Shown here piece by piece: positions 1 through 64,000 of a stretch of DNA of 64,000 bases (the first letter of the stretch is position 1; each line of letters opens with the position of its first letter). The notes under the pieces are model-generated. The model saw only the letters and a list, made by a program, of their open reading frames with translations. It was not told the DNA's origin and searched no databases. A program made the translations under genes and the position numbers. Source of the DNA: Vicinamibacteria bacterium. Its GTDB lineage: Bacteria; Acidobacteriota; Vicinamibacteria; Vicinamibacterales; UBA8438. Location of the stretch: the NCBI GenBank assembly GCA_022820675.1, contig JAJEFC010000346.1:3387-67386 (forward strand), written 5' to 3'.

Positions 1-434
1 GTTAGACCGGTGTTGGATGGTCCGGTTTCTGATAAGTAAGTCATTTATTTTAAGTCATTTAAGGGCTAATATTATGCCTCCTGGAAGCTCCTCTCCACCG
101 TTCGACCAGGAGCTTGCGCCGTAGGACGGCGCGGCTTTCCGTAGGGTTGGTAGGGCGCCGAGCGGAGCCGCAGGCGACGAGGGGCGGGCGAGGCCGCGAC
201 CGTCGTCGTCACTGCCATCCTCGCACTGCGCCGCCCCGACCGTCCGGCGTTCGCGCGAGACGCTCGGCGGAGGCATGTCCCACGAGAACGTCCCGGCGCC
301 CCGTCGACTGCGTGCTGCGGGATGCGAAGAAGCGCCGGCACGATAATCTACGCGCCCGGATATCATCGGTGCGTCCGAATACTCACGCCCGCGGATGGCG
401 GGCGATTCCCGGAACCGCGAAGGAGTCCTGAACG

Positions 435-1238
435 ATGTCGACGAGAACCCGCGCAACGCTCCTGTTCGTCGTGGCCGTGCTCTGCCTCTCCGGCCTCCCG
501 TTCGGTGGATCGGTCACGACCGCCGCCGCCCAGCAGGCCGAGGTCCCCGCCGTGCCGAGCCCCGATCTGTACGCCGGCTCCCCCTATCTCCGCGAGCTGC
601 GGAACTCGCTGGTCTACGGCGAGGTCTGGGAGCGACCCTACCTGTCGAAGCGCGACCGCAGCCTCATCACCATCGCCGTCCTCCAGGCCCTGGCCCGGGA
701 GGAGCTGGCGATCCACATCCCCCGCGGGCTCGACAACGGGCTGACGCCGGAGGAGATCTCCGAGATCATCCTGCACGTGACCTTCTACGCGGGCTGGCCG
801 ACCGGGGTGCAGGCGTCGCTGACCGCGGCCGAGGCGTTCGAGGCGCGGGGCTTGACCCTCGGCGACCTGCCGCGGGCCCCCGCGCTCGAGGCCGAGGTCA
901 CCACCCCGGGCGGCCTCAGCGACGCCTACGCGGCGGTGCCGCGGCTGGGGGCGCTGCGCAACAGCCTGCTCTACGGCGACATCTGGGAGCGGCCGCTGCT
1001 CTCGAAGCGCGACCGCAGCCTCATCACGGTGGCCGTCAACCAGGCCCTCTACGTCACCAACGAGCTGCGCCTGCACATCGACCGGGCCCTCGACCAGAAC
1101 GGCGTCGAGCCGCAGGAGCTCTCCGAGGTGGTGCTGCACGTCACCTTCTACGCGGGCTGGCCGGCCGCCGTGAACGCGGGCCGGTTGCTCACCGCCGCCT
1201 TCGAGGCGCGCGGCGTGGCCCTGGTCGAGCTGCGGTAG
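435..1238 (+). CDS. carboxymuconolactone decarboxylase (CMD/AhpD-like) family protein, two tandem CMD domains, N-terminal signal peptide
   Basis: ATG at 435. The translation shows an internal duplication: LRNSLVYGEVWERPYLSKRDRSLITIAV versus LRNSLLYGDIWERPLLSKRDRSLITVAV, and HVTFYAGWP occurs twice. These motifs are typical of the CMD family. The hydrophobic N-terminus ends in TTAAAQQ. Confidence 0.8.
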   Translation: MSTRTRATLLFVVAVLCLSGLPFGGSVTTAAAQQAEVPAVPSPDLYAGSPYLRELRNSLVYGEVWERPYLSKRDRSLITIAVLQALAREELAIHIPRGLDNGLTPEEISEIILHVTFYAGWPTGVQASLTAAEAFEARGLTLGDLPRAPALEAEVTTPGGLSDAYAAVPRLGALRNSLLYGDIWERPLLSKRDRSLITVAVNQALYVTNELRLHIDRALDQNGVEPQELSEVVLHVTFYAGWPAAVNAGRLLTAAFEARGVALVELR

Positions 1239-1247
1239 TGATCGCGG

Positions 1248-2138
1248 TCAGGGCAACGGCACGCACAGGAGGTCTTCCCCCACCGTGACCGGCCCTCCGT
1301 AGGCGGCGCGTAGATGGGCGAGGCTGTCCGCGAGGACCTGCGGCGAAGAGGTGGAGACGTGAGAGGCGACCACCCGGCCGGCGCCGGCGTCCGCGGCCAG
1401 CGCGCCCCAGACGCTCGGCCGGGCATGCAGCTCGGCCGAGCGTCCCGTCGACGTCTCGGCGCCGCCGAGGTGCACCACCAGCACGTCCACGTCGCGCACG
1501 AGCTCGACGAAGGCGGCATCCGAACCGTTCTGGTCGCTGCTGAACCCCACGCTGACGTCCCCCACGTCCACCCGGTACCCCACGGTGGGGACATCCGCGT
1601 GCGGCACCCCGATGCCGCGTACCCGGACGTCTCCGTCGCGCCAGACCTCGGCCGGCGCGCCGGCTGCCACGTCCACCGTGACCGCATCCAGGTCGAGGCG
1701 GCCGGCGAGGACCCGGAAGATCCCGCCCGGCCCGAAGAGCCCGTCCAGCCAGTCGTCCAGCGACGGGAACGCGCTGCTCCCGGATGGGCCGGCCACCCGC
1801 AACCCGCCCCCGCCGGGCCACAGCAGCGCCGGGACCTCGGCCGAATGGTCGGGATGGAAGTGACTGAGCGCCAGCAGCCCCACGTCTTCGAGATCGGCGC
1901 CGGACGCATGGAAGCGCTGCTTGATGCCGCCGCCGGCGTCGACGAGGATGCGGCTGACCCCGTCGACCCAGACGAGGTAGCCGGCCGAGGCCCGTCCCGA
2001 AGACGCGCCCGGCCCTCCCGAGCCCAGGATCTGAAGCTGCACGCCTGTCTCTCCGCAGGCCGCCGGCGCCGGCCTGGCCGCCAGGAGAAGACCGAGGGCC
2101 GCGACCACCACCGGGAGGAATACGTTGCGTGTCACCAT
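1248..2138 (-). CDS. MBL-fold metallo-hydrolase, secreted
   Basis: ATG at 2138, preceded by GAGGAGG plus a 5-nt spacer. HxHxDH motif present (SHFHPDHS). Signal-peptide-like N-terminus (VVVAALGLLLAARPAPAAC). Confidence 0.8.
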   Translation of the reverse strand: MVTRNVFLPVVVAALGLLLAARPAPAACGETGVQLQILGSGGPGASSGRASAGYLVWVDGVSRILVDAGGGIKQRFHASGADLEDVGLLALSHFHPDHSAEVPALLWPGGGGLRVAGPSGSSAFPSLDDWLDGLFGPGGIFRVLAGRLDLDAVTVDVAAGAPAEVWRDGDVRVRGIGVPHADVPTVGYRVDVGDVSVGFSSDQNGSDAAFVELVRDVDVLVVHLGGAETSTGRSAELHARPSVWGALAADAGAGRVVASHVSTSSPQVLADSLAHLRAAYGGPVTVGEDLLCVPLP

Positions 2139-2148
2139 CGGAACCTCC

Positions 2149-3645
2149 TCACGCCACCGTCAGCTCGACGAGCCGGTGGGCCGGGTCGGTCCGGTCGAGG
2201 CCGCGGCAGGCCGCGATGATCTCCTCGAACCGCGTGGCGGGGACGGGGACGCCCGGAACGACGTCGCGAATGCGCCGCGCCTCCTCCTCGAAGTCCCAGA
2301 TGAACTCGCGGCCCGTGGCCTGTCTGGTGTAGCTGAGCCCGTCCCTCGTGAAGACGGTGATGCGCGGGCCGAAGAGGGTCATCTCGTGGGACGGGATGAT
2401 CGTCACCCGCCGCATGAGGTCGAGCACCTCCGGCGGGTCGGGCGCCCCCGCCAGCAGGGGGAAGCCGCGCCGCACGACCCCGTAGGCCGAGTAGTACCGC
2501 GTGCTGCCCACGGTGGCTTCGCCGAGGTCCTCCCGCCGCGTGGGGAAGGCGGGGCTCGGGTACTGCGTCTCCAGCCAGTTCACCACCGCCTCGACCCGAT
2601 CGACGTCCTCGTAGGTGATGCCGTGCTCCCCGCAGAGCTGCGCGGTGACGTCGACGTGGGCGATGTTGTAGCCGGCCGTGGAGTAGATGCGGTAGAGGGT
2701 CTCGAGGAACAGCCATTCCTCGCCGAGCCCGGTGGTCAGCGCGTCCAGGCTGGCGCGGGTGTCGCCGGTGAAGCTGTAGGTCAGGTCGCCCCGGTTGTTG
2801 CCGGCGTAGGCGTGGTAGAAGCCGGCGTCGCCCTCGAGGGCGGCCTCGCCCGCCTCGCGGCCCTGCCGCGCCAGCGCCACCGCGAGCATGGCGTTGCGGG
2901 CGGCGGCGCTCTCCCTGAGGCCGCGGGCCTCGAGGTTGCTCCCGGCGAGGTTGGCGCAGAGGCCGATGGCGTTCGTCGTCTGGTCCTCGGAGAGGCGCAT
3001 GATCTTCGCGGCGGCGACGGCGGCCCCGAAGATGCCGAAGACGGGGCCGGCGTGGAAGCCGCGCGCCATCATCGTCGGGATGAACTCGGCGGCCATCCGC
3101 TCCATCACCTCGTAGCCGGCCACGAGGCCGGTGACGAAGTCGCGCCCGGAGGCGTCCTCGGCCTGTGCCGCCGCGAACGCGCAGGGGACGATGCACGTGC
3201 CCGGGTGCAGGAGCATGCGGAACGTGTCCCACTTGCCGCCGGCCAGGATCAGCTCGGCGTTGGCGAAGACCGCGCCCGCCTTCGTGGCCCTCGCGCCGTC
3301 CACCATGACAGTGACGCCGGCCGGCGCGCCGCCCTCTTCCCGGGTGACGAGCTCGACGGCCTGCCGGCCCGCGGGCAGTTGCGAGCCGAGGAGCGCCGAC
3401 GCGAGGGCCTGGAGCGTGAGTCCCCTGGCGCGGTCGACCACCTCCGGGGGCAGGTCCTCGTAGCGCAGGCCGACGACCCACCGCGCGAACTCCCGGCTGA
3501 GCGAGACGGCCGGGTCGGTTCGAGAAGCGCGGCCCGGCTGCCTCGCCCGCGCGGCCGGGGTGAACGGCGTCGCGACCCCCGTCCCGATCACGCCGGCCGC
3601 GAACGCGCTCTGCAACAGGCTCCGCCGAGTCAGTCCAGCTCTCAT
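2149..3645 (-). CDS. MmgE/PrpD family protein (2-methylcitrate dehydratase-like) with twin-arginine signal
   Basis: Full-length 498-aa ORF with family-typical blocks: GRQAVELV, AFANAELI, HAGPVFGIFGAAVAAAKI and YSTAGYNIAHVD. The N-terminus MRAGLTRRSLLQSAFAAGVIG is Tat-like. Confidence 0.85.
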   Translation of the reverse strand: MRAGLTRRSLLQSAFAAGVIGTGVATPFTPAARARQPGRASRTDPAVSLSREFARWVVGLRYEDLPPEVVDRARGLTLQALASALLGSQLPAGRQAVELVTREEGGAPAGVTVMVDGARATKAGAVFANAELILAGGKWDTFRMLLHPGTCIVPCAFAAAQAEDASGRDFVTGLVAGYEVMERMAAEFIPTMMARGFHAGPVFGIFGAAVAAAKIMRLSEDQTTNAIGLCANLAGSNLEARGLRESAAARNAMLAVALARQGREAGEAALEGDAGFYHAYAGNNRGDLTYSFTGDTRASLDALTTGLGEEWLFLETLYRIYSTAGYNIAHVDVTAQLCGEHGITYEDVDRVEAVVNWLETQYPSPAFPTRREDLGEATVGSTRYYSAYGVVRRGFPLLAGAPDPPEVLDLMRRVTIIPSHEMTLFGPRITVFTRDGLSYTRQATGREFIWDFEEEARRIRDVVPGVPVPATRFEEIIAACRGLDRTDPAHRLVELTVA

Positions 3646-4040
3646 GGTGACGGTTCTCCAGGGACGCTGCCGGAATCACGTTGCCACGCGCGCCAAGCGC
3701 AGAAAGCCGCAGAAACTGGCGCGCGGGCGAAGTTGGCAACTCTCGTTTCGATCATCGTCCCCCAAGCGCTCGAGATCGAGGGGGTTGCCGGCCGCGAGCC
3801 CGTGAAACCCCGCGTGTCGGAGTCTGTGGTGGAACCCCACGCGGCGGGATGCAACGCTGCCTGAACGCGGCGGGGACTCTTGCCACGGCTCCCGGGTCCC
3901 GCCGAGTCGGTCCGGCTCTCCAGGTGGCAGGGACGCTACCACCGGCGGGATTCCGCAATCAAGCGGTTGCAGACTTTCCCGCGATTTGCCGGGTCGTGCA
4001 TGTAGACTACGGGCATTCCGACCGAACAGGGGGTGGCGAG

Positions 4041-6239
4041 ATGATGTCTGCGAGCTGTTTCCTCCGGCGTCCGGCGGCAACCGCGGCGGCGGCTCTGGTC
4101 CTTGCGGTCGGTCTCACCGATCGTGATGCCCTCGCCGCCGGCCAGCCCGCTCGGGACGGCGTCCACACCGCGAGTCAGGCCGAGAACGGCCGCGCCGTCT
4201 ACACGCGGAGCTGCGCCATCTGTCACCGCACCGACCTGCGGGGCAACTTCGAGTCCCCGCCGCTGGCCGGCCCCAACTTCCTGAGCTTCTGGGGAGATCT
4301 CACCCCGGGCGAGCTCGTCGAGCGCATCCGGACCACGATGCCCCCCGACCGGCCGGGCCGCCTCGGGGACGAGACCTATCTCGACATCGTCGCGTACCTG
4401 CTCGAGGCGAATGGCGCGCCGGCCGGGGACCAGGCGCTGACGGCGGCCACCGCCGTCCCCATCGGCGACGTGGCGACCGGAGAGACGGCCCCCGCGCCGG
4501 CGATAACGGCAGCGGCCCAGGGCCGGGCGCGGCGGCCCGACACGCGCACGGCGGCGGCGGCCGTGCCGGGGGGCGTGACGGTTGCGGGCGAGGTGGAGAG
4601 CTACACGCCGGTCACCGACGAGATGTTGCGCGATCCGGATCCGGGCGACTGGCTGATGGTGCGGCGGAACTACCAGGCCTGGAGCCACAGCCCCCTCGAC
4701 GCGATCACCCGCGACAACGTCGGCGAGCTCGAGCTGCAGTGGATGTGGGCCATGAACGAGGGGGGCCGGAACGCGCCTTCGCCGATCGCGCACGACGGCG
4801 TGCTCTACTTCGCCGGCTTCGGCCCGGTGGTGCAGGCGCTCGACGCCCGCACCGGCGACCTGATCTGGGAGCACGAGGTTGGGGTCGAGGCGGGCCAGCT
4901 CGCCAGCTCGAGCCGCAACCTCGCCATCTACGAGGACAAGCTCTTCCTGGCCACCGCCGACGCACGGCTGCTCGCGCTCGACGCGCGCACCGGGGCCGAG
5001 GTCTGGACCACCCGCATCGCCGACGACGCCGAGGGCTTCCGCAACACCAGCGGGCCGGTCATCGCCGGCGGCACGATCGTGCAGGGGCTCGGCGGCTGCG
5101 GGCAGTTCACCCGCGAGGGCTGCTTCATCAGCGGCTACGACGCCGCGACCGGCGAGCGGCGCTGGCGGTTCAACACCGTGGCCCGCGCGGACGAGCCCGG
5201 CGGCAACACCTGGGCGAACCTGCCCGACTACCTGCGCGGGGGCGGCGAGACCTGGATAACCGGCAGCTACGACCCCGAGCTCGACCTCGTCTACTTCGGC
5301 GTCGCGCAGGCCAAGCCGTGGGTCGCGGTGAGCCGGGGCATGACCGTGCACGACCCCGCCCTCTACACCAGCTCGACCGTCGCCCTGCGGCCGGGAGACG
5401 GCGACCTCGCCTGGCACTTCCAGCACGTCCCCGGCGAGAGCCTCGACCTCGACGAGGTCTTCGAGCGGGTGCTCGTCGACCTCGAGGACCGCCGCGTCGT
5501 CTTCAGCGCCGGCAAGCACGGCATCCTCTGGAAGCTGGACCGCGAGACCGGGGAGTTCCTCGGCCACAAGGAGACCGTCTTCCAGAACGTCTTCGACCGC
5601 ATCGACCCCGAGACCGGCGCCGTCACCTACCGCCAGGACATCGTCGACGCGCAGTTCGAGCAGCTCGTGCCGGCGTGCCCCAGCACCGCCGGCGGCAAGA
5701 ACTGGCACCCGATGAGCTACCACCCCGGCTCGGGGCTGCTCATCCTCCCGCTCTCGCAGACCTGCATGGAGCTGTCGGCGCGCGAGGTCGCCCTGGAGCC
5801 CGGCTCGGGCGGCGTGGGCATGAGCGCCCGCCCCTTCTTCGAGATGCCCGACACCGAGGGCCGGCTCGGCAAGCTCGCGGCGTTCGACGCCGAGACCCTG
5901 GAGGAGGTTTGGAGCGTCGAGCAGCGGGCGCCGTTCCTGACCGGCGTGCTGTCGACGGCCGGGGACCTCGCCTTCGCCGGCGACCTCGACCGGCGTTTCC
6001 GGGCGTTCGACGTGCGGACCGGCGAGGTGCTGTGGCGGGCCCGGCTCGGCACGTCGGTGCAGGGCTTCCCGATCTCGTTCGCGGTCGACGGCCGGCAGTA
6101 CGTCGCGGTGTCGACCGGCCTCGGCGGCGGCAGCCCCCGGGCGGCCCCCCGCGCCCTGGCCCCCGACATCCACCACCCGCAGACCGGCAACGCTCTGTAC
6201 GTGTTCGCACTCCCGGAAACGAGCGGCGGCGCGCAGTAG
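4041..6239 (+). CDS. PQQ-dependent dehydrogenase (quinoprotein, methanol/ethanol family-like) with N-terminal cytochrome c domain
   Basis: In-frame ATG ATG at 4041, followed by a signal peptide ([10 protein letters not shown]). CxxCH haem motif (SCAICH). PQQ-propeller blocks [30 protein letters not shown] and YVFALPE. The 852-aa track ORF starts at an upstream TTG that I consider too early. Confidence 0.85.
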
Positions 6240-6362
6240 GACCAGCAGGGCCTGCCGGGTCGTGCGTTGCCGATTCGTCTCGTGCCGGTCGAGCCGGCCC
6301 AGCCGCCGGCCTGAAGTTGTCTGCGTCGGCACTTCCGGGGGCAGACGTAACAGGAGGTTCCC

Positions 6363-7331
6363 ATGTCGCTCGCATCCCGTCACCGCCTTGCCAAGCCGTT
6401 TCCCACGGCGGGTATCGTCATCGTCGCCCTGTTCATGTCCGTTCCGTCTGCCCAGGAGCCCTACCTCCACCTGAACCCCGTGATCGAGAAGCTGGAGCAG
6501 GGCCGGCACGTGTTCGGGGTGAGCACCGCCGACCTGTCGCTGCAGAACGCGCGGTCGCTGGCCGGCGATCCGAGCATCGACTACGTGTACGTCGACATGG
6601 AGCACAACCCGTTGCGGTTCGAGCAACTCGAGCAGTTCGTGGCGTTCCTCGTCGCCAGCGACAAGGCCGGCATCGTCGAGCGGGGCAACGCCCAGGCGCG
6701 TCCGCCGGTGTTCGCGCGCTTTCCGCCCTACGGCCGCGAGCAGACGCAGTGGATCGTCAAGCACGCCCTTGACATCGGGCTGATGGGCATCCTCATCAAC
6801 AACATCGAGACGGCCGAGCAGGCCGAGAACATCGTGCGGACGATCCGGCCGCGGCAGCTCCGAACGTCGGCCATTCCGGACCCGCCGGGCGTGCGGGGGA
6901 CCGTGCAGTGCCCGTTCTGGGGCATCGGCCGCGCCGAGTGCCGGCGTCGCGCCGACCTCTGGCCCCTCAATCCGCAGGGCGACCTGCTGTTCTGGGCGAT
7001 GATCGAGACGCGCGAGGGCGTGGAGAACGCCGACGCCATCGCGCAGGTGCCCGGCGTCGGGGGCTTCTACCTCGGGGCGGGCGGCGACCTCAGCTCGTCC
7101 TACGGGGCCGAGAGCGCGGACGATCCCGAGGTCGCGGCCGCTTTCGAGCACCTCCTGGCCGTCTGCCGGACGCACGATCTCGCCTGCGGAGGGACCGTCA
7201 CCCCGGCCAACGCCGCCCTCCGCATGGAGCAGGGCTACCGGATCTTCAACTTCGGCGGCGCGAACGGCGGCCTGACCGCGGTGAACGGGGCGGCGCGCGA
7301 CGCGGTCATCGCGGCGGGGGCGCGACGTTGA
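6363..7331 (+). CDS. HpcH/HpaI aldolase/citrate-lyase family protein with N-terminal hydrophobic signal/anchor
   Basis: ATG at 6363 with AGGAGG 6 nt upstream. DYVYVDMEHNP and WAMIETREGVENADAIAQVPGVGGFYLG are typical of HpcH/HpaI-type aldolases. The N-terminus TAGIVIVALFMSVPSAQE looks like a signal peptide. Confidence 0.75.
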   Translation: MSLASRHRLAKPFPTAGIVIVALFMSVPSAQEPYLHLNPVIEKLEQGRHVFGVSTADLSLQNARSLAGDPSIDYVYVDMEHNPLRFEQLEQFVAFLVASDKAGIVERGNAQARPPVFARFPPYGREQTQWIVKHALDIGLMGILINNIETAEQAENIVRTIRPRQLRTSAIPDPPGVRGTVQCPFWGIGRAECRRRADLWPLNPQGDLLFWAMIETREGVENADAIAQVPGVGGFYLGAGGDLSSSYGAESADDPEVAAAFEHLLAVCRTHDLACGGTVTPANAALRMEQGYRIFNFGGANGGLTAVNGAARDAVIAAGARR

Positions 7332-7612
7332 GGGCGGCTGCCACACGCCCGTGGTGAAGTCCTGCGTTGCACCGTGCCCGCGGGGCGACAGCGGACGCCG
7401 CGGCGCCAGCGGGCCAAAAGCGCCCGGAGTCCGCGAGGGTGGGGGAGCGCACATCCTGGCATTCGTAACCGGCGAGCAACGGAGTCGGCCGGGGTGAATG
7501 ACCACCGATACGCGGTGGCGATTCTTGCGCCGGGCTCCCTGGACCGCCGACTCGATGGCCGCGCATCGCCACTCGGTGGCCACGCATCACGTCAGGAAGG
7601 GAACCAACGGCC

Positions 7613-9337
7613 ATGATCCGCGCAACGCTCGCTCTGCTGCTCTCGATGCTGCTGTCCGGGACGCTCGCTCCCGCCGCCCGCGCCCAGGTGACGGACTTCG
7701 AGCCCGTCACGACCGAGGAGCTCCTGGCCCCGGACGACGGTGACTGGATCAACTGGCGCCGGACACTGAACGGGCAGGGCTACAGCCCGCTCGACCAGAT
7801 CGACCGGGACAACGTGGGCGACCTCCAGCTCGTCTGGTCGTGGGCGATGCAGCCGGGCACGGACGAGGTCACGCCGCTGGTGCGCGATGGCGTGATGTTC
7901 GTTCCCAGCCGCAGCGGCGTGCAGGCGCTCGACGCCGCCACCGGCGACCTCCTCTGGGAGCACTCGCGCCGGCAGGCGGTTCCCGAGGACGAGAGCCTGC
8001 CCATCAACCGCCGCCCCGGCATGGCGCGGCGCAGCATCGCCATCTACGGCGACCGGATCTTCGCGGGCACGAGCCGGGCCGAGCTGATCGCCCTCGACGC
8101 GCGGACGGGCGAGCTCGTCTGGCAGCACCAGGTGGCCGACAGCAGCCTCGGCTACCGATACACCAGCGGTCCGATCGTCGTGCGGGGCAAGGTCGTCGCG
8201 GGGATGACGGGGTGCGAGCGGTACAAGAACGACGTCTGCTTCATCTCCGCCCACGACCCCGACACCGGGGCCGAGCTGTGGCGCACGTCGACCGTCGCCC
8301 GCCCCGGAACTCCGGGCGGCGACACCTGGGGCGACCTGCCGCTGAGCTGGCGCGCCGGCGCCGACGCCTGGATTCCGGGCAGCTACGACCCCGGGACCGA
8401 CCTGATCTACTGGTCCACCGCCCAGGCCAAGCCGTGGGCCATCGTGCAGCGCGGCACCGAGGGCGCGGCGCTGTACACCAACTCGACGCTGGCCCTGGAT
8501 CCCGAGACCGGCGAGATCCGCTGGTACTTCCAGCACATCCCGGCCGAGACCCACGACCTGGACGAAGTGTTCGAGATCGTCCTCGTCGACCGGGGCGACG
8601 GGCTCTCGCTCTTCAAGATGGGCAAGATCGGCGTCCTGTGGGAGCTCGATCCGCGCACCGGGGCGTTTCGGAACGCGTTCGACCTGGGCTACCAGAACAT
8701 CGTCGACATCCACCCGGTGAGCGGACAGGGCATCCTGATCCCCGAGCGCATCCCCCAGATCGACGTGCCGGTGGACTACTGCCCGGGTCCCGGCGGCCTG
8801 AAGAACCTCTGGGCCATGGCGTATCACCCCGAGACCGAGGCGTTCTACGTCCCGCTGACGCCGGGCTGCGCGCACTCCGTCTTCGGTGCGATGCCCGAGC
8901 CCGAGCTGGGCGGCGGCGGGGTCGGCCCGAACGACCGCCGCTTCGTCGTCCATCCCGACAGCCCCGAGCAGTTGGGCGACTTCGTGGCCATGGACAGCCG
9001 CACCGGCGAGCTGCTGTGGCGCCGGCGCAGCCAGTGGCAGTACGGGACGGCGGTCCTCACCACCGGCGGCGGGCTGGTGTTCGTCGGCGACATCGACCGC
9101 TACATGTACGCCTTCGATGCCCGCGACGGCACCGAGCTGTGGCGCACGCGCACGCCGACCGCGACCGACGGCTTCCCCATCACCTACGCGGTCGACGGCC
9201 GCCAGTACCTCGCGGTGCCGTCCGGCCCCGGCTGGAGCATCTCGTGGCGGAACGCGCGGCTGGCGTTCCCCGAGACCATGCAGCGCCCGCCGGGGACCGG
9301 GTCGGTCCTGCAGGTCGTCGCGCTTCCGGTGGACTGA
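7613..9337 (+). CDS. PQQ-dependent dehydrogenase (quinoprotein), secreted; paralogue of 4041..6239 without the cytochrome c domain
   Basis: Signal peptide MIRATLALLLSMLLSGTLAPAARAQ. The blocks DDGDWINWRRTLNGQGYSPLDQI, LQLVWSW and DGRQYLAVPSG parallel those of the upstream quinoprotein. Confidence 0.85.
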   Translation: MIRATLALLLSMLLSGTLAPAARAQVTDFEPVTTEELLAPDDGDWINWRRTLNGQGYSPLDQIDRDNVGDLQLVWSWAMQPGTDEVTPLVRDGVMFVPSRSGVQALDAATGDLLWEHSRRQAVPEDESLPINRRPGMARRSIAIYGDRIFAGTSRAELIALDARTGELVWQHQVADSSLGYRYTSGPIVVRGKVVAGMTGCERYKNDVCFISAHDPDTGAELWRTSTVARPGTPGGDTWGDLPLSWRAGADAWIPGSYDPGTDLIYWSTAQAKPWAIVQRGTEGAALYTNSTLALDPETGEIRWYFQHIPAETHDLDEVFEIVLVDRGDGLSLFKMGKIGVLWELDPRTGAFRNAFDLGYQNIVDIHPVSGQGILIPERIPQIDVPVDYCPGPGGLKNLWAMAYHPETEAFYVPLTPGCAHSVFGAMPEPELGGGGVGPNDRRFVVHPDSPEQLGDFVAMDSRTGELLWRRRSQWQYGTAVLTTGGGLVFVGDIDRYMYAFDARDGTELWRTRTPTATDGFPITYAVDGRQYLAVPSGPGWSISWRNARLAFPETMQRPPGTGSVLQVVALPVD

Positions 9338-9431
9338 AGTGTTCCCGGCGAGTTCGAGACTTGGACTGTGAGCGAATCTCATGTCCTGCTCGAAGTCCGC
9401 TGGAATGAGGTGGCCGCCGCCGGCCGTGCGG

Positions 9432-9602
9432 CATGTCGCGGCGGTTCGTCGTCAGGCGGATGAACCCCAAGATGCTCGGGTAGCACAGCCCCACCTCGGC
9501 GGTCGACGACAGCGTGTCGTCCCACCAGCGCCGTGCCTGGGCATGGAACGGACCCGTCTCGTCGACCGCGTAGAGGAGCAGGTTGACGTCCGGCAGCATC
9601 AT
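9432..9602 (-). pseudogene. vapC: truncated PIN-domain toxin (vapC remnant)
   Basis: The first ~55 codons (MMLPDVNLLLYAVDETGPFHAQARRWWDDTLSSTAEVGLCYPSILGFIRLTTN) look like a VapC/PIN N-terminus. The frame then becomes Arg/Pro-rich nonsense and runs into the 3' end of the quinoprotein gene. There is no room for a full ~130-aa PIN domain. Confidence 0.45.
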
Positions 9603-9868
9603 CCGCGGAGCCGGGCCTCCCGCTCCAGATGGGCGTCGGTCTCGATCTCGTCGACCAGTCGGTTGAGCCGCGCGGCGTCGAACCCGGGCCGCAGGTGGAG
9701 CTTGTGCGTCTTCGTGCGGTACTTCCTGGCCTCGAGGGGGCGTTGGTCGTGTCGCAGACCCTCGCGCAGCAGCCGGTTGATGACCTGCTTCAGCGACTGT
9801 CCGTCGCGGCGGCGCCGATCTTCGATCCGGACGGCGATGTCGTCGTCGATCGTCAACGTGGTTCGCAT
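9599..9868 (-). CDS. vapB: type II antitoxin, VapB-like (ribbon-helix-helix type)
   Basis: Internal ATG at 9868 gives MRTTLTIDDDIAVRIEDRRRRDGQSLKQVINRLLREGL, a classic antitoxin N-terminus. The stop overlaps the vapC remnant start by 4 nt. Confidence 0.7.
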   Translation of the reverse strand: MRTTLTIDDDIAVRIEDRRRRDGQSLKQVINRLLREGLRHDQRPLEARKYRTKTHKLHLRPGFDAARLNRLVDEIETDAHLEREARLRG

Positions 9869-9985
9869 CAACACATCATAATGCCCAGCCCGATGTCGAC
9901 GATGCATCCATTCGCAGAGGAATCTGGATGGTTCGACGACGGCCTGCGAGGCGACGCCGGCACGTGGGTAGCTCGCCATACGGCT

Positions 9986-10453
9986 TCAGGAATGCCCGGC
10001 GTGGTCCGCCACCACGTTGATCGGCGCGCGATGCTCCAGCCACGCCTTGGCCGCGATGACCACCTGGTTGAAGCCGCCGGTCGAGTCGAGCGCGGCCGCG
10101 ATGACGGTCTGCGGATCGCCGGAGTAGCCCGTCTCCTCGACACGGAGAAGCGTGGTGTCCGGACCCTTCGCCTCGAACGTCCATACGACCCTGGTGAGGC
10201 CTCCCGCGTTCTCCCACTCCATGACGATCAGGCTCGGGCGCTCGAGCGAGGTCACCTGCACTTCGAACCCGGGCGCATCCGGTTGCGCGCCGAGATACCA
10301 GGTCACCGTTTCCCCTGCGCGGAGGCCGTCGTCACGCCGCGTGAACCAGAACCGGCCCATGGTCTCCGCATTCACGAACGCGTCGAAGACATCCGTCACG
10401 GGTCTGTGAACGAGAACCTGCGCCGTTGCGGCGAGGTCCGTGGCCAGCGTCAT
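9986..10453 (-). CDS. SRPBCC (AHSA1/START-like) family protein
   Basis: 155-aa ORF with VFDAFVNAETMGRFWF and VTWYL patterns, a family resemblance to Aha1/START-fold proteins. Confidence 0.75.
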   Translation of the reverse strand: MTLATDLAATAQVLVHRPVTDVFDAFVNAETMGRFWFTRRDDGLRAGETVTWYLGAQPDAPGFEVQVTSLERPSLIVMEWENAGGLTRVVWTFEAKGPDTTLLRVEETGYSGDPQTVIAAALDSTGGFNQVVIAAKAWLEHRAPINVVADHAGHS

Positions 10454-10568
10454 GCCGGTTCCCTCCAGTCAGCGGCCTGCCGCGGGCGCCGCCGCGACAG
10501 GAACCAGTACCCGCCCAGCGCCGGCACAAGAAGCCATCCGAGGCCCATGCAGGAGGTTGCGGGAAAGG

Positions 10569-10874
10569 CTAGTCGCCGGAGGCGGGTCGTGCGGCCGAAC
10601 GTGATCCGAAATCGAGTTTCGCCGCCTTGTCGATGGTGTCTCGTACCTTGGAGCTCTTGAACAGCTCGTCGGGGTCGACGTGCAGCCCTCCCCGGGAGGT
10701 GACTTGAAAGGTCCCCGCCTCGTTTCCGCGTTCAGAACCGCTGGAAAAGAACTTGAAGATGCTCCCGAGCTTCGGCGGCACCGCTCCCTCCCCTCGGGCG
10801 GGCGCCCGGCCGGCTCCACGCGGCCTGCCGGCTACCCCATCGTAGACGCGTACGCGCCGCACTTGACCGCCCAA
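10569..10874 (-). CDS. hypothetical small protein (start uncertain)
   Basis: The ORF sits in a locally lower-GC patch. The C-terminal half (GTFQVTSRGGLHVDPDELFKSSKVRDTIDKAAKLDF) looks protein-like, while the N-terminal 30 aa are Arg/Gly-rich and may not be translated. No family recognised. Confidence 0.25.
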   Translation of the reverse strand: MGGQVRRVRVYDGVAGRPRGAGRAPARGEGAVPPKLGSIFKFFSSGSERGNEAGTFQVTSRGGLHVDPDELFKSSKVRDTIDKAAKLDFGSRSAARPASGD

Positions 10875-10928
10875 GGCCGCTCAACGCTCGCGGAGAGCGC
10901 CACCACCGTACCACACAGCCGTTTGACT

Positions 10929-12722
10929 TCAGCAGACCGCGGTCACGCAGACGGAGTCGAGGGTGCGGCCTTCGGGCGGGACCGGCAGTCCCGCCTCGGT
11001 CATCAGGGCGCGAAGCAGGGCCGCGGTCTCGGGGTGGGCGATGGACGACTGGACGCCGATGCGGACGAGGCCGTCGGCATAGTCGATGGCCTGCCAGGTG
11101 ACGCCGGCCAGGGCGTGGATGCTGTCGCGGCTGCCGTGGTCGCGGGCCGCGAGGTCGGCGCCGTGGTGGACGAGCGTCCGCACCACGTCGTTGCGGCCCT
11201 TGTGGGCGGCGCCGTGCAGAGCGGTGCGCCCGTCCCGGTCCGCCGCGTTGACGTCGGCGCCGAGCTCCAGCAGCAGCCGCACCGTGGCCAGGGTGTCGGC
11301 CTCGGACCACTCGTAGGTCACGCCCTCGACCCAGCCGATGCCGGACGCGACCATCAGGGGGGTGGTGCCGTTGGTCGTGGGCAGTGCGGGATCGGCCCCG
11401 TGCTCGAGCAGGAGCCGTAGCAGGGTCAGGTCGCCGGACTGCGCGGCGCGCAGGAACGGCGTCGCGCCCGGCTCGTACAGCCACTGGTGGGTGAAGATGG
11501 TGCGCGTCTCGGTGCTCGACGCCATCCGCGGGTTGGGGTCGGCGCCCGCGGCGAGGAGCAAGCCGATCAGCTCCAGGTGGTCGACGTCGGGCATGCGGGT
11601 GGGGTAGTCGCCGGACTCGATGTTGCGGTTGTCCGTCGCGATGTAGAGCGGCGACCAGCCTCCCTCGTTGGCGATGTTCGGGTCCGCGCCCCGCTCGAGC
11701 AGGAAGGCCGCCAGCCGGTAGTACCGGTTGTGGACGGCGGTCAGCAGCGGCGTCCAGCCGTACTCCGTCGTCTGGTTCACGTCCGCGCCCGCGTCGAGGA
11801 GCAGGCGCGCCGATTCGAGATCGCCCTGCCGTGCCGCGAAGACGAGTGCGGTGAGGCCCCCCGTGAGGGGACGGGTACGGCGGCGTGGGCCGCGCGGCGG
11901 CGGTGAAGCCGCATCACCGGGGCCGGCGGCGCGCCCGGCGTCCACGTCGTCCGGCGTTTCGACCGGCTCGCCGCCCGGATCGTCGGTGCCGGCGACGGCA
12001 TCCCGATCCGGCCGCGTCTGTGGCGGCACGTCGCTGAGATCCGCGGTGCGGGCGGGTGCGCCCGCCTGACCCACGCCCCGCCGTGCGTCCTCGATGCGGT
12101 CGCGCGCGATCGGGGCCAGGTACGGCCCCCGCCCCATCGGCACCGTCTTCGAACGGGCGGAGACGTCCGCGCCTCGCTCGACGAGCCGGCGGACAGCGTC
12201 CGGCCGCTCGTTCGCCGCCGCCCACATGAGCGCCGTCGTGCCGCGGCGCTCCTCGGCCGCGTTCACGTCTGCGCCGTGGTCCAGCAGCGCGTCGATCACC
12301 GCCGTGCGCCCGGTCCGCGCGGCCATCATCAGCGGCGTCTCACCGCCCGGCAGACGCTCGTCGGGGTCGGCGCCGGCCCGGAGCAGCCGCTCCACCAGCG
12401 CGGCGCCCGCGCCCGCGGCGGCGAGCGACAAGGGCGTTACCCCGGCCCGGTTCGCCGCCCCGACGTCGGCGCCGGCGTCGATGAGCAGCCCGGCCGCGGT
12501 CGCGTCGTCCAGATAGGCGGCCCAGTGCAGCGCCGTCGCGCCGTCCGCGGCCCGCCCGTCGACGTCCGCTCCCTCGTCGAGGAGCGTGCCGACGGCCGCT
12601 GCGTCGCCGCCGCGGACCGCCTCGATCAGCGGCGGCTCGGCCGCCGACGCCGACAGGCTGGCCCCGCCCGCGAGCAGCACCGCGAGCACCGCGGTGGAAG
12701 GATGGATGTCTCGGCGCTGCAT
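10929..12722 (-). CDS. ankyrin-repeat protein, secreted
   Basis: ATG at 12722 (MQRRDIHPSTAVLAVLLAGGASLSASA). Many ankyrin units are visible, including GATALHWAA, GVTPLSLAA, GETPLMMAA, GTTALMWAA, GWTPLLTAV and GRTALHGAAHKG, each followed by LLxxGADxN. Confidence 0.85.
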   Translation of the reverse strand: MQRRDIHPSTAVLAVLLAGGASLSASAAEPPLIEAVRGGDAAAVGTLLDEGADVDGRAADGATALHWAAYLDDATAAGLLIDAGADVGAANRAGVTPLSLAAAGAGAALVERLLRAGADPDERLPGGETPLMMAARTGRTAVIDALLDHGADVNAAEERRGTTALMWAAANERPDAVRRLVERGADVSARSKTVPMGRGPYLAPIARDRIEDARRGVGQAGAPARTADLSDVPPQTRPDRDAVAGTDDPGGEPVETPDDVDAGRAAGPGDAASPPPRGPRRRTRPLTGGLTALVFAARQGDLESARLLLDAGADVNQTTEYGWTPLLTAVHNRYYRLAAFLLERGADPNIANEGGWSPLYIATDNRNIESGDYPTRMPDVDHLELIGLLLAAGADPNPRMASSTETRTIFTHQWLYEPGATPFLRAAQSGDLTLLRLLLEHGADPALPTTNGTTPLMVASGIGWVEGVTYEWSEADTLATVRLLLELGADVNAADRDGRTALHGAAHKGRNDVVRTLVHHGADLAARDHGSRDSIHALAGVTWQAIDYADGLVRIGVQSSIAHPETAALLRALMTEAGLPVPPEGRTLDSVCVTAVC

Positions 12723-12833
12723 GGTGTTCCCCTGGTTTCTGCCTCGTCCGTGGCCGTTTGCCGTCATCTTCCGACCATCGGTGGTGCGCCCGGTCGGATC
12801 GAACGGGCCGTACGCGCGGACGGGGTGTTCGCG

Positions 12834-12951
12834 TTCCTTCCTCCGGCGGCCGGCGGTGCGCCTCGCGCCCGGCTACGGCGACTGCGGCGGACGCTTCCTT
12901 CCGGCGGCCGGCGGTGCGCCTCGCGCCCGGTACGGCGACTGCGGCGGACGC
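12834..12951. repeat. intergenic tandem direct repeat, 61 + 57 nt
   Basis: ttccttc(ctc)cggcggccggcggtgcgcctcgcgcccgg(c)tacggcgactgcggcggacgc occurs twice back to back (12834-12894 and 12895-12951). The copies differ only by a 3-nt and a 1-nt indel. Confidence 0.9.
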
Positions 12952-13055
12952 TTCTGCCGCGACGACCCCGACGGACCCTGCCTCGCCTCGGCGCCGACGA
13001 GGGAATCCGGGGGCGGACGCGTGGCACCCGCCGACTCGTTGGCTGCTCGACGCCC

Positions 13056-14393
13056 TCAGAGCCCGGCCAGCCGGCCCGTGCTGTCGCCGATGCGGTCGAG
13101 GTGTCCGCCGAACATGTCCGTGATGCTGAGCAGCAGGTTCCCGCTCGTCACGCCGCGTTGCGGGTAGGCGAGGTGCCGCCCGCCCGCGAGCTGCCCCGAG
13201 GCGCCGCCGATCAGCACGTGCGGCACGTCGTAGTGCAGGTGCTGGTTCGAGTTCCCCATGTTCGAGCCGTAGAGCACCAGCGCATGGTCCAGCAGGGTCC
13301 CGTCGCCGTCGGGCGTCGACCGCAGCCTCTCGATGAAACGGGCGAGCGTCGCCACGTGGTACCGGTTGAGCATGGCGTACTCGCGCACCCGGCTCGGCTC
13401 CTCGGCGTGGTGCGACGCCCCGTGGAAGCTGACGTTGGTGCCGCTCTCGGGATAGACCCGGCCCGTCAGGTCGCGGGCGTAGAGCAGCGTGGCCACGCGG
13501 GTGATGTCCGCCTGGAACGCGAGGGCCAGCAGGTCGAGCTGCAGCCTGATGTGCTCGTCGAACGACGCCGGCACGCCCCAGGGCATCGTCACGTCCGGGG
13601 TCTCGACCGACGCCCGCGCCGCCACCTCGAGCCGCCGCTCGATCTCGCGCACGTCCGACAGGTACTGGTCGAGCCGGACGCGGTCGCCGGCCCCCACGTC
13701 GACCCGCAGGCGGGCGAGGCTCTCGGTGATCGAGTCGAGGATGCTGCGCTGCTGCGCGCGGCGGCGGAGCCGCTCCTCGGCCGTGCTCCCGTCGCCGAAC
13801 ATCCGCTCGAACACCACCTGCGGGTTGATCTCCATCGGGAGGGGCCGGGTCGGCGTCTGCCACGAGATGGAGTTCGTGTAGGCGCAACTGTAGCCCTCGC
13901 CGCAGTTGCTCGAGTTGGCGCCGGGGTCCTCGACCGCGAGCTGCAGCGAGGGCAGCAGCGTGTCCTGGCCGATGCGCCGCGCGATGAGCTGGTCGATGGT
14001 GGTGCCGGCGCGGATGTCCGCGCCGGTCGTCTTCTTCGGCTTGTCGGCGCAGAGGTAGGCCGCCGCGACGAAGTGGTCGGCCCCCGTCACCCCGGGCGGC
14101 GACTCGGCCGAGCGCGACCAGAGCCCGCTCGTGAGGACCACCTGGTCGCGGAACGGCTCTAGCGGCTCCCAGATGTACGGGTACGTGAAGTCCCGGCCGA
14201 CCGTGTCGGGAATCCAGTAGCCGGGGGCGGCGCCGTGGGGGATGAAGATGCCGGTGAACCGCGTCGGCGTCGGCGCCGCGGCCCGCAGCGGCGTGGCCGC
14301 CGGCACCATCGACTCGAGCAGCGGCAGCGCGATGGTCGCGCCCATCCCCCGCAGGACCGTCCGGCGCGGCACGCGCCGCTTCGCGATGAACAT
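13056..14393 (-). CDS. DUF1552 domain-containing protein (Tat-signal)
   Basis: N-terminus MFIAKRRVPRRTVLRGMGATIALPLLESM and the later blocks (LPSLQL, YTNSISW, FERMFG, NQHLHYDVP) match my memory of the DUF1552 family. That family pairs with DUF1592-type proteins, and the next gene is one. Confidence 0.85.
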   Translation of the reverse strand: MFIAKRRVPRRTVLRGMGATIALPLLESMVPAATPLRAAAPTPTRFTGIFIPHGAAPGYWIPDTVGRDFTYPYIWEPLEPFRDQVVLTSGLWSRSAESPPGVTGADHFVAAAYLCADKPKKTTGADIRAGTTIDQLIARRIGQDTLLPSLQLAVEDPGANSSNCGEGYSCAYTNSISWQTPTRPLPMEINPQVVFERMFGDGSTAEERLRRRAQQRSILDSITESLARLRVDVGAGDRVRLDQYLSDVREIERRLEVAARASVETPDVTMPWGVPASFDEHIRLQLDLLALAFQADITRVATLLYARDLTGRVYPESGTNVSFHGASHHAEEPSRVREYAMLNRYHVATLARFIERLRSTPDGDGTLLDHALVLYGSNMGNSNQHLHYDVPHVLIGGASGQLAGGRHLAYPQRGVTSGNLLLSITDMFGGHLDRIGDSTGRLAGL

Positions 14394-14468
14394 CGTCAGC
14401 CTCCCTGCTTGCCCAGCCGCCGCTCTTCCTCGTTCATCCGGGCCGAGTGAGAGCGGTCCCTTCCGTAG

Positions 14469-16907
14469 TCAGGGGCGAGCCGCCGCCGGGTCTCCGCTCT
14501 TCTCGTTCATCCGGAACGCGTCGCTCCGCACCACGCCCAGCACCAGCGCCGTGAAGCGGTAGTCGTCGGCCGCCGCCTCGCGCACGATCGCCCGCACCGC
14601 CGGCATGTCGTGGTGCTCGACCCCGCGCCCGAGGGCGTAGGTCAGCAGCTTCTCCGTCACCGTCCGCACGAACTGGTCCGAGTACCGCAGCAGATACCGC
14701 CTCAGGCCGGCCGGGCCGTCGATGGCGCGCCCGTCGTACAGCACGTCCGAGGCGTCGACGGGGACCCCCTGCTCGTGGTCGCGCCAGCCGCCGATGGCGT
14801 CGAAGTTCTCCAGCGAGAACCCGATGGGGTCCATCAGCCGGTGGCACGCCGCGCACACGGGGTTCCCGCGGTGCGCCTCCATCTTCTCCCGCATCGTCGG
14901 CTCGCGGGCGTTGCCGGCGGGGTCGTCGGCCGGCGGCGGCAGGTCGGGCACGTCGGGCGGCGGGTCGGGGGGCAGGACGCCCAGCAGGTTCTGCAGCACC
15001 CACTTGCCCCGCTGTACCGGCGACGTGCGGCCGGGCTGCGACGACACCGTCAGGATGCCGCCCTTGCCCAGCAGCCCGCGCCGGGCGTCGTGCGCGTCGC
15101 CGAGCACGACGCGGCGGAACCGGCTGCCGGCGACGTCCGGGATGCCGTAGTGGCGGGCGAGCCGCTCGTCGACGAAGGTGTAGTCGGCCGTCAACAGGTC
15201 GAGCACGCTGCGGTCCTCGGTCACGAGGCTCGCGAAGAGCAGCTCGGTCTCGCGGCGGAGCGCCTGCCGCAGGTTGTCGTCGAAGTCGGGGAACCGCTCG
15301 ACGACCGGCACTTGGCTCTCGAGACCCCGGAGGGTCAGCCACTGGCCCGCGAAGTTGGCGGACAGGGCCGCCGACCGCGAGTCGGCCAGCATCCGCCGCA
15401 CCTGGGCTTCGAGGACGGCAGGCTCGCGCAGGCGGCCCCGCTCGGCGAGGTCGAGCAGCTCGTCGTCGGGGGCGCTGCTCCACAGGAAGAACGACAGCCG
15501 CGAGGCCAGCTCGAGGTCGCCGATGAGGTAGGCGTCGCCCGGCGCGAGGTCCGGCGGCTCGACCTCGACGCGGTAGATGAACCGCGGGTCGGCGAGAATC
15601 CGCTGCAGCCCCATCTCGATGCCGGCCTCGAAGCCGCCGCCGTCGCGGCCCAGCCGGTAGAAGCCCATGACGGTGTCGAGGTCGGCGGCGTTCACCGGCT
15701 GCCGGTAGGCGCGGCGGGCCAGGGTCGACAGGATCTCCTCGGCGCAGGCGTCCTCGTCCTCGTCGCCGCTCGGACGGCAGACGAAGATGCGCCGGCGGCT
15801 CGGCGTGTCGTCGGCCCCGGCCGCGTCGTAGGGGCCGTCGATGCGGAGGCTGCCGACGTGGGGATGGAAGGTGAAGCCCGGCAGGCCCCCCGTCTCGATG
15901 GTGCTGCGCAGGAACGCGTCGTTCAGGTCGAGGCCGGGGGCGAGGTTCGTGGCGAGGAACGTGACGCCGACGGTGTGCGGGCCGGCGGCGACCGGGAGCC
16001 GCAGGTCGATGGCGAGCTCGCGGGCGCCGCGTCCGAACTGCCCGACCCCCAGCGCGTCGTCCCAGTCGACGAGGGCCACGCGCTCGCCGTCGAGGAGGAT
16101 CTCGAGCTGCTCGCCCCGCACCTCGCCGAAGGGCCGGGTGTTGCCCATGTTGCCCATGTTCACCGGCACCACCCGGAGCACGTACTCGCCGTCGGCGGGG
16201 AAGTGGTGCTCCACGCGCAACCCGCCCCGCGTGCCGAACGGCAGCCCCTCCACGTGGTAGCTCTGGGTGGCGTCCTCGGCGACGCGGTAGACGGTCTGGG
16301 TCGGCGTCGTCACGTTGCCGACCGCGAGCCGGCTGATGCGCGCCGCCGCCGTCAGGTACGCCTCGATGAGGGCCGGCGACAGGCTCAGCGTCCCCGCCTG
16401 GTTGTCGAACCCCCGGCTCGAGTCGTCGGCGGGCAGCAGCCGCGCCGCGTCGACCTCCACCGCCAGCAGATCGCGGACGACGTTGGCGTACTCGGTGCGG
16501 TTCAGGCGGTGCAGACCCGGCGGCGGGAGGCGGCGCACCGCGTGGCGGTCGAGCTCGGCCTCGAGCCACTCGGTCAGCGCGGCGTAGGTCTCGGGGTCCG
16601 GGCGCGGCGAGCCGGCCGGCGGCATCATGCCGGCCCGCAGCCGCCGCACGCCACGTTCGAGGACCTCGGCGTGATCGGCCACGCGGGCCAGATCGACGGC
16701 GTCCCACATGACGCCGGTGTCGCGTCCGATCGCCGACCGCTGGTTGTGGCAGCGTACGCAGTACTCGTCGAGGAGCGTCCGCGCGTCCGCTACGGCCATG
16801 ACGCTGGCGCGGGCCTCCGGGACGGGCGAAGCCGGCGCGGTCGCCTGCGCCCAGACGTTCGCCGTGAACGCCGCCACGCAGCCTGCCGCGAGGAGTCCAA
16901 CTCTCAT
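14469..16907 (-). CDS. DUF1592/DUF1588/DUF1587/DUF1585/DUF1595-type multidomain protein with cytochrome c motif
   Basis: ATG at 16907 followed by a signal peptide. CVRCHN and CAACH motifs are present. Its size and its position directly upstream of DUF1552 fit the known gene pair. Confidence 0.8.
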   Translation of the reverse strand: MRVGLLAAGCVAAFTANVWAQATAPASPVPEARASVMAVADARTLLDEYCVRCHNQRSAIGRDTGVMWDAVDLARVADHAEVLERGVRRLRAGMMPPAGSPRPDPETYAALTEWLEAELDRHAVRRLPPPGLHRLNRTEYANVVRDLLAVEVDAARLLPADDSSRGFDNQAGTLSLSPALIEAYLTAAARISRLAVGNVTTPTQTVYRVAEDATQSYHVEGLPFGTRGGLRVEHHFPADGEYVLRVVPVNMGNMGNTRPFGEVRGEQLEILLDGERVALVDWDDALGVGQFGRGARELAIDLRLPVAAGPHTVGVTFLATNLAPGLDLNDAFLRSTIETGGLPGFTFHPHVGSLRIDGPYDAAGADDTPSRRRIFVCRPSGDEDEDACAEEILSTLARRAYRQPVNAADLDTVMGFYRLGRDGGGFEAGIEMGLQRILADPRFIYRVEVEPPDLAPGDAYLIGDLELASRLSFFLWSSAPDDELLDLAERGRLREPAVLEAQVRRMLADSRSAALSANFAGQWLTLRGLESQVPVVERFPDFDDNLRQALRRETELLFASLVTEDRSVLDLLTADYTFVDERLARHYGIPDVAGSRFRRVVLGDAHDARRGLLGKGGILTVSSQPGRTSPVQRGKWVLQNLLGVLPPDPPPDVPDLPPPADDPAGNAREPTMREKMEAHRGNPVCAACHRLMDPIGFSLENFDAIGGWRDHEQGVPVDASDVLYDGRAIDGPAGLRRYLLRYSDQFVRTVTEKLLTYALGRGVEHHDMPAVRAIVREAAADDYRFTALVLGVVRSDAFRMNEKSGDPAAARP

Positions 16908-17339
16908 GGGCGCGTCCCCGTGATACCTGTTTCGGCCGACTCTACCACGGTGGGAAGGCCCGGACAATGCGGCGTGGACGGCGCGGTGCACGTCAGGAAA
17001 GTTGCAGATTCGCGGTTGCGAGCATTTCGGGGCCAGGTTTGGCGTGCGAACGGGCGGCTTTCGGCGAAGTGCTCGCGCGGCAGAGGCGGGTCCCACAAGA
17101 TCTGACGTGCACCCTGGACGGCGCGGGTGCGCCGGTCGCGAGGTCCCGCCCAGGACGGCCGACGTGCATGATCGGTGACGACGGTTCCCGGACGGCCGGC
17201 GGGTCGCCGGCCGGCGCGACGCACACCGCGCTGCCTTGTGCGGCCGGTCGTCGCCGGGCTACGATCCGGGCCTGTGCCGGGGCAAGCGTGGAGCCTGTCG
17301 GCGTGCGTCCGTGGCAGCGGATGGAGCTAGAGTGGACAG

Positions 17340-19157
17340 ATGACCAAGTTGGCAAACGTCGTCGGCGTGATTCTCGCGGTTCTGGCCCTCGCGTCGGGCG
17401 GGGCGTCGGCGCAGTCCGGGACGAACGGGGAGCCGTCGTCGATCCGGGCCAACGTCGAGTACCTGGCCTCGGACGAGCTGGAGGGGCGGTTCACGGGCAG
17501 CGAAGGCATCCGCAAGGCCGCCGACCGCATCATCGCCGAGCTGGAGGCGATAGGGGCGGGGCCGCTGCCGGGGGTCGGCGACTTCCGCCTCCCGTTCGAG
17601 TACACCGGTTCGGCCCGCGACGGGGGAAGCACCCTGGCGCTCGAGACCGCGGACGGGCAGAGCCGGGACTTCGCCGACTCGGTGCGGGGGCTCTCGTTCT
17701 CGGAGTCGACGACGGCGAGCGGGCCGCTGGTGTTCGCGGGCTACGGGCTGGTGATACCCGAGACCGACGGGTTCAGCTACGACAGCTTCGCGACCCTCGA
17801 CGTCGCCGACAAGATCGTGCTCGTGCTGCGGTACTTCCCCGAAGACAGCGAGGGCGACCTGCGGGCGCTGTTCTCGCGCTACTCGGACCTGCGGTTCAAG
17901 GCGGCGGCGCTGCGCCAGCGGGGGGCGCTGGGCATGGTGGTGGTGACCGGTCCCCGGTCGCCGGGGGCGGGCCGGCTGGTGAGGATGACGGCGGACGCGG
18001 CCGTCGCCGACTCCGGCATCGCCGCCGTCAGCGTGACCGGCGAGGTCGCCGACGCGCTGTTCGAGCGGGTGCCCGACCGGACCCTCGAGGATGCGCAGCG
18101 GGAGCTCGACGACGGGAACCCCCACGTGGCCGGCTTCGAGATTCCCGTCGAGGCGACCGTCGACGCGCGGGTGAGCCGCGAGCGGCGGACCGGCTACAAC
18201 GTGGTGGGCTATCTGCCGCCGACGGCGGCGGAGCCTCACGACGAGCCTTACGTCGCGCTGGGCGCCCACTACGACCATCTCGGGCGCGGCGAGAGCGGCT
18301 CGCTGGCCGGGGCCGACGCGGCCGGCGAGGTGCACAACGGGGCCGACGACAACGCGTCGGGGGTCGCCGCGGTGCTCGCGGCGGGGGCCGAGCTGGCCGC
18401 CCGCGACCGTGCGCGCGGGGTGGTGCTGGCCTTCTGGTCGGGCGAGGAGATCGGCCTGCTGGGCTCGGCCGAGTTCGCGAGGAACGGACCGCTGCCGATG
18501 GACGAGGTCGCCGCCTACGTCAACTTCGACATGGTCGGGCGCATGCGCGACAACGCGCTGACCGCGCAGGGGCTCGGCAGCAGCAGCGTCTGGCCGGGCC
18601 TGGTCGACGAGGTGAACGGCGCGTTCGGGTTCGATCTCCAGCGGGTCACCGATCCCTACCTGCCGACCGACTCCATCAGCTTCATCGAGGCCGACGTGCC
18701 GAGCCTGGCCCTGTTCACCGGCAGCCACCCCGACTATCACCGCCCGAGCGACGACACCGACACCATCAACTTCCCCGACCTCGAGCGGACCGCCCGCTAC
18801 GGCGCGGCGGTCGCGGCGCGCCTCGTCGACGAGCCCGCGCCCCCGGACTTCGTGGCGGTCGAGCGGACCGCGCAGCCGGGGCGGGCGATGACCCGCATCA
18901 CCACCGGCACCATCCCCGACTACGGGGCCGAGATCGAGGGGCTGCGGCTGTCGGGGGTCATGGCCGGAGGGCCGGCCGCGCGGGCCGGTCTCGAGGCGGG
19001 CGACATCATCGTCGAGATGGCCGGGGTCACCGTGGGCAACATCTACGACTACATGGGCGCGCTCGACCTGCTCAAGGCCGACGAGCCGTCCGCCGTCGTC
19101 TTCATGCGCGACGGGGAGCGGCGCGAGACGCAGCTCGTGCCCGTGGCCAGGGACTAG
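17340..19157 (+). CDS. M28 family metallopeptidase with C-terminal PDZ domain
   Basis: Signal peptide present. YLASDELEGRFTGSEG, GAHYDHLG, NGADDNASGVA and HPDYHRPSDD are M28 hallmarks. The C-terminal GGPAARAGLEAGDIIVEMAG is PDZ-like. Confidence 0.85.
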   Translation: MTKLANVVGVILAVLALASGGASAQSGTNGEPSSIRANVEYLASDELEGRFTGSEGIRKAADRIIAELEAIGAGPLPGVGDFRLPFEYTGSARDGGSTLALETADGQSRDFADSVRGLSFSESTTASGPLVFAGYGLVIPETDGFSYDSFATLDVADKIVLVLRYFPEDSEGDLRALFSRYSDLRFKAAALRQRGALGMVVVTGPRSPGAGRLVRMTADAAVADSGIAAVSVTGEVADALFERVPDRTLEDAQRELDDGNPHVAGFEIPVEATVDARVSRERRTGYNVVGYLPPTAAEPHDEPYVALGAHYDHLGRGESGSLAGADAAGEVHNGADDNASGVAAVLAAGAELAARDRARGVVLAFWSGEEIGLLGSAEFARNGPLPMDEVAAYVNFDMVGRMRDNALTAQGLGSSSVWPGLVDEVNGAFGFDLQRVTDPYLPTDSISFIEADVPSLALFTGSHPDYHRPSDDTDTINFPDLERTARYGAAVAARLVDEPAPPDFVAVERTAQPGRAMTRITTGTIPDYGAEIEGLRLSGVMAGGPAARAGLEAGDIIVEMAGVTVGNIYDYMGALDLLKADEPSAVVFMRDGERRETQLVPVARD

Positions 19158-19267
19158 TCTAGGGGTCTAGGGGAGTCCGAGCCGCCCGGGAATCTGGTAG
19201 TAAGCGTCGTGATCGTGCACCGGGGGCGGGAGCGCCGGCCCCTCACGCGGTGAGAAGGAGACGTCAC

Positions 19268-20263
19268 GTGACTCGACAAACCCTCGTCTCGATCGGCGTC
19301 CTGGCCGCCGCCGCGGCGGTCGTCGTGTGCTCCGCCGGCACGGCCGCCGCCCAGGGCGACTACGTGGCCCCGCGCACCGAGTACGGTCATCCCGACCTCC
19401 AGGGGTTCTGGACGAACCAGACCTACACGCCGCTGGAACGGCCGCGGGACGTGGACAAGGCGTTCTACACCGAGGAGGAGGCGGCGGCCATCTGGCAGGG
19501 GAGGGCGAGCCGGGAGTCGTCGCTGACCACGCCGGGCACGATTCCCGACGTGCACTACGACTTCACGCAGTTCGGGCTCGACCGCAGCCAGTCCACGATG
19601 ACCTCGAACCTGCGCACGTCGCTGATCGTCGACCCCCCGAGCGGGCGGCTTCCGCCGGTGACGGCCGAGGGGCAGCGGCGCGCGGCCGAGCGCCGGGCGG
19701 CGCGGGAGGCGCGGGGCGGCCAGTACGACCGGGCCGAGAACCTGCCGCTGGGCGCCCGCTGCATCATCACCGGCAGCGCCGGGCCGCCCATGCTGAACGC
19801 GGGCTACAACGCCAACTTCCACATCGTGCAGGGCCGCGACCACGTGATGATCCTGCTCGAGCAGCTCCACAACGCCCGCATCATCCCCGTCGACGACCGT
19901 CCCCGGCCGCCGGAGGCGACCCGGCAGTGGATGGGGGTGCCTCGGGGCCGGTGGGAGGGCGACACGCTCGTCGTCGAGACCACCAACATCAACGGCAAGA
20001 ACCCGTTCCGGGGGTCCAGCGACCGGATGCGCGTGGTCGAACGGTTCACGCGGGTGGCCGACGACGACATCCTGTACACGTTCACGGTGGAGGACCCGGC
20101 GACGTGGGCCCGCCCCTGGACGGCCGAGATGCCCATGAAGAGGTCGCGCGGGCCGCTCTTCGAGCACGCCTGCCACGAGGGGAACTACGGCCTGTTCAAC
20201 ATCCTTGCCGGCGCGCGCGCCGAGGAGGCGCGGGCCGCGGCCGAGCAACAGCAACAGGACTAG
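19268..20263 (+). CDS. secreted protein of unknown function (conserved C-terminal ACHEGNYG motif); paralogue of 41995..42984
   Basis: GTG at 19268 lies 7 nt after AAGGAG. The track ORF starts at GTG 19250. Signal peptide ends in TAAAQG. It aligns along its whole length with the 41995 gene: PDLQGFWTN/PDIQGVWTN, IVDPPSGRLP/IVDPPNGRLP, RGRWEGDTLVVETTN/RGRWEGNTLVVETTN and ACHEGNYGL in both. Confidence 0.7.
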   Translation: MTRQTLVSIGVLAAAAAVVVCSAGTAAAQGDYVAPRTEYGHPDLQGFWTNQTYTPLERPRDVDKAFYTEEEAAAIWQGRASRESSLTTPGTIPDVHYDFTQFGLDRSQSTMTSNLRTSLIVDPPSGRLPPVTAEGQRRAAERRAAREARGGQYDRAENLPLGARCIITGSAGPPMLNAGYNANFHIVQGRDHVMILLEQLHNARIIPVDDRPRPPEATRQWMGVPRGRWEGDTLVVETTNINGKNPFRGSSDRMRVVERFTRVADDDILYTFTVEDPATWARPWTAEMPMKRSRGPLFEHACHEGNYGLFNILAGARAEEARAAAEQQQQD

Positions 20264-20714
20264 TGCAGTGCCACAGCCAAGAGTTCGGGTACGCGGTGCT
20301 GGCAAGTCGTTGACGATGTGACCAATAGGGCCAGTCCGTACCCGAAGATTATGGCGTGACGCAGCACTAGGCTGCACCTTCGTGGGTGTCCGGTGGAGTG
20401 GCGCCGGGCGCTGCCGGGATCCGCGTGCGGGGGGGTGACCCGGTGGGCATTTCGAGGAAGAGCTTGTTGACGGTCGTGGCGATCAGCATCGGGATCGGCG
20501 CGCTTACCGGCGTCGCGGGCACTTTCTCGGTCTCGGGCCGGGGTGGTTGGCGGCGCGAGGGGCGCCGTTTGCGCCGTGACCGCGGTGCTCTTGCTCCGCC
20601 AGCCGAGCCGGTAGGACTCCGGCGACGCAGGCGTTGTCGGGCGCTCCCGTGTCGGTGACGCTTCAACGCCAAGCCGGGAACGGCCTTCCTGTCCCTCCGT
20701 CGCCGTACGCAAGT

Positions 20715-20768
20715 CGGGCGCCCTGTCGCCGCCGAGTCGGCCGCGGCAGGGCGCCCGTCGTTCTTTCC
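20715..20768. terminator. GC-rich hairpin with T-rich tail on the + strand, between convergent transcription units
   Basis: cgggcgccctg (20715-20725) pairs perfectly with cagggcgcccg (20747-20757), followed by tcgttctttcc. It lies 30 nt beyond the stop of the minus-strand propeller gene. Confidence 0.35.
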
Positions 20769-20787
20769 CGCCGGTATCCGTCCCCGC

Positions 20788-22248
20788 TCAGTTCCCCAGC
20801 GGCTCCGACTGCGCGCCCGCCTGCACCGCCCACAGCCGGTTGCGGGTCAGCAGGTACATGACGCCGTCTCGCACCACCGGGGTGCTGTAGACCGAGGCGC
20901 CCATGTTGACCTCGGCCAGCAGCTCCATCTCGGTGCCCGCCCGCAGCACCGCGATGTCGCCGTCCTCGTCGCCCAGGAACACCTTGCCGTCGGCGACGAA
21001 CGGCGAGCCCCAGACGGCCGCGAACGTGTCGTAGGTCCAGTGGTGCTCGCCCGTGTTCGGGTCGAGGGCGTGCAGGAAGCCCGAGAGGCTCGAGATGTAG
21101 AGGACGCCGTCGGCGATGGCCGCCGTCGACATGGTGCGGTAGAAGTCCTCGCCGTCGCGGCTCCACACCTTGTGGGTGTCGGTGACGTCGCCCGAGCCGG
21201 TGGCGTCGATGGCGTAGAAGTGGCCGGGGGCCTCGCCGTGCTCGGGGTCCTGGCCGACCCCCACGTAGACCTTGTCCTCCCAGATCACGGGGGTCGCGAG
21301 GATGTTGTTGCGGGTGCCGCGCCCGCCGAGAATCCACTCCGAGTCCGGCGGGTTGCAGTCGAACTGCCAGAGCTGCTCGCCCGTCTCGGGGTCGAGGCTG
21401 TAGATGATGCCGTCGCCCCCGGCGACGATGAGCTGTGCGCGCCCCTGGATGACCCCGTAGGCGGGGTTGGTCCAGCTCCCGTGCAGCACCCCCTCGCCGA
21501 CGTCGGTGTTCTCCCACAGCAGCTCGCCGGTGTTCTTGTCGAGGGCGATGACGTGGGGCGAGAACGGCGAGGGGATGTTGACGTGCCCCTCGTCGACGCC
21601 GTTGCTCGTCACCGTGAACAGCACGTCGCCGATGACGAGGGGCGACCCGGTGGCGAGGTTGTGGGGAAACACGTCGAGCTCGCCGATCATGTCGTACGAC
21701 CAGATGATGTCGCCGTCGGTCGCGTCCGCCCCGGGCTCGTCGGTGAACGGCCCGTCGTTGCCGTCGGCGAGCCCGTTGGCGTCGAGGCAGATGACGTGGG
21801 CCTGGTTGGAGACGTACCAGACGCGGTCGCCGTCGACGAACGCGGTCGAGCAGACGCCCTGCAGCGGCCAGTCGTTGACCCGGCCCGCCGACAGCTTCTC
21901 GTGCACCATCTGCCAGATGAACTCGCCGGTCATGGCGTCGAACGCCATCACCACGCCCATGTCGCCCTGGTAGGCGGGGTTCCGGACCCCCTCGTTGTTG
22001 GTGCCGACGTAGACCTTGCCGTTGGCCACGACGGGGCCGCCGTAGGCCTGCGAGCCGACCGGCTGGGTCCACAGGATGTTCTCGCCCGACCGCGGGTCCC
22101 AGCTCTCGGGGACGCCGGTCTCGTCGGACACCATGTTGCGGGACGGCGTGTTGCCGAACATCGCCACCTCGTTCTGGGCCGCGGTCGGGGCCGCGACCGC
22201 CGCGACGAGGGCGGCCAACAGCAGACGGGTTGCACCGTGTCGAGTCAT
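20788..22248 (-). CDS. PQQ-like beta-propeller repeat protein (BamB/quinoprotein-like fold), secreted
   Basis: In-frame ATG at 22248 (MTRHGATRLLLAALVAAVAAPTAAQ). Repeated GxxYxxD/G...W propeller motifs. The upstream part of the 1116-aa track ORF is a shadow over the neighbouring gene. Confidence 0.8.
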   Translation of the reverse strand: MTRHGATRLLLAALVAAVAAPTAAQNEVAMFGNTPSRNMVSDETGVPESWDPRSGENILWTQPVGSQAYGGPVVANGKVYVGTNNEGVRNPAYQGDMGVVMAFDAMTGEFIWQMVHEKLSAGRVNDWPLQGVCSTAFVDGDRVWYVSNQAHVICLDANGLADGNDGPFTDEPGADATDGDIIWSYDMIGELDVFPHNLATGSPLVIGDVLFTVTSNGVDEGHVNIPSPFSPHVIALDKNTGELLWENTDVGEGVLHGSWTNPAYGVIQGRAQLIVAGGDGIIYSLDPETGEQLWQFDCNPPDSEWILGGRGTRNNILATPVIWEDKVYVGVGQDPEHGEAPGHFYAIDATGSGDVTDTHKVWSRDGEDFYRTMSTAAIADGVLYISSLSGFLHALDPNTGEHHWTYDTFAAVWGSPFVADGKVFLGDEDGDIAVLRAGTEMELLAEVNMGASVYSTPVVRDGVMYLLTRNRLWAVQAGAQSEPLGN

Positions 22249-24461
22249 TGGTTCTCCACCACGCTGACGTTGTCGAAGTAGATGTCGATGGGCGAGTAGC
22301 CGATGATGCCGGGGCTGCCGTTGCGGTTGGGCATGGGATCCTCGGCGGTGATCGTCCACTCGGCCGGCTCGGGCTCGTCGCGGGGCCAGACCTTGCCGCG
22401 CACCAGTCCCCGGTCGCCGTCCACGTCGACCCGGAGCTTCAGGCGGTACCAGGTCTCCGCCTCCCACTCGAAGTCGACCTCCTCGCGGATGCGCAGCTCG
22501 GCCGCCCACGACTGGATCTGGATCTTGCGCCGGTTGCCCTGCAGGTCCATCGTGTAGCCGCTGTTGATGAGCCCGATGTCGGGCCGCCGCCGGCGCCACT
22601 GCGACGCCCTGACGTCGGCCTGCACCGTGTAGCCGGACATGTCCGTCGGGCCCAGGTAGGTGGCGTGGCGGTGGATGCCGGTGCGGGACGCGCCCTTGCG
22701 GAACACCTGGTCGCCGTCGAGCTCCTCGACGGCGAGGCTGGCGCCGCCGCCGATCCAGTACGGCGGGCGTCCGCTCTCGAAGTTCTCGGACCACGGCAGG
22801 GGGGCGTAGGCCCGCACCTGGGCCACGGCGCTCAGCTCGCCGACGGTGGCGGTGACCGTGCCCGCCTGGTTGGAGGCGCGGTCGTCGGTGGCGAGCACGC
22901 CCTCCGGCGAGATGCCGGCCCCCGCGAGGCCGTCGACCGACCAGGCCGCGTCGCGGGCGCCGATGAACCGGCCGTTCTCGTCGTAGGCGCGCACGCGGAA
23001 CTCGACGGTGTCGCCGGCCGACGCGATGACCTCCGCCGGCACCACCTGCAGGCTGGCCGCGGTCTCCATGGGGGCGGTCTCGGCCGGCCCCTCGGGCGCG
23101 GTCCCCGGCGCCGCCGCGAACGGCGCGTCGGGGTCGCCGATGGCGTAGATGCCCGACTCGGCGGTCACGTAGAGCCGTCCGTAGCCCACCGCGAACGACC
23201 CGTAGATCTCGGCGTAGCGACCGTCCTCGACCGCGAGCTCGTCGTGGTCGAGCTCGGTGGCCCCGTCCGGTCCCGGCTCGAGGATGGTGACGTTGCCGTT
23301 GGTCTCGGTGACGAACAGCTTGCCGTCGGCCCACACCGGCGATGCCTTGCCGACCGTGCCGACGCTCTGCTCCCACGCGACGGCCCCGGTCGCGGCGTCG
23401 AGGGCGAAGAGGTTCGCGGAGTTGTCGATGACGTAGAGCCGCCCGTCGTGGATGAGCGGCGACGAGAACCCGACCGCCAGCTCGTCGGCGCGCCAGCGCT
23501 CGTGGGTGGCGGTGACGTCGCCCTCGCCGGTGGCGTCTATCGCCACCACCCGGCCCATGATGCCCGAGTCGACGTTCTCCTCGCTGTGGGCCGCGTACAC
23601 CGTGTCGCCGGCGAGCACCGGCGAGACGTTGATGCCCCGCTTGCTCAACTGGTACTGCCACACCTTGCGGCCCGTGCGGGCGTTCAGGGCGTAGATGTGC
23701 CCGTCGGCGTTGCCGTCGATCCACAGGCGCTGGCCGTTGACGACTCCGACCACGCCCACCGACTGCGTGTTCATGTCGGCGACGTTGCCGCCGGGGGTCG
23801 AGTGCCAGCGGACCTCGCCGGTCATCTTGTCGAAGCCGAAGTAGCGGTGGCGGGGCGGACCCCCGAGGTTGCCCCAGCCGGCCCCGATGATGCTCAGCAG
23901 GAGCTGGTCCTCGTCGACGAGCGGCGTCGACGTGCGCCCGCCGTAGCCCGAGGCCCGGCCGAGCTCCTCGGCGAGGCGCCAGCTCCACACGACGGCCCCG
24001 TCGCGGTCGAACGCGTTCAGGTGGCCGTCGATGTTCATGGCGTAGAGGTACCCGGTCTCGGGGTCGCCGGTCACGCTGCCCCAGCCCACCCGGTTGAACG
24101 GCACCGTGGTGTTCAGCACGTTGTAGTTGTGCTGCCACAGCTTCTCGCCGGTCTCGGCGTTCCAGCAGGCCACGACCTCCTGCTCGTCCACCCCGTCGCC
24201 GGTGCGCCCGTTGGCGCAGACCCGCCCGTCGAAGACGGCGGGGGTCGAGCGCCCGACCCAGCGGTCGTACCAGATGAGGTTCTCGCCGTCGGGCGACCAG
24301 CTCGAGACGAGCCCGGTCACGTCCGAGGCGCCGGTCTGGGCGCGCCCCCGCCAGCTCGGCCAGTCGTTCGCGGCGGCCGGGCCGGCCAGCAGGCTCGCCA
24401 GCAGTCCGGCGACGAGCGCCGCGGCCACCCTCCGCGCCGTGCCGTGTGCAGCCGTGTTCAT
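22245..24461 (-). CDS. PQQ-like beta-propeller repeat protein with C-terminal concanavalin/LamG-like (DUF1080-like) domain, secreted
   Basis: Signal peptide, then NDWPSWRG and propeller repeats. The C-terminal ~200 aa (WSENFESGRPPYW ... IYFDNVSVVE) resemble the lectin-like jelly-roll found in DUF1080-type proteins. Its stop overlaps the next start (ATGA at 22245-22248). Confidence 0.75.
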   Translation of the reverse strand: MNTAAHGTARRVAAALVAGLLASLLAGPAAANDWPSWRGRAQTGASDVTGLVSSWSPDGENLIWYDRWVGRSTPAVFDGRVCANGRTGDGVDEQEVVACWNAETGEKLWQHNYNVLNTTVPFNRVGWGSVTGDPETGYLYAMNIDGHLNAFDRDGAVVWSWRLAEELGRASGYGGRTSTPLVDEDQLLLSIIGAGWGNLGGPPRHRYFGFDKMTGEVRWHSTPGGNVADMNTQSVGVVGVVNGQRLWIDGNADGHIYALNARTGRKVWQYQLSKRGINVSPVLAGDTVYAAHSEENVDSGIMGRVVAIDATGEGDVTATHERWRADELAVGFSSPLIHDGRLYVIDNSANLFALDAATGAVAWEQSVGTVGKASPVWADGKLFVTETNGNVTILEPGPDGATELDHDELAVEDGRYAEIYGSFAVGYGRLYVTAESGIYAIGDPDAPFAAAPGTAPEGPAETAPMETAASLQVVPAEVIASAGDTVEFRVRAYDENGRFIGARDAAWSVDGLAGAGISPEGVLATDDRASNQAGTVTATVGELSAVAQVRAYAPLPWSENFESGRPPYWIGGGASLAVEELDGDQVFRKGASRTGIHRHATYLGPTDMSGYTVQADVRASQWRRRRPDIGLINSGYTMDLQGNRRKIQIQSWAAELRIREEVDFEWEAETWYRLKLRVDVDGDRGLVRGKVWPRDEPEPAEWTITAEDPMPNRNGSPGIIGYSPIDIYFDNVSVVENQ

Positions 24462-24563
24462 CCCGCTTACCCTCGCTGAATCATCGAGTTCATGGCTCGT
24501 CGAATCGAGCCGTTCACGGCGATCTGAAACAAGAAATCATACTACAGCGGCCGGGGCGCTTCA

Positions 24564-24611
24564 GTGGTTCCGAGCGGTTCCGAGTGGTTCCGGTGGTCCC
24601 GAGCGTTCCGG
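24564..24611. repeat. degenerate tandem 8-11 nt repeat (gtggttccgag-like, 5 units)
   Basis: gtggttccgag cggttccgag tggttccg gtggtcccgag cgttccgg, read directly from the sequence in a 390-bp non-coding gap. Confidence 0.8.
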
Positions 24612-24851
24612 CAAGGGGTGATGGTCTGGCTGTCGAATCGAGTGGGGACGAAGACGCGCGCCCTCCTGCGGGCGCCCGATCGAGCTCCCGGCAGCATTTA
24701 TAGCAAAATTAGCGAGTTTATCCTGCTGGCATAAACTCTACGGTGTCAGTGACTTACGTGGAAAAAACGCTCGAAATTCGCCTTGTGTTCGCCCTCTCTC
24801 CCGGGCCACCAATCGTGCGGATCGGTCCACATGGTTCTGCCGCAGAGCCCC

Positions 24852-25979
24852 TCACGGACTGCCTGCGTCCAGGGCCCGCTCAACCGTCCACAGCAGCCCG
24901 ACGGCGGCGATGAGGGCGGAGGCCGGTATGGCCACCCGGCGTCGGTACCAGGGGCGGCGCCGGTACCAGCCCACGGCGGCGAACGCGATGCCGATGACCG
25001 CGAGCTGTCCCACCTCGATCCCGGCGTTGAAGGTCAGCAGCCCGAGCCAGCGCTCGTCCGCCGGGAGCCCCAGCTCGCGCAGGACGCCCGCGAACCCGAG
25101 CCCGTGCAGCAGGCCGAACAGGAACACGGTGGCCGGACGCCACGGGGTGAGCCGGTCGGTGAGGATGTTCTCGACCGCCACGTAGACGATGGAGAGCGCG
25201 ATGAGCGGCTCGACGATCCGCGGGGGCAGCGACACCACGTCGAAGACGGCGAGGGACAGCGTCACCGCGTGGGCGACGGTGAACGCGCTCACCTGCCAGA
25301 CGAGGGGGCCGAGCCGGGCGCCGAGGAGGAACAGGCCGAGCACGAACAGGATGTGGTCGAGCCCGCGGGGGAGGATGTGGACGAAGCCGAGCCGCAGGTA
25401 GCGGCCGGCCGTCGACCAGGCGTCGGCCGCGGTGGCGGGGCCCGCCAGCGGGAACGGGTCGCTACGGGCGCCGCGTTCCAGCAGGGCTTGGCGCGTCACC
25501 CCCCGCCGATCGTCCCGGATGGTCAGGTTCACCTCGGCGAACGCGCGCGACGCGAAGAACTCCAGCTCGGCCGCGCCCGCCGGTACCTCCCCGGTCAGTC
25601 TGGCCGTCAGCCCAAGCACCGTCGGGATCTCCGACTCGGTCGCGGCGGGCGTCCCGTGGTCCGGGAACGACACCTCGAACGGTGCCGGCTCCCCGTCGAA
25701 GCGCAGCCGAACCCGGCGCTCGAAGAGCCGCCGCAGCCGGCCGAGGGCCGCGTCGAGCTCGGCCGGGGGCAGACCGCGGACCGCCGCCGCCAGCTCGGCG
25801 TCGTCGGCGCTCTGCGGTGCCCCCAGGGCCAGCGCGTCGAGGTCGACCACCAGGTCGGCCCGGAACGTCCCGTCCCGCTGCAGCACGACCGTGGTGTCGG
25901 TGAACGTCAGGGGATGGCCGTCGGCAGTCGCCGGCAGCAGGGCGAGCAGCGCGGCCGCCGGCAGCCGGATCCAGGTCAT
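24852..25979 (-). CDS. HupE/UreJ family membrane protein with N-terminal periplasmic domain
   Basis: In-frame ATG at 25979 (MTWIRLPAAALLALLPATADGHP). The C-terminal half has HILPRGLDHILFVLGLFLLG, FTVAHAVTLSL and LLHGLGFAGVL, typical of HupE/UreJ. Confidence 0.75.
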   Translation of the reverse strand: MTWIRLPAAALLALLPATADGHPLTFTDTTVVLQRDGTFRADLVVDLDALALGAPQSADDAELAAAVRGLPPAELDAALGRLRRLFERRVRLRFDGEPAPFEVSFPDHGTPAATESEIPTVLGLTARLTGEVPAGAAELEFFASRAFAEVNLTIRDDRRGVTRQALLERGARSDPFPLAGPATAADAWSTAGRYLRLGFVHILPRGLDHILFVLGLFLLGARLGPLVWQVSAFTVAHAVTLSLAVFDVVSLPPRIVEPLIALSIVYVAVENILTDRLTPWRPATVFLFGLLHGLGFAGVLRELGLPADERWLGLLTFNAGIEVGQLAVIGIAFAAVGWYRRRPWYRRRVAIPASALIAAVGLLWTVERALDAGSP

Positions 25980-26119
25980 CCGAGTATACCTACGAGGACG
26001 GGTCGCCGTGGGGCGGCCGGTCGGCTCGTCGGCAGGCGGTCTTGTGGAGCCGAGGGTGGCCACGGGCGACCGTCGCGGGAGCTTCGCGCCGATCAGCTCC
26101 CGACGGCCGGCCGGTCGTG

Positions 26120-26290
26120 CTACCGCGCGTGCAGGGCGGGGCTGTTGACGTGCGCGTTGTGGCCGTGTTCGAGGGAGTCCACGCGCCCGGTGAGGCGGTC
26201 GAGCTTGCCGTTCACGGCGAGGATGACGACCATGTTGATCAGGCCCGTCACGGCGCCGACCAGAGAGAGAACGAGCGTTGTCAACTCCAT
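26120..26290 (-). CDS. small membrane protein (TM helix plus short coiled segment), hypothetical
   Basis: ATG at 26290. The 56-aa product is MELTTLVLSLVGAVTGLINMVVILAVNGKLDRLTGRVDSLEHGH. No family recognised. Confidence 0.3.
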   Translation of the reverse strand: MELTTLVLSLVGAVTGLINMVVILAVNGKLDRLTGRVDSLEHGHNAHVNSPALHAR

Positions 26291-26367
26291 GCGTGTTGAC
26301 AATGTACCGCACTGTGCCGGATTTCGCAAGAAACTCGTCAGCGAACACTTGGGCTCCCCCGCCCATG

Positions 26368-26790
26368 TCAGGGCCGGCGGAGCCTGACCAGGTAGGGTCG
26401 GCCCCCGCGCAGGAAGTTGACCACGGTGTCGGCGCTCTCGACCAGCAGGCCGAGGCGGGCGGTGGCCTCGACGTTGTCCTCGACGTCGACGCCGCCCACG
26501 CGGTAGATGACGTCCCCGGCCTGTAGCCCCGCCACCTGGGCGACGCCCCCGGGGGACACTTCGGTGACGAGGGCGCCCTCGCGAAGCTGGAGGTGCTCGG
26601 GCTCGAGGCGCGCGATCAGGGCGCCGGTGGGGGCGGCGTCGCAGATGGTGGCGCCGATGTCGATGGTGCGGGTGGCGTCGGGGTCGGCGCAGACGTAGAG
26701 CGCGTCGCCGGTCTGGGCAAGTGCGGCGGTGGTCCAGAGCAGGGCGAGGCCGAGGCCTCCGGTAGTCAGGACGTGTCGCAACCTCTGCAT
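26368..26790 (-). CDS. PDZ domain-containing secreted protein
   Basis: ATG at 26790 followed by a signal peptide (GLGLALLWTTAALAQ). The PDZ-like segment is VTEVSPGGVAQVAGLQAGDVIYRVGGVDV. Confidence 0.6.
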   Translation of the reverse strand: MQRLRHVLTTGGLGLALLWTTAALAQTGDALYVCADPDATRTIDIGATICDAAPTGALIARLEPEHLQLREGALVTEVSPGGVAQVAGLQAGDVIYRVGGVDVEDNVEATARLGLLVESADTVVNFLRGGRPYLVRLRRP

Positions 26791-27199
26791 GCGCGAAGTA
26801 TACGCCGGCCGGCGCCCGGCGGTCCGCGGGCGCCCGGCGCGGGCCGTCGTGGGTGCAGTCCATCCCCACCGCCCCCCGGCCGTCCGCTGGCGCATGAGCG
26901 CGGGTCGGCGGGCCGGGCGGTGTGACGGTCGCCGCCGTGCCGGGCCTTCGCGGGCCGGAATCGATCGGGCGGGAACCCAGGGGTGCGCGACAAGGGAGTG
27001 GTGCGCCGCCACGCAAGCGGCACGCAGAGGCGCGTGTGCGAGCCCGAAGCCCTACGGCGGCGTGTTCGCGGAGCCGGTCCGGGCCGCTCCCGCGATCGAG
27101 CGGCCGACAGGGCCGGCGGCCGTCGCCTCACAAGTGTCGTCCGCCCGGAACGCGCGTTTCGGTGTTCGGAGAGGCGGCTGATCCGTTACCCTGTGCGGC

Positions 27200-28366
27200 A
27201 TGTCTCGAATGACTGCGTGTTCAGGCGGGCGGCGGGGGCGTGGCGGATCGCGGTGGGCTCTCGGAGCCGGCGCGGCGCTGCTCGGGGTCGTCGCCGGCCA
27301 GGCCGGCGCCTCGCAACCGGAACCGGCCGGGGCGCCGGTGGTGGAGCGGTTCGCACGGCTGGCCCTCGAGTGCGTGCACCGCGAGTACCCCAACAAGATC
27401 GCCCACGTGCTCAACGACGACGGCGACGTGCGCCCGCCGCGCGAGCTGACGCCGGCGTTCTTCGGGTGCTTCGACTGGCACTCGGCCGTCCACGGGCACT
27501 GGCTGCTGGCCCGTCTGGCGCGGCTGTATCCGGAAGCGGACTTCGCGCCGGCGGCCCGCGCCGCGCTCGACCGCAGCCTGACGGTGGAGAACGTCGCGGC
27601 CGAGGTCCGCTACTTCCAGGGGCCGGGGCGGGCCGGCTTCGAGCGGCCCTACGGGTCGGCGTGGCTGCTGCAGCTCGCGGCCGAGCTGCGCGAGTGGGAC
27701 GACCCGGCGGCGCGGCGGTGGCGGGCCGCGCTGGAGCCCCTCGAGTTCATCGGCTCGGCGCAGATCAAGTCGTGGCTGCCGAGGCTGAGCCATCCCATCC
27801 GCGTCGGCGAGCATTCCCAGACGGCGTTCGCCTTCGGGCTGATCCACGACTGGGCGCTGCGCGCGAGCGACGCCGGCATGCTCGATCTGCTGGAAGCCCG
27901 CATCGCCGACTACTACCTCGACGACCGGAGCTGTCCCCTCGCCTACGAGCCGTCCGGGCACGACTTCCTGTCGCCGTGCCTCGCCGAGGCCGACCTGCTG
28001 CGCCGCGTGCTCGAGCCGGACCGTTTCGGGGCGTGGCTGGGCGAGTTCCTGCCGGGCATTCCGACCGACGGCGACGGGGCGGGCTGGCTCGAGCCGGCCG
28101 TGGTCACCGACGCCGGCGACGGCAAGCTGGTCCACCTCGACGGCCTGAACCTGAGCCGGGCCTGGATGCTGGAGGGGATAGCGGCCGCGCTTCCCGAGGG
28201 AGACGGTCGCCGGGCCGGCCTGCTCGACGCCGCCGCGCGGCACCGCGACGCCGGCCTCGCCTCGGTCACCGGCGAGCGCTACGAGGGCGGCCACTGGCTG
28301 GGCACCTTCGCCGCCTACTTGGTGACCCGGCGGGGGATTCCCGCCCCCGCCGGGGTCTTCCCGTAG
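27200..28366 (+). CDS. DUF2891 domain-containing protein
   Basis: EYPNKIAHVL, FFGCFDWHSAVHGHW, ERPYGSAWLLQL and GEHSQTAFAF match my memory of the DUF2891 family. Confidence 0.8.
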   Translation: MSRMTACSGGRRGRGGSRWALGAGAALLGVVAGQAGASQPEPAGAPVVERFARLALECVHREYPNKIAHVLNDDGDVRPPRELTPAFFGCFDWHSAVHGHWLLARLARLYPEADFAPAARAALDRSLTVENVAAEVRYFQGPGRAGFERPYGSAWLLQLAAELREWDDPAARRWRAALEPLEFIGSAQIKSWLPRLSHPIRVGEHSQTAFAFGLIHDWALRASDAGMLDLLEARIADYYLDDRSCPLAYEPSGHDFLSPCLAEADLLRRVLEPDRFGAWLGEFLPGIPTDGDGAGWLEPAVVTDAGDGKLVHLDGLNLSRAWMLEGIAAALPEGDGRRAGLLDAAARHRDAGLASVTGERYEGGHWLGTFAAYLVTRRGIPAPAGVFP

Positions 28367-28451
28367 GAGGTTCGCCGCCGTAGCGGCTGGGTGCTGTCCT
28401 GCTTATCGGCCAGTCGGTCGCCCGGCTTTACCTCGAATCGCAACGCTGGGT

Positions 28452-28766
28452 CTATACGCGGCCGATCCAGTACGCAGATCGCCGTCGCAGATTCACGACG
28501 GCCAGGATGCGCACAGGTCCGTCTCCCGTGCGATACAACAGCCCATAGGGAAATCGCCTCAGAAGCCGCCTGCGCATCCCAGCCTGTACGGGAGCGCCGA
28601 TGGAGGGATGCAGGGCGATGGCCCCCACGCATCGCTCGACTTCGGCAACGAACGCTGCGCCGAGGCCGGGGCTCTCGCGCTCGTCGTAGAGCGCGGTGTC
28701 CTCCAATTCGCGCGCGGCAAGGGTATGGAACGAGACGTCGTCATTCCAGCCGGGCGCGGACGTCAC
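28452..28766 (-). CDS. type II toxin, RelE/ParE family
   Basis: The ~100-aa ORF has FHTLAARELEDTALYDERESPGLGAAFVAEVERCV and FPYGLLYR ... RILAVVNLRR, a ParE/RelE-like pattern. The true start may be GTG at 28736, just after the antitoxin stop. Confidence 0.7.
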   Translation of the reverse strand: MTSAPGWNDDVSFHTLAARELEDTALYDERESPGLGAAFVAEVERCVGAIALHPSIGAPVQAGMRRRLLRRFPYGLLYRTGDGPVRILAVVNLRRRSAYWIGRV

Positions 28767-28965
28767 GGAACACCTCCGACGCCGCGCGGCCGGCGTCGCC
28801 GTTCGTGTCCCAGGCCCGATCTCGCCGTTCTGCCTCGTCGGCCCAGAGTCTGGTGTTCTCCTCGTCGGAGAGCGCTTCCAGACTGTCCAGAAGCCTCTCC
28901 GCGAGCCTGGCCCGATCCGACGGGTTCAGTCGCAGCGCCTCGGACTCGATCTCGCCAATCGTCAT
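28741..28965 (-). CDS. putative addiction-module antitoxin component
   Basis: ATG at 28965. MTIGEIESEALRLNPSDRARLAERLLDSLEALSDEENTRLWADEAERR is the typical addiction-module-component pattern. It lies immediately upstream of the ParE-like toxin. Confidence 0.65.
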   Translation of the reverse strand: MTIGEIESEALRLNPSDRARLAERLLDSLEALSDEENTRLWADEAERRDRAWDTNGDAGRAASEVFRDVRARLE

Positions 28966-28973
28966 GACGCCGT

Positions 28974-30929
<1,956 letters not shown>

Positions 30930-31184
30930 GGCAAGTCCTCCTGGAAATAGTCAGTGGAACGTCCGGCCGCCCTGCGGCCGGGACGCCTATTCTAGCAGTC
31001 CGCTTGGTGGCAGCCAGCCCATCCAAGGGTCGGCATGGCGTCATCGGCCGCCTCGAGATGTCTTCCGGCGCCTCGTCGAGCATCTTCAGCATCGGGTGGT
31101 GTCTCCCTCCCCCGGCCCGCCAGCCAGTGGTGTTCCCTGTGTGCAAATCGACGGCGGCGCCGACGAGCCTGATGGAGTAGACTC

Positions 31185-31565
31185 GTGATCATGGCCGATC
31201 AGCCTGTCGGGGAGCGCGCAACACCCGACGAACGTGCGACGCCCGACCCGCTTCCGACCGATGTCGCCCACGTGCGGACGGAGATTGCCGACGTGCGGGT
31301 GGAAATCGCGAACCTCGACAAGCGGCTGTCCGGAGAGATCGCCGACCTCCGGACGGAGATCCGGACTGGACTGGCGGACGTGCGGACGGAGATCCGGACC
31401 GGACTGGCGGACGTGCGGACGGAGATCGCCGGTGTCCAGACCGCCATCGCCCGCCTTGGAGAGCAGCACGCGAAGACCGAGGCCAGCCGCCTGCGCTGGA
31501 CGCTCGGCGCCATCATTGCGGGGAGCTCTCTCGGCGTGGCCGTCCTGCGGCTGCTCGGGGATTGA
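31185..31565 (+). CDS. coiled-coil protein with C-terminal TM helix (DUF1640-like), contains in-frame 33-nt tandem repeat
   Basis: Repetitive heptad-like text (DVAHVRTEIADVRVEIANLDKRLSGEIADLRTEIRTGLADVRTEIRTGLADVRTEIAGVQ) followed by a hydrophobic tail (WTLGAIIAGSSLGVAVLRLL). Confidence 0.5.
   Translation: MIMADQPVGERATPDERATPDPLPTDVAHVRTEIADVRVEIANLDKRLSGEIADLRTEIRTGLADVRTEIRTGLADVRTEIAGVQTAIARLGEQHAKTEASRLRWTLGAIIAGSSLGVAVLRLLGD
31350..31430. repeat. 33-nt tandem repeat (2.5 units) inside CDS 31185..31565
   Basis: cggacggagatccggac(t/c)ggactggcggacgtg at 31350-31382 and 31383-31415, with a partial third unit to 31430. Confidence 0.9.
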
Positions 31566-31713
31566 CCGGCGACCGTCAGGGACCCCGGGCTGCAACTCGT
31601 CCCGCGCCCGAGTGGAACACGCCATCAAGCAGGAGGCCCGACGCCGAGTGCCCGCGGCCTGCGGTGCTTGCGGATGAACGGCTTGATGTCTTCGCCGGGC
31701 TCGACGAGAGCGA

Positions 31714-33273
31714 TCAGGTCGTGCGCGTGCCGCCGGTCGCGGCAGTCCCCGTGACGCCGACCAGGCCGTCCGTCCGCTCGATTACGGCGCTGTTTTCCGT
31801 CCACAGCATCCGTTCGGCCCGCTCCAGCAGCCCCCGCAGGCCGGTGCGGCGGAGGGCCGACACCGAGACCCCATCGTGCAGGCGCGCCAGCGCCTCGCCC
31901 TCGCCGTCGGCCATCCGGTCGATCTGGTTGAAGACCAGCAGCTCCGGCGCCTCGACGTCGATGTCGCGCAGCACGCGGCGGACGGCCTCGATGCGACGCT
32001 CGCAGTCGGGCGTGGCGGCGTCGACCACGTGGAGGAGCAGCGAGGCGTCGGCCAGCTCCTCGAGGGTGGCGCGGAAGGCGGTGACGAGGTCCGCGGGGAG
32101 GTCGCGGATGAACCCCACGGTGTCGGTGATGATGACCTCGCGCTCGCGGGGGAAGCGCAGGCGGCGCGAGGTGGGGTCGAGGGTGGCGAACATCTGGTCG
32201 GCCACGTGCACCTCGGTGCGGGTGAGGGACCGCAGCAGGGTGCTCTTGCCGGCGTTGGTGTAGCCGACGATGGAGAGGACCGGGGCCCCGCGGCGTCCTC
32301 GCCGCTGCCGCCGGTTCCCGCGCTGCCGGGCGAGCTTCTTCAGCTCGCGTTCGAGCCGGGTCACGCGGTCGCGGGTGCGCCGGCGGTCCACCTCGAGCTT
32401 GGTCTCGCCCGGCCCCCGCCCCCCGATGCCGCCCGCGAGGCGCGACAGCGAGACCTCGGCGCGCTGTGCGAGCCGCGGCAGCAGGTACTTGAGCTGGGCC
32501 AGCTCGACCTGCAGCTTGCCGTCGCGGGTGGTCGCGTGCTGCGCGAAGATGTCGAGGATGAGCTGGGTGCGGTCGATCACCCGCAGCTCCATGCGCTCGC
32601 CGAGGTTGCGGGCCTGGGTGGGGGTCAGGTTCTGGTCGACGATGACGAGGTCGGCGTCGTCCTGGAAGGCGCGGATGACGAGGTCGTCGAGCTTGCCCGA
32701 GCCGAGCACGGTCTTGGGGTCGACGCGGGGCCGGTTCTGGGTCACCACGTCGACGATGTCGACGCCGGCCGAGCGGGCCAGCTCGCGCAACTCGTCGACG
32801 TGGACCTGCAGCTCGCGGGCGCCGCGGCCGGCGGTGACCGACACGAGGATGGCGCGCTCGCGGTCGCCGACCCGCTGTGCGCCGGTGTCGCGCGCGAGGG
32901 CCGCCTCGCGCTCGCGGATCCACGCCTGAAAGTCGAAGTCGATCAGGGCCGGGGGCTGTGGGTCGAGACGCTCGATGCCCGCGTCGCGGTCCCCCGGTTC
33001 GCGGTCGCCGGCGGGCCGGAGGGCGGCGGCGTGGGCGAGCGCGGGCAGGCCCTCGTGGTCCATGCCCACCGTGACCATCGCGTCGAGGCGCAGCAGCAGC
33101 AGGTCGGTCCGGTCGTCCCGCGTCAGCCCCTCGCCGGCGAGGTGGGTGTGGACGCAGCGCAGGCCGCGCAGGCGTCCCCGGCCGGCGCGCAGGCGGCCCC
33201 AGTCGGGCAGGGCGATGGAGTGGGCGTCGCCCACCATCACGTGCTGGACGAGCCCGCGGCGGTCGAGGAGCAC
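31714..33273 (-). CDS. hflX: GTPase HflX (annotated from first canonical start; probably extends to 33429)
   Basis: G-domain motifs GYTNAGKSTLL, DTVGF and the HflX N-domain LQVELAQLKYLLPRL are present. Protein-like sequence continues 52 codons upstream of the GTG at 33273 (see finding). Confidence 0.9.
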   Translation of the reverse strand: MLLDRRGLVQHVMVGDAHSIALPDWGRLRAGRGRLRGLRCVHTHLAGEGLTRDDRTDLLLLRLDAMVTVGMDHEGLPALAHAAALRPAGDREPGDRDAGIERLDPQPPALIDFDFQAWIREREAALARDTGAQRVGDRERAILVSVTAGRGARELQVHVDELRELARSAGVDIVDVVTQNRPRVDPKTVLGSGKLDDLVIRAFQDDADLVIVDQNLTPTQARNLGERMELRVIDRTQLILDIFAQHATTRDGKLQVELAQLKYLLPRLAQRAEVSLSRLAGGIGGRGPGETKLEVDRRRTRDRVTRLERELKKLARQRGNRRQRRGRRGAPVLSIVGYTNAGKSTLLRSLTRTEVHVADQMFATLDPTSRRLRFPREREVIITDTVGFIRDLPADLVTAFRATLEELADASLLLHVVDAATPDCERRIEAVRRVLRDIDVEAPELLVFNQIDRMADGEGEALARLHDGVSVSALRRTGLRGLLERAERMLWTENSAVIERTDGLVGVTGTAATGGTRTT

Positions 33274-33437
33274 CCCGACCTGGCGCCGGATCTCGTGGCT
33301 GACCTCGGTGAGCTGCCGGGCGAGCTCCTGGGTGACGAGCCGGTCCGCGGGGACCCGGCGCCGGAACAGGCGCTCGAGCTGCCGCGTCTGGCTCGCCTTG
33401 AGGCCGTGGATGTCGCCGAAGACTTCGATGGGGAGTG

Positions 33438-33443
33438 CCTCCT
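33438..33443 (-). promoter_or_regulatory. Shine-Dalgarno AGGAGG, 8 nt upstream of an in-frame ATC codon of hflX
   Basis: The minus strand reads tga-c-AGGAGG-cactcccc-ATC-gaa-gtc. The TGA at 33447-33445 closes the frame upstream. Confidence 0.4.
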
Positions 33444-33543
33444 GTCAGGACCGCGATCGCTCGCCGACTTCACCGAGGCGCGGCCCGTCCGTCCTCTCGT
33501 TGCCTGGCGCGCCTGGCGCACGGCACGCGGTTGTGTCCGAGTC

Positions 33544-36120
33544 CTACGGCCGCGGGGCCGCGGCGCCGGTGCTCTCGCGCGCGAAGCCCCGGTAGACCTC
33601 GCGCGCCTCGTCGAACTGGGCGAAGACGTGGGCGCGTTCCCGCTCGGCCCGCCATCCCGGCCACTCGTCCGCCATCTCCTGCAGCCGGTCGATCCACCGC
33701 AGGGCGTAGTCGGCCGCGTCCGCGTCCCGGATCGGCTCGTCGCCGACGAGCAGCCACACCGGGTTGGTGAACGCCTGGACGTAGGTCACGTCCATGGGGA
33801 ACCGCTCGGCGGGGGCGCCCTCGGCCCGCAGGTGGCACCAGCCGCTGTCGGTCACGCGCCGGCCCACGGTGAAGGCGGCCGAGCGGCCGTCGACGCCGAG
33901 CGGCACTTCCTGCACGGTCTCGCCGTCGCAAACCAGGAACACCCGGTCCAGGGAAGTGACGGACTGCACGCGTCCGGCGATCCGGACTTCGCCGCCGCCG
34001 TCCGGCAGGCTCACCTCTTCGCCCGGCATCCGGCCGTCGACGGTCAGCTCGAGCAGGGGCCCCGACGAGACGAACGCCCGCCCCGCCCGCAGCCCCTCGA
34101 GCCACGCGTCGACGTCGAGGCCGCGGTCCCCGGTGTGGACGTAGGTGCGCACCGACCCCACGAGCTTCGAGCGGTGCAGGTTGCTGATGGAGTCTTCGCC
34201 CCCGGTGGCGGTGATGCGCAGCCCGTTGCTCCACACCGCGTAGAGGGGGAAGAAGCCGGCCCGCGCCGCGTCCGACCACTCCACCGCGTCGGTGGTCCCG
34301 AGGGCGGCGTCGACGATGAACCCCTTGCCGCCGCCGAGGTTGCCGTCGAGGGGGTCGGTCTCGCCGCCGAACGCGTGCACGTAGCCGACGGTGGCCCCCT
34401 GCGCCTTCGCCTTGCGGAACATGTCGGTGTTGCTGGGGTAGAGGCTCTCTATGGCGGTGCCCTCGTAGCCCATCGTGAACGGCGAGATCAGGTGGTCGCG
34501 CATGCCGAACATGAAGACGTGGCCGTAGAAGGGCGGCCGGTACTCCTGGCCCACGACCACCGGGTGCTCCGGCGTGGACGCCGAGTGGGCGCCGCCGCCG
34601 GGCTCGAACCACTGGTAGTCGAGGATGCGGTTGTCCTTGTTGGCGACCTGGTGGAGGACGATGTCCTGATCTTCCGCCTCCGACATCATGACGAGGTTCT
34701 CGAGCGAGTTGTGGAGGTTGCCGCCGTAGTTCCCGTGCACGTGGGTCGAGGCGCTGACCCAGCCGGCCGCGGCCATGTCCGTCATCCGGTCGAGCTCGAC
34801 CGCCAGCTCGGTCGTCCCGCCGGCCGCGACCTCGGCCGTCGCGGTGGCGGGGTGGAACTCGAAGCCCTTCACCACGGTCAGCTCGACCGGCCCCGCCGGC
34901 ACCTCGACGCTGAACGCGCCAGCGTGGTGGAAGATGTGGTCGCCGCGCGCGCTCAGCCGCGCGTAGGCGTCGGCGGGGGCGTAGAACTTGCCGTCCGCCG
35001 CGGTCAGGTGGACCCGCGAGCCGGTCGCCTCGCCGGTGTCGGCGGCGCGGGTGCGGACCGACAGGGTGCCCATGGGCCGCCGCCACCGCCGCTCGGCGAT
35101 CTCGACGGTGCGCAGCGCGCCGCCGTGGGTCTCGAGGAGGGCGAGCCGCGGCAGGCCGCCCTCGTTGGTGACGAACGCGATCCACTCGTCGTCGGGCGAC
35201 CAGCGCGGGTGGAAGGCGTCGTGCTCGAAGAACGTCAGCTTGTAGGGCTCGCCCCCCGCCGTCGGCTGCACGTACAGGTTGTTGAACTGGTCGGCCGCCC
35301 CCCGCGTCGACGAGTAGACGAAGCGACGGCCGTCGCTCGCGACGTCGGGCCGCGTGCGGTACAGCGTCTGCTCGCGCAGCACCGTCACCGCGTCCACGAT
35401 GCCCACGGGGGCGGCGGGCACGCGCAGGACGTTGCCCGAGCCGAGGGGGATGTCGCGGTTCGAGACCAGCAGCAGCTCGTCGCTCTCGGTGCTGTCGGGG
35501 CTCGCGGGCAGCCACGCCGGCGTCAGGTGCATGTCCCACGGCCCGAAGTAGAGCCGGTTGGCGGGATAGGCGTGGTCGCTCGTGATCGGCATCTCGTCGC
35601 CGGCCCACCGGCCGTCCTCGACCGGCCGCACCGCGACGTTGAAGTAGCCGTTGGGGCGGGTCGACACGTAGGCGATGCGGGTGCCGTCGGGCGAGAACGT
35701 GGGGTCCGCGTAGACGTGGCCGTCGTCGGTCAGGGCCCGGGTCTCCCCGGTGGCCACCTCCAGCAGCTCGAGCTGCACGCGGTCGGCGTCGTGGTCGGCG
35801 GTGTAGACGATCCACCGGCCGTCGGGCGACCAGTCGGGCGACGAGTGGTACGCGTCGGGGCTGTAGGTCAGCTCCTCGGCCACCCCGGTGCCGGGGTCCA
35901 CCCGCCAGATCGACCCGCTCATCGCCACCGCGATCGACTCGCCGTCCGGCGCCCAGCTCGGGGCCCACGGGGTGGAGCTCGGGGCCGGCGGGAAGTAGAA
36001 GTTGTGCATGTAGTTCCCGCCGTGGCGCGACGCGGGGTAGCGGCCGGCCTGGGCATGCGCGTCGACCGCGCCCGCCGCCACCGCCGCGGCGAGGACGCCG
36101 GCGAAAAGGGCTCGTTGCAT
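33544..36120 (-). CDS. TolB-like (PD40 beta-propeller) protein fused to a CehA/McbA-like metal-dependent hydrolase domain, secreted
   Basis: In-frame ATG at 36120 followed by a signal peptide. PD40-like repeats present (SPDWSPDGRWIVY, PTFSPDGTRIAYV, PRWSPDDEWIAFV). These are followed by STHVHGNYGG ... GYVHAFGGE metal-site-like motifs. Confidence 0.75.
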   Translation of the reverse strand: MQRALFAGVLAAAVAAGAVDAHAQAGRYPASRHGGNYMHNFYFPPAPSSTPWAPSWAPDGESIAVAMSGSIWRVDPGTGVAEELTYSPDAYHSSPDWSPDGRWIVYTADHDADRVQLELLEVATGETRALTDDGHVYADPTFSPDGTRIAYVSTRPNGYFNVAVRPVEDGRWAGDEMPITSDHAYPANRLYFGPWDMHLTPAWLPASPDSTESDELLLVSNRDIPLGSGNVLRVPAAPVGIVDAVTVLREQTLYRTRPDVASDGRRFVYSSTRGAADQFNNLYVQPTAGGEPYKLTFFEHDAFHPRWSPDDEWIAFVTNEGGLPRLALLETHGGALRTVEIAERRWRRPMGTLSVRTRAADTGEATGSRVHLTAADGKFYAPADAYARLSARGDHIFHHAGAFSVEVPAGPVELTVVKGFEFHPATATAEVAAGGTTELAVELDRMTDMAAAGWVSASTHVHGNYGGNLHNSLENLVMMSEAEDQDIVLHQVANKDNRILDYQWFEPGGGAHSASTPEHPVVVGQEYRPPFYGHVFMFGMRDHLISPFTMGYEGTAIESLYPSNTDMFRKAKAQGATVGYVHAFGGETDPLDGNLGGGKGFIVDAALGTTDAVEWSDAARAGFFPLYAVWSNGLRITATGGEDSISNLHRSKLVGSVRTYVHTGDRGLDVDAWLEGLRAGRAFVSSGPLLELTVDGRMPGEEVSLPDGGGEVRIAGRVQSVTSLDRVFLVCDGETVQEVPLGVDGRSAAFTVGRRVTDSGWCHLRAEGAPAERFPMDVTYVQAFTNPVWLLVGDEPIRDADAADYALRWIDRLQEMADEWPGWRAERERAHVFAQFDEAREVYRGFARESTGAAAPRP

Positions 36121-36435
36121 GGGGTGCTTCTCCTCGTCCGGGTAACGCCGCCCGGTCGGCGCCGCCTCTCGTCCGGTCGGTTTCCCGGTCCCGGCTCTGC
36201 TGCGCGTCCGCCCGGAGCCGCTGCCCGCCTTCGCCCGAGCTAGTCCGGCCGATTTCCCGGTTTCCGGCTCTGCTGCGGCCCCGGCCGACGCCGGCGGGAG
36301 TCTGCACGATTCGCGGTCGCCGTTCCCGGGGCCATCCCGGGACGGGTGATCGACAATCAGATTGCCAACTGCGCCCCGGCGCGCCGCGTCTTGCGGCTTG
36401 GCGCGCCCTGCGCATGGCATTCTGGTCACCGTCCC

Positions 36436-37794
36436 CTACTGCCAGCCGGCCCGCAGGGCCTCGCGGTCGACCGCCTCCCCGTTCAGGTAGACGTCCGCGA
36501 TCTGCCGCGTGTTCGCGATGCCGAACATCGGGTTGGCGTCGAGCACGACGAAGTCGGCGCGGCGCCCCGCCTCGAGGAGGCCGGTGTCGACGCCGAGCAC
36601 CTCGGCCGACGCGCTGGTGGCGATGCGGATGGCCTCGGCCGGCGGGATTCCCGCCTCGACGAACAGCTCGAGCTCGCGGTGCTCCATGAAGCCCGGCACG
36701 TGGTCCTGCACGCCGGTGTCGGCGCCGAGGACGAGGCGGGCGCCGGCGTCGGCGAGCTTCCGCAGGCTGCCCTCCATCGCCGCCCAGGACGCGGCCGCCC
36801 GCGCCGCCGCCTCCGGCGTGCGGTTCTCGAACGATGCGCGAATGCGCGCCAGGACGTCGCCGGCTACCGACTCGAGCAGCAGCGGGTGCTCGACCCAGGC
36901 CGGCGGCGCGACGTGCCGGCCCCGCTCCGAGATGCTCAGGTTCGGCATGACGAACACGTCGTTCTCGACGACGGCGGCCACCAGCGCGTCGTCCATCTCG
37001 AGGTCGCGCGGCAGGTGGGCGAACCCGTCCGCCCCCGCGTCGACGAGGGCGCGGGCGTCGTCGAGGTAGTAGACGTGGGCGATGACCTGCAAACCGTGCC
37101 CGTGCGCGGCGGCGATGATCGGCTCGTAGAGCTCCGGGGTGAGCTTCTCGACCGAGCCGCCCCGGTCGTCGACCCAGATCTTGACGAAGTCCGCCTCGGT
37201 CGCCGCGATCTCGTCTACCACGGCGCGCGCCTCGTCCGGCGTCGACACCCCGAACGCGGTCGGCCTCATCGTCTGGGCGCCAGGCCCCGCGTCCGGCCGC
37301 GCGATGCCCCGGAACGCGGTGTGCAGCCGGGCCCCGCCCAGCATGCCCGCCTCCTGCTCGGCCCGGATCTCGAACGCCAGCCCGCCGGGGTCGGTCCCCA
37401 TCGACACGATGGTGCCGACGCCGTGGTACGCATACCGGTGGAGCTGGTCGATCAGGTTCTCGCGCGTGTAGTTCGCGTAGTCGTAGGTGAGGCCCTGCTG
37501 GAACCCGACGTGCCCGTGCAGGTCGACGAGGGCGGGCATGACCGTCTTGCCGGCGAGGTCGACCACCGCCGCGTCCTCGGGGACCGGCACGTTGGCGGCC
37601 CGGCCGACCGCGGCGATGCGCCCCTCGTCGACCACCAGCACGCCGCCCCCGATGGGGGGACCGCCGTCGCCGGTGATGAGGGTCGCCCCCTGGTACGCGA
37701 CGACGGTGCTGACGGGAGCTTCGGGAGCCTCGCCGCCGCAACTGGCCGCGAGCACGGTGAGAAGGATGACGGTCGGGACGGATCGCATGGTCAT
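36436..37794 (-). CDS. amidohydrolase family protein, lipoprotein signal
   Basis: LTVLAASCGG lipobox. PALVDLHGHVG (HxH metal site). FVKIWVDD, HGLQVIAHV and VLGADTG follow the amidohydrolase superfamily pattern. Confidence 0.85.
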   Translation of the reverse strand: MTMRSVPTVILLTVLAASCGGEAPEAPVSTVVAYQGATLITGDGGPPIGGGVLVVDEGRIAAVGRAANVPVPEDAAVVDLAGKTVMPALVDLHGHVGFQQGLTYDYANYTRENLIDQLHRYAYHGVGTIVSMGTDPGGLAFEIRAEQEAGMLGGARLHTAFRGIARPDAGPGAQTMRPTAFGVSTPDEARAVVDEIAATEADFVKIWVDDRGGSVEKLTPELYEPIIAAAHGHGLQVIAHVYYLDDARALVDAGADGFAHLPRDLEMDDALVAAVVENDVFVMPNLSISERGRHVAPPAWVEHPLLLESVAGDVLARIRASFENRTPEAAARAAASWAAMEGSLRKLADAGARLVLGADTGVQDHVPGFMEHRELELFVEAGIPPAEAIRIATSASAEVLGVDTGLLEAGRRADFVVLDANPMFGIANTRQIADVYLNGEAVDREALRAGWQ

Positions 37795-37957
37795 CTGTAC
37801 AAGGCCTGGAGCGGCGCGGCCGTCGAGGCGCGCACCGGGAGCGCCACCGGAGTCGGATTATAGCCCTACGCGAGTTGACCGGACCCCGAAGAGGCGGCGG
37901 TCCGCTCTCGACACGTGGCGGGCTTCATGCTGAGAGGAGGGGGGCTCCCGGCGCGGC

Positions 37958-38143
37958 TCACGAAGGTCGGGAGCCCTGTCCCGGCGGATCCTGACGGGCG
38001 CGAAAGCCGGCGATGAATCCCTCGACGGTGCCTTCGAGCTTTGCCAGTCTTTCGCGAACGGCCGCGAGGTCGCGATGGAGCATCGCGTGCGAGGCGACGA
38101 TGGCCACGACGACCGTGAGGAATCCGATCCACTGGTTCTCCAT
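37958..38143 (-). CDS. small membrane protein (TM plus coiled segment), hypothetical
   Basis: 61-aa ORF MENQWIGFLTVVVAIVASHAMLHRDLAAVRERLAKLEGTVEGFIAGF. It has the same architecture as the 26120..26290 product. Confidence 0.3.
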   Translation of the reverse strand: MENQWIGFLTVVVAIVASHAMLHRDLAAVRERLAKLEGTVEGFIAGFRARQDPPGQGSRPS

Positions 38144-38593
38144 CCCGGTTGCTTCCTCGGCGCGCCGCGCGGCGCTCGATGTCGTGATCCAGAGTGGCCC
38201 TGGCGTCTACCTGAACACGACGGCGGTCAGGGTGACGGCCGACCTCCATGACCGCCGTGATGCGGGTGCAGATGACCCATCCGTGTTTCAGGCAACACGG
38301 CCAGTCTACCACGTCTGCCGAACGGTCGCTCGGGGCGAACCCTCTCCGGGGTGCACGTCAGCATTGTGGGACCGGCATGGGCCGGGCCATCGCAGAGGCC
38401 AACGCCGACATCGCGCGGCACGGCCGGAAGCTCCGCCGCTGCTTCGAGACTTCCGGGAACGAAGTGCCGCCAAGGCAGCCTGAGGCTCTCCAACGATCTG
38501 ACGTGCACCCCCCTCTCCGGTCAGCCGTCGACGGAGAGGTCGGGGTCCGGGTCGGAATCCGGGGCCGTGGAGCGTTCGTTCCCGTTCAGCCGC

Positions 38594-40960
38594 TCACCGC
38601 AGCAGGTCGAACAGGTAGCTGTACTTGACGGTGATCGTCCGCCCCGCGCCGGGCGGGATGTACTGGCGGCCGTCGAGCCCCCGGCCGAGGCCCTGGATGT
38701 CGTTGTAGACGACGAAGAGCCCGGTGTTGGCGTCCGACAGGAGGCCGAACCGCAGGTTCGACGACCACAGGTCGGCGCGGTCGTTGTACTGGACGAGGGC
38801 CTGGAAGAACATCCGGGTGTTGAACGAGTACGACGTGCGCAGGCGGATGAGGTTGGTGGTGAAGTCGCCGCCGGGGAGCCGCAGGTCGTTGTAGCTCCAC
38901 TCCAGCACCGCGTTGAACGTCTCGCCGGCGCGGGCCGCGATCGACGGCGTCAACGTCACCCGCTCGCCCCCGAACAGCCCGCCGACGATGCTGTTGACGT
39001 TGAAGCTGACCGGCGCGCCGAGGTTCGTGTTGCCGGCGATCTGCGCTTCGCTGTGGTCGTACTGGCCCGGTGGCACCCAGACGCCGGGGAAGATCTCGAA
39101 CGGCAGGAAGACGCCCTCGCGGGTGACGTTCACGCCGGTGTGTACCTCGTAGCCGTTGCGCCACTCGATGTGGTTGTCGATGTGCGTGAACTGGGTTTCG
39201 TGGGCGCCGGTGGCGAAGTCGAACACCGTGAAGTGGTTGACGTGGGGCCGCAGCTCGTGGACGCCCATGAAGTTCTGCGGGCGCCACGTCGTGAACACGC
39301 TGCCGTTCACCCGCCGGTAGCTCCGGCGGGCGAGGAAGCCGACCTCGGGGTTGAAGTCGGGCGCGACCTCGGTGAAGCCGAGGCTGAGGCGGGCGCGCTC
39401 GGACTGGTGCTGGGCGCTGAGCCCCAAGGCGTGCGAGCCGCCCGGCCCCGCCGAGACCAGGTCGTCCACGGCGCCGCTGTCGGCCAGGAAGCCGCTCACC
39501 GTGCCGCCCTGACCGATTCCCCACCGCCCGTCGACGGCGACGGTCTGGTTGCCGTCGTCGCCCACCGCGAGATCGCCGGTCCCGTTCCGGGTGACGACCA
39601 TGGCGCCGACGTTCGACCGGTTGGCGAGATCCTGCCGCACCCGGGCGACGGTGAAGTTCTGGCCCGGGGTGGCGTTCTCGTCGCCCACCTGGCCGATCGC
39701 CGCCGTCTGCATGTTGAGCAGTCCGATGTTGGTGTTGTTGCCGACCTTGCCCGACAGCCGCCCCCCGCCGATGATGGGAATCTGCTCGCCGTTCTCGCCG
39801 AGCCCGATGCGGCGGCTGAAGAACACGTCGACCGCGCCCGACTGGCCGACCGAGAACAGGCCCGCATTCTCGAGGAAGAAGGGCCGCTTCTCGGGGAAGA
39901 ACAGCGTGAAGCGGTCGAGGTTGACCTGCTCGTCGTCGACCTCGACCTGCGCGAAGTCGGTGTTGGCGGTCAGGTCGAGGGTCATGCTGGGGGTGATGCT
40001 GTACTTCAGGTCCGCCCCCAGGTCCCCGGTGTTGGAGCGGCTTCGGGTCTCGGTGCGGCGCAGGGTCGAGCCGAGGAGATAGGGCGTGAGCTGCAGGTTG
40101 CGCTGGGGCGGCACCGCGATGCCCTGCAGCTCGCCGGCCAGCGACAGACGGTTGAGGTTGAACTGGCGCGGCAGGGGCGACCAGTACACCTGCTCGTTGT
40201 TGAACCGGATGTTCCGCTGGAAGTTCACGCCCCAGGTCTGCACGTCGGCGGTCGGGTAGCGCAGGGTCCGGAACGGGATCGCTATCTCCGCCGTCCACCC
40301 GATGTCGCTGACGCGGGTGACGACCTCCCACGCGCCGTCCCAGTTGACGTTGAGGCCGCCGCCCGAGCCGCGCTGCTGCCGGTTGTTGCCGGGCCGGCCG
40401 CCCCAGCCGCCGAAGCGGCCGCTGCCCTGGCCCTCGTTGGTGAGCTGCGCGTCGTACTCGATGCCGGCGGGGTTGGTGCCGAAGACGAACCCGTTCTGGC
40501 CGTCCAGATAGGTGTCGAGGATGACGCGGAAGCTGTCGGTCTCGGTGAGCTCGGAGTCGCGGCGGCTGTCCGCCACGATGATCGTGCCCGGGTCGTCGGT
40601 GTAGCAGACCACCCCGAAGTAGATGGTGTCGTCGTCGTAGACGATGCGGACCTCGGTGCGCTCGGAGGCCGGCTGACCCTCGAAGGGCCGGCTCTGCACG
40701 AACCCGGTGGCGAGCATGGCGTCGTCGTAGGCGGGGTCGCCCAGAACGTCGCCGTCCACCGCCGGCGGGCTCCCGACGCCGAGGGCGCGCACGAGGGGGA
40801 ACCCCGCCGGGGTCAGCTCGCGCGACTCGATGAGGCGCAGGCCGGGGTCGGACTGCGGCCCCGACTGCGCCGTCGCGGGGACGGGCAGGGCGAGGCACCA
40901 GAGGCAGAGAGCCGCGGCGAAAGTCGGGACGCAGGGACGTCGGAGCAGGTTGCCAGTCAA
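38594..40960 (-). CDS. DUF5916/CBM9-like domain protein (large secreted or outer-membrane beta-rich protein)
   Basis: The N-terminal region (IDGDVLGDPAYDDA ... FVQSRPFEGQPASERTEVRIVYDDDTIYFGV ... DSFRVILDTYLDGQNGFVFGTNPAGIEYD) matches my memory of the carbohydrate-binding family 9-like / DUF5916 proteins. The TTG start is uncertain. Confidence 0.75.
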   Translation of the reverse strand: MTGNLLRRPCVPTFAAALCLWCLALPVPATAQSGPQSDPGLRLIESRELTPAGFPLVRALGVGSPPAVDGDVLGDPAYDDAMLATGFVQSRPFEGQPASERTEVRIVYDDDTIYFGVVCYTDDPGTIIVADSRRDSELTETDSFRVILDTYLDGQNGFVFGTNPAGIEYDAQLTNEGQGSGRFGGWGGRPGNNRQQRGSGGGLNVNWDGAWEVVTRVSDIGWTAEIAIPFRTLRYPTADVQTWGVNFQRNIRFNNEQVYWSPLPRQFNLNRLSLAGELQGIAVPPQRNLQLTPYLLGSTLRRTETRSRSNTGDLGADLKYSITPSMTLDLTANTDFAQVEVDDEQVNLDRFTLFFPEKRPFFLENAGLFSVGQSGAVDVFFSRRIGLGENGEQIPIIGGGRLSGKVGNNTNIGLLNMQTAAIGQVGDENATPGQNFTVARVRQDLANRSNVGAMVVTRNGTGDLAVGDDGNQTVAVDGRWGIGQGGTVSGFLADSGAVDDLVSAGPGGSHALGLSAQHQSERARLSLGFTEVAPDFNPEVGFLARRSYRRVNGSVFTTWRPQNFMGVHELRPHVNHFTVFDFATGAHETQFTHIDNHIEWRNGYEVHTGVNVTREGVFLPFEIFPGVWVPPGQYDHSEAQIAGNTNLGAPVSFNVNSIVGGLFGGERVTLTPSIAARAGETFNAVLEWSYNDLRLPGGDFTTNLIRLRTSYSFNTRMFFQALVQYNDRADLWSSNLRFGLLSDANTGLFVVYNDIQGLGRGLDGRQYIPPGAGRTITVKYSYLFDLLR

Positions 40961-41149
40961 GAACGTGTTCTCCCGCCGCCGGCCGGGGCGTCCCGGTTCG
41001 GCGGCTCGTCAAGGGGCGCCGAGCGGAACCGCCCTCGGTCGGTCCGCTCGCAACGCCCCCCTGACATTATCCGGTGGTGCGTCGACCCGTGGAGTGTATA
41101 CGGCCCACCGGTCGGCGTCGTTTAGCCCCGAGAGCCCGCCTGGCGGGTT

Positions 41150-41542
41150 TCAGGATGCCGTCGACCTTGCGTAGTAGCGCACGCCGGAGACGCCCTCGAA
41201 GTCGGCGTCCTGGGTCCACAGCGTCGCACGGTTGGCTCGTGCGGTCGCCAGGATGATCGCATCGCCCATCGCGAGGCCGCGCTCGTGCGCGAGCCACGCC
41301 GCTTCCAGGGCCAGCGCCTGAGACAGGGCGATCTCCCGTCCCCGGCGCATCAATGCGGCCGCCTGGACCGCATCGTCCTCTCCCCGTTCGCGCAGGACGA
41401 CCCGGAAGACCTCGTAGAGACTGATCGTGGGGACCAGGAGTCGACTCGGATCGGCGAGCGGCGCCGCGAAGTGGCGGGCATTCGGGCCATCGGTGAGGTA
41501 CTCCAGCCAGCCGGAGGAGTCGATGACGTGCAACCCGTCCAT
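41150..41542 (-). CDS. vapC: type II toxin VapC (PIN domain)
   Basis: 130 aa with VIDSSGWLEYL (first acidic residue), ISLYEV, DAIILATA and LWTQDADF. All four PIN acidic positions are plausible. Confidence 0.8.
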   Translation of the reverse strand: MDGLHVIDSSGWLEYLTDGPNARHFAAPLADPSRLLVPTISLYEVFRVVLRERGEDDAVQAAALMRRGREIALSQALALEAAWLAHERGLAMGDAIILATARANRATLWTQDADFEGVSGVRYYARSTAS

Positions 41543-41551
41543 CGGCCGCGT

Positions 41552-41776
41552 TCACAGCGGGCGGTCCGGCTCGCGCTCGACGCGCGTATCGATGCCGGCG
41601 AGCCAGCCTCGCATCTCGCGGATGTCCCGCATCGGCACCAGCTCGATGCGGTTCCTGTACTGCACGACCTGGAGTCGCTGGCCGGCCTTGAGGCCGAGGG
41701 ATTCCCGCACCGCCTTGGGAATGACGACCTGGAACTTCGGGGAGATCTTCACCTGATCCATGATGTGCGGATCCAT
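41552..41776 (-). CDS. vapB: AbrB/MazE/SpoVT-type antitoxin (VapB)
   Basis: VKISPKFQVVIPKAVRESLGLKAGQRLQVVQYRNRIELVP is a swapped-hairpin AbrB-type domain. There are two possible ATG starts (41776 and 41761) created by a 15-nt tandem duplication (HIMDPHIMD). It ends 9 nt before vapC. Confidence 0.75.
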   Translation of the reverse strand: MDPHIMDQVKISPKFQVVIPKAVRESLGLKAGQRLQVVQYRNRIELVPMRDIREMRGWLAGIDTRVEREPDRPL

Positions 41777-41994
41777 GATGTGCGTAGCCGGGACATCGAT
41801 CGGGAAACCGTAATACGAGTCTAGCACGACCGTGCCGGACCCCTCGCGTGGCACCGGGTCGACGCTCGGTGCGCCCCTGGCCGCGCGTCGCGCGGGGGTC
41901 CGTCTTGGAGGTTGGCTCTCGCGGGCGGAGTGCGTACCATAGGGGGTAGGCGCGCACGGCGAGCCCGCGTCGCCGATGGAAGGAGAATTCTCTG

Positions 41995-42984
41995 ATGAGC
42001 ACGGCATGTCGCACAGCCTGCGCCGCGGCGGTCCTGGCCGCGGTCGCCGCCCTCGGCGCCGCGCCGGCGGGGGCGCAGGAGTACACCGGCCCCCGGACCC
42101 CGGACGGCCAGCCCGACATCCAGGGCGTGTGGACCAACTTCGACCCCACCCCGTTCGAGGCCCCCGACGAGGCGGACATCGAGCGGCTGGCCCCGCTGGC
42201 CGCGTGGTTCCCCGGCAGCAACCAGCCTCAGCGGGCGCCGGCGATGCCCCAGTCCGTCGAGGACCGGGCGCGCCCCCCGCAGGGCCCGTGGGGAGACGGC
42301 CCCGGCGACGCCCTCCGCAACCCGCGGCGCCGGTCGATGATCGTCGACCCGCCCAACGGCCGGCTGCCTGTCCGTGACGAGGCCCGGGCCATCCGCGACT
42401 ACAACCTGATCAACCTCACCGACTCGTGGCTGAACCACACCCCGTGGGAGCGGTGCATCACCCGCGGCGTGCCGGGGGGCATCTTCCCGCCGGGCTACGG
42501 GGCGGGCTACCAGATCCTGCAGATTCCCGGCCACGTGGTGCTCTTCTACGAGATGATCCACGAGGCCCGCATCATCCCCGTGGACGGCAGTCCCCACCTG
42601 CCCGACAGCATCCGCCAGTGGAACGGCGACGCGCGCGGGCGCTGGGAGGGGAACACCCTGGTGGTGGAGACCACCAACTACAACGACCAGGGCACCATCG
42701 GCACCAACATCGCGACCCGGGGCGTGCGCGGCATTCCCCAGAGCGAGAACCTGCGGGTGGTCGAGCGGTTCACGCGGAACGACGACGACACCATCACCTA
42801 CGAGGTGACCGTCGACGACAACACCGTGTTCACCTCGCCGTGGACGGTGGCCATGCCCCTGAACCGGGACACCACCTACCAGCTCTTCGAGTACGCCTGC
42901 CACGAGGGCAACTACGGGCTCGAGAACAGCCTGCGGGCGGGCCGGGCCGAGGACGCGGAGGCGGCCGCGGCCACCCAGCAGTGA
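41995..42984 (+). CDS. secreted protein of unknown function (ACHEGNYG motif), paralogue of 19268..20263
   Basis: ATG at 41995, 9 nt after AAGGAG. Signal peptide ends in PAGAQE. See the alignment blocks listed for the 19268 gene. Confidence 0.7.
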   Translation: MSTACRTACAAAVLAAVAALGAAPAGAQEYTGPRTPDGQPDIQGVWTNFDPTPFEAPDEADIERLAPLAAWFPGSNQPQRAPAMPQSVEDRARPPQGPWGDGPGDALRNPRRRSMIVDPPNGRLPVRDEARAIRDYNLINLTDSWLNHTPWERCITRGVPGGIFPPGYGAGYQILQIPGHVVLFYEMIHEARIIPVDGSPHLPDSIRQWNGDARGRWEGNTLVVETTNYNDQGTIGTNIATRGVRGIPQSENLRVVERFTRNDDDTITYEVTVDDNTVFTSPWTVAMPLNRDTTYQLFEYACHEGNYGLENSLRAGRAEDAEAAAATQQ

Positions 42985-43113
42985 CGGCCCGCTGACGGCG
43001 CGCCGGTTGCGAAAGGACGGGGGACCCGCGGCGCGGGCCCCCTCGTCCACCATGGCGCAGTGGGTCGCCGCGAGGGCGTCTTCCCGTCTCCTCCGCTCGT
43101 GTACGATCGCCGA

Positions 43114-44712
43114 GTGACTCACGACTACGTCATCGTCGGGGCGGGCACCGCCGGCTGCGTGCTCGCCAACCGGCTGTCGGCCGACCCGGACGCCAGCGTG
43201 CTGCTGCTCGAGGCGGGGGGCAGGGACGACTACTTCTGGATCGACATCCCCGTCGGCTACCTCTACACCATCGGCAACCCCCGCACCGACTGGTGCTACC
43301 GCATCGAGCCCGACCCCGGGCTGAACGGCCGGACCATCCTGTACGCCCGCGGCCGCGTCCTCGGCGGCTGCTCCTCGATCAACGCGATGATCTACATGCG
43401 GGGGCAGCGGAGCGACTACGACCACTGGGCGTCGCTCGGCAACCGCGGCTGGGGCTGGGACGACGTGCTGCCGGTCTTCATGCGGTCGGAGGACTACCAG
43501 CACGGCGCCGACGAGTGCCACGGGGCAGGCGGCGAGATGCGGGTCGAGGAGCGGCGGGTGAGCTGGGAGATCCTCGACGCGTGGCGCGACGCGGCCGAGG
43601 AGTGCGGCATCCCCAAGATCGCCGAGTTCAACCGGGGCGACAACTTCGGCAACGCCTACTTCCAGATGAACCAGCGCGCCGGCCGGCGCTGGAGCGGCAC
43701 CAAGGCGTACCTGCGGCCGGTCATGCACCGGCCGAACCTGACCGTGCGGACCGGCGCCCAGGTGCGGCGCATCGCGGTGGAGGCGGGCGACGCGGGGCCG
43801 CGCGCGACCGGGGTCGAGCTGCTGGGGGGCGAGCGGCTCGAGGCGCGGCGCGAGGTCATCCTCGCCGCCGGGGCCATCGGCTCGCCGCAGATCCTGCAGC
43901 TCTCGGGCATCGGCCCCGGTCCCCTGCTGCAGGAGCACGGCATCGACGTCGTCCACGACCTGGCCGGGGTGGGCGAGAACCTGCACGACCACCTGCAGAT
44001 CCGCACCATCTACAAGGTCGAGAACACCGTCACCCTGAACCTGCGGGTGAACTCGCTGTTCGGCAAGGCGGCGATGGGGCTGGAGTACCTGCTGTTCAAG
44101 ACCGGGCCGCTGACGATGCCCCCGTCGCAGCTCGGGGCGTTCGCGCGAAGCGATCCGTCGCGGGCGTCGGCCAACATGGAGTGGCACGTGCAGCCCCTGT
44201 CGCTCGACAAGTTCGGCGACCCGCTGCACCGGTTCAACGCGATCACGCCGTCGGTCGCCAACCTGCAGCCGACCAGCCGCGGGCACGTCCGCATCAAGGA
44301 CGCCGACCCGCGGCAAGCCCCGGCCATCACCCTGAACTACCTGTCCACCGACGAGGACCTCCGGGTGGCGGTGGCCGGGCTTCGGTTCACCCGGCGCATC
44401 ATGGCCGCGCAGGCCCTGGCCCGGTTCGAGCCCGAGGAGTGGAAGCCCGGCCTCGAGATCGAGAGCGACGAGGCGCTGGCCGCCGCCGCCCGGGACCTCG
44501 GCACGACGATCTTCCACCCCGTCGGGACGTGCAGGATGGGGAGCGACCCCGGCGCGGTCGTCGACGACCGGCTCGCCGTGCACGGCGTATCGGGGCTCCG
44601 GGTCATCGACGCCTCGGTCATGCCGCGCATCACGTCGGGCAACACCAACGCTCCCACGGTGATGATCGCGGAGAAGGGGGCGGAGTTCGTGCTGGAGGAC
44701 GCGGTGGGGTGA
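43114..44712 (+). CDS. GMC family oxidoreductase (choline dehydrogenase-like flavoprotein)
   Basis: [19 protein letters not shown] (FAD-binding fold), [14 protein letters not shown] and HPVGTCRMG are present. I prefer GTG at 43114 just before the Rossmann motif. The track ORF begins at 43060. Confidence 0.9.
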
Positions 44713-44754
44713 ACGCGGCCAGCACGACGCGGCAGTTGGCTGACGGGCCGGGGC

Positions 44755-45003
44755 CTACGGCATCTCGTCTCCTGGAACGGGGCGCTGGCCGACGCCGGCC
44801 CGCGCGAGGATGCGGCGTGCCGCCGGGAGGTCGCCTCTGGCCGCCCGCTCGGCGAAGTACTGTTCGGTTCGAAGCGCGGACAGCTTCTCGGCGACCGCGA
44901 CGTTGATCAACTGGTTCACCGCCACGCCCTCCGCCTTGGCGAGCTTCCGCACCTCCTCCAGCAATGCGGGCTGAAGCCTCAGCGCGAAGTTGCTCTTCTT
45001 CAT
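44755..45003 (-). CDS. HicB-like / Arc-MetJ ribbon-helix-helix antitoxin-like protein, orphan
   Basis: ATG at 45003. [41 protein letters not shown] is the HicB-family RHH pattern. No HicA-like partner is adjacent. Confidence 0.55.
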
Positions 45004-45033
45004 TGGTCGTTCCATTATGACGGTGGCCGAAGC

Positions 45034-45828
45034 ATGAGCGTGAGGATCATTCAGGTCGACGCCTTCACCCGCGAGCCGTTCGGCGGGAACCCGGCCGCCG
45101 TGTGCGTGTTGCCGCGGCCGGCGGAGCCGGCGTGGATGCAACGGGTTGCGCGCGAGATGAACCTGTCGGAGACGGCGTTCCTGGTGGGCCGCGAGTCGGG
45201 CGGGTACGACCTGCGGTGGTTCACCCCGACCGTCGAGGTGGACCTGTGCGGCCATGCGACGCTGGCCTCCGCCCATGTCCTCTGGGAGGACCGACACCTC
45301 GCGCCGGCCGCCCCCGCCGTCTTCCACACGCGCTCGGGCCGGCTGTCGGCGGAGCGCCGCGGCGACTGGATCGAGATGGACTTCCCCGCGGAGCCGGACG
45401 AGCCCGCGCCGCCGCCCGACGGGCTCGCGCGCGTCCTCGGGGCCGAGCCGGCCTACGTCGGCCGGAACCGGTTCGACTATCTCGTCGAGGTCGACTCGGA
45501 GGCGACGGTGCGGGGGATCGCCCCGGACCTCAACGCCCTGGGGCGGCTGCCTGTCCGCGGCGTCATCGTCACCGCGCGCGGCGAGACCGAGGGGTTCGAC
45601 TTCGTGTCGCGCTTCTTCGCCCCTCGCGCCGGGGTCGACGAGGACCCGGTCACGGGGTCCGCACACTGTTGCCTCGGCCCCTACTGGCGCCGCAGGCTCG
45701 GCCGCGACGCGTTCACCGCGTGGCAGGCGTCGGCGCGCGGCGGGGTGGTCAAGCTCGCGGTGGCCGGCGACCGGGTCCGGTTGTCGGGGCAGGCGGTCAC
45801 CGTCCTGCGGGGTGAGCTGCTGGCGTGA
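45034..45828 (+). CDS. PhzF family isomerase
   Basis: IIQVDAFTREPFGGNPAAV, MNLSETAFL, RWFTPTVEVDLCGHATLA and DPVTGSAHC are canonical PhzF blocks. Confidence 0.9.
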   Translation: MSVRIIQVDAFTREPFGGNPAAVCVLPRPAEPAWMQRVAREMNLSETAFLVGRESGGYDLRWFTPTVEVDLCGHATLASAHVLWEDRHLAPAAPAVFHTRSGRLSAERRGDWIEMDFPAEPDEPAPPPDGLARVLGAEPAYVGRNRFDYLVEVDSEATVRGIAPDLNALGRLPVRGVIVTARGETEGFDFVSRFFAPRAGVDEDPVTGSAHCCLGPYWRRRLGRDAFTAWQASARGGVVKLAVAGDRVRLSGQAVTVLRGELLA

Positions 45829-45879
45829 CGCGTGGTCGCTCCGGCGCGTTCCCCGAGCCGGAAGGGGCGCCGGGCACCG

Positions 45880-45970
45880 TCAGGGGCATGAATGTAACGC
45901 CTTCAGGGGCAGGAATGTAGCGCTTTTTGGGGGCAGGAATGTAACGCTGTCAGCGGCAGGAATGTAACCG
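45880..45970. repeat. four direct repeats of GGCA(G/T)GAATGTA(A/G)C with 23-24 bp period
   Basis: The GGCA cores start at 45885, 45908, 45932 and 45955. The extended matches are tcaggggcatgaatgtaacgc, tcaggggcaggaatgtagcgc, ggggcaggaatgtaacgc and tcagcggcaggaatgtaaccg. The array lies between two convergent stop codons (45828 and 46024). Confidence 0.9.
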
Positions 45971-46023
45971 GCCGGGGGCAGTCCGCGACGGGAGTTCCCG
46001 CGGCGGAAGGACATCGCTCTACA

Positions 46024-49000
46024 TCAGCGTTTGAGTGCCAGATCGGCGCTGACGTCGCGGAGGAGCTTGTCGATCGACTCCAGCGTGTTCGATTGGATGT
46101 CCTTGACGCTGGCGCCCAGGGTCACGTCGAGCCGGAACTCCAGCGGCAGTCCGGCAGCGGCCTTCACGATCTCCGGCAGCGCGTCGACCAGATCCTGCAG
46201 CGCCGCGGGATCGAGCACCGCGGACGACCCGTACCCGGCCGTGGTCTTCGAGACGGCCGGCGAGACGGAGGTCGGATCGAACCCGGTGGGCGGTCTCAGC
46301 GAGACCGTCCCCGCGGCGGCCACTTCGCACGGCCAGGGGCCGCTTTCGGGCGTGGTCTCCAGCCAGCGGGACGCGATGGCGTCTTCGACCGCCCGGCGCA
46401 GCACCGCCCAGGGCAGGGGATTGCCCTCCTGGTTGGCGAGGGCGATAGAGAGCGCCAGCACCGTCGTTTCGTCCGCCTTCCAGGCGTCCGGCACGGCGTT
46501 CTTCAGCAGGCGCTGCACGGGCACGGGCTCCAGCGGCGCTCGCAGCGCCGCCGCGGGGGTCAGCACGCCGGCCGGCAGCGGCTCGCCCTGGAAGCTGGCC
46601 GGTCCGTTCAGCAGCCACAGGCTGCCCTGCTGTACCGCTGCCGCGACCGCCGCTTCGACGGCGTTCGCGGGGCAGGCTGGAATGTCCATCGGTTCCTCGT
46701 AGCCCTCCCGGAGCACCGTGACCGTCCGGCCGCCCGAGAAGTAGTCGACGACGGCGGCGACGGTGATCGAGTCGCCGGCCCAGAGCTCCGGCAGGACGCC
46801 GGGCGCCAGGACGCCGGGGTCGAGGTCGGAGAGGGTCGCCGCCGCAGGCAGGAAGAGCTCGAGGGCCGGCTCCGACCGCGCCGCCTCGTCGATCGGCGTC
46901 CGCCACCAGGTCTTGACCGACCGGTCGGGCCGCGGGAGCGACGCGACGAACAGGCCGTCCCGCACGCCCCGGTCGATGGTGGCCAGGATCTCCTGCGTGC
47001 GGAGCATCTTGGGCAGCCGCGGGTTCTCCGCGAACGCACTCGCGAGGTCCTTGACGCGGCGGGACGGCTCGTCGTCGCGCCACAAGTCGTACGGTCCCCC
47101 CGGCAGCATCGCCTCGGCGTTGATCGGCGCCTCCTGGACGCGTGCCCGCCGGTCGGCCTTGACGGTCTCGAACAACGGATCGGAGCCGACCGTCACCCGG
47201 AACGCCTGGACCTCGTTCTGCGGGTTCACGGTCACGACGATGGTCCACGCCTGCCGAATCGCCTCGGGAATCCGGCGGCGCGCGTCCTCGGTCCACGTCG
47301 CCAGCATCTCCTCGCGCACCGGGTCCTGCGGCTGGCCCCTGAGCTGGTGCTGCACGTCGTCCCACCCGAGGTAGTCGCGGACGCGGGTGCGCGCCACCTC
47401 GAGCCCGTCGGTCGAGGGCGCCACCAGCACCACGGCGTTGCGCCGGATGCGGGGGCGGTCGGGGCCGGTCGTCTCGTCGAGGAAGCGGCGCGCGGCTCGG
47501 CTCGGCCGTCCCGCGTTCGAGACGCACGCCGGCGGCAGGACGGCGAAGTGGAACTCGCCGTCGTCCTCGACGTCCCGGGGCCGCTCCGGCAGCATGTGCA
47601 CCCGCACGCCGGACGCCCGCGCGCCGTGGGTCAGGCTCTTCGTCGCGCGGATCTCGGCCAGCAGCTTCACCTCGACCGCTTCCGCGGTGACGCGGTTCGT
47701 GCAGGCGTCGTGGTGCATCTGATTCAGGTTCGGCCGGTTCCCGAGCCGCCACGCCTTCGGCAGCGGCGGCGGGCCGCCGTCCGTCGCCGGTTCGCTCCCG
47801 AATTCGTTCTCGTCGAGGAACCACGACAGATCCGTCCAGCGGCGCAGCCCCTGCTCCAGCTCGATGCGGTCGGGGCGCGTGGCGCCCACCAGCCCGATGA
47901 GGTCTCTCGTCTGGGCCTTCTGACCGGTCGGCTGCGAGGCGAGGAACACCGTGCAGACGGCCTGTTCGATCTCGCGGCCCCTCAGTCCGCTCTGTTCGTC
48001 CTGAATGGCCCGCGCCTTGGCGAGTTCGCCTTCCAGGATCGCCGCCCAGTCGTTGCCGCGGCTTTCGGTCGCTTCTCGCGTCGCGACGCCGGTCAGCTCG
48101 CGGGCCGCCTCGGCGATGCCGTCGCGGCCGGGCGCCGGCAGGAAGATGTTCGGGCCGACCAGGGGCGACGTGTCCCAGCTCTCGGCGTCGCGCAGCGCGA
48201 TGGCGAACGTCCGCAGGATGCCGCGCGTTCGCTGGAACCGGTCGAGCTGCGTCCAGCGCACGTAGAAGAGGTCGGTCAGGTCGGGGTGGAAGGGATAGCC
48301 GCGGGCGAAGCGATCCTCGGCGCTCTTGCGGTCCTTGCGGACGACGTCGTCCACCGCGGCGAGGTTGCGCACGGCGGTCGTCACGTGCGGCAGGAACGCG
48401 TCCGAATCGGCGATCGACGCGGGGGTGAAGAAACGCCGGCGCAGCACCTCGGCCACATCCTCTTTCTGGACCGGCTGCACGCCCTCCTCCTTCTGCCGGT
48501 TGAAGATCTCCGCGATCTGCGCGCTGATGGCCTTGCCCGTCTCGTCGCTCTTGTCGATGTCCGAGGCGAGCAGCGACGCCACGAGCGCACAGCGGTCGAC
48601 CTTGGTCACCGCCTGGCACAGATACTGGAAGAAGTCGGTCAGCCGCCCGCGCCACGCCTCGTCCACCGCGACCTTGCCGCGCGCGAACATCAGCACCTCG
48701 TCGATGAGCACGAGCGTCGCCAGCCCCTCGGCCTGGGGCCGCGACAGCAGATCGACCAGCAGCGGCTCGGCCGGGGCGGTCTCGCGCTCCTCGTCCCGGC
48801 CCTCGGCGTGCAGCGCCCGGATGCCGGCTGCGCCGGCGATCTGGAAGGCGAGCACGCTCCACGGGTGTTTCAGCCAGCGCAGCTCGCCCGCCGGCCCGCG
48901 CACCTCCATCCCCTTCTCGACGTCCAGCTTGTCGAACGCGAGCGCCGCGACCCGCGCCGGCGGCAACGACGCGCCTACGTCCGACCGGAACTGCTCGACC

Positions 49001-49344
49001 GCGGGCAGGTTCGGCAGCGACGCGGGGTCGTGCGCGAGATGCCGCAGCGCCACCAGCGTGTGCGTCTTGCCGCCGCCGTAGGTCAGCTCGAGCTGCCGCA
49101 CCGCCTTGGTGTTGCGGCCCGCAAGGCGAAGCATGACGTCCCGCGCCAGCTCGCGCAGCGAGAAGGTTGGGTAGGTCAGCGCGAAGAAGCGCGCGGGGTC
49201 TTCGTAGATCGGCCGCGCTCCCCGCTGCATGATGACGTCGTGGAGGTCGGCGGCGAAGTCGGCCAGCGACAGCTCGCCGGTGCGCACGTCCTCGCGCAGC
49301 TTCACAACACGGTGCCAAGGGGTCCAGGGGAGCTTCTGGGACAT
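46024..49344 (-). CDS. DUF499 domain ATPase (COG1483-like), ATPase component of helicase-methylase-ATPase (Hma-like) system
   Basis: ATG at 49344 (MSQKLPWTPWHRVVKLREDVRTGELSLADFAADLHDV). Walker A-like GGGKTH and Walker B-like LVLIDEV are present. The N-terminal text is as I remember for DUF499 proteins. Confidence 0.85.
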   Translation of the reverse strand: MSQKLPWTPWHRVVKLREDVRTGELSLADFAADLHDVIMQRGARPIYEDPARFFALTYPTFSLRELARDVMLRLAGRNTKAVRQLELTYGGGKTHTLVALRHLAHDPASLPNLPAVEQFRSDVGASLPPARVAALAFDKLDVEKGMEVRGPAGELRWLKHPWSVLAFQIAGAAGIRALHAEGRDEERETAPAEPLLVDLLSRPQAEGLATLVLIDEVLMFARGKVAVDEAWRGRLTDFFQYLCQAVTKVDRCALVASLLASDIDKSDETGKAISAQIAEIFNRQKEEGVQPVQKEDVAEVLRRRFFTPASIADSDAFLPHVTTAVRNLAAVDDVVRKDRKSAEDRFARGYPFHPDLTDLFYVRWTQLDRFQRTRGILRTFAIALRDAESWDTSPLVGPNIFLPAPGRDGIAEAARELTGVATREATESRGNDWAAILEGELAKARAIQDEQSGLRGREIEQAVCTVFLASQPTGQKAQTRDLIGLVGATRPDRIELEQGLRRWTDLSWFLDENEFGSEPATDGGPPPLPKAWRLGNRPNLNQMHHDACTNRVTAEAVEVKLLAEIRATKSLTHGARASGVRVHMLPERPRDVEDDGEFHFAVLPPACVSNAGRPSRAARRFLDETTGPDRPRIRRNAVVLVAPSTDGLEVARTRVRDYLGWDDVQHQLRGQPQDPVREEMLATWTEDARRRIPEAIRQAWTIVVTVNPQNEVQAFRVTVGSDPLFETVKADRRARVQEAPINAEAMLPGGPYDLWRDDEPSRRVKDLASAFAENPRLPKMLRTQEILATIDRGVRDGLFVASLPRPDRSVKTWWRTPIDEAARSEPALELFLPAAATLSDLDPGVLAPGVLPELWAGDSITVAAVVDYFSGGRTVTVLREGYEEPMDIPACPANAVEAAVAAAVQQGSLWLLNGPASFQGEPLPAGVLTPAAALRAPLEPVPVQRLLKNAVPDAWKADETTVLALSIALANQEGNPLPWAVLRRAVEDAIASRWLETTPESGPWPCEVAAAGTVSLRPPTGFDPTSVSPAVSKTTAGYGSSAVLDPAALQDLVDALPEIVKAAAGLPLEFRLDVTLGASVKDIQSNTLESIDKLLRDVSADLALKR

Positions 49345-49357
49345 CTGCTGGTCTCGT

Positions 49358-49930
49358 TCAGTTCCGGCCAACTACGGCCTGTAGCCGTCGGGCGAGGTTG
49401 TCGAAGTCCTCGGGACACTTCCGCCGGATCGCGTCGATTCGGCCGGCCGCTTCCTCGCCCAGCGGCTTCCGGCCGCCGCCGGGTGCGCGGTGAACCCCGC
49501 GGTCTTGGGCGACTCTGTCGAAATAGCGTTCCTTCACGTGGACCTCCGCGCGAACGTCCCGCCAACGCCAGTCGTCGGGCAGCTCGAGGCCCGCGAGTAC
49601 CCACGTCTCCAGTTCCTCCCAAGCGTTCTCCGCCAACAAGACGCAGCCGTCGCCGAACTCCTTCTCCAAGGCTTGGAGTCTGTCCCGCCGGTGCTCTTCG
49701 CCGTCACGGTCGACGCAAAGGATGAACATACTCGTCATACCGCCGTGCCGCGTGACAACCTCCGACGTGCGGGATGACTTCAGGGCTTCGCCGACACCCC
49801 CGAGTACCGGGTCTTCGCATACCCGAACGCGGGCCGTCGGCCTGCCGATGGCCCGAAAGAGGGACTTGAACAGCGGTTTCAGGATGTACTTGTCCTTTCG
49901 GGAATCCTCCGGAATGACCAGAACATTCAC
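49358..49930 (-). CDS. small TOPRIM-like / DUF4276-like protein, partner of the upstream ABC-type ATPase
   Basis: The GTG start overlaps the ATPase stop (GTGA at 49927-49930). It has an N-terminal acidic strand (VLVIPEDSRKD) and a later ILCVDRDGEE (DxD-like), the layout of a TOPRIM/OLD-type nuclease domain. The family assignment is not certain. Confidence 0.5.
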   Translation of the reverse strand: MNVLVIPEDSRKDKYILKPLFKSLFRAIGRPTARVRVCEDPVLGGVGEALKSSRTSEVVTRHGGMTSMFILCVDRDGEEHRRDRLQALEKEFGDGCVLLAENAWEELETWVLAGLELPDDWRWRDVRAEVHVKERYFDRVAQDRGVHRAPGGGRKPLGEEAAGRIDAIRRKCPEDFDNLARRLQAVVGRN

Positions 49931-51216
49931 GACTGCTGATCTCCCCGGTCGTCTTCGGTGAAGGCGAGCGCCGTTTCCATCCAGCCCGACTCGTGCAGCC
50001 TCCCCAGTCCCTGGTCCTGCCGCAGCTCTCGAGCCTTGGGAAGATCAACGACCCGGCGGATCACCCCGTTGGCGGTGTCTTCGAGTCGGCAGGTCACGGA
50101 GGTGTGCTCGAACGTGTCGTCCTTCATCACGGTCAGGAGCGTCGGCGAATGCGTCGTTCCGACCACCTGCGTGCGGCCTCTCGTCGGTCCCTCGAACAGA
50201 TCCAGCAACAATCCGAGCCGGACAGGGTGAATGCCGTTGTCGATCTCCTCGAAGAAATACAGTCCGGCCGTGTTCTCAGCGAGCAACGCAGCCAGCATCG
50301 CCAGGAAACGCAACGTACCGTCCGAGACGCTGTACGCGGACAGCTTCCGCTGGTCGGACTCGCGAATCACGAGCTGGACCAGTCCGGTCACCGGGTCGAC
50401 GGGAAACTCGAAGTCGGTGACGTCCATGGGCGTGAGTTCGCGAACCCAGCCGATCAGGCTGTCGGCTCTTTCCTGGTTGGCGCAGATCTGCCGAAGCACG
50501 GTCGGCAGGTTCTCGCCAGTATCGCCCAGCACGGTCTGTCCGGGGAACGCCGGCCGTCGCATGCGGTCGGGTATCAGGTCGAGAAAACGCATGTTCGCGA
50601 AGACTTCGATCACCCTTCTTGCGTAGTCCTTGTGGGCACGCACCACGCGTTTGTGTTCCTCGATCTGCGTCAGAGCCGGCTGGTCCGGCCGCACAGCGAT
50701 CCGATCGCCGTACTTGCGCTGCGTGCCAGTTTTCCGCATTCGGAGCAGCAGGTGCGTGTCGTCATCCTGGTATCCGACAGGATCCGAGTAGGGAGGGTCG
50801 CTCGTGTAGATCGGCTCCGCGCCTGTCCAGGTCGAGAGCTCCTCACGCGTGACTCGGAAATTACCGGAGTCCGCCGCGCTTCGGGATATGTCGATGCGGT
50901 AATGCGCGGGTGTATTGCCGAGCTTCAGTCGAACCTCAAGGGCGAATCGATGTCCAGATTCGGTGTCGGCCAGGCGCCCGATCTCATTGGGGGCGCCGCG
51001 AACCGCCTGCCACTCGGTCTGACCGCCTGGTCCGTACTTGCCGCCGAGAATCTCCGCCAACGTGTAGCCGCGTCCGATGCCGTGCAAGAAGCGGAACGCG
51101 TCCCGGATATTGCTCTTGCCGCTGGCGTTCGTGCCCACGATCACGGTGAACGGCCCGACGCGGAGTGTTTCGTCGGCGAAGTTCTTGAAGTCGACGAGTC
51201 GAAGCGAGGTGATCAT
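49927..51216 (-). CDS. ABC/SMC-like AAA ATPase (AAA_15/AAA_21-type)
   Basis: In-frame ATG at 51216. MITSLRLVDFKNFADETLRVGPFTVIVGTNASGKSNIRDAF (Walker A), SDGTLRFLAMLAALL (signature-like) and LYFFEEIDNGIHP (Walker B) are present. Confidence 0.8.
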   Translation of the reverse strand: MITSLRLVDFKNFADETLRVGPFTVIVGTNASGKSNIRDAFRFLHGIGRGYTLAEILGGKYGPGGQTEWQAVRGAPNEIGRLADTESGHRFALEVRLKLGNTPAHYRIDISRSAADSGNFRVTREELSTWTGAEPIYTSDPPYSDPVGYQDDDTHLLLRMRKTGTQRKYGDRIAVRPDQPALTQIEEHKRVVRAHKDYARRVIEVFANMRFLDLIPDRMRRPAFPGQTVLGDTGENLPTVLRQICANQERADSLIGWVRELTPMDVTDFEFPVDPVTGLVQLVIRESDQRKLSAYSVSDGTLRFLAMLAALLAENTAGLYFFEEIDNGIHPVRLGLLLDLFEGPTRGRTQVVGTTHSPTLLTVMKDDTFEHTSVTCRLEDTANGVIRRVVDLPKARELRQDQGLGRLHESGWMETALAFTEDDRGDQQS

Positions 51217-51359
51217 GGCTTCGTTTCCCACCCTGACGGTCGTTCGGCGGGAATCGCCCCTCCAGGAACGTGTCCGAGGATGGCCGGGCGGTTCGCCGCG
51301 GGTGGGCCGCACAAGGCACCAACGAGCGCCGTGGAATCGGACAGCCGGTGGGTCATCGG

Positions 51360-51596
51360 TCAGTCGGCGCGGCGGTCGGGGTGACGTTGGCGCCGCACCC
51401 ACGCCGCGGGGTCGTCGTCCCACGCGTGGCCAGTATCAGGCAGGCGGCCGAGGGCGTCGTCGATGTCGTCCCAGCGCCGTTCGTGCTCGAGACCGCGGCG
51501 GATCAGCTCGGCGATGAACGCGCTTCGCCGCCGCGGCCCGGCGCGGCGGTCGATCTCGTGCACGAGTGCGTCGTCCAGTGCGATGTGCAGACGCAT
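51360..51596 (-). CDS. ribbon-helix-helix (CopG/VapB-like) protein
   Basis: ATG at 51596. MRLHIALDDALVHEIDRRAGPRRRSAFIAELIRRGL plus a Trp-containing tail (AWVRRQR) is the pattern of actinobacterial-type VapB/CopG antitoxins. No PIN partner is present. Confidence 0.6.
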   Translation of the reverse strand: MRLHIALDDALVHEIDRRAGPRRRSAFIAELIRRGLEHERRWDDIDDALGRLPDTGHAWDDDPAAWVRRQRHPDRRAD

Positions 51597-51643
51597 GGGC
51601 CTGAAACTAGCATGGCCGGCGCGCGGGAGTCCATGCGTTCGAG

Positions 51644-54600
51644 TCACGGTTCCTCTTCGAGCCGTTGCAGCTTCGGCTGGCGCGGGGGCGCCAGACCGAC
51701 GCGGGCGGCGACGTGGTTCGAGAGCGACTCCAGGACGGCGCGTTCGTCGGAACCGGCGTCGGCCAGCTCGATTAGCGCCTGCAAGAGACGGGCGAAGAGG
51801 GCGTGGCGCTTCAGGCCGCGGTCGTCGAGATAGTCGTTGACCCGCGCTTCTTCGCCGGCGCGCCACAGGTGCATCAGGCGGTGGGCCTGGTCGATCAGCG
51901 GCGGCGGGCGGCCGTCGGGTGCGGCGTGGCCGAGCGACCTGGCCGTCCTGCGGCTCCACGGCTTCAGCGCCACGCGGCTGCCGGCGCCGCCGGGGCCGTC
52001 GGTCGAGCCGGCGCTGTCGGTCGAGCCGGTGCTGTCGGTCGAGGCGGAGCCGTCCGGCGGGCCGGCGTCCTCGTCGAAGTCGGCGTCGTCGTGGCCGGCT
52101 TCGCCAGCGGACGGGCGCCTGCCGCGAGACAGGACGTCGTAGCGATCCGTCAGCTCGCGGTCGGACAGGTTGCAGGAGAGGGCGTAGAGAATGCAGGCGC
52201 CGGCGGGGGCGTCGCCCATGCCGAAGTCGTTGCGGTGCAGCAGGTAGTAGGTGGTTACGTCGTCGAGCCCGCTGGTCGCCTGGGTGTCGCCGTCGTGGGT
52301 CAGCACCCGGCCGACCACGAAGTCGACCACGAAGCGCCGCACCTCGCGGAGGAACTCCGACACCGCGAGTCGCTCGCCGGGGGCGTCCGCCTTCTTCACG
52401 ACGGGGTGCTTCGAGAACGCCTCGAGGGCGGGCCCGGTCGCCGCCCACACGAAGTCGGGGCCGCGGATGCCGGCGACCCAGAAGTCGCGGAGCTGCCGGG
52501 TGATGTTCTCGCGCATCTCGGCGAGCACCGCGGCGTCCCATCCCGCCCGCGCGGCCGGGCGCTTCCGGCAGACGATCCAGATCGACGAGGCGAGGGCCGC
52601 CGACTGCATGGCGCGGGTCCTGGCGAGCCGTTCCGTCTGGATCGTCCACGAGCCCACGACCACGAACCCGGCCCGGATGAGAGCGGAGACGAGCGTCTCC
52701 CACGCGTCCGGCGACTTGTTGGCGAAGACGATGACGAGCCGGCCCTCGTCGCGCAGCGCGGCGTGGAACCGCGAGAACGCGCGCGCCATGCCGTCCTCGT
52801 AGTTGCGCTTCGACGCCCCGCGGTCGCCGCCGAATCGGGCGGCGTCGTCGATGAGCTCGCCGTCGTTGGCCGCCGCGTTCCACTTCGGGCCGAGGGGCGC
52901 CTCGAAGGCGGCGTCGATCTCGGGCGACAGCCCCCAGAGCGCGCGCCGCAGCCAGACATGGAAGAAGTCCATCAGGTCGGAGTAGGGAATGGCGTCGTAG
53001 TAGGGCGGGTCGGTACAGATGAGGTCGAAGCCCGGGTCCGCGGCGCCGTGGGCCTGCGGCTCGGTCGCGGACCCCGGCGTGCCGGTGGAGCCAGCGGGGG
53101 ACAATCGCTGTTCAGTGCTGGTGGCCTGCGGCTCGGTCGCCGCTGCCGCACCCGCGGCCGCACGGATCGCCGCCAGCACACCCGCAGAGTCGTCGCGGAA
53201 TGTCCGCCGGCCGGGTTCGGCGGAGGCTTGGGGCTCGGCGGTGGGTCCAGGCGTCTTGTCGGAGGTGATTGCCGGCGGAGGTGCCCCGGGGGTGGCCGTG
53301 GGCTGCGGTTCGGCCGCGGACCGGCGCAGCACGGCGGGTGCAGGCGCAGCGGTCGTGGCGTCGAGCAGGTGTTCGCATACTTCAGCGGTCCATTCGACGG
53401 CCTGGATGAAGCCGCCGCTGGTATCGGCCAAGGGGCAGGACTCCGCGAAGTCCCACACCATCGGCAGTGCGAAGCGAGCGAACGTATGCCCAATCTTGTC
53501 GGCGTCGTATTGCCACGTGGCCAGCGTGCTCCCGCGGTCGGCCACGCGGCTGATCGTGGGCGTCAGCGTCGCGACCAGCGCTTCCCGCCACGCTTCCGGC
53601 CAGCCGGCCATCGTCTCGGGGAGGCGGCGCATCTCCTGGACAAGCGTGCCGAGGGCCAGGAGTTGGCGGTTCGTGAACAGCGTGCGCCACCTGTCGAAGC
53701 CGTAGCCGTCGACCGAGAACGCCCGCGACGCTCCGACTCCGGCCTTCGGCGTCGGCTCGTCCGGCACGCCGAACGGCGACTCCGCGTAGAGCGCCTCGAT
53801 CTCTGCCTCGTCCACCCGCGCTGCTTCCAGCTCCAGGGCCGTTGGCAGCCGATACTCCTTGCCGTGCGGGCCGTCGACCACGACCGCAGTCATGACCTCG
53901 CCCAGCCGCCCGGCGCGGCCGTCGAGGCGGAGGTCCTGCATGGTCATGATGGCCTGGCAGAGGGGGCACCGCACGCCGGACCGGCTCATCGTGCCGGCGC
54001 CGACCCGCCGATCGTGCTCGCGCCGGCGCGCGGGGTTGCCTTCCCCCCGGGGGACGTCACTCTCGACTCCGAAGACAACCCCCGTCTTGTCCGCGTTCGC
54101 CGCCATCGTCAGCCGCACGCGCTTGGCACCCTTCCTGGCGAGCCAGCGGGTCTTGAGTAGCGGGACCGTCGCGCGGCAGCCCTTGCAGCGCGCCGTGCGC
54201 GCCCAGAGATACGCGACGGCCGGCTTCGCCACCCATCGCGGATTCCGCCGGTCCTTCAGGTACACCGCGTCGAACGCCGCGTTCAGCGGACCGACGTCGG
54301 TGTCGCCGTTCGCGTCGGCGGCCAGCAGCGTCAGCGGCCGCGGCTCGAACGGCCGGCCGCCCGGCTTCAACGCCTGGAACGCCGCGTAGGTCGGATACCG
54401 TCGCGCAAGCCGTCGCCGCGCCTCGGCCAGCACCCGGCGTCCCCAAGCGCGGACCTGCCACGCGAGGTCCGCCTCCAGCTCCGGTCCTGTGCCGATCAGA
54501 CGCGGCTCGGTCTCGCGGTCGTCGCCGAGGCAGAGCTCGGCGAGTTCCCGCCTCAACGCCCGGCCCTTCACGCCCCGCGCCTTCAGGAGGGCGGTCATGA

Positions 54601-55198
54601 ACACCCGGTCCCGCAACGCGAACGCCGGCAACGGCCGCGCCTCGCCCGCGAGCCTCCGCGGATAGTCGAGCGTGCACTTCAGGATGAACCACGCGACCGG
54701 ATTGATGTCGACCGCCGTCACCGCGCAGCCCAGCCGCATCGCCTCCAGCGGAATCGCGCCCCCGCCCGCGAACGGATCGAGCACCCGCGGCGCGCGCCCG
54801 CCGAAGGCGTCGCGAACCCGCGCCCGGAACCACTCGACGTCCGGCCCGCCCTCCCGTTTCCAGTGGAGAATCCCGCCCTGCGTCTCCCGCTTCCGCCGCG
54901 CCACCGTCCGTCCGCCGACCCGCTCGTCCTCGACCGTCTCGACGACCTCGCCCGCCATCCGCCGGTAGACCGCCTGTCGCTCCCGCGCGCTCCCGGGGTC
55001 GGGCAGCAGCGTCGCGATCAGCGCCGCCCGGCTCGCCGCCAACGGCCGCCGCGCCGGCCAGATGTGCAGCGTCGAGATGTGCCCGTGGCGGACGTTCTTC
55101 TCGTGGACGGAGTCGAGGGACACCTGCTCCAGAGGAAAGGCGACCTCGATCAGGCGCTTGTGCGTCAACGCGTCTCTCCCGCCACGTGTTTCCGCCAC
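51644..55198 (-). CDS. DUF1156 domain DNA methyltransferase (COG1743-like, DPPY motif), methylase component of Hma-like system
   Basis: KRLIEVAFPLEQVSLDSVHEKNVRHGHISTLHIWPARRP (DUF1156), VLDPFAGGGAIPLEA (SAM motif I), Cys pairs CKGC/CPLC (Zn ribbon) and CTDPPYYD (motif IV) are present. An alternative TTG start at 55168 would overlap the upstream stop as TTGA. Confidence 0.9.
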   Translation of the reverse strand: MAETRGGRDALTHKRLIEVAFPLEQVSLDSVHEKNVRHGHISTLHIWPARRPLAASRAALIATLLPDPGSARERQAVYRRMAGEVVETVEDERVGGRTVARRKRETQGGILHWKREGGPDVEWFRARVRDAFGGRAPRVLDPFAGGGAIPLEAMRLGCAVTAVDINPVAWFILKCTLDYPRRLAGEARPLPAFALRDRVFMTALLKARGVKGRALRRELAELCLGDDRETEPRLIGTGPELEADLAWQVRAWGRRVLAEARRRLARRYPTYAAFQALKPGGRPFEPRPLTLLAADANGDTDVGPLNAAFDAVYLKDRRNPRWVAKPAVAYLWARTARCKGCRATVPLLKTRWLARKGAKRVRLTMAANADKTGVVFGVESDVPRGEGNPARRREHDRRVGAGTMSRSGVRCPLCQAIMTMQDLRLDGRAGRLGEVMTAVVVDGPHGKEYRLPTALELEAARVDEAEIEALYAESPFGVPDEPTPKAGVGASRAFSVDGYGFDRWRTLFTNRQLLALGTLVQEMRRLPETMAGWPEAWREALVATLTPTISRVADRGSTLATWQYDADKIGHTFARFALPMVWDFAESCPLADTSGGFIQAVEWTAEVCEHLLDATTAAPAPAVLRRSAAEPQPTATPGAPPPAITSDKTPGPTAEPQASAEPGRRTFRDDSAGVLAAIRAAAGAAAATEPQATSTEQRLSPAGSTGTPGSATEPQAHGAADPGFDLICTDPPYYDAIPYSDLMDFFHVWLRRALWGLSPEIDAAFEAPLGPKWNAAANDGELIDDAARFGGDRGASKRNYEDGMARAFSRFHAALRDEGRLVIVFANKSPDAWETLVSALIRAGFVVVGSWTIQTERLARTRAMQSAALASSIWIVCRKRPAARAGWDAAVLAEMRENITRQLRDFWVAGIRGPDFVWAATGPALEAFSKHPVVKKADAPGERLAVSEFLREVRRFVVDFVVGRVLTHDGDTQATSGLDDVTTYYLLHRNDFGMGDAPAGACILYALSCNLSDRELTDRYDVLSRGRRPSAGEAGHDDADFDEDAGPPDGSASTDSTGSTDSAGSTDGPGGAGSRVALKPWSRRTARSLGHAAPDGRPPPLIDQAHRLMHLWRAGEEARVNDYLDDRGLKRHALFARLLQALIELADAGSDERAVLESLSNHVAARVGLAPPRQPKLQRLEEEP
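51998..52051. repeat. 18-nt in-frame tandem repeat (3 units) inside the methyltransferase gene
   Basis: gtcggtcgagccggcgct / gtcggtcgagccggtgct / gtcggtcgaggcggagcc, encoding STDSTGSTDSAGSTD on the minus strand. Confidence 0.9.
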
Positions 55199-56223
55199 AG
55201 GTAGCTGGCGAAGGAGGCGCAGGCGCCCAGCATGAACACCGCCTCGTCCCGGCCTACTTGAGCATCTGTCCGGTCGAGCAACGGATGACGAATACCCTGT
55301 TCGTCCGACGCGTAGCCGTAGAGCCTGATGAACGCTTCCCTGAGCGCGGGATGCAGCGCGCGATGTCGCTCAAGTGACTTCAATGCCGGCCCCAAATTGC
55401 TGGATGCCTCTGGATCGAGTTTCCGGGCAACAGACTCGACAGCGTGAATGCTCTCCCGAACGGCTCCGGCCCAGTCACCGACGTGGATGTTCCCGGACGC
55501 GTCGCGCAGGTGTGCCGCGCTGGCGTCCAGGCCAGCCTCCCGAAGCTCGCCGAGGGACTCGACAACCGCGGTTCCCTCTTCGGGCGTCACGGCCGGAATG
55601 ATGGTCGGCGGTGGTGCCACATCGATTGTGTAGGCCAATCGGCATTCGGCGAACGTCTTCTTCATCTGCTTGACGAATCCGCGCGGACACCTGGGATGGC
55701 GCAAGACGAACTGGATGAGGTCGAATACCCTGTTGAAGGGCCATTTCTCAATGCGCTGGCGAAGACTGTACCGAACTCTCGGGAATCGGGGATCCCATTT
55801 GTCCAGCGAACCACGGTCCAGGTGAACGTGCTTGGCATGCAGAATCTCATCCCAGGGTGCGGCAATCCACGACTCGGCAAACATGTACGGATCCCCCACC
55901 GTCTTGGTGGACCGACTGATGTGTTCGAAGAACAGGTTCCATATCTGCGTCCGCGCATCTCGCGACAGCTCTCCCAGTTGCAGCGGCCCGGGAACATCTT
56001 CGTAACCCTGGGCCTGCGAGAAACTGAGTTCATGTGCGTCGCGACGAGTCGGCGTTCCACGGAGACCACTGGGTCCGCCGGGTGGTTCCAGTCCATCGGC
56101 TGTGGGGGCCGCGATCCGTGCTCGCTGACGCGCGCGCCAAGCGGCCCGGCGCATGGCCGCCTCGGCGCCCACCATGTCTGGATCACGGTCCGCGTGCGTC
56201 GGATTCCTGTGTTCGGTGCTCAT
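55165..56223 (-). CDS. AbiJ-like protein: AbiJ-NTD4-like N-domain plus C-terminal HEPN domain
   Basis: FSQAQGYEDVPGPLQLGELSRDARTQIWNLFFEHI resembles the AbiJ N-terminal domain 4 pattern. The C-terminus AVRESIHAVESVARKL ... FIRLYGYASDEQGIRH ... MLGACASFASYLW resembles the AbiJ-type HEPN with its R-x-H region. The ATG at 56223 overlaps the upstream stop (ATGA). Confidence 0.65.
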   Translation of the reverse strand: MSTEHRNPTHADRDPDMVGAEAAMRRAAWRARQRARIAAPTADGLEPPGGPSGLRGTPTRRDAHELSFSQAQGYEDVPGPLQLGELSRDARTQIWNLFFEHISRSTKTVGDPYMFAESWIAAPWDEILHAKHVHLDRGSLDKWDPRFPRVRYSLRQRIEKWPFNRVFDLIQFVLRHPRCPRGFVKQMKKTFAECRLAYTIDVAPPPTIIPAVTPEEGTAVVESLGELREAGLDASAAHLRDASGNIHVGDWAGAVRESIHAVESVARKLDPEASSNLGPALKSLERHRALHPALREAFIRLYGYASDEQGIRHPLLDRTDAQVGRDEAVFMLGACASFASYLWRKHVAGETR

Positions 56224-56750
56224 GTTCGCCTGCCTTCCCCGACCAGCATCGGAACCTCTCCTGAATTGTCGTACACCGCCCACACGTCCACGAGGGCGCG
56301 GTAGACCTGCTCGAAGTTGCGCCAGCCGGACAGGAACCGCCGTCGGATCACCGGTTCGGGCACGTCGTGGCCGCCTTCCGCCACCCGTTGGGCCACCCGA
56401 GCGATTGCCGCCTCGGGCGACGGCAGCCGCAGGAAGAACAGCTTGACCCGGTAGCCGTGCTCGCGCCAGCGAGGAATCAGGCGGGTGTAGCCGCGTCCGC
56501 TCAACGTCGTCTCGAAGGCGAAGCTGGCGCCCCCCCGTGCGTGCTCCTGAATCTGCCGGGCCATCAGCCGGCCAGCCTGCACGGCCACCGAACCCGCCCC
56601 GAACGGGCTCAACCCGGCCGCAATGAGGTCACCGTTGACGAAGACGGGGCAGCCGGCTTCGGTCGGCAGGAACTCCCGGGCGAACGTCGTCTTCCCGGCT
56701 CCGTTCGGTCCGGCGACTATGAGAACCCGCTTGCCGGCATTCGCAGTCAT
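56220..56750 (-). CDS. zeta-toxin-like P-loop kinase/ATPase (COG4185-like)
   Basis: In-frame ATG at 56750. Walker A is VAGPNGAGKTTFAREF. FETTLSG, VKLFFLRL and GGHDVPEPVIRRRF ... NF ... VYDNSG follow the COG4185/zeta family pattern. Confidence 0.7.
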   Translation of the reverse strand: MTANAGKRVLIVAGPNGAGKTTFAREFLPTEAGCPVFVNGDLIAAGLSPFGAGSVAVQAGRLMARQIQEHARGGASFAFETTLSGRGYTRLIPRWREHGYRVKLFFLRLPSPEAAIARVAQRVAEGGHDVPEPVIRRRFLSGWRNFEQVYRALVDVWAVYDNSGEVPMLVGEGRRT

Positions 56751-56781
56751 GTCGTTCCGGTACACAAGGCGCTGCCGCGTT

Positions 56782-57639
56782 TCAGAATGGAACTTCGTCA
56801 GCAACAGTGTCAATTGATATTTCGTAGTCAAACATGCCGTTGTCCGTAACAAGCCTGATCATCGATCTGCCGGTTACTTGATAGCTATCTTGAAGCGCGT
56901 CGCCGCGTGACTTGAAGGCCACGATACGTCGAGCCTCGAATCGCAATTGAGCCCAACCCGTACGTTGAAGACGCTTGACCGGACAGGTCAGGAAATAGCG
57001 CCATTTGTATTGGGGCACGTCCGACTCTGTGCTGGGGCTATCCCTTTCGTCTTGACGGATTCTCCATTTGTGTCCAGTATAAAAGTAAACGCTCTCGATT
57101 TCTGCAGATGGCAGGTCGGAGTCGTTGTGGAGATCGATCCTAAAAGTTATTTTTGCGGTGGCAGACCAATCCGTCCTTTCCAAATCACCACGGATCTCCT
57201 GTACTTGCACACGAATCCGGCTGCGGCGAATGTTCTCTATTTCGTTGCGAGCCCATGCAAGATTCTCTATCATTTGCTCGCGGAGGAATTGGATTGAACC
57301 CTCGTAAACAATATGCCGCCTGTCCTTCAAGTCGAATGGGATGTCAGCGACATCTCTGGTGAGCAATAAGCAAAGCTTGTCCTTGGCATGCGCGTACCCC
57401 ACTTCGTAGAAGACATTGGGGTTCCTGCCAGACATGTCGGCGATGACGATGTCCGCGGCTTCGATTTGCCGGTAGATTCGGTCAAGTATACCTCCCGCGA
57501 ATAGTTGCTCGTCGACGCGTTCTGCGCGGATACCGAGATCGTCGGCAGGGTCCTTGATGCCCAGTCGGTAGATGTCGTCGAAATCCGAACTGAAAGGCAT
57601 GAGCACGAACGCGAAGGTCGTTTCTGTTGGGTTATGCAT
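56782..57639 (-). CDS. nucleoside 2-deoxyribosyltransferase-like / TIR-like N-domain protein with uncharacterised beta-rich C-domain
   Basis: FAFVLMPFSSDFDDIYRLGI ... ILDRIYRQIEAADIVIADMSGRNPNVFYEVGYAHAKDKLCLLL ... IPFDL is the pattern of the deoxyribosyltransferase/TIR-like Rossmannoid effectors. I do not recognise the C-terminal ~150 aa. The gene is markedly lower in GC than its neighbours. Confidence 0.6.
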   Translation of the reverse strand: MHNPTETTFAFVLMPFSSDFDDIYRLGIKDPADDLGIRAERVDEQLFAGGILDRIYRQIEAADIVIADMSGRNPNVFYEVGYAHAKDKLCLLLTRDVADIPFDLKDRRHIVYEGSIQFLREQMIENLAWARNEIENIRRSRIRVQVQEIRGDLERTDWSATAKITFRIDLHNDSDLPSAEIESVYFYTGHKWRIRQDERDSPSTESDVPQYKWRYFLTCPVKRLQRTGWAQLRFEARRIVAFKSRGDALQDSYQVTGRSMIRLVTDNGMFDYEISIDTVADEVPF

Positions 57640-57783
57640 CTGTTCCGTCCGGTGGTACAGCCACTACATGCCCGGCGATCACGAAGATTCTCTTGCCGAC
57701 TGCGTTGGTCAGAAACGGTTCCGATCGGCGGCCTCGTGGCTGTTCCAGGTCGGCGGACTGGTAGCCCTTGACGTGCACGCGCT

Positions 57784-59703
57784 TCAGCACGCGACGTCTC
57801 CAGAGTTCACGCCCATCTCCTGCAGAAACCGTGACGGCTGTTTGGCCCAGCCGAAGTACGAGTCGGCATGGGTCAGGGTCAGGCTGGACTGAACGCGAGT
57901 GATTGCCACGAAGCAGTTGCGACGTTCTTCTTCGAGGGCGGCAGGCCCGCCCTGCAGTGCGTGAAACGAAGGCAACTGCTCTTCCGCGAGCCCGATCAGG
58001 TAGACGTGACGGAACTCCTTGCCCTTGGCGAGATGAATCGTCAGACACTGCACGTCGCCGGCGGTCGGAGGCGAGGTCTTCTGGCGGAGGTCGAGTTGCT
58101 GGAGGAACTGGCTCAGCGGCGGGTCAGCGCCCAAGTGCTGTCGGATCTCCGCCGTCAGAGATCTCCAGATCCCACTCTCGTCGGATTCCTCGTCGGAATC
58201 GGTAGCGACCGCTCGCGGTGTGCGATCACGCCAATCGAAGGTGTTCTTGATGAAGTCGCGGTACCTTCCTCGGTCAAGGAGGTCGTTCCGCAGGGTATGC
58301 AGCAAGGGCCGTGCGGCGGGGGTTGCACATGAGGATGCAACGTTCAAGAACCCAGCCAGAAGAGGGTCTCCCAGCAGAACGCTCTCGGCCTCCGCTTGCG
58401 TGGGCTGCACGGGGGCCGCGGTGAGCTCGTAGAAGGCCCCGCACAAGAGAGCGAGTTGCTCGGTGTCGCCGGGGCGACGGATGAGGCGTAGCGACGAGTG
58501 GAGAAAACGCAGGAGCGGCGATTCGAACTCGGCCTTTCGCTTGACCACGTACGACGGCAGTCCGGCTCGCGACAGCGCCGCGGCAACGGCGCGGACGAGC
58601 TTGGTGCTTCTGGCGAGGACCGTGCAATCTCCGGGCTCGATGGAGCTCGTCTTGATGTCTTCGGCGACCCAGGACAATTCGGTTGCGCAGTCGGTGAATC
58701 GGCGAGCTCGGACCACCGACGAGCGTGAGGGGGGGGGCGTGGTGGTGGCGGACACCAGGGGCCTCTTGTCGGCGGCCCGGTCAGCGTTGTGGGCGATGAG
58801 GTTGTTCGCCAAGCGAACGACCTCGGGCGGGCATCGAAAGCTCTCGGGAAGCTGGACGATGGCCATGTCGTAGTCGGTCCGGAGTCGGCGGAGACGCTCG
58901 GGGCTGGCGCCGTTCCACTGGTAGATGGTCTGGTCATCGTCGGCGACCACGAAGAGGTTGCTGTTCCGGTCAGGGTAGAGCGCCCGCAGGAGAAGATCCT
59001 GGACCTTGTTGGTGTCCTGGTACTCGTCCACGCAGGCGAACGGGTACACGATGCGGTAATCGCGGGCGATGCGGGGGCGTTCGCGGAAGAGGCGGAGACA
59101 GCACACGAGGAGCGCGCCGAAGTCGAGATGATTGCCTTCGATCAGACGCTGGATGTACGCCCCGAAGATGGGACGAATCCACTCCTTGCCGGGGGCGGCG
59201 AACGGCAGCGGCGCGTCGTGACCCTCGCGACCGTCGTGGCCGTCCCGAAGCAGGCGGTCGACCATGGGCATCAGACCCTTGCCGGTCGCGCCCGCCGGCG
59301 TGCCGGGGTGACCGGCATCCTGTATCGCGTCGTTCAGGACCAGATGCCGATCCGCGTCCTGGTTGAGGATCGCGAAGTCGGGGCGCAGGCCGAGGTGGCT
59401 GCCGTGCTGGCGCAGCACGTCGGCGGCGAAGCCGTGGAACGTCGTCAGGCGAGCTCGGCGCATGCGGGGGCCGAGCAGTTGGGCGACCCGGCCCCTCATC
59501 TCCTCGGCCGCCTTGGTCGTGAACGTGAGCGCGAGGACTCGGAACCGCTTGTCGGGGGTTTCCTGGATGAGCCGCGCGACGCGCGTCGCGAGCACGCGCG
59601 TCTTGCCTGCCCCCGGCCCGGCGAGCACCAGCATCGGGCCGTCGTTCCAGTCGACGGTCCGCCGCTGGTTGACGTTCAAGGAGTCCAGATCGAGCATGGT
59701 CAC
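57784..59703 (-). CDS. gajB: UvrD/PcrA-type superfamily 1 helicase, Gabija GajB
   Basis: VLAGPGAGKTRVL (Walker A), LTFTTKAAEEM, VDEYQDTN and IHLAKGKEF are present. It lies directly downstream of the OLD-type ATPase-TOPRIM gene with overlapping stop and start (GTGA at 59700-59703). Confidence 0.85.
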   Translation of the reverse strand: MTMLDLDSLNVNQRRTVDWNDGPMLVLAGPGAGKTRVLATRVARLIQETPDKRFRVLALTFTTKAAEEMRGRVAQLLGPRMRRARLTTFHGFAADVLRQHGSHLGLRPDFAILNQDADRHLVLNDAIQDAGHPGTPAGATGKGLMPMVDRLLRDGHDGREGHDAPLPFAAPGKEWIRPIFGAYIQRLIEGNHLDFGALLVCCLRLFRERPRIARDYRIVYPFACVDEYQDTNKVQDLLLRALYPDRNSNLFVVADDDQTIYQWNGASPERLRRLRTDYDMAIVQLPESFRCPPEVVRLANNLIAHNADRAADKRPLVSATTTPPPSRSSVVRARRFTDCATELSWVAEDIKTSSIEPGDCTVLARSTKLVRAVAAALSRAGLPSYVVKRKAEFESPLLRFLHSSLRLIRRPGDTEQLALLCGAFYELTAAPVQPTQAEAESVLLGDPLLAGFLNVASSCATPAARPLLHTLRNDLLDRGRYRDFIKNTFDWRDRTPRAVATDSDEESDESGIWRSLTAEIRQHLGADPPLSQFLQQLDLRQKTSPPTAGDVQCLTIHLAKGKEFRHVYLIGLAEEQLPSFHALQGGPAALEEERRNCFVAITRVQSSLTLTHADSYFGWAKQPSRFLQEMGVNSGDVAC

Positions 59704-61394
59704 GCTCCGGCGAGTGCCGAGGCCTTGTTCAGGATACTCGACAGCGCAGCCGGCACCGGGGTCGCTCCGGTCGTCATCCGGGCGGCGGCTTCGGCGGCGA
59801 TCTCCGGCTTGCTGTAGCTCTTCGGTAGAGCGTTCAGGACTTCGGCCCAGTAGGCCGCGGTGTATCTCGCCGATGTCGGTGGCGGCTTCTGTCGGGACAT
59901 GCGCGACTCGTAGAGATCCCCGAATCCGCCTTCACAGAGCATCTGCTCGACGTTCGCGTAAGGCATGGTCAGTCGATCCGCCGGGGGTGCGCCGGCGAAC
60001 TGGTTCTTCACGCGTTGCTCGTACTTGCGGCGCCCGCTGTCGTTGTCGAGCACGCAGTACCAGACGATGCCGAGGCTGTTGGCGACCTTGGCCAACATGC
60101 CCAGGTCGGTCTGGCTGAACTCGACGCAACGCACGCCCGCGCGCTCGATGTCGAGATCGAGCGCTTCCGCGGCACCGGTCAACAGCGTCGTCTCGGTTTC
60201 ACCCTCGACGAGCAGCCAGCACTTGGCGAACAACAGCTCGCCGCGGGTGCGGCGGACATGCGAGTCGAATTTCCGTGCTTCTTCCGGCGTCAGCGTCCCC
60301 GGTTCTATCCGATGCACGTGAATGCCACCGCCGGCATGCGCGAACCGGCGCATGGCCGACGACGGCACGCTGGCGAGGAGGTCGCCGCTATGGGTCGACA
60401 GCAGCTTCTGGCCCGGCAGATCGCTGACGATGCCCATCAGCGAGCGGATAGCTGACGGGTGCAGGTGCGCTTCCGGCTCTTCGAGCGCCGTGATCGGTGC
60501 CGCATCAGGATCCAGGTCGGAGAGCCTGCTGCGGAGGAAAGCCCCGAACAGCAGAAGCACGGCCAGACTCTGAGTCCCCTCGCCCTGGAACTCGACGGGG
60601 ATTCGGGCACCCGAACGCGATGCGAGGCTCACCTGGGCTCGGGACAGCAACGAGAAGAGCTTGGTTGGCAGCGCGTCGATGGACACGGTCTCGTTGGCGC
60701 CGAACTCGATTACCTTGCGGGCGTCCTCGAGGCGCGTGCGGACGTCGAGTAGTGGTTGATGCGCCGTGATGAGTTGCTCGTTCAACCTCGCGAGCGCCGT
60801 CTTCAAGTCCTCTCTGGCATCCTCGGGAAGTCCACTCTCGGCGAGGAACGTGCGCCAGAAACGGCCCTTGGCCGCGAAGTGCCTGGATGCGTCCCGAAGG
60901 GCTGAGAGGTAGAACGGCGGCGCCAACCTCTGGAGCGTATTGAGTTGACTCGGCGCCTTGCCGGCCGGCAGCGGATTGCCGTCGGCGTCGAGGAAATCCC
61001 AGTCGGTCACGAACTCGCCGGTGTCCTGGTCGAAGGACGAGGCGACGCGGAACGTGATCCGACGCTGGTCGTCGGCGTCGAGGGCGAACAGATCCGCCAC
61101 GGCCTGGACGACCTCGTCGCTCCACGGCTCCGACTCCGCTTCGACGAACGACAGCTCGATTTCAATGGGGGCGGCGTCCACGGGCGTCGAGGCATCGTCG
61201 GGAAGGTGATAGTCGTACTCGTCGAACGGACCCCGGCCACGGCCACGCAGTCGTTCGAGGCAGATGCGGACGGCCTCGAGAAAAGCGGTCTTGCCCGAGT
61301 TGTTCTCCCCGATCAGAACCGTAGTTTCGTCGAGGTCGACGGTGAGGTCCCTGATGCAGCGGAAGTTGCGGATCTTGACGGTGGTCAGCCTCAT
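59700..61394 (-). CDS. gajA: OLD-family ATPase-TOPRIM nuclease, Gabija GajA
   Basis: MRLTTVKIRNFRCIRDLTVDLDETTVLIGENNSGKTAFLEA (ABC ATPase N-terminus), LEEPEAHLHP (Walker B/D-loop) and the C-terminal TOPRIM LLVEGETE ... VLDNDSG are present. The 564-aa size fits GajA. Confidence 0.85.
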   Translation of the reverse strand: MRLTTVKIRNFRCIRDLTVDLDETTVLIGENNSGKTAFLEAVRICLERLRGRGRGPFDEYDYHLPDDASTPVDAAPIEIELSFVEAESEPWSDEVVQAVADLFALDADDQRRITFRVASSFDQDTGEFVTDWDFLDADGNPLPAGKAPSQLNTLQRLAPPFYLSALRDASRHFAAKGRFWRTFLAESGLPEDAREDLKTALARLNEQLITAHQPLLDVRTRLEDARKVIEFGANETVSIDALPTKLFSLLSRAQVSLASRSGARIPVEFQGEGTQSLAVLLLFGAFLRSRLSDLDPDAAPITALEEPEAHLHPSAIRSLMGIVSDLPGQKLLSTHSGDLLASVPSSAMRRFAHAGGGIHVHRIEPGTLTPEEARKFDSHVRRTRGELLFAKCWLLVEGETETTLLTGAAEALDLDIERAGVRCVEFSQTDLGMLAKVANSLGIVWYCVLDNDSGRRKYEQRVKNQFAGAPPADRLTMPYANVEQMLCEGGFGDLYESRMSRQKPPPTSARYTAAYWAEVLNALPKSYSKPEIAAEAAARMTTGATPVPAALSSILNKASALAGA

Positions 61395-61498
61395 CCGGTC
61401 ACTCCGTCGGGCCGCGTCCTTCGCTGCGGCGGCTCGTGTCCTTCGCGATGAGGCGTCGCGCGTTCGGTCTCCATGGTCAAGACGTGGGTTGCGCCCAT
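61391..61498 (-). CDS. possible 35-codon upstream ORF translationally coupled to gajA
   Basis: ATG at 61498, 6 nt after AGGAGG (61505-61510 on the + strand). Its TGA overlaps the gajA ATG (ATGA at 61391-61394). The product MGATHVLTMETERATPHREGHEPPQRRTRPDGVTG has no recognisable family. Confidence 0.25.
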   Translation of the reverse strand: MGATHVLTMETERATPHREGHEPPQRRTRPDGVTG

Positions 61499-61562
61499 GT
61501 TCGACCTCCTCTCGGGTGGGCTCGGGCTCGGCGGCGAACCGGTTCGGCTGCCGCCGGAATCA

Positions 61563-64000
61563 CTATTGTGCACTTCCTGGACTCTCCTCCGCCGCCGCGT
61601 GCACCGACGACGCCGGGATGGAGTGGGCCGACAGCTCCCGGGTCCTCACGAGCAGCTTCCCGAACGGGTCGCGGACCCGCGCGAGCCACGGCCGGGGCGT
61701 GGCGCAGTCGTAGACGGCGTAGAGCCAGTAGCCGTCGCGGAGGTTACACGCCTTGGCCCATTCGTTGTCTGACAGCTCGACGTCGCCGGCGCGGGCCCGG
61801 CCCTTGACCTCGATGGCGCGGCGGCGGCCGGCCGGGGTGACGGACAGCAGGTCGAAGCCCGGCCAGTCTCCCAACCCGGCACGGCGCGCGAGATCGGGAC
61901 GCGACACGTCGTGGACGGTGGCGCCGGACGCCTCTTCGTGCGCCTGCGCGACCCGCATGGCGATTTCCTCGACCCGGGCGTCGTGGCGCCGCCGCTCCTG
62001 CGCGTCGGCCGTCGGGAGGACAAGGGCGTGGGCGACGATCTGCGAGTCTCCTGCGGCGATGAGGCTCGGCTCCATCTGCACCCTGCGCAGGCGATGGTCC
62101 CTGTCGGCGGCGAGACGGCGCTGCTCGTCCTTGACCCTGGCGAGCTCGGCGCTTGCCCGAGCGTCGCCCGCGCGGGCCTTGCGGCCGACGTGCTGGCGCC
62201 TCGCAATCAACTCGGCGGTCCTGTGGTCGCAGCCGCGGGCCGTCCAATCGAGCCGTTCGGGTACCGACTGCTCGATACGTGCGCGGTGCTCGTCGACCAA
62301 GCGGGCGAGGGCATCGTTCTCGATCCAGTCGCGGGCGGCGTCGGTCAGCCGCCGCGCCGTGCGGGCGAGCGGCACGCTGCCCGGCGCGACGTCGGGAGCG
62401 CCGCGCAGCAGGAGCAGGTGTTCCAGCGGACAGGGCTCGACGGCGCCGTCTTCGTCCTGGCGGAGTCCGATCAGTCGGCTCTCGACGATCTCGGAACGAG
62501 GCTCTTCCCGCGCGGGGGCGCGGCCCGCGCCATGGTCGGAGCCGTGGCCGGCGCCGTGAGCCGCCGTGGCCGGCGGCTTGCGGACCACGGTCACCCGGGC
62601 GAGGTGGAAGAGATACGGCGCGGTCGCGTGCGGGTCGACGAAGAAGGCGCCGCGCCGCGCCTCGTCCTCGTGCCTCGACAGCAGTGTGGCGCAGAAGCGG
62701 TCGAACACCGGCTCGCCGGGGTGCAGCCAGATGACGTCGGCTCGGTTCGCGGGGCGGTAGACCGTGAACCGGCCGTGGGCACGGGCCGGATGGAGCTCCA
62801 TGGCGGCGAGCACCGGATCGAGGCCGCGCCGGCGCGCCTGGCCGAGCTCGAAGACACCGTCCGGGTCGCCGTCGACGCGAAGATCGATCAGTGGCGCCGC
62901 ACCGGTCACGAACCGCCGGACGTAGCCGGGCAGCAGTCGGCGGTACCGTTCCCGATCGATGGCGGCCTGCAACGCGGGCAGGCTGCTCCTGACGTCGCCA
63001 CCTCCGAACAACGTCCGTTCCCGTTCGTGGAGCGCGCGCACCTGCTCGGCCGTCAGCAGGCCGCCGATGCCGTCGACGGCGGACCTGGCGCCCTCCTCCG
63101 TCGCCGCCTGCTCCAGGTAGTCCTTGAGCGAGACGTTCTCGAACAGGCGGCCCACGACGTCGAAGACCTTGTCCGACCGGAGCTCCGCGCGGATAGCCTC
63201 CAGCTTGTCGAGCAGCGTCTTCAGCACCCGCCCCTCGCGCGTCTCGCCCGCCACGAGGTTGACGATGACGACGGGGTCGTGCCGCTGCCCGTAGCGGTGG
63301 ATGCGGCCCATGCGCTGTTCGAGCCGCGCCGGGTTCCAGGGCACGTCGTAGTTCACCATCAGCCAGCAGAACTGGAGGTTGATGCCCTCGCCCGCGGCGT
63401 CGGTCGCGACCAGGTAGCTGGCCCCGCCCTCGTCGAGCGGGCGCCGGAACAGGTCGACCTGCGCCTCGCGCTCGCGGTAGTCGAGGCCGCCGTGGATCGA
63501 CGCCACCTGTCCGGTGAAGCCCAGCCCCTCGAGGCGTCGGACCAGGAACTCGGCGGTGTCGCGGTGCTCGGTGAAGACGATGAACTTCTCCCTGGCGAAG
63601 GCGGAGCCGCGCAGCACTTCGCGGAGCTTCTCGAACTTGGAGTCCTCGCCCTCGTCGGCGAGGCGCCCCGCCTGGGCGAGAAGCGCCTCGACCTCGCGAC
63701 GCTCTTCCCGGAGCTGCGCCAGGGCCGGCGCGACGATGCCGCCCAGCGCGCGGTCCTCGAACGCCTCGTGACCCTCGCCTCCACCCGCCTCGTCGGCGTC
63801 CTCGTCCGCCGTCCGTGTCTCGAAGAAGTCCGGAGTCGAGGCCAGACGATGCTGGCCGCGCTCCAGCTCGTCCGCCCGCCCGGCGCGCACCAGGTCGATC
63901 GCCTCGTCGAGCCGACCGAGCCGACGCTCGAACGATCGCATCAGCGCATACGTCGAGCTCGCCTGCCGGCGCTGGAAGACGCTCATCGCGAGCCGTGCGG
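61563..64000 (-). CDS. SNF2-family helicase (C-terminal helicase lobe) with long linker and C-terminal DUF3883-like nuclease-fold domain; 5' end outside window; helicase component of Hma-like system
   Basis: Helicase C-lobe motifs are present: FIVFTEHRDT, ATDAAGEGINLQ and NPARLEQRMGRIHRYGQ. The C-terminal GFDLLSV ... IEVKGRA ... ELSDNEWAKA ... YWLYAVYD is as I remember for DUF3883. The ORF is still open at 64000. Confidence 0.85.
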   Translation of the reverse strand, partial: ARLAMSVFQRRQASSTYALMRSFERRLGRLDEAIDLVRAGRADELERGQHRLASTPDFFETRTADEDADEAGGGEGHEAFEDRALGGIVAPALAQLREERREVEALLAQAGRLADEGEDSKFEKLREVLRGSAFAREKFIVFTEHRDTAEFLVRRLEGLGFTGQVASIHGGLDYREREAQVDLFRRPLDEGGASYLVATDAAGEGINLQFCWLMVNYDVPWNPARLEQRMGRIHRYGQRHDPVVIVNLVAGETREGRVLKTLLDKLEAIRAELRSDKVFDVVGRLFENVSLKDYLEQAATEEGARSAVDGIGGLLTAEQVRALHERERTLFGGGDVRSSLPALQAAIDRERYRRLLPGYVRRFVTGAAPLIDLRVDGDPDGVFELGQARRRGLDPVLAAMELHPARAHGRFTVYRPANRADVIWLHPGEPVFDRFCATLLSRHEDEARRGAFFVDPHATAPYLFHLARVTVVRKPPATAAHGAGHGSDHGAGRAPAREEPRSEIVESRLIGLRQDEDGAVEPCPLEHLLLLRGAPDVAPGSVPLARTARRLTDAARDWIENDALARLVDEHRARIEQSVPERLDWTARGCDHRTAELIARRQHVGRKARAGDARASAELARVKDEQRRLAADRDHRLRRVQMEPSLIAAGDSQIVAHALVLPTADAQERRRHDARVEEIAMRVAQAHEEASGATVHDVSRPDLARRAGLGDWPGFDLLSVTPAGRRRAIEVKGRARAGDVELSDNEWAKACNLRDGYWLYAVYDCATPRPWLARVRDPFGKLLVRTRELSAHSIPASSVHAAAEESPGSAQ

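Follow-up and report, generated by a model that had tools for sequence, protein, structure and literature searches.

A heavily loaded Hma locus in an uncultured acidobacterium, with intergenic slots that very probably host exchangeable defence cassettes

Introduction

At one end of a 64,000-nt stretch of chromosomal DNA (hereafter, the window) from an uncultured Vicinamibacterales-like acidobacterium of soil or a sponge, genes for a helicase, a methyltransferase and an ATPase are separated by genes of other families. This raises the question of whether the array is one multi-component defence system or a known system that houses others. A candidate for the latter is the helicase–methylase–ATPase system Hma (PADLOC; Payne et al. 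2021 and 2024), a Type-1 DUF499-centred, BREX-related and RM-like system (PMC12839542). The embedding of defence genes in Hma, which a sequence-only reading of the window had pointed out, is already published (Payne et al. 2024), with 62.7% of Hma systems carrying embedded, co-oriented defence genes. The same reading had considered the mechanism of the core to be uncharacterised, which no longer holds entirely after the reclassification of Hma as BREX-related and RM-like (PMC12839542) and after work in Halomonas, where HmaA defends against T4 via a PD-(D/E)xK nickase, is protective by itself, and where overexpression of HmaB left T4 sensitivity unchanged (PMC11232893).

We consider it very likely that the region is an Hma system, the two intergenic slots of which are hot spots of exchangeable autonomous defence cassettes. 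Conceptually, the locus is nothing new: it follows the published pattern and is an ordinary, though heavily loaded, example of Hma. It is also a clean natural case of defence-in-defence, from a phylum that has been little studied. What is new are three cargo families with either no PADLOC family match or a partial domain match (an NDT-like protein, a zeta-like kinase and a 190-aa partner of an ABC ATPase), which we regard as defence candidates.

Organisation of the locus and its core genes

Genes were called from the listing of open reading frames (ORFs), filtered by G+C at third codon positions. Between 64000 and 46024, 11 intact genes and one gene remnant were found, all on the minus strand; these 12 ORFs replace the 13–14 genes counted in the sequence-only reading, whose gene order (helicase, Gabija, NDT/zeta/AbiJ, methylase, RHH/ABC/TOPRIM-like, ATPase) agrees with the ORF listing. 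Intergenic distances range from -34 to +144 nt, with 4-nt overlaps at four junctions. No sigma-70-like promoter or terminator pattern was assignable on the coding strand of the locus, the hmaA promoter being beyond the window end. The downstream neighbours, encoding a PhzF-like protein (45034–45828) and a GMC oxidoreductase (42985–44712), are on the plus strand, and position 46024 is therefore a real locus boundary. The slot between hmaA and hmaB (A-B) holds five genes and the remnant, and that between hmaB and hmaC (B-C) three genes. It should be noted that the search of Payne et al. was set to three or fewer embedded genes per slot, which is not a biological criterion; as the A-B slot exceeds this limit, a standard Hma call may miss the locus.

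The hmaA frame (61563–64000; ORF 61563–63998, 811 codons) is open at the window end, with about 370 N-terminal codons (the helicase N-lobe, the N-terminal third of the protein) lying beyond it. The encoded part, an SNF2 helicase with a PD-(D/E)xK nuclease, matches the PADLOC HmaA model (4.8e-81, profile positions 372–1130 of 1176) and Pfam Helicase_C (6.6e-23) and NOV_C (formerly DUF3883; 7.5e-15). It carries helicase motif VI (QRMGRIHR, 63294–63317) and the nuclease residues D in GFDLLS (61842–61859), ExK in IEVKG (61800–61814) and E in DNEW (61758–61769). The hmaB gene (51644–55198) encodes a DUF1156 N6-adenine-type DNA methyltransferase (PADLOC HmaB, 1.4e-105; Pfam DUF1156, 6.4e-18) with motif I FAGGG (54758–54772) and motif IV DPPY (53000–53011). 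The hmaC gene (46024 to 49344 or 49371) encodes a DUF499-type AAA+ (STAND/ORC-like) ATPase, which matches PADLOC HmaC (5.4e-71, residues 17–805), more weakly DUF499 (5.7e-17), and NCBIfam DUF499_antiphage (6.3e-24, well under the cut-off of that model); a search with Pfam DUF499 gave no match to this protein, though homologues in related loci do match. Its Walker A (GGGKT) and Walker B (LIDE) motifs are at 49063–49077 and 48697–48708. Catalytic motifs are intact in all core proteins, the N-terminal third of HmaA being outside the window. A PADLOC search, which the sequence-only reading had proposed, together with Pfam bears out its core triad of an SNF2 helicase with a DUF3883-like tail, a DUF1156 DPPY methylase and a DUF499 ATPase.

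The locus shares with described Hma systems the three proteins, their order on a single strand and, as in Type 1, the active-type PD-(D/E)xK (NOV_C) domain at the helicase C-terminus. It differs in being more heavily loaded than usual; furthermore, HmaC is fused to HEPN in 1370 of 2446 taxa with Type-1 Hma, whereas no N-terminal HEPN domain was found in HmaC of the window. A variable low-complexity linker (approx. 53073–53294) and an 18-nt tandem repeat (51977–52066) were observed in hmaB.

Genes embedded between hmaA and hmaB

The 60-codon ORF next to hmaA (61391–61573, minus strand) is a deletion remnant of a gene for a retropepsin-like aspartyl protease (family F02, representative matching Pfam gag-asp_proteas at 1.5e-7). 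Its start, NMGATH (61510–61481), and its tail (61471–61394) match F02, approx. 358 bp being missing at 61481 in comparison with loci L003 and L008, and its G+C at the three codon positions (0.62/0.67/0.74) is atypical of genes. Seventeen of 80 related loci have an intact protease gene after hmaA.

The next two genes are unambiguously Gabija, as had been recognised from the sequence. GajA (59700–61394, minus strand), an OLD-type ABC ATPase with a TOPRIM nuclease domain, matches its PADLOC model across the full length (1.3e-196) and Pfam DUF2813, AAA_15 and OLD-like_TOPRIM, with Walker A GENNSGKT at 61287–61310. The adjacent gene for GajB, a UvrD-type helicase (57784–59703, minus strand; PADLOC 6.5e-222; Pfam UvrD-helicase 1e-57 and UvrD_C), overlaps gajA by 4 nt. 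Both proteins are full-length and top-scoring; unlike the type system, this Gabija sits inside Hma.

Located 3' of Gabija, here as well as in L081 and L085, is the NDT-like gene (56782–57639, minus strand, 285 aa). Its product matches Pfam Nuc_deoxyrib_tr (PF05014) at 3.8e-6 and 27.5 bits, under the cut-off of 28.8, is not catalogued in PADLOC v2.0.0, and has there a partial match to a TIR effector model (7e-10) and nothing more, while its 4312 homologues are conserved over the full length. A structural model (pLDDT 89) predicts an NDT-like (TIR-like) domain at the N-terminus, followed by a long helix and, C-terminally, a beta-sandwich, and the N-terminal domain resembles the Trypanosoma brucei NDT (2a0k, target TM 0.51). 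The invariant E79 in FYEVGYA (57391–57411) aligns with the region of the catalytic Glu of NDT and DNPH1 with E-values of only 0.36–0.95. According to the model, the protein would share with NDT/DNPH1/TIR-like N-glycosidases a Rossmann-like NDT fold at the N-terminus and a conserved Glu in an FxExGYA-type motif. An NDT-like effector is known in the retron Ec86/Eco1; the protein of the window differs from it in being solitary (283–285 aa), with a C-terminal beta-sandwich and without a retron RT or ncRNA.

The zeta-like kinase (56220–56750, minus strand, 176 aa) matches Pfam Zeta_toxin (6.2e-12; 45.8 bits with a cut-off of 22.3) and AAA_33, has at least 8000 homologues and a Walker A motif GPNGAGKT at 56688–56711; no PADLOC family was matched at E ≤ 0.001. 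Between 12 and approx. 17 related loci, according to how they are counted, have it in their A-B slot. With Zeta/PezT it shares the Zeta_toxin P-loop domain, but it is short (about 174 aa) and lacks an epsilon or PezA antitoxin gene: no cognate small antitoxin ORF was found upstream, where the gap to the NDT-like gene is only 31 nt. Directly 3' is the AbiJ-like gene (minus strand, 55165 to either 56283, with a GTG start, or 56223, where an ATG start would overlap the zeta-like stop codon by 4 nt). Its product matches PADLOC PDC-S32 (2.8e-46, profile positions 6–281 of 285), a single-gene candidate with a putative defence role, and Pfam AbiJ_NTD4 (6.8e-9). Partners of the zeta-like kinase vary among loci, being the AbiJ-like or a 221-aa protein downstream and an ABC ATPase or a 1504-aa protein upstream.

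Genes embedded between hmaB and hmaC

The first gene of this slot (51360–51596, minus strand, 78 aa) encodes a ribbon-helix-helix (RHH) protein with weak Pfam matches (RHH_1, 0.038; VapB_antitoxin, 0.15). Close relatives differ in it: L001 and L002 are without the gene, L003 (93%) and L010 have it, and in L004 it is duplicated along with the 3' end of hmaB. In the window it is followed by a gene for an OLD/PARIS-type ABC ATPase (49927–51216, minus strand, 429 aa), the start of which is likely Met70 of a 498-codon ORF, because alignments of the relatives begin at this residue. The protein matches PADLOC PDC-M07A best (8.9e-62), followed by HEC-01A (9e-41) and AriA (7.6e-31), as well as Pfam AAA_21 (5.8e-30), with Walker A GTNASGKS at 51112–51135 and Walker B FFEEID at 50239–50256.

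The gene for its 190-aa partner (49358–49930, minus strand) shares 4 nt with the ABC gene; genes of this family always adjoin one for an ABC ATPase, outside Hma too. No Pfam, NCBIfam or PADLOC match (PADLOC E ≤ 0.1) was found for the protein. Among 2276 homologues, E8, D9, D13 and D76 are invariant and D74 nearly so, and in the model (pLDDT 86.7) four strands run in parallel, the first followed by the Glu and the third by DxD. A Foldseek search of the PDB and viral models gave nothing significant, the best TM match among viral models being an RloB-like protein (0.49/0.45, E 0.19, not significant), and profile-profile comparison with the DUF4276/HEC-01B-like families of the slots gave probabilities below 4%, with shallow template alignments. 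The earlier designation of the protein as TOPRIM-like thus fits its motifs and topology, but is not matched by any Pfam or PADLOC family or significant fold hit. The pair resembles HEC-01, PDC-M07 and PARIS in having an ABC ATPase within a two-gene cassette with overlapping stop and start codons and, like HEC cassettes, occupies the hmaB–hmaC slot; the 190-aa protein, however, fits no HEC-01B, PDC-M07B, AriB or DUF4276 model. Of these relatives, PDC-M07 is a candidate system, and HEC-01, among the closest catalogued, gave no defence in the assays of Payne et al.

Base composition

The core genes have G+C contents of 0.719 (hmaC), 0.727 (hmaB) and 0.725 (the hmaA part), and the cargo 0.635 (ABC and 190-aa genes), 0.630 (AbiJ-like), 0.684 (zeta-like), 0.515 (NDT-like, the lowest of the locus) and 0.657 (Gabija). 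In 500-nt windows across positions 1–46000 the background has a mean of 0.717 (sd 0.027) and a minimum of 0.638. Three blocks lie under this minimum: the NDT-like (about 0.51), the AbiJ-like and the ABC block. Gabija (0.65–0.69 in 500-nt windows) and the zeta-like gene are low, yet inside the background range. The shift between core and cargo is clearest at third codon positions, with 0.90–0.93 in the core vs 0.59–0.83 in the cargo. The sequence-only statement that the cargo is lower in G+C therefore holds for genes at 0.52–0.69 against a core of 0.72–0.73, but not for the RHH gene, which at 0.73 is host-like and the exception among the cargo. Four of the five hand counts accompanying it were exact; the fifth, 55741–55800, has 32/60 and not 34/60.

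Related loci and turnover of cassettes

For comparison, 80 related loci were fetched, from Acidobacteriota, Binatia, Alphaproteobacteria, Gammaproteobacteria, Chloroflexota, Latescibacterota and Bacillota. The co-occurrence of the three core genes in other genomes, on which the sequence-only reading had staked its case, was found throughout: the order HmaA-HmaB-HmaC and the single strand are kept in essentially all loci reaching far enough, and divergences of HmaA and HmaC are tightly correlated (Spearman 0.86). Both slots vary, with lengths of 37–9203 bp (A-B) and 7–6749 bp (B-C) and 158 ORF families. These include Gabija, TIR-APAZ or SIR2-APAZ with short pAgo, NsnA, OLD-like and Ppl-like genes, HEC-07 and ABC with DUF4276/HEC-01B; nearly empty slots were also seen (e.g. 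L013, L014, L063 and L072).

Turnover is most evident in the closest relative, L001 (93% nucleotide identity), which is collinear with the window in hmaA-gajA-gajB, has a ThsB/TIR-like gene in place of the NDT/zeta/AbiJ block (57761–55160), and lacks the RHH segment (51654–51217). Nucleotide identity drops exactly at the start of hmaC, from approx. 0.95 in hmaC to approx. 0.72 in the 190-aa and ABC genes. The coincidence of cassette edges with core gene ends and the whole-cassette differences between close relatives support exchange by recombination in conserved flanks. Both turnover and breakpoints are directly observed in these comparisons, and the three cargo blocks of the sequence-only reading resolve into at least five independently exchangeable cassettes and one gene remnant. 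We also noted a decayed Gabija in L003 and duplicated fragments in L004, L010 and L001.

Several cassettes also occur without Hma. The ABC and 190-aa pair lies beside housekeeping genes or a Type ISP RM enzyme in L099 and L100, the NDT-like gene was found alone amid housekeeping genes, an ABC-zeta-AbiJ operon was seen outside Hma, and in L101–L106 (non-Hma) a zeta-like gene is followed by an AbiJ_NTD4 gene with overlapping stop and start codons. These findings bear on the possibility that the embedded genes are coupled auxiliary or backup effectors of the BREX-related core, which would fire when anti-restriction proteins disable it or would receive HmaA-nicked DNA, as proposed for OLD-ABC/TOPRIM, HEPN, PIN and Schlafen nucleases in BREX and BREX-related loci (PMC12839542). 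We consider this unlikely, but worth keeping in mind: the cargo is strictly co-oriented and tightly spaced, and the ABC and 190-aa genes immediately precede hmaC in roughly half of the 80 loci, yet the same cassettes exist without any Hma core, near relatives exchange them freely, and some Hma loci have almost empty slots.

It could also be envisaged that the core of this Hma clade has five components, the ABC ATPase and the 190-aa protein being the fourth and fifth. A full-length ABC homologue lies between hmaB and hmaC in 41 of the 80 loci, in about 31–37 of them with its partner, and the pair (45–93% identical to that of the window) is always just upstream of hmaC. This fixed position contrasts with a divergence that is decoupled from that of the core: in L001 the pair is 74% identical to that of the window and HmaA and HmaC 96%, identities of 50–93% were found where HmaC has 81–96%, and the tie to core divergence is weak overall (rho 0.33–0.46). 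Its G+C is under that of the core in 41/41 loci, it also stands alone, and many Hma loci are without it, all of which makes core membership improbable.

Discussion

Within an Hma system carrying autonomous cassettes, HmaB would, from knowledge of its family, mark host DNA by N6-adenine methylation, and HmaC, an ORC/STAND-like AAA+ ATPase with DNA-binding domains, may assemble or license a scanning complex. By analogy with the Halomonas homologue, HmaA would move along DNA by its SNF2 motor and nick or cut unmarked DNA with the C-terminal PD-(D/E)xK domain. As HmaA of Halomonas protects alone and overexpression of HmaB had no effect there, the methylation-based self/non-self step remains putative. 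The embedded cassettes would serve as autonomous second-line systems co-oriented with the core: besides Gabija, the solitary NDT-like protein is a predicted N-glycosidase depleting a nucleotide or NAD+, the zeta-like kinase and its AbiJ-like partner may form one cassette, and the ABC ATPase as a sensor and the 190-aa protein as a TOPRIM-like nuclease could make up a PARIS/HEC-01-like pair. Such enzyme activities, as well as co-transcription and defence phenotypes in the host, are what we infer from sequence. The cassettes would be swapped by recombination with breakpoints at the conserved ends of core genes, so that the core keeps the host composition and the cargo stays lower in G+C.

By guilt-by-embedding, the NDT-like protein, the short zeta-like kinase (in many cases accompanied by a partner that varies, e.g. 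AbiJ-like) and the ABC ATPase with its partner of an undescribed family could each represent a new anti-phage system, and cassettes could be exchanged by recombination via the hmaB 3' and hmaC 5' ends, leaving short duplicated scars (L001, L004, L010); we offer this combined proposal tentatively, as plausible but slightly on the doubtful side.

Another possible explanation is decay of the locus, or of some of its cargo, with loss of function. The 60-codon deletion remnant and the decayed or duplicated genes of relatives point in this direction, and so does the absence from the window locus of a 440-aa ABC ATPase gene that elsewhere precedes the NDT-like and zeta-like genes, which without it may be inactive orphans here. 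Decay is nevertheless rather improbable, since the other 11 ORFs are full length against profiles or homologues (hmaA being cut by the window end), catalytic motifs are intact, and third-position G+C of the core is as in maintained host genes.

The helicase also matches DrmD (1e-45) and BrxHI/II (2.9e-44), and the triad mirrors BrxC, BrxXI and BrxHII. That the locus is a variant of BREX type 3 or DISARM can nevertheless practically be dismissed, since the Hma model is the best for each core protein by tens of orders of magnitude and no PglZ, BrxA, BrxB, BrxL or DrmA/B/C was found by Pfam and PADLOC among the 12 ORFs of the locus, in a window that ends within hmaA. Type 3 BREX thus has a homologous set of ATPase, N6-methyltransferase and SNF2 helicase, whereas its PglZ, BrxA, BrxB/F and BrxL are missing here, the N-terminal domain of the methyltransferase is DUF1156, and a helicase-fused nuclease serves as effector.

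Read as Hma with exchangeable cassettes, the locus and its relatives point to recurrent embedded families worth testing for anti-phage activity, namely, besides the NDT-like protein, the zeta-like kinase and the 190-aa ABC partner, also DUF2806, DUF3800 and the retropepsin-like protease, which likewise have no PADLOC family match or a partial domain match only. Furthermore, the G+C of the slots is below that of the core in 71/72 A-B and 63/63 B-C slots (134/135), i.e. in essentially every locus and at any host G+C, and could provide a simple flag for embedded cassettes.

Identity and limits of the locus

The minus-strand genes between 46024 and the window end at 64000 form a heavily loaded further example of the already described helicase-methylase-ATPase (Hma) type of defence system. 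ORF listing combined with a third-codon-position G+C filter gave one uninterrupted run, which reads from 64000 downwards: hmaA (C-terminal part), a 60-codon ORF, gajA, gajB, an NDT-like gene, a zeta-like kinase gene, an AbiJ-like gene, hmaB, an RHH gene, an ABC ATPase gene, the gene of a 190-aa protein, and hmaC. An Hma island with embedded cargo had been proposed in the sequence-only reading, and it is confirmed by this run, by PADLOC matches to core and cargo and by a shift in G+C; the single minus-strand array also stood, but its 13–14 genes became 12 ORFs. Intergenic gaps range from −34 to +144 nt, with 4-nt overlaps at four junctions. The hmaA frame is open at the window end and matches positions 372–1130 of the 1176 in the PADLOC HmaA profile, and therefore roughly 370 hmaA codons lie beyond the window. 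Below 46024 there follow a PhzF-like gene, a GMC oxidoreductase gene and further housekeeping genes, which are on the opposite strand or unrelated, so that the lower boundary first placed at 46024 was right.

We infer operon structure and defence phenotypes for this locus. Scans of the coding strand for sigma-70 promoters and for terminators gave nothing usable (the one promoter-like site was on the opposite strand, and terminator-like sites were fewer than in shuffled sequence), and an Rfam scan of the entire window at the gathering threshold returned no match. A 92-nt tRNA-Gly(CCC) called by ARAGORN at 22740–22831 (minus strand), far from the locus and within the ORF of a PQQ-repeat protein (22245–24461), is probably spurious. 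The PhzF-like gene and hmaC converge, and the 195 nt that separate the former from the hmaC stop contain four tandem copies of GGCAGGAATGTA(AC) (45883–45966) at a spacing of 23–24 nt, with 0.07 matches expected by chance. All four copies recur at the corresponding position in L001, the closest relative of the window locus, and a single copy is present in another related locus, L008; the array may consist of protein-binding sites or mark a terminator region.

The three core proteins matched the PADLOC profiles HmaA (4.8e-81), HmaB (1.4e-105) and HmaC (5.4e-71), and Pfam was concordant (DUF1156; Helicase_C and NOV_C, the former DUF3883). Helicase motif VI and the nuclease residues D...ExK...E of HmaA, the FAGGG and DPPY motifs of HmaB, and Walker A and Walker B of HmaC are all intact; the enzyme activities of the locus proteins are putative. 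Two features of hmaB lie outside these motifs: an 18-nt tandem repeat (51977–52066) whose translation is a low-complexity sequence of STDSTG type, and a Pro/Thr/Ala/Glu-rich linker just upstream of DPPY (about 53073–53294), which is unalignable in several close relatives.

A 2013 description of the operon encoding a DUF499 ATPase, a methyltransferase and an SNF2-DUF3883 helicase presented it as an RM-like system, and the name Hma was given by PADLOC. The triad has been reclassified as Type-1 DUF499-centred BREX-related systems, in which embedded OLD-ABC/TOPRIM and other nucleases are read as backup effectors (PMC12839542). The window locus fits this type, having a putatively active REase fused to the helicase and an HmaC without HEPN domain; membership of BREX and of DISARM was rejected, since each core protein scored best with its Hma model and the 12 ORFs yielded no PglZ, DrmA or DrmB. 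The NCBIfam models DUF499_antiphage (score 84, cut-off 1200) and DUF1156_antiphage (155, cut-off 1000) were likewise rejected; together with phospholipD_antiphage they seem to cover another form of the triad, the phospholipase-D-helicase variant, and the locus was therefore not assigned there. HmaA of Halomonas alone protects E. coli from T4 via its NOV_C nickase, and in the same study T4 sensitivity was unaltered by HmaB overexpression (PMC11232893).

Related loci and base composition

With HmaB as query and one genome per species, 544 relatives were confirmed, and the best 80 were retained for comparison. The closest are from Vicinamibacterales MAGs; in L001 the core shares 92–97% amino-acid and 93–94% nucleotide identity with the window and the flanks are syntenic; the window therefore comes from a related acidobacterium. 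Among the best 80 of 544, HmaA, HmaB and HmaC are encoded together, in that order and on one strand, in essentially all sufficiently long loci, from at least seven phylum-level groups. This retention of the triad, with the PADLOC and Pfam matches to the core, supports the interpretation put forward from the sequence alone. In L002, the PhzF-like gene (192–994; compare 45025–45829 in the window) is upstream of hmaA and not downstream of hmaC, the island being one gene off from the window position on the same chromosomal backbone.

Both the interval between hmaA and hmaB (A-B slot) and that between hmaB and hmaC (B-C slot) vary across the best 80 of 544 loci, from 37 to 9203 bp and from 7 to 6749 bp, respectively, and their ORFs fall into 158 families, 109 of them singletons. 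The cargo in relatives includes Gabija, TIR-APAZ or SIR2-APAZ with short Argonautes, NsnA, OLD-like nucleases, Ppl-like, HEC-07, ABC with DUF4276/HEC-01B, Schlafen/AlbA_2, DUF2806 and DUF3800. Embedded genes were reported for 62.7% of 1485 Hma systems by Payne et al. (bioRxiv 10.1101/2024.01.29.577857), whose 'guilt-by-embedding' led to seven validated systems, HEC-01 being without defence in their assays. From the present comparison, some recurrent embedded families emerge that lack a PADLOC family match or have a partial domain hit only; they make up a short list of candidates for defence tests.

The window has a G+C of about 71% (500-nt windows outside the locus: mean 0.717, sd 0.027, minimum 0.638). 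The core genes do not depart from it (0.72–0.73), whereas values for the cargo are 0.635 (ABC ATPase and 190-aa genes), 0.630 (AbiJ-like), 0.684 (zeta-like), 0.515 (NDT-like) and 0.657 (Gabija); the RHH gene, with host-like G+C, is the exception. Third codon positions show the shift at its strongest (0.59–0.83 in cargo vs 0.90–0.93 in core), which argues for a different history and not a different amino-acid composition. Four of the five 60-nt hand counts that had first indicated the shift were exact, and the fifth is 32/60, not 34/60. Among the best 80 of 544 loci, lower G+C of slot cargo is a near-universal rule: the slot is below the core in 71 of 72 A-B and 63 of 63 B-C comparisons, at host G+C of 0.54 to 0.74.

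Embedded genes

Gabija was matched by PADLOC with 1.3e-196 (GajA) and 6.5e-222 (GajB), with concordant Pfam domains (UvrD, OLD-like TOPRIM) and intact P-loops in both proteins. In L003, a decayed Gabija (6570–8324), of which GajA residues 1–112 and GajB residues 394–639 are left, has the same slot position as the intact one of the window. The 60-codon ORF (61391–61573) joins the start of a retropepsin-like aspartyl protease gene to its tail, about 358 bp having been deleted, and is a remnant and not a gene. An intact, highly conserved gene of this kind (~123 aa) directly follows hmaA in 17 of the best 80 of 544 loci, from several phyla (e.g. L008 821–1354; L062 5724–6095); its product matches Pfam gag-asp_proteas and has no PADLOC match.

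The ABC ATPase (PADLOC PDC-M07A 8.9e-62, HEC-01A 9e-41; Pfam AAA_21; P-loop intact) and the 190-aa protein are encoded by a fixed pair of genes with a 4-nt overlap. The pair is also present without Hma, in L099 beside housekeeping genes and in L100 beside a Type ISP RM enzyme. A literature search on PDC-M07 found no papers. The 190-aa family has 2276 homologs, and sequence profile searches of the window's protein against Pfam, PADLOC, NCBIfam and PDB, hhalign comparison with DUF4276-like slot families, and Foldseek against PDB and viral models gave no significant match, the best TM match being an RloB-like protein. E8, D9, D13 and D76 are invariant in the family and D74 nearly so; the parallel sheet of the predicted structure has four strands, with E8/D9/D13 following strand 1 and D74/D76 following strand 3. 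This placement corresponds to the TOPRIM pattern and, as modelled, makes the protein a TOPRIM-like candidate.

The family of the NDT-like protein has 4312 members, about 283 aa in length, and the confident model of the protein (pLDDT 89) shows an N-terminal domain resembling NDT, a long helix and a beta-sandwich. In alignments with NDT and DNPH1, the invariant E79 falls in the region of the catalytic Glu, at marginal E-values only. A relationship to GH3 glycosidases, suggested by whole-model Foldseek, was discounted as a generic combination of alpha/beta domain and beta-sandwich (query TM about 0.28). The gene recurs in the slots of other Hma loci, behind Gabija where there is no Hma, and as a solitary gene in housekeeping surroundings. 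The zeta-like kinase (Pfam Zeta_toxin; P-loop intact; at least 8000 homologs) is present in 12 to about 17 of the best 80 of 544 loci, depending on the count, and the AbiJ-like protein matches PADLOC PDC-S32 over its full length (2.8e-46) and Pfam AbiJ_NTD4; a literature search on PDC-S32 found no papers. Elsewhere the zeta-like gene precedes a variable, overlapping gene, for instance in an ABC-zeta-AbiJ_NTD4 operon that is not part of Hma; the window's zeta-like and AbiJ-like genes therefore probably belong together as a unit, from which the NDT-like gene is separate. In loci L081–L085 and L101–L106, a 440-aa OLD-type ABC ATPase gene is followed by interchangeable genes (NDT-like, zeta-like with AbiJ-like, or AbiJ-like alone), a pattern suggestive of a module family in which the ABC ATPase is the anchor and the effectors can be swapped; the window carries these effector-type genes without the 440-aa ABC ATPase.

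Cassette turnover

Between the window and L001, hmaA through gajB is collinear (93%), the NDT/zeta/AbiJ block (57761–55160) is replaced in L001 by about 1 kb with a ThsB/TIR-like protein, and the RHH segment (51654–51217) is missing from L001, with breakpoints no more than a few tens of nucleotides away from gene ends. Nucleotide identity steps exactly at the hmaC start, from about 0.95 over hmaC to about 0.72 over the 190-aa and ABC genes, and the window's ABC allele is nearer to that of L003 (0.91–0.95). Across 37 loci, divergence of HmaA and HmaC is correlated with a rho of 0.86, vs 0.33–0.46 for the ABC ATPase and 190-aa protein against the core. No site-specific recombination signature was found in the window, where attC-like or other repeats at cassette boundaries were at chance level, besides the coding hmaB 18-nt repeat and the 12-mer array outside the locus.

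Short duplicated fragments were found at island edges in relatives (L001 965–1043, 1140–1379; L010 18770–18886, 19698–19766; L004 14663–15009): additional copies of the first 70–80 bp of hmaC in L001 and L010, a duplicated hmaB 3' end with RHH after the ABC gene in L004, and the 3' end of the PhzF-like flank. These fragments resemble scars left by recombination or by partial tandem duplication; the L004 duplication and the hmaC copies of L001 and L010, like the decayed Gabija of L003, would on sequence comparison be scars of cassette turnover events. The entire island of L001 lies between direct repeats of the PhzF-like 3' end (241 bp).

Follow-up and report, generated by a model that had tools for sequence, protein, structure and literature searches.

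What connects a short zeta-like P-loop kinase to the HEPN protein encoded directly downstream of it is the question raised by a locus in a 64,000-nucleotide stretch of a Vicinamibacteria bacterium genome (contig JAJEFC010000346.1; hereafter the window). On comparison of the sequences, the link appears to be the kinase's usual small protein partner, fused to the N-terminus of the HEPN protein, and the locus is best explained as a composite of two modules, each also found alone, joined via gene fusion. No description of the kinase/HEPN pair was found in the literature or among PADLOC models, and none in the literature of the kinase's small partner fused onto the front of a HEPN protein.

The gene pair and its recurrence

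Both open reading frames lie on the minus strand where the initial annotation had placed them (Table 1), and its calls of a zeta-like P-loop kinase and of an AbiJ_NTD4 protein with a HEPN-like C-domain are borne out by Pfam and by fold comparison. The translated kinase contains GPNGAGKTT, GGHDVPEPVIRRRF and YDNSG, and the translated HEPN protein contains FSQAQGYEDVP, IWNLFFEHI, RESIHAVESVARKL and LYGYASDEQGIRH. Homologues back the ATG start of the kinase (174-176 aa, beginning MTxTADKR) and that of the HEPN protein (~350 aa, query coverage 100%). The translational coupling proposed for the ATGA is real. The 4-nt overlap recurs in related loci, with the same stop/start geometry (kinase HSP end 5998, HEPN ATG 6001) in the majority of those that are kinase-linked. 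The window sequence has no start codon near residues 60-66 of the HEPN ORF (L65 is CTC), so that in the window the HEPN core could be made only fused to its N-terminal extension.

Table 1. Features of the kinase/HEPN locus and of the surrounding Hma genes (positions in the window).
Feature	Position	Strand	Details
Zeta-like P-loop kinase gene	56220-56750	minus	ATG start, 176 aa
HEPN gene	55165-56223	minus	ATG start, 352 aa
ATGA, kinase stop/HEPN start overlap	56220-56223	minus	4 nt; plus strand 'tcat'
N-terminal extension, HEPN residues 1-38	56110-56223	minus	MSTEHRNPTHADRDPDMVGAEAAMRRAAWRARQRARIA; homologous to tail and helix of free small partner
Linker, residues 39-66	56026-56109	minus	APTADGLEPPGGPSGLRGTPTRRDAHEL; variable, low-complexity
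AbiJ_NTD4 domain, residues 67-201	55621-56025	minus	Pfam PF18863, 37 bits, cut-off 34
HEPN-like helical C-domain, residues 214-349	55177-55584	minus	Invariant R256-x3-H260, E263-x3-R267, R312-H313
HmaB, DUF1156 DNA methyltransferase	51644-55198	minus	PADLOC HmaB 1.4e-105, Pfam DUF1156; 5' end overlaps HEPN 3' end
HmaA, SNF2-type helicase with NOV_C/DUF3883 tail	61563-63986	minus	PADLOC HmaA 2.5e-80; Pfam Helicase_C, NOV_C
HmaC ATPase	46024-49371	minus	PADLOC HmaC 5.4e-71; completes Hma system around the pair

In a sample of 80 related HEPN loci, covering several phyla and taken from inside and outside Hma defence systems, 26 have a kinase homologue immediately upstream of the HEPN gene (21 intact, 5 degraded); these come from Vicinamibacterales, Binatia, Alpha- and Gammaproteobacteria and unclassified MAGs. 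The adjacency exceeds chance, and this spread answers the initial annotation's concern that it might be unique to one genome. HmaB is the next gene in 9 of the 21 intact pairs and not in 12; neighbourhoods outside Hma are heterogeneous, and some lie outside any recognisable defence system. The remaining 54 HEPN homologues occur without the kinase and are mostly a short form of roughly 285 aa, encoded by stand-alone genes that are often directly upstream of HmaB. The kinase family, for its part, is much larger than its HEPN-coupled subset, so the combination is not the fixed pair spoken of in the initial annotation.

Domains of the two proteins

In the HEPN protein, residues 39-84 are predicted with pLDDT < 50, and the linker differs in length and sequence between homologues, some of which have inserts as long as about 45 aa. 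The AbiJ_NTD4 domain, which has a confident alpha+beta model, is presumed to be a sensor or regulatory domain, a sensor role having been proposed by Anantharaman et al. 2013 (PMC3710099). The top four PDB folds for the C-domain are all HEPN proteins (1ufb, 2q00, 1o3u and 2hsb; TM 0.56-0.63), but with E = 0.6-1.3, and no Pfam HEPN model matches it; the HEPN assignment is thus weak. The earlier label of AbiJ-type HEPN derives from the AbiJ_NTD4 domain alone: the PADLOC AbiJ models do not match the protein, which also lacks a literal instance of the canonical Rx4-6H spacing.

Residues 65-346 match PDC-S32 (E = 2.3e-46), a single-gene PADLOC candidate among 145 candidates (10.1101/2024.01.29.577857), while the kinase matches no PADLOC model; the possibility that the pair had already been classified therefore applies to its HEPN half. 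With these residues matching PDC-S32 and 67-201 matching AbiJ_NTD4, the protein resembles both PDC-S32 and lactococcal AbiJ (AbiJ_NTD4 plus AbiJ-type HEPN, Anantharaman et al. 2013), for the latter of which no mechanism was found in the literature. The stand-alone short forms, often upstream of HmaB, fit an Abi-type effector that consists of one gene and is housed within modification systems. Unlike the PDC-S32 model, whose 285 positions span the short form only, the window protein adds a 66-aa N-terminus and has the kinase upstream.

The kinase matches Pfam Zeta_toxin (PF06414; 45.9 bits, cut-off 22.3, E = 5.9e-12) and AAA_33 (40.1 bits, cut-off 27, E = 5.5e-10). Across 22 kinase homologues D41 is invariant, the other motifs being the GPNGAGKT Walker A (K20), E80-TTLSG, R118/R122, EGGH128 and R136-R138, and conservation across phyla is very strong (identity 70% or more). 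The best PDB folds for its AlphaFold model (pLDDT 86.8) are PezT (2p5t), AvrRxo1 (4z8q) and zeta (3q8x/1gvn), followed by the Clostridium thermocellum polynucleotide kinase (4gp7). Compared with zeta/PezT its C-terminal part is missing (target-normalised TM about 0.5), whereas with bacterial polynucleotide kinase the superposition spans the entire model (target-normalised TM 0.68-0.71 for 4gp7, 4jst and 4mde; E about 1e-6), and the kinase also matches Pnkp1 by fold and, weakly, by sequence. Since a 176-aa kinase without the zeta C-terminal part fits polynucleotide kinase at full length, a metabolite-kinase toxin is not the sole option.

The kinase might thus be an RNA 5'-OH polynucleotide kinase acting on the products of the HEPN RNase, in the manner of Grc3/Las1, where it would feed 5'-phosphate-dependent decay or block repair, the extension helix being a mere tether. 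HEPN RNases leave 5'-OH ends, which would provide a substrate, and besides the full-length superposition and the Pnkp1 matches, 176 aa suits a bare polynucleotide kinase domain better than a zeta toxin. We nevertheless regard this as improbable, and as the least probable of the alternatives, given that the Zeta_toxin match exceeds the curated Pfam cut-off, that the best folds are PezT, AvrRxo1 and zeta, and that the kinase mostly occurs with just a 60-70-aa partner and no nuclease. The T4 and Cth polynucleotide kinases, moreover, have an Arg 3 residues after the catalytic Asp, which is absent here (D41-L-I-A). Like the eukaryotic Las1-Grc3, the locus would couple a HEPN nuclease physically to a P-loop kinase, and the model of the kinase is almost as close to bacterial polynucleotide kinase as to zeta; however, neither Las1 nor Grc3 is related in sequence to the window proteins, Grc3 is a member of the Clp1 family, and the likeness is in concept and general kinase fold only.

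The small partner, free and fused

Downstream of the homologues of the minimal kinase there is normally a gene, overlapping by 4 nt, for a 57-80-aa protein made up of an N-terminal tail, a basic helix (RDPDxxGAEAAMxRAAxRARxRA) and a beta-hairpin, which belongs to no Pfam, NCBIfam or PADLOC family and has no detectable relation to epsilon or PezA. The kinase with this partner is seen on Synechocystis pSYSG (62% identity), on Crocosphaera and Legionella plasmids and in metagenome loci (33-56% identity), and in Nitrosococcus watsonii the module lies between hsdS and hsdR, the slot held by PrrC in EcoprrI. Randomly sampled partners are encoded behind a Zeta_toxin/AAA_33 gene with a 4-nt overlap in 3/3 cases, and two of four sampled close kinase homologues (70-79% identity) have the free partner RDPDFVGAE...AVFKDGKVVWEKADGT. 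Single-chain kinase-partner proteins also occur, with a partner match after the kinase domain in 34 of the best 150 50%-identity cluster representatives (shuffles 0/1500). Some of these could stem from assembly errors of 1 nt within the ATGA, and in the sole isolate protein of fused length that was checked (Phaeobacter, 246 aa) the tail is unrelated.

An HMM made from the sequences of 116 free partners, gathered with a profile that itself included extension sequences, matches residues 1-37 of the window HEPN protein (E = 4.3e-12) and recognises 81/91 long HEPN forms, 1/29 short forms and 0/2400 shuffles. The extension also matches one free partner by BLASTP (E = 2e-5), and a helix is predicted at its residues 15-38. 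The initial annotation had contrasted the pair with zeta toxins, which normally have small antitoxins; the HMM match indicates that a small partner is present after all, fused as the first residues of the HEPN protein. In the window, the fused form lacks the hairpin of the free partner, a remnant of which (GIAVWEKSRDKDGT) is kept in the linker of another locus (L010). With the hairpin lost, the helix alone may be insufficient for kinase binding.

A motif regular expression applied to the 80 loci finds motif and kinase together in 21, the motif without kinase in 2 and neither in 52, while 5 are kinase-linked without the motif; four of these five have an intact kinase and, on inspection, variant motifs, and the fifth (L018) has a kinase remnant only. 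By motif and inspection the extension is carried by 21/21 intact-kinase loci and is almost confined to loci with the kinase. Beside an intact kinase the helix is kept where the NTD4 domain has been deleted (L075, L077, L087-L094; partly in L116) and where the whole HEPN part is gone, in the form of a 68-aa remnant (L081-L086 and L113). In loci that have a degraded kinase or have lost it (L003, L008, L012, L014 and L036), the extension lingers or decays. This asymmetric decay of kinase, helix and HEPN parts fits the expectation for an antitoxin.

A different role for the kinase would be as an enzymatic regulator of the HEPN toxin, type VII-like, which docks on the N-terminal helix and phosphorylates the HEPN protein or its tail, switching it off or on, so that the HEPN RNase is the sole effector. 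Enzyme-neutralised HEPN toxins exist (MntA AMPylates HepT), the kinase gene comes first, as is often the case for antitoxins, and the strong conservation of the kinase would also suit such a role. Phosphorylation by a ParA-like ATPase has been proposed in another HEPN dyad (Anantharaman et al. 2013, PMC3710099). HepT-MntA (a type VII toxin-antitoxin system) and that predicted dyad of a ParA-like ATPase and a MAE_18760 HEPN protein share with the window a gene order in which an enzyme that uses NTP precedes a HEPN protein, but the enzyme folds are unrelated (nucleotidyltransferase and SIMIBI-class ATPase versus zeta-like kinase), and the link here is a fused partner peptide, each half being commoner without the other. 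Regulation of this kind is distinctly unlikely in view of the many kinase-free HEPN homologues. The kinase and small-partner module is far commoner without the HEPN protein, so control of the HEPN protein cannot be what the kinase is primarily for, and the HEPN-less derivatives retain kinase and helix, the reverse of what an antitoxin kinase predicts.

It is also unlikely that the pair lacks functional coupling altogether, two modules in the same Hma slot having been joined by deletion and the fusion spread horizontally, with the extension only a kinase antitoxin and the HEPN protein independent or a passenger. Both modules do exist apart, and unfused neighbours occupy the same slot (a free partner, then a short HEPN gene, in L030; a short HEPN gene, an AAA_22 gene, then kinase and free partner, in L066). 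The HEPN and NTD4 parts have been deleted repeatedly while the helix remains, and a rough NJ tree without support values groups the majority of kinase-linked forms into a single large clade, in which several losses have taken place. Yet the full-length fusion is intact at 51-73% HEPN and 66-89% kinase identity, in several phyla and many contexts, which points to purifying selection acting on the composite as a whole. The extension would still link to the kinase if coupling were absent, and the difference from the explanation preferred below concerns solely HEPN co-regulation.

Proposed mechanism and related systems

With moderate confidence, we take the locus to be a toxin-antitoxin-like module of the zeta type in which the antitoxin-like partner has been joined to a HEPN effector of the abortive-infection kind, so that two effectors are tethered. 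The first module would be the minimal zeta-type kinase with its downstream 57-80-aa partner, whose gene order and overlap resemble those of a toxin-first toxin-antitoxin pair; the second would be a single-gene abortive-infection-type protein with AbiJ_NTD4 and HEPN-like domains (PDC-S32). Upon fusion, the partner's tail and helix would have become HEPN residues 1-38, the hairpin being lost and a disordered linker taking its place. As the partner is encoded downstream and is unrelated to epsilon or PezA, it can be called an antitoxin only tentatively, from gene order and decay patterns.

In the scheme that we infer, covering binding, toxicity of either protein, trigger, substrates and a role in defence, the helix would bind the kinase and inactivate it, in the way that zeta is inhibited by the N-terminal helix of epsilon, so that the HEPN protein would be the kinase's antitoxin and two effectors would reside in one complex. 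Both activities would be released by a phage cue acting via the NTD4 domain, or when the labile tail and linker are cleaved or lost; the freed kinase would phosphorylate a UDP-sugar or NAD-type metabolite, the HEPN domain would cleave RNA, and jointly they would lead to growth arrest and abortive infection, the pair possibly serving as a back-up layer within the Hma system. That one protein of the pair gates the other, as the initial annotation proposed, is plausible.

Epsilon/zeta, PezA/PezT and AvrRxo1-ORF1:ORF2 are similar in the Zeta_toxin match, the P-loop, the Asp at the catalytic-base position and the best folds, and in that two genes form the module, one of them for a small protein partner. 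In zeta the nucleotide site is occluded by the epsilon helix, which hints at what the partner helix may do. In contrast to these systems, the kinase has 176 aa rather than about 250-290 aa, and the partner gene is downstream rather than upstream and, in the window, fused to another effector.

The pair is located between HmaA and HmaB, adjoining an embedded Gabija (PADLOC, window). Effector genes set inside a modification system are likewise known from PrrC in EcoprrI and from the Hma-embedded candidates HEC-01 to HEC-09, of which the embedded HEPN effector HEC-08 has been shown to defend. However, none of the nine has a zeta-like kinase or AbiJ_NTD4, and, unlike PrrC and the HEC candidates, the kinase/HEPN pair is found also outside recognisable defence systems.

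The HmaA ORF matches positions 375-1130 of the 1176 in the PADLOC HmaA profile; with the earlier part of the profile unmatched, the real N-terminus is probably located past the window end. At the other side of the pair, the initial annotation had noted a possible TTG start of the methylase overlapping the HEPN stop. The TTGA exists (55165-55168), but a start at GTG 55198, with a 34-nt overlap, is better supported, because a start codon is kept at the equivalent position in 22/29 related loci (ATG in L014, L033 and L063).

The zeta-like kinase and the HEPN protein

All genes of the kinase/HEPN region lie on the minus strand. An ATGA at 56220-56223 joins the stop of the kinase gene to the start of the HEPN gene, as the initial annotation had proposed; the motifs that it quoted for the two proteins are all found in the open reading frames. 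No start codon lies near residues 60-66 of the HEPN frame in the window sequence, and the HEPN core is therefore necessarily translated with its N-terminal 66 residues, comprising an extension (residues 1-38) and a linker (39-66). The HEPN stop had also been thought to overlap a possible TTG start of the methylase gene that follows. The TTGA exists, but the GTG at 55198 is better supported as the start of HmaB, since 22 of 29 related loci also have a start codon at the equivalent position (three of these being ATG). TTGA is accordingly the less likely start, and a HEPN/HmaB overlap of 34 nt is more likely. A scan of the minus strand from 54900 to 58000 for promoters and terminators returned no site, a weak indication compatible with co-transcription.

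Features of the Hma locus and its embedded genes
Feature	Coordinates	Strand	Remarks
HmaA	61563-63986	minus	PADLOC 2.5e-80; match begins at profile position 375
GajA	59700-61394	minus	PADLOC 1e-196
GajB	57784-59703	minus	PADLOC 6e-222; 4-nt overlap with GajA
TIR-like gene	56782-57639	minus	285 aa; upstream of kinase
Kinase gene	56220-56750	minus	ATG start, 176 aa
HEPN gene	55165-56223	minus	ATG start, 352 aa
HmaB, DUF1156 methylase	51644-55198	minus	PADLOC 1.4e-105
PDC-M07A ABC ATPase	49927-51423	minus	PADLOC 9e-62
190-aa gene	49358-49930	minus	overlaps PDC-M07A ATPase gene; no PADLOC match
HmaC ATPase	46024-49371	minus	PADLOC 5.4e-71

By profile match the kinase is assigned to the Pfam Zeta_toxin family (PF06414, 45.9 bits versus a cut-off of 22.3, profile positions 16-191 of 199), and it also matches AAA_33. 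The Walker A motif GPNGAGK20T and D41 are invariant among 22 homologues; this Asp, conserved about 20 residues past the P-loop Lys, is presumably the equivalent of zeta D67. The invariant residues (Walker A, D41, E80, R118, R122, H128 and R136-138) are the same in the homologues regardless of coupling to a HEPN protein, a free partner or remnants. Compared with zeta and PezT, the window kinase is much shorter. The closest folds to its AlphaFold model (pLDDT 86.8) are PezT (2p5t, E = 8e-8), AvrRxo1 and zeta, in matches with E values of 1e-7 to 1e-6 that cover only about half of each target (TM 0.4-0.54, target-normalised). Close behind in the same search is the polynucleotide kinase of Clostridium thermocellum, with the whole target covered (TM 0.7). 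This fold tie suggests a Las1-Grc3-like arrangement, in which a polynucleotide kinase would act on the HEPN cleavage products, a reading that we nevertheless consider very unlikely. No epsilon- or PezA-type antitoxin gene lies upstream of the kinase, the upstream gene being TIR-like. PADLOC (v2.0.0) gives no match to the kinase beyond the P-loop, and PDB sequence searches with the kinase and with the HEPN protein returned nothing useful.

In the HEPN protein, residues 67-201 match AbiJ_NTD4 (PF18863, 37 bits versus a cut-off of 34), a domain proposed as sensor and auto-inhibitor by Anantharaman et al. (PMC3710099). In a PDB fold search with the C-domain, HEPN proteins take the top four places (probability up to 0.96, TM 0.56-0.63), but with weak E values of 0.6-1.3, and Pfam HEPN models do not match the domain. 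The invariant residues of the C-domain are R256-x3-H260, E263-x3-R267 and an R312-H313 dyad; the E-x3-R fits the second HEPN motif of Anantharaman et al. (PMC3710099). No conserved R...H pair with 4-6 spacer residues (Rx4-6H) is found in the C-domain, so the R/H residues available as putative catalytic residues are outside the canonical spacing. The description of the protein as an AbiJ-like HEPN protein holds for the NTD4, through which alone it is AbiJ-like, but not for the Rx4-6H motif or for the PADLOC AbiJ models, none of which matches. At E ≤ 0.01 its only matches in PADLOC-DB v2.0.0 are PDC-S32 models (E = 2.3e-46, residues 65-346, profile positions 6-281 of 285).

PDC-S32 is one of 145 untested candidate systems and is defined as a single gene (Payne et al., 10.1101/2024.01.29.577857). 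The window protein shares its profile membership, but differs from the single-gene architecture in its 66-aa N-terminal addition and its translationally coupled kinase. The HEPN half is therefore already classified by PADLOC as a single-gene candidate, while the kinase is unmatched and no model covers the pair. We suggest dividing PDC-S32 into two forms, one single-gene and the other kinase-coupled. No description or model of the kinase/HEPN pair, the downstream small partner or the fusion turned up in the literature searched or in PADLOC v2.0.0, in agreement with the earlier view that the pair is not a described system.

A small partner of the kinase and its counterpart in the HEPN protein

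The kinase family is large: a word-indexed search gives more than 8,000 matches, and an exhaustive search gives 453 clusters (50% identity) at E ≤ 1e-30 and 5,147 at E ≤ 1e-10. A generic P-loop pattern scan of metagenome contigs confirmed at least seven kinase loci. Where homologues lack a HEPN gene downstream, the gene behind the kinase overlaps its stop codon, and its product is a small protein of 56-73 aa. Such a small partner (MTNQQGNVNARNREEDPDILGSEKALRRAAQRARERAKQAGIGVIILKDGEIVEELPDS) follows the kinase of Synechocystis pSYSG (62% identical to the window kinase), and is also found behind kinases on Crocosphaera and Legionella plasmids and downstream of kinases of 33-56% identity in metagenome loci. 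The shared layout of these partners is a tail at the N-terminus, then a basic helix and a VxVWKDGKVV-type hairpin. A search profile built from partner and extension sequences together gives 1,890 matches, of which the 120 listed are all free-standing (57-105 aa), "hypothetical" and devoid of Pfam domains; Pfam, NCBIfam and PADLOC hold no model for either the small partner or the extension. All three small proteins sampled from these matches are encoded behind a Zeta_toxin/AAA_33 gene with a 4-nt overlap. Four kinase homologues of 70-79% identity were sampled. Behind two of them comes a free partner (...RDPDFVGAEIAMHRAAQRARRRAIETVGAVAVFKDGKVVWEKADGT...); the third is followed by a protein composed of the partner helix, a partial NTD4 and a HEPN domain, and the fourth by a helix-only 68-aa remnant.

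The kinase locus differs from the epsilon/zeta system in the type and position of the putative antitoxin, its conserved partner being downstream and of no known family. A review of orphan PezT/zeta toxins sought antitoxins upstream only, so a downstream partner would have been missed, and the minimal zeta-like kinase with its unassigned small partner appears to be an overlooked family. The expectation that zeta toxins normally pair with small antitoxins is borne out to the extent that kinase homologues have a small partner downstream; in the window, it is present as the extension of the HEPN protein.

Several lines of homology suggest that this extension is the small partner of zeta-like kinases. 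An HMM built from 116 free-standing small partners only (a set first gathered with the profile that included extension sequences) matches residues 1-37 of the window HEPN protein (E = 4.3e-12, 42.8 bits), where residues 13-37 read RDPDMVGAEAAMRRAAWRARQRARI. The same HMM matches 81 of 91 long-form HEPN homologues, which carry the extension, and one of 29 short-form homologues, which lack it, that one being a miscalled start; none of 2,400 shuffled controls is matched. A pairwise BLASTP of the extension against a free partner gives E = 2e-5, and the fusion protein of one related locus (L010) keeps a remnant of the hairpin (GIAVWEKSRDKDGT). In the AlphaFold model of the HEPN protein, a helix at residues 15-38 is followed by a disordered linker (pLDDT < 50 to residue 84), and the NTD4 and the helical C-domain are confidently folded.

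Of the 150 top-ranking kinase cluster representatives, 34 have a partner match behind the kinase domain on the same chain (shuffles 0/1,500). These single-chain proteins may be genuine toxin-antitoxin fusions, or some may be 1-nt assembly errors (frameshifts) at the ATGA overlap. In the one isolate protein examined, a 246-aa Phaeobacter protein, the C-terminal tail is unrelated to the partner, and the metagenome-derived cluster representatives are therefore counted only as supportive. One representative (P0369, among P0364-P0510) has two tandem partner copies in one polypeptide.

The free kinase and partner are also embedded in Type I restriction-modification operons (L112, L102 and L109). In Nitrosococcus watsonii (L112, CP002086, 203623-208808) the order is HsdM-HsdS-kinase-partner-HsdR, the slot being equal to that of PrrC in EcoprrI. 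On Synechocystis pSYSG (L102) the kinase module adjoins HsdS, a nucleotidyltransferase and a DUF4433/macro-domain pair. At a further locus (L114, 3343-5227) an AAA_15/AAA_21 ATPase gene and then a DUF4276 gene lie directly downstream of the free kinase and partner; these two genes form a PARIS/OLD-like two-gene module, which places the kinase module again in a defence cluster.

Co-occurrence, decay and a proposed gating of two effectors

A search with the HEPN protein detects 1,955 homologues, and a scan of one genome per species yielded 80 related loci. A kinase homologue lies directly upstream of the HEPN gene in 26 of these (21 intact and 5 degraded), usually with the same stop/start overlap as in the window, and the adjacency is consequently not unique to this genome. 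The intact upstream kinases are 66-89% identical to that of the window, and the organisms that bear the pair belong to Vicinamibacterales, Binatia, Alpha- and Gammaproteobacteria and unclassified MAGs. In 9 of the 21 intact-kinase loci HmaB comes next, and in 12 it does not; outside Hma the neighbouring genes vary from locus to locus, housekeeping genes among them, and the pair thus travels as its own cassette. The remaining 54 of the 80 loci have a HEPN gene without kinase, the match beginning at about query residue 62, which corresponds to the short form of roughly 285 aa. Kinase and HEPN protein are not a fixed pair. An NJ tree of the HEPN core, built without support values and with 35 loci left out by the motif filter, points roughly to a single main clade with losses.

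In a motif test, the extension occurs together with the kinase in 21 loci and without it in 2, and 52 loci have neither. Five kinase-linked loci fail the test; one (L018) has only a kinase remnant, and inspection of the other four, with intact kinases, reveals the variant motifs RDPHLAGAE, RDPVFIGAE, SDPDFASAE and GHPDLAGAE, so that every intact kinase beside a HEPN gene has the extension. Beside intact kinases, the helix is kept where the NTD4 is deleted (L075, L077 and L087-L094, the last encoding a 221-aa protein on eight contigs) or partly deleted (L116), and even where the HEPN part is missing altogether (L081-L086, L113). In loci with an absent or damaged kinase, the extension is either retained or degenerate (L003, L008, L012, L014, L036). 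This asymmetric decay is the pattern expected if an active kinase always needs the helix. That the kinase is instead an enzymatic regulator of the HEPN protein is quite unlikely, since each half is usually found without the other, and kinase and helix outlive the HEPN part. A fusion of helix and HEPN protein that brought no functional coupling is also unlikely, if slightly less so.

NTD4 deletions are recurrent in L087-L094, L075, L077 and L116, with the helix and the HEPN-like domain still in frame, and the 221-aa form comes from several samples; a HEPN protein that lacks the NTD4 but stays tethered to the kinase may constitute a separate functional variant.

Strict 4-nt-overlapped synteny, retention of the helix with intact kinases and the single-chain kinase-partner proteins lend indirect support to kinase and partner (or extension) being a type II TA-like module, in which growth inhibition would be neutralised by partner binding. 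The reading that we favor, and to which we give an even chance, is that a toxin-first TA-like kinase and partner and an Abi-type HEPN effector shared the same slot and were joined by fusion of the partner tail and helix to the HEPN N-terminus. The TA-like module and the single-gene effector would each have been embedded in one slot before they were fused. Unfused arrangements occur in the Hma slot of two loci, one with a free partner and then a short HEPN gene, without kinase (L030), and the other with a short HEPN gene, an AAA_22 gene and then kinase and free partner (L066). After fusion, the partner helix would bind and silence the kinase, leaving two effectors tethered, and phage sensing by the NTD4, or turnover of the disordered tail, would release both activities.

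A more far-reaching version, which we hold only tentatively and think rather doubtful, is that of a two-warhead abortive-infection module with mutual gating, together with a very abundant, unnamed kinase/helix-hairpin TA-like family habitually located in the PrrC-type slot of restriction-modification and Hma systems. The N-terminal tail of a HEPN RNase would be derived from the antitoxin of a zeta-type kinase toxin, the two effectors would keep each other inactive, and one phage cue acting through AbiJ_NTD4 would free both. If the fusion reading is true, the pair would be a worked example of a defence module built by fusion of an antitoxin to a second effector, and the kinase-HEPN association would be explained concretely by a 38-residue helix, open to deletion, transplant and mutation.

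The Hma locus and its embedded genes

The HmaA helicase, the HmaB DUF1156 methylase and the HmaC ATPase, identified by PADLOC profiles on one strand, constitute a complete Hma system. As the HmaA match starts only at profile position 375, its true N-terminus is probably past the window end. The kinase/HEPN pair is embedded in Hma and is not a core component, as only about 25-29 of the 80 loci have HmaB behind the HEPN gene. The HmaA-HmaB interval holds Gabija, a low-GC TIR-like gene and the kinase/HEPN pair, and in the closest related locus (L001, from a Vicinamibacterales MAG) the genes run HmaA-GajA-GajB-kinase-HEPN-HmaB-PDC-M07A. The layout matches the "embedding" pattern of Payne et al. 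(bioRxiv 10.1101/2024.01.29.577857). The Gabija system (57784-61394) is complete, and it has the same arrangement between HmaA and HmaB in L001, L017 and L062.

The N-domain encoded by the TIR-like gene resembles TIR and nucleoside 2-deoxyribosyltransferase domains (Pfam 3.8e-6, below cut-off; PADLOC TIR effector 7e-10), and the C-terminal half of about 170 aa is uncharacterised. The gene has a GC content of 0.50-0.58, compared with 0.62-0.75 nearby, and none of the 80 related loci has a homologue; in the otherwise syntenic L001 the TIR-like gene has no match, and the space between GajB and the kinase would not accommodate it. It looks like a recent insertion, and a three-gene operon of TIR-like gene, kinase and HEPN gene is rejected on the absence of homologues in these loci, the low GC and the L001 gap.

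A second embedding site is located between HmaB and HmaC (49358-51423, minus strand), where the 190-aa gene may be the partner gene of the PDC-M07A candidate system. HmaB itself has long Ala/Pro/Thr-rich low-complexity inserts at residues ~620-700 and ~1030-1090 (e.g. ...PTATPGAPPPAITSDKTPGPTAEPQASAEPG... and STDSTGSTDSAGSTDGPGGAGS), which divide its PADLOC match into three stretches.
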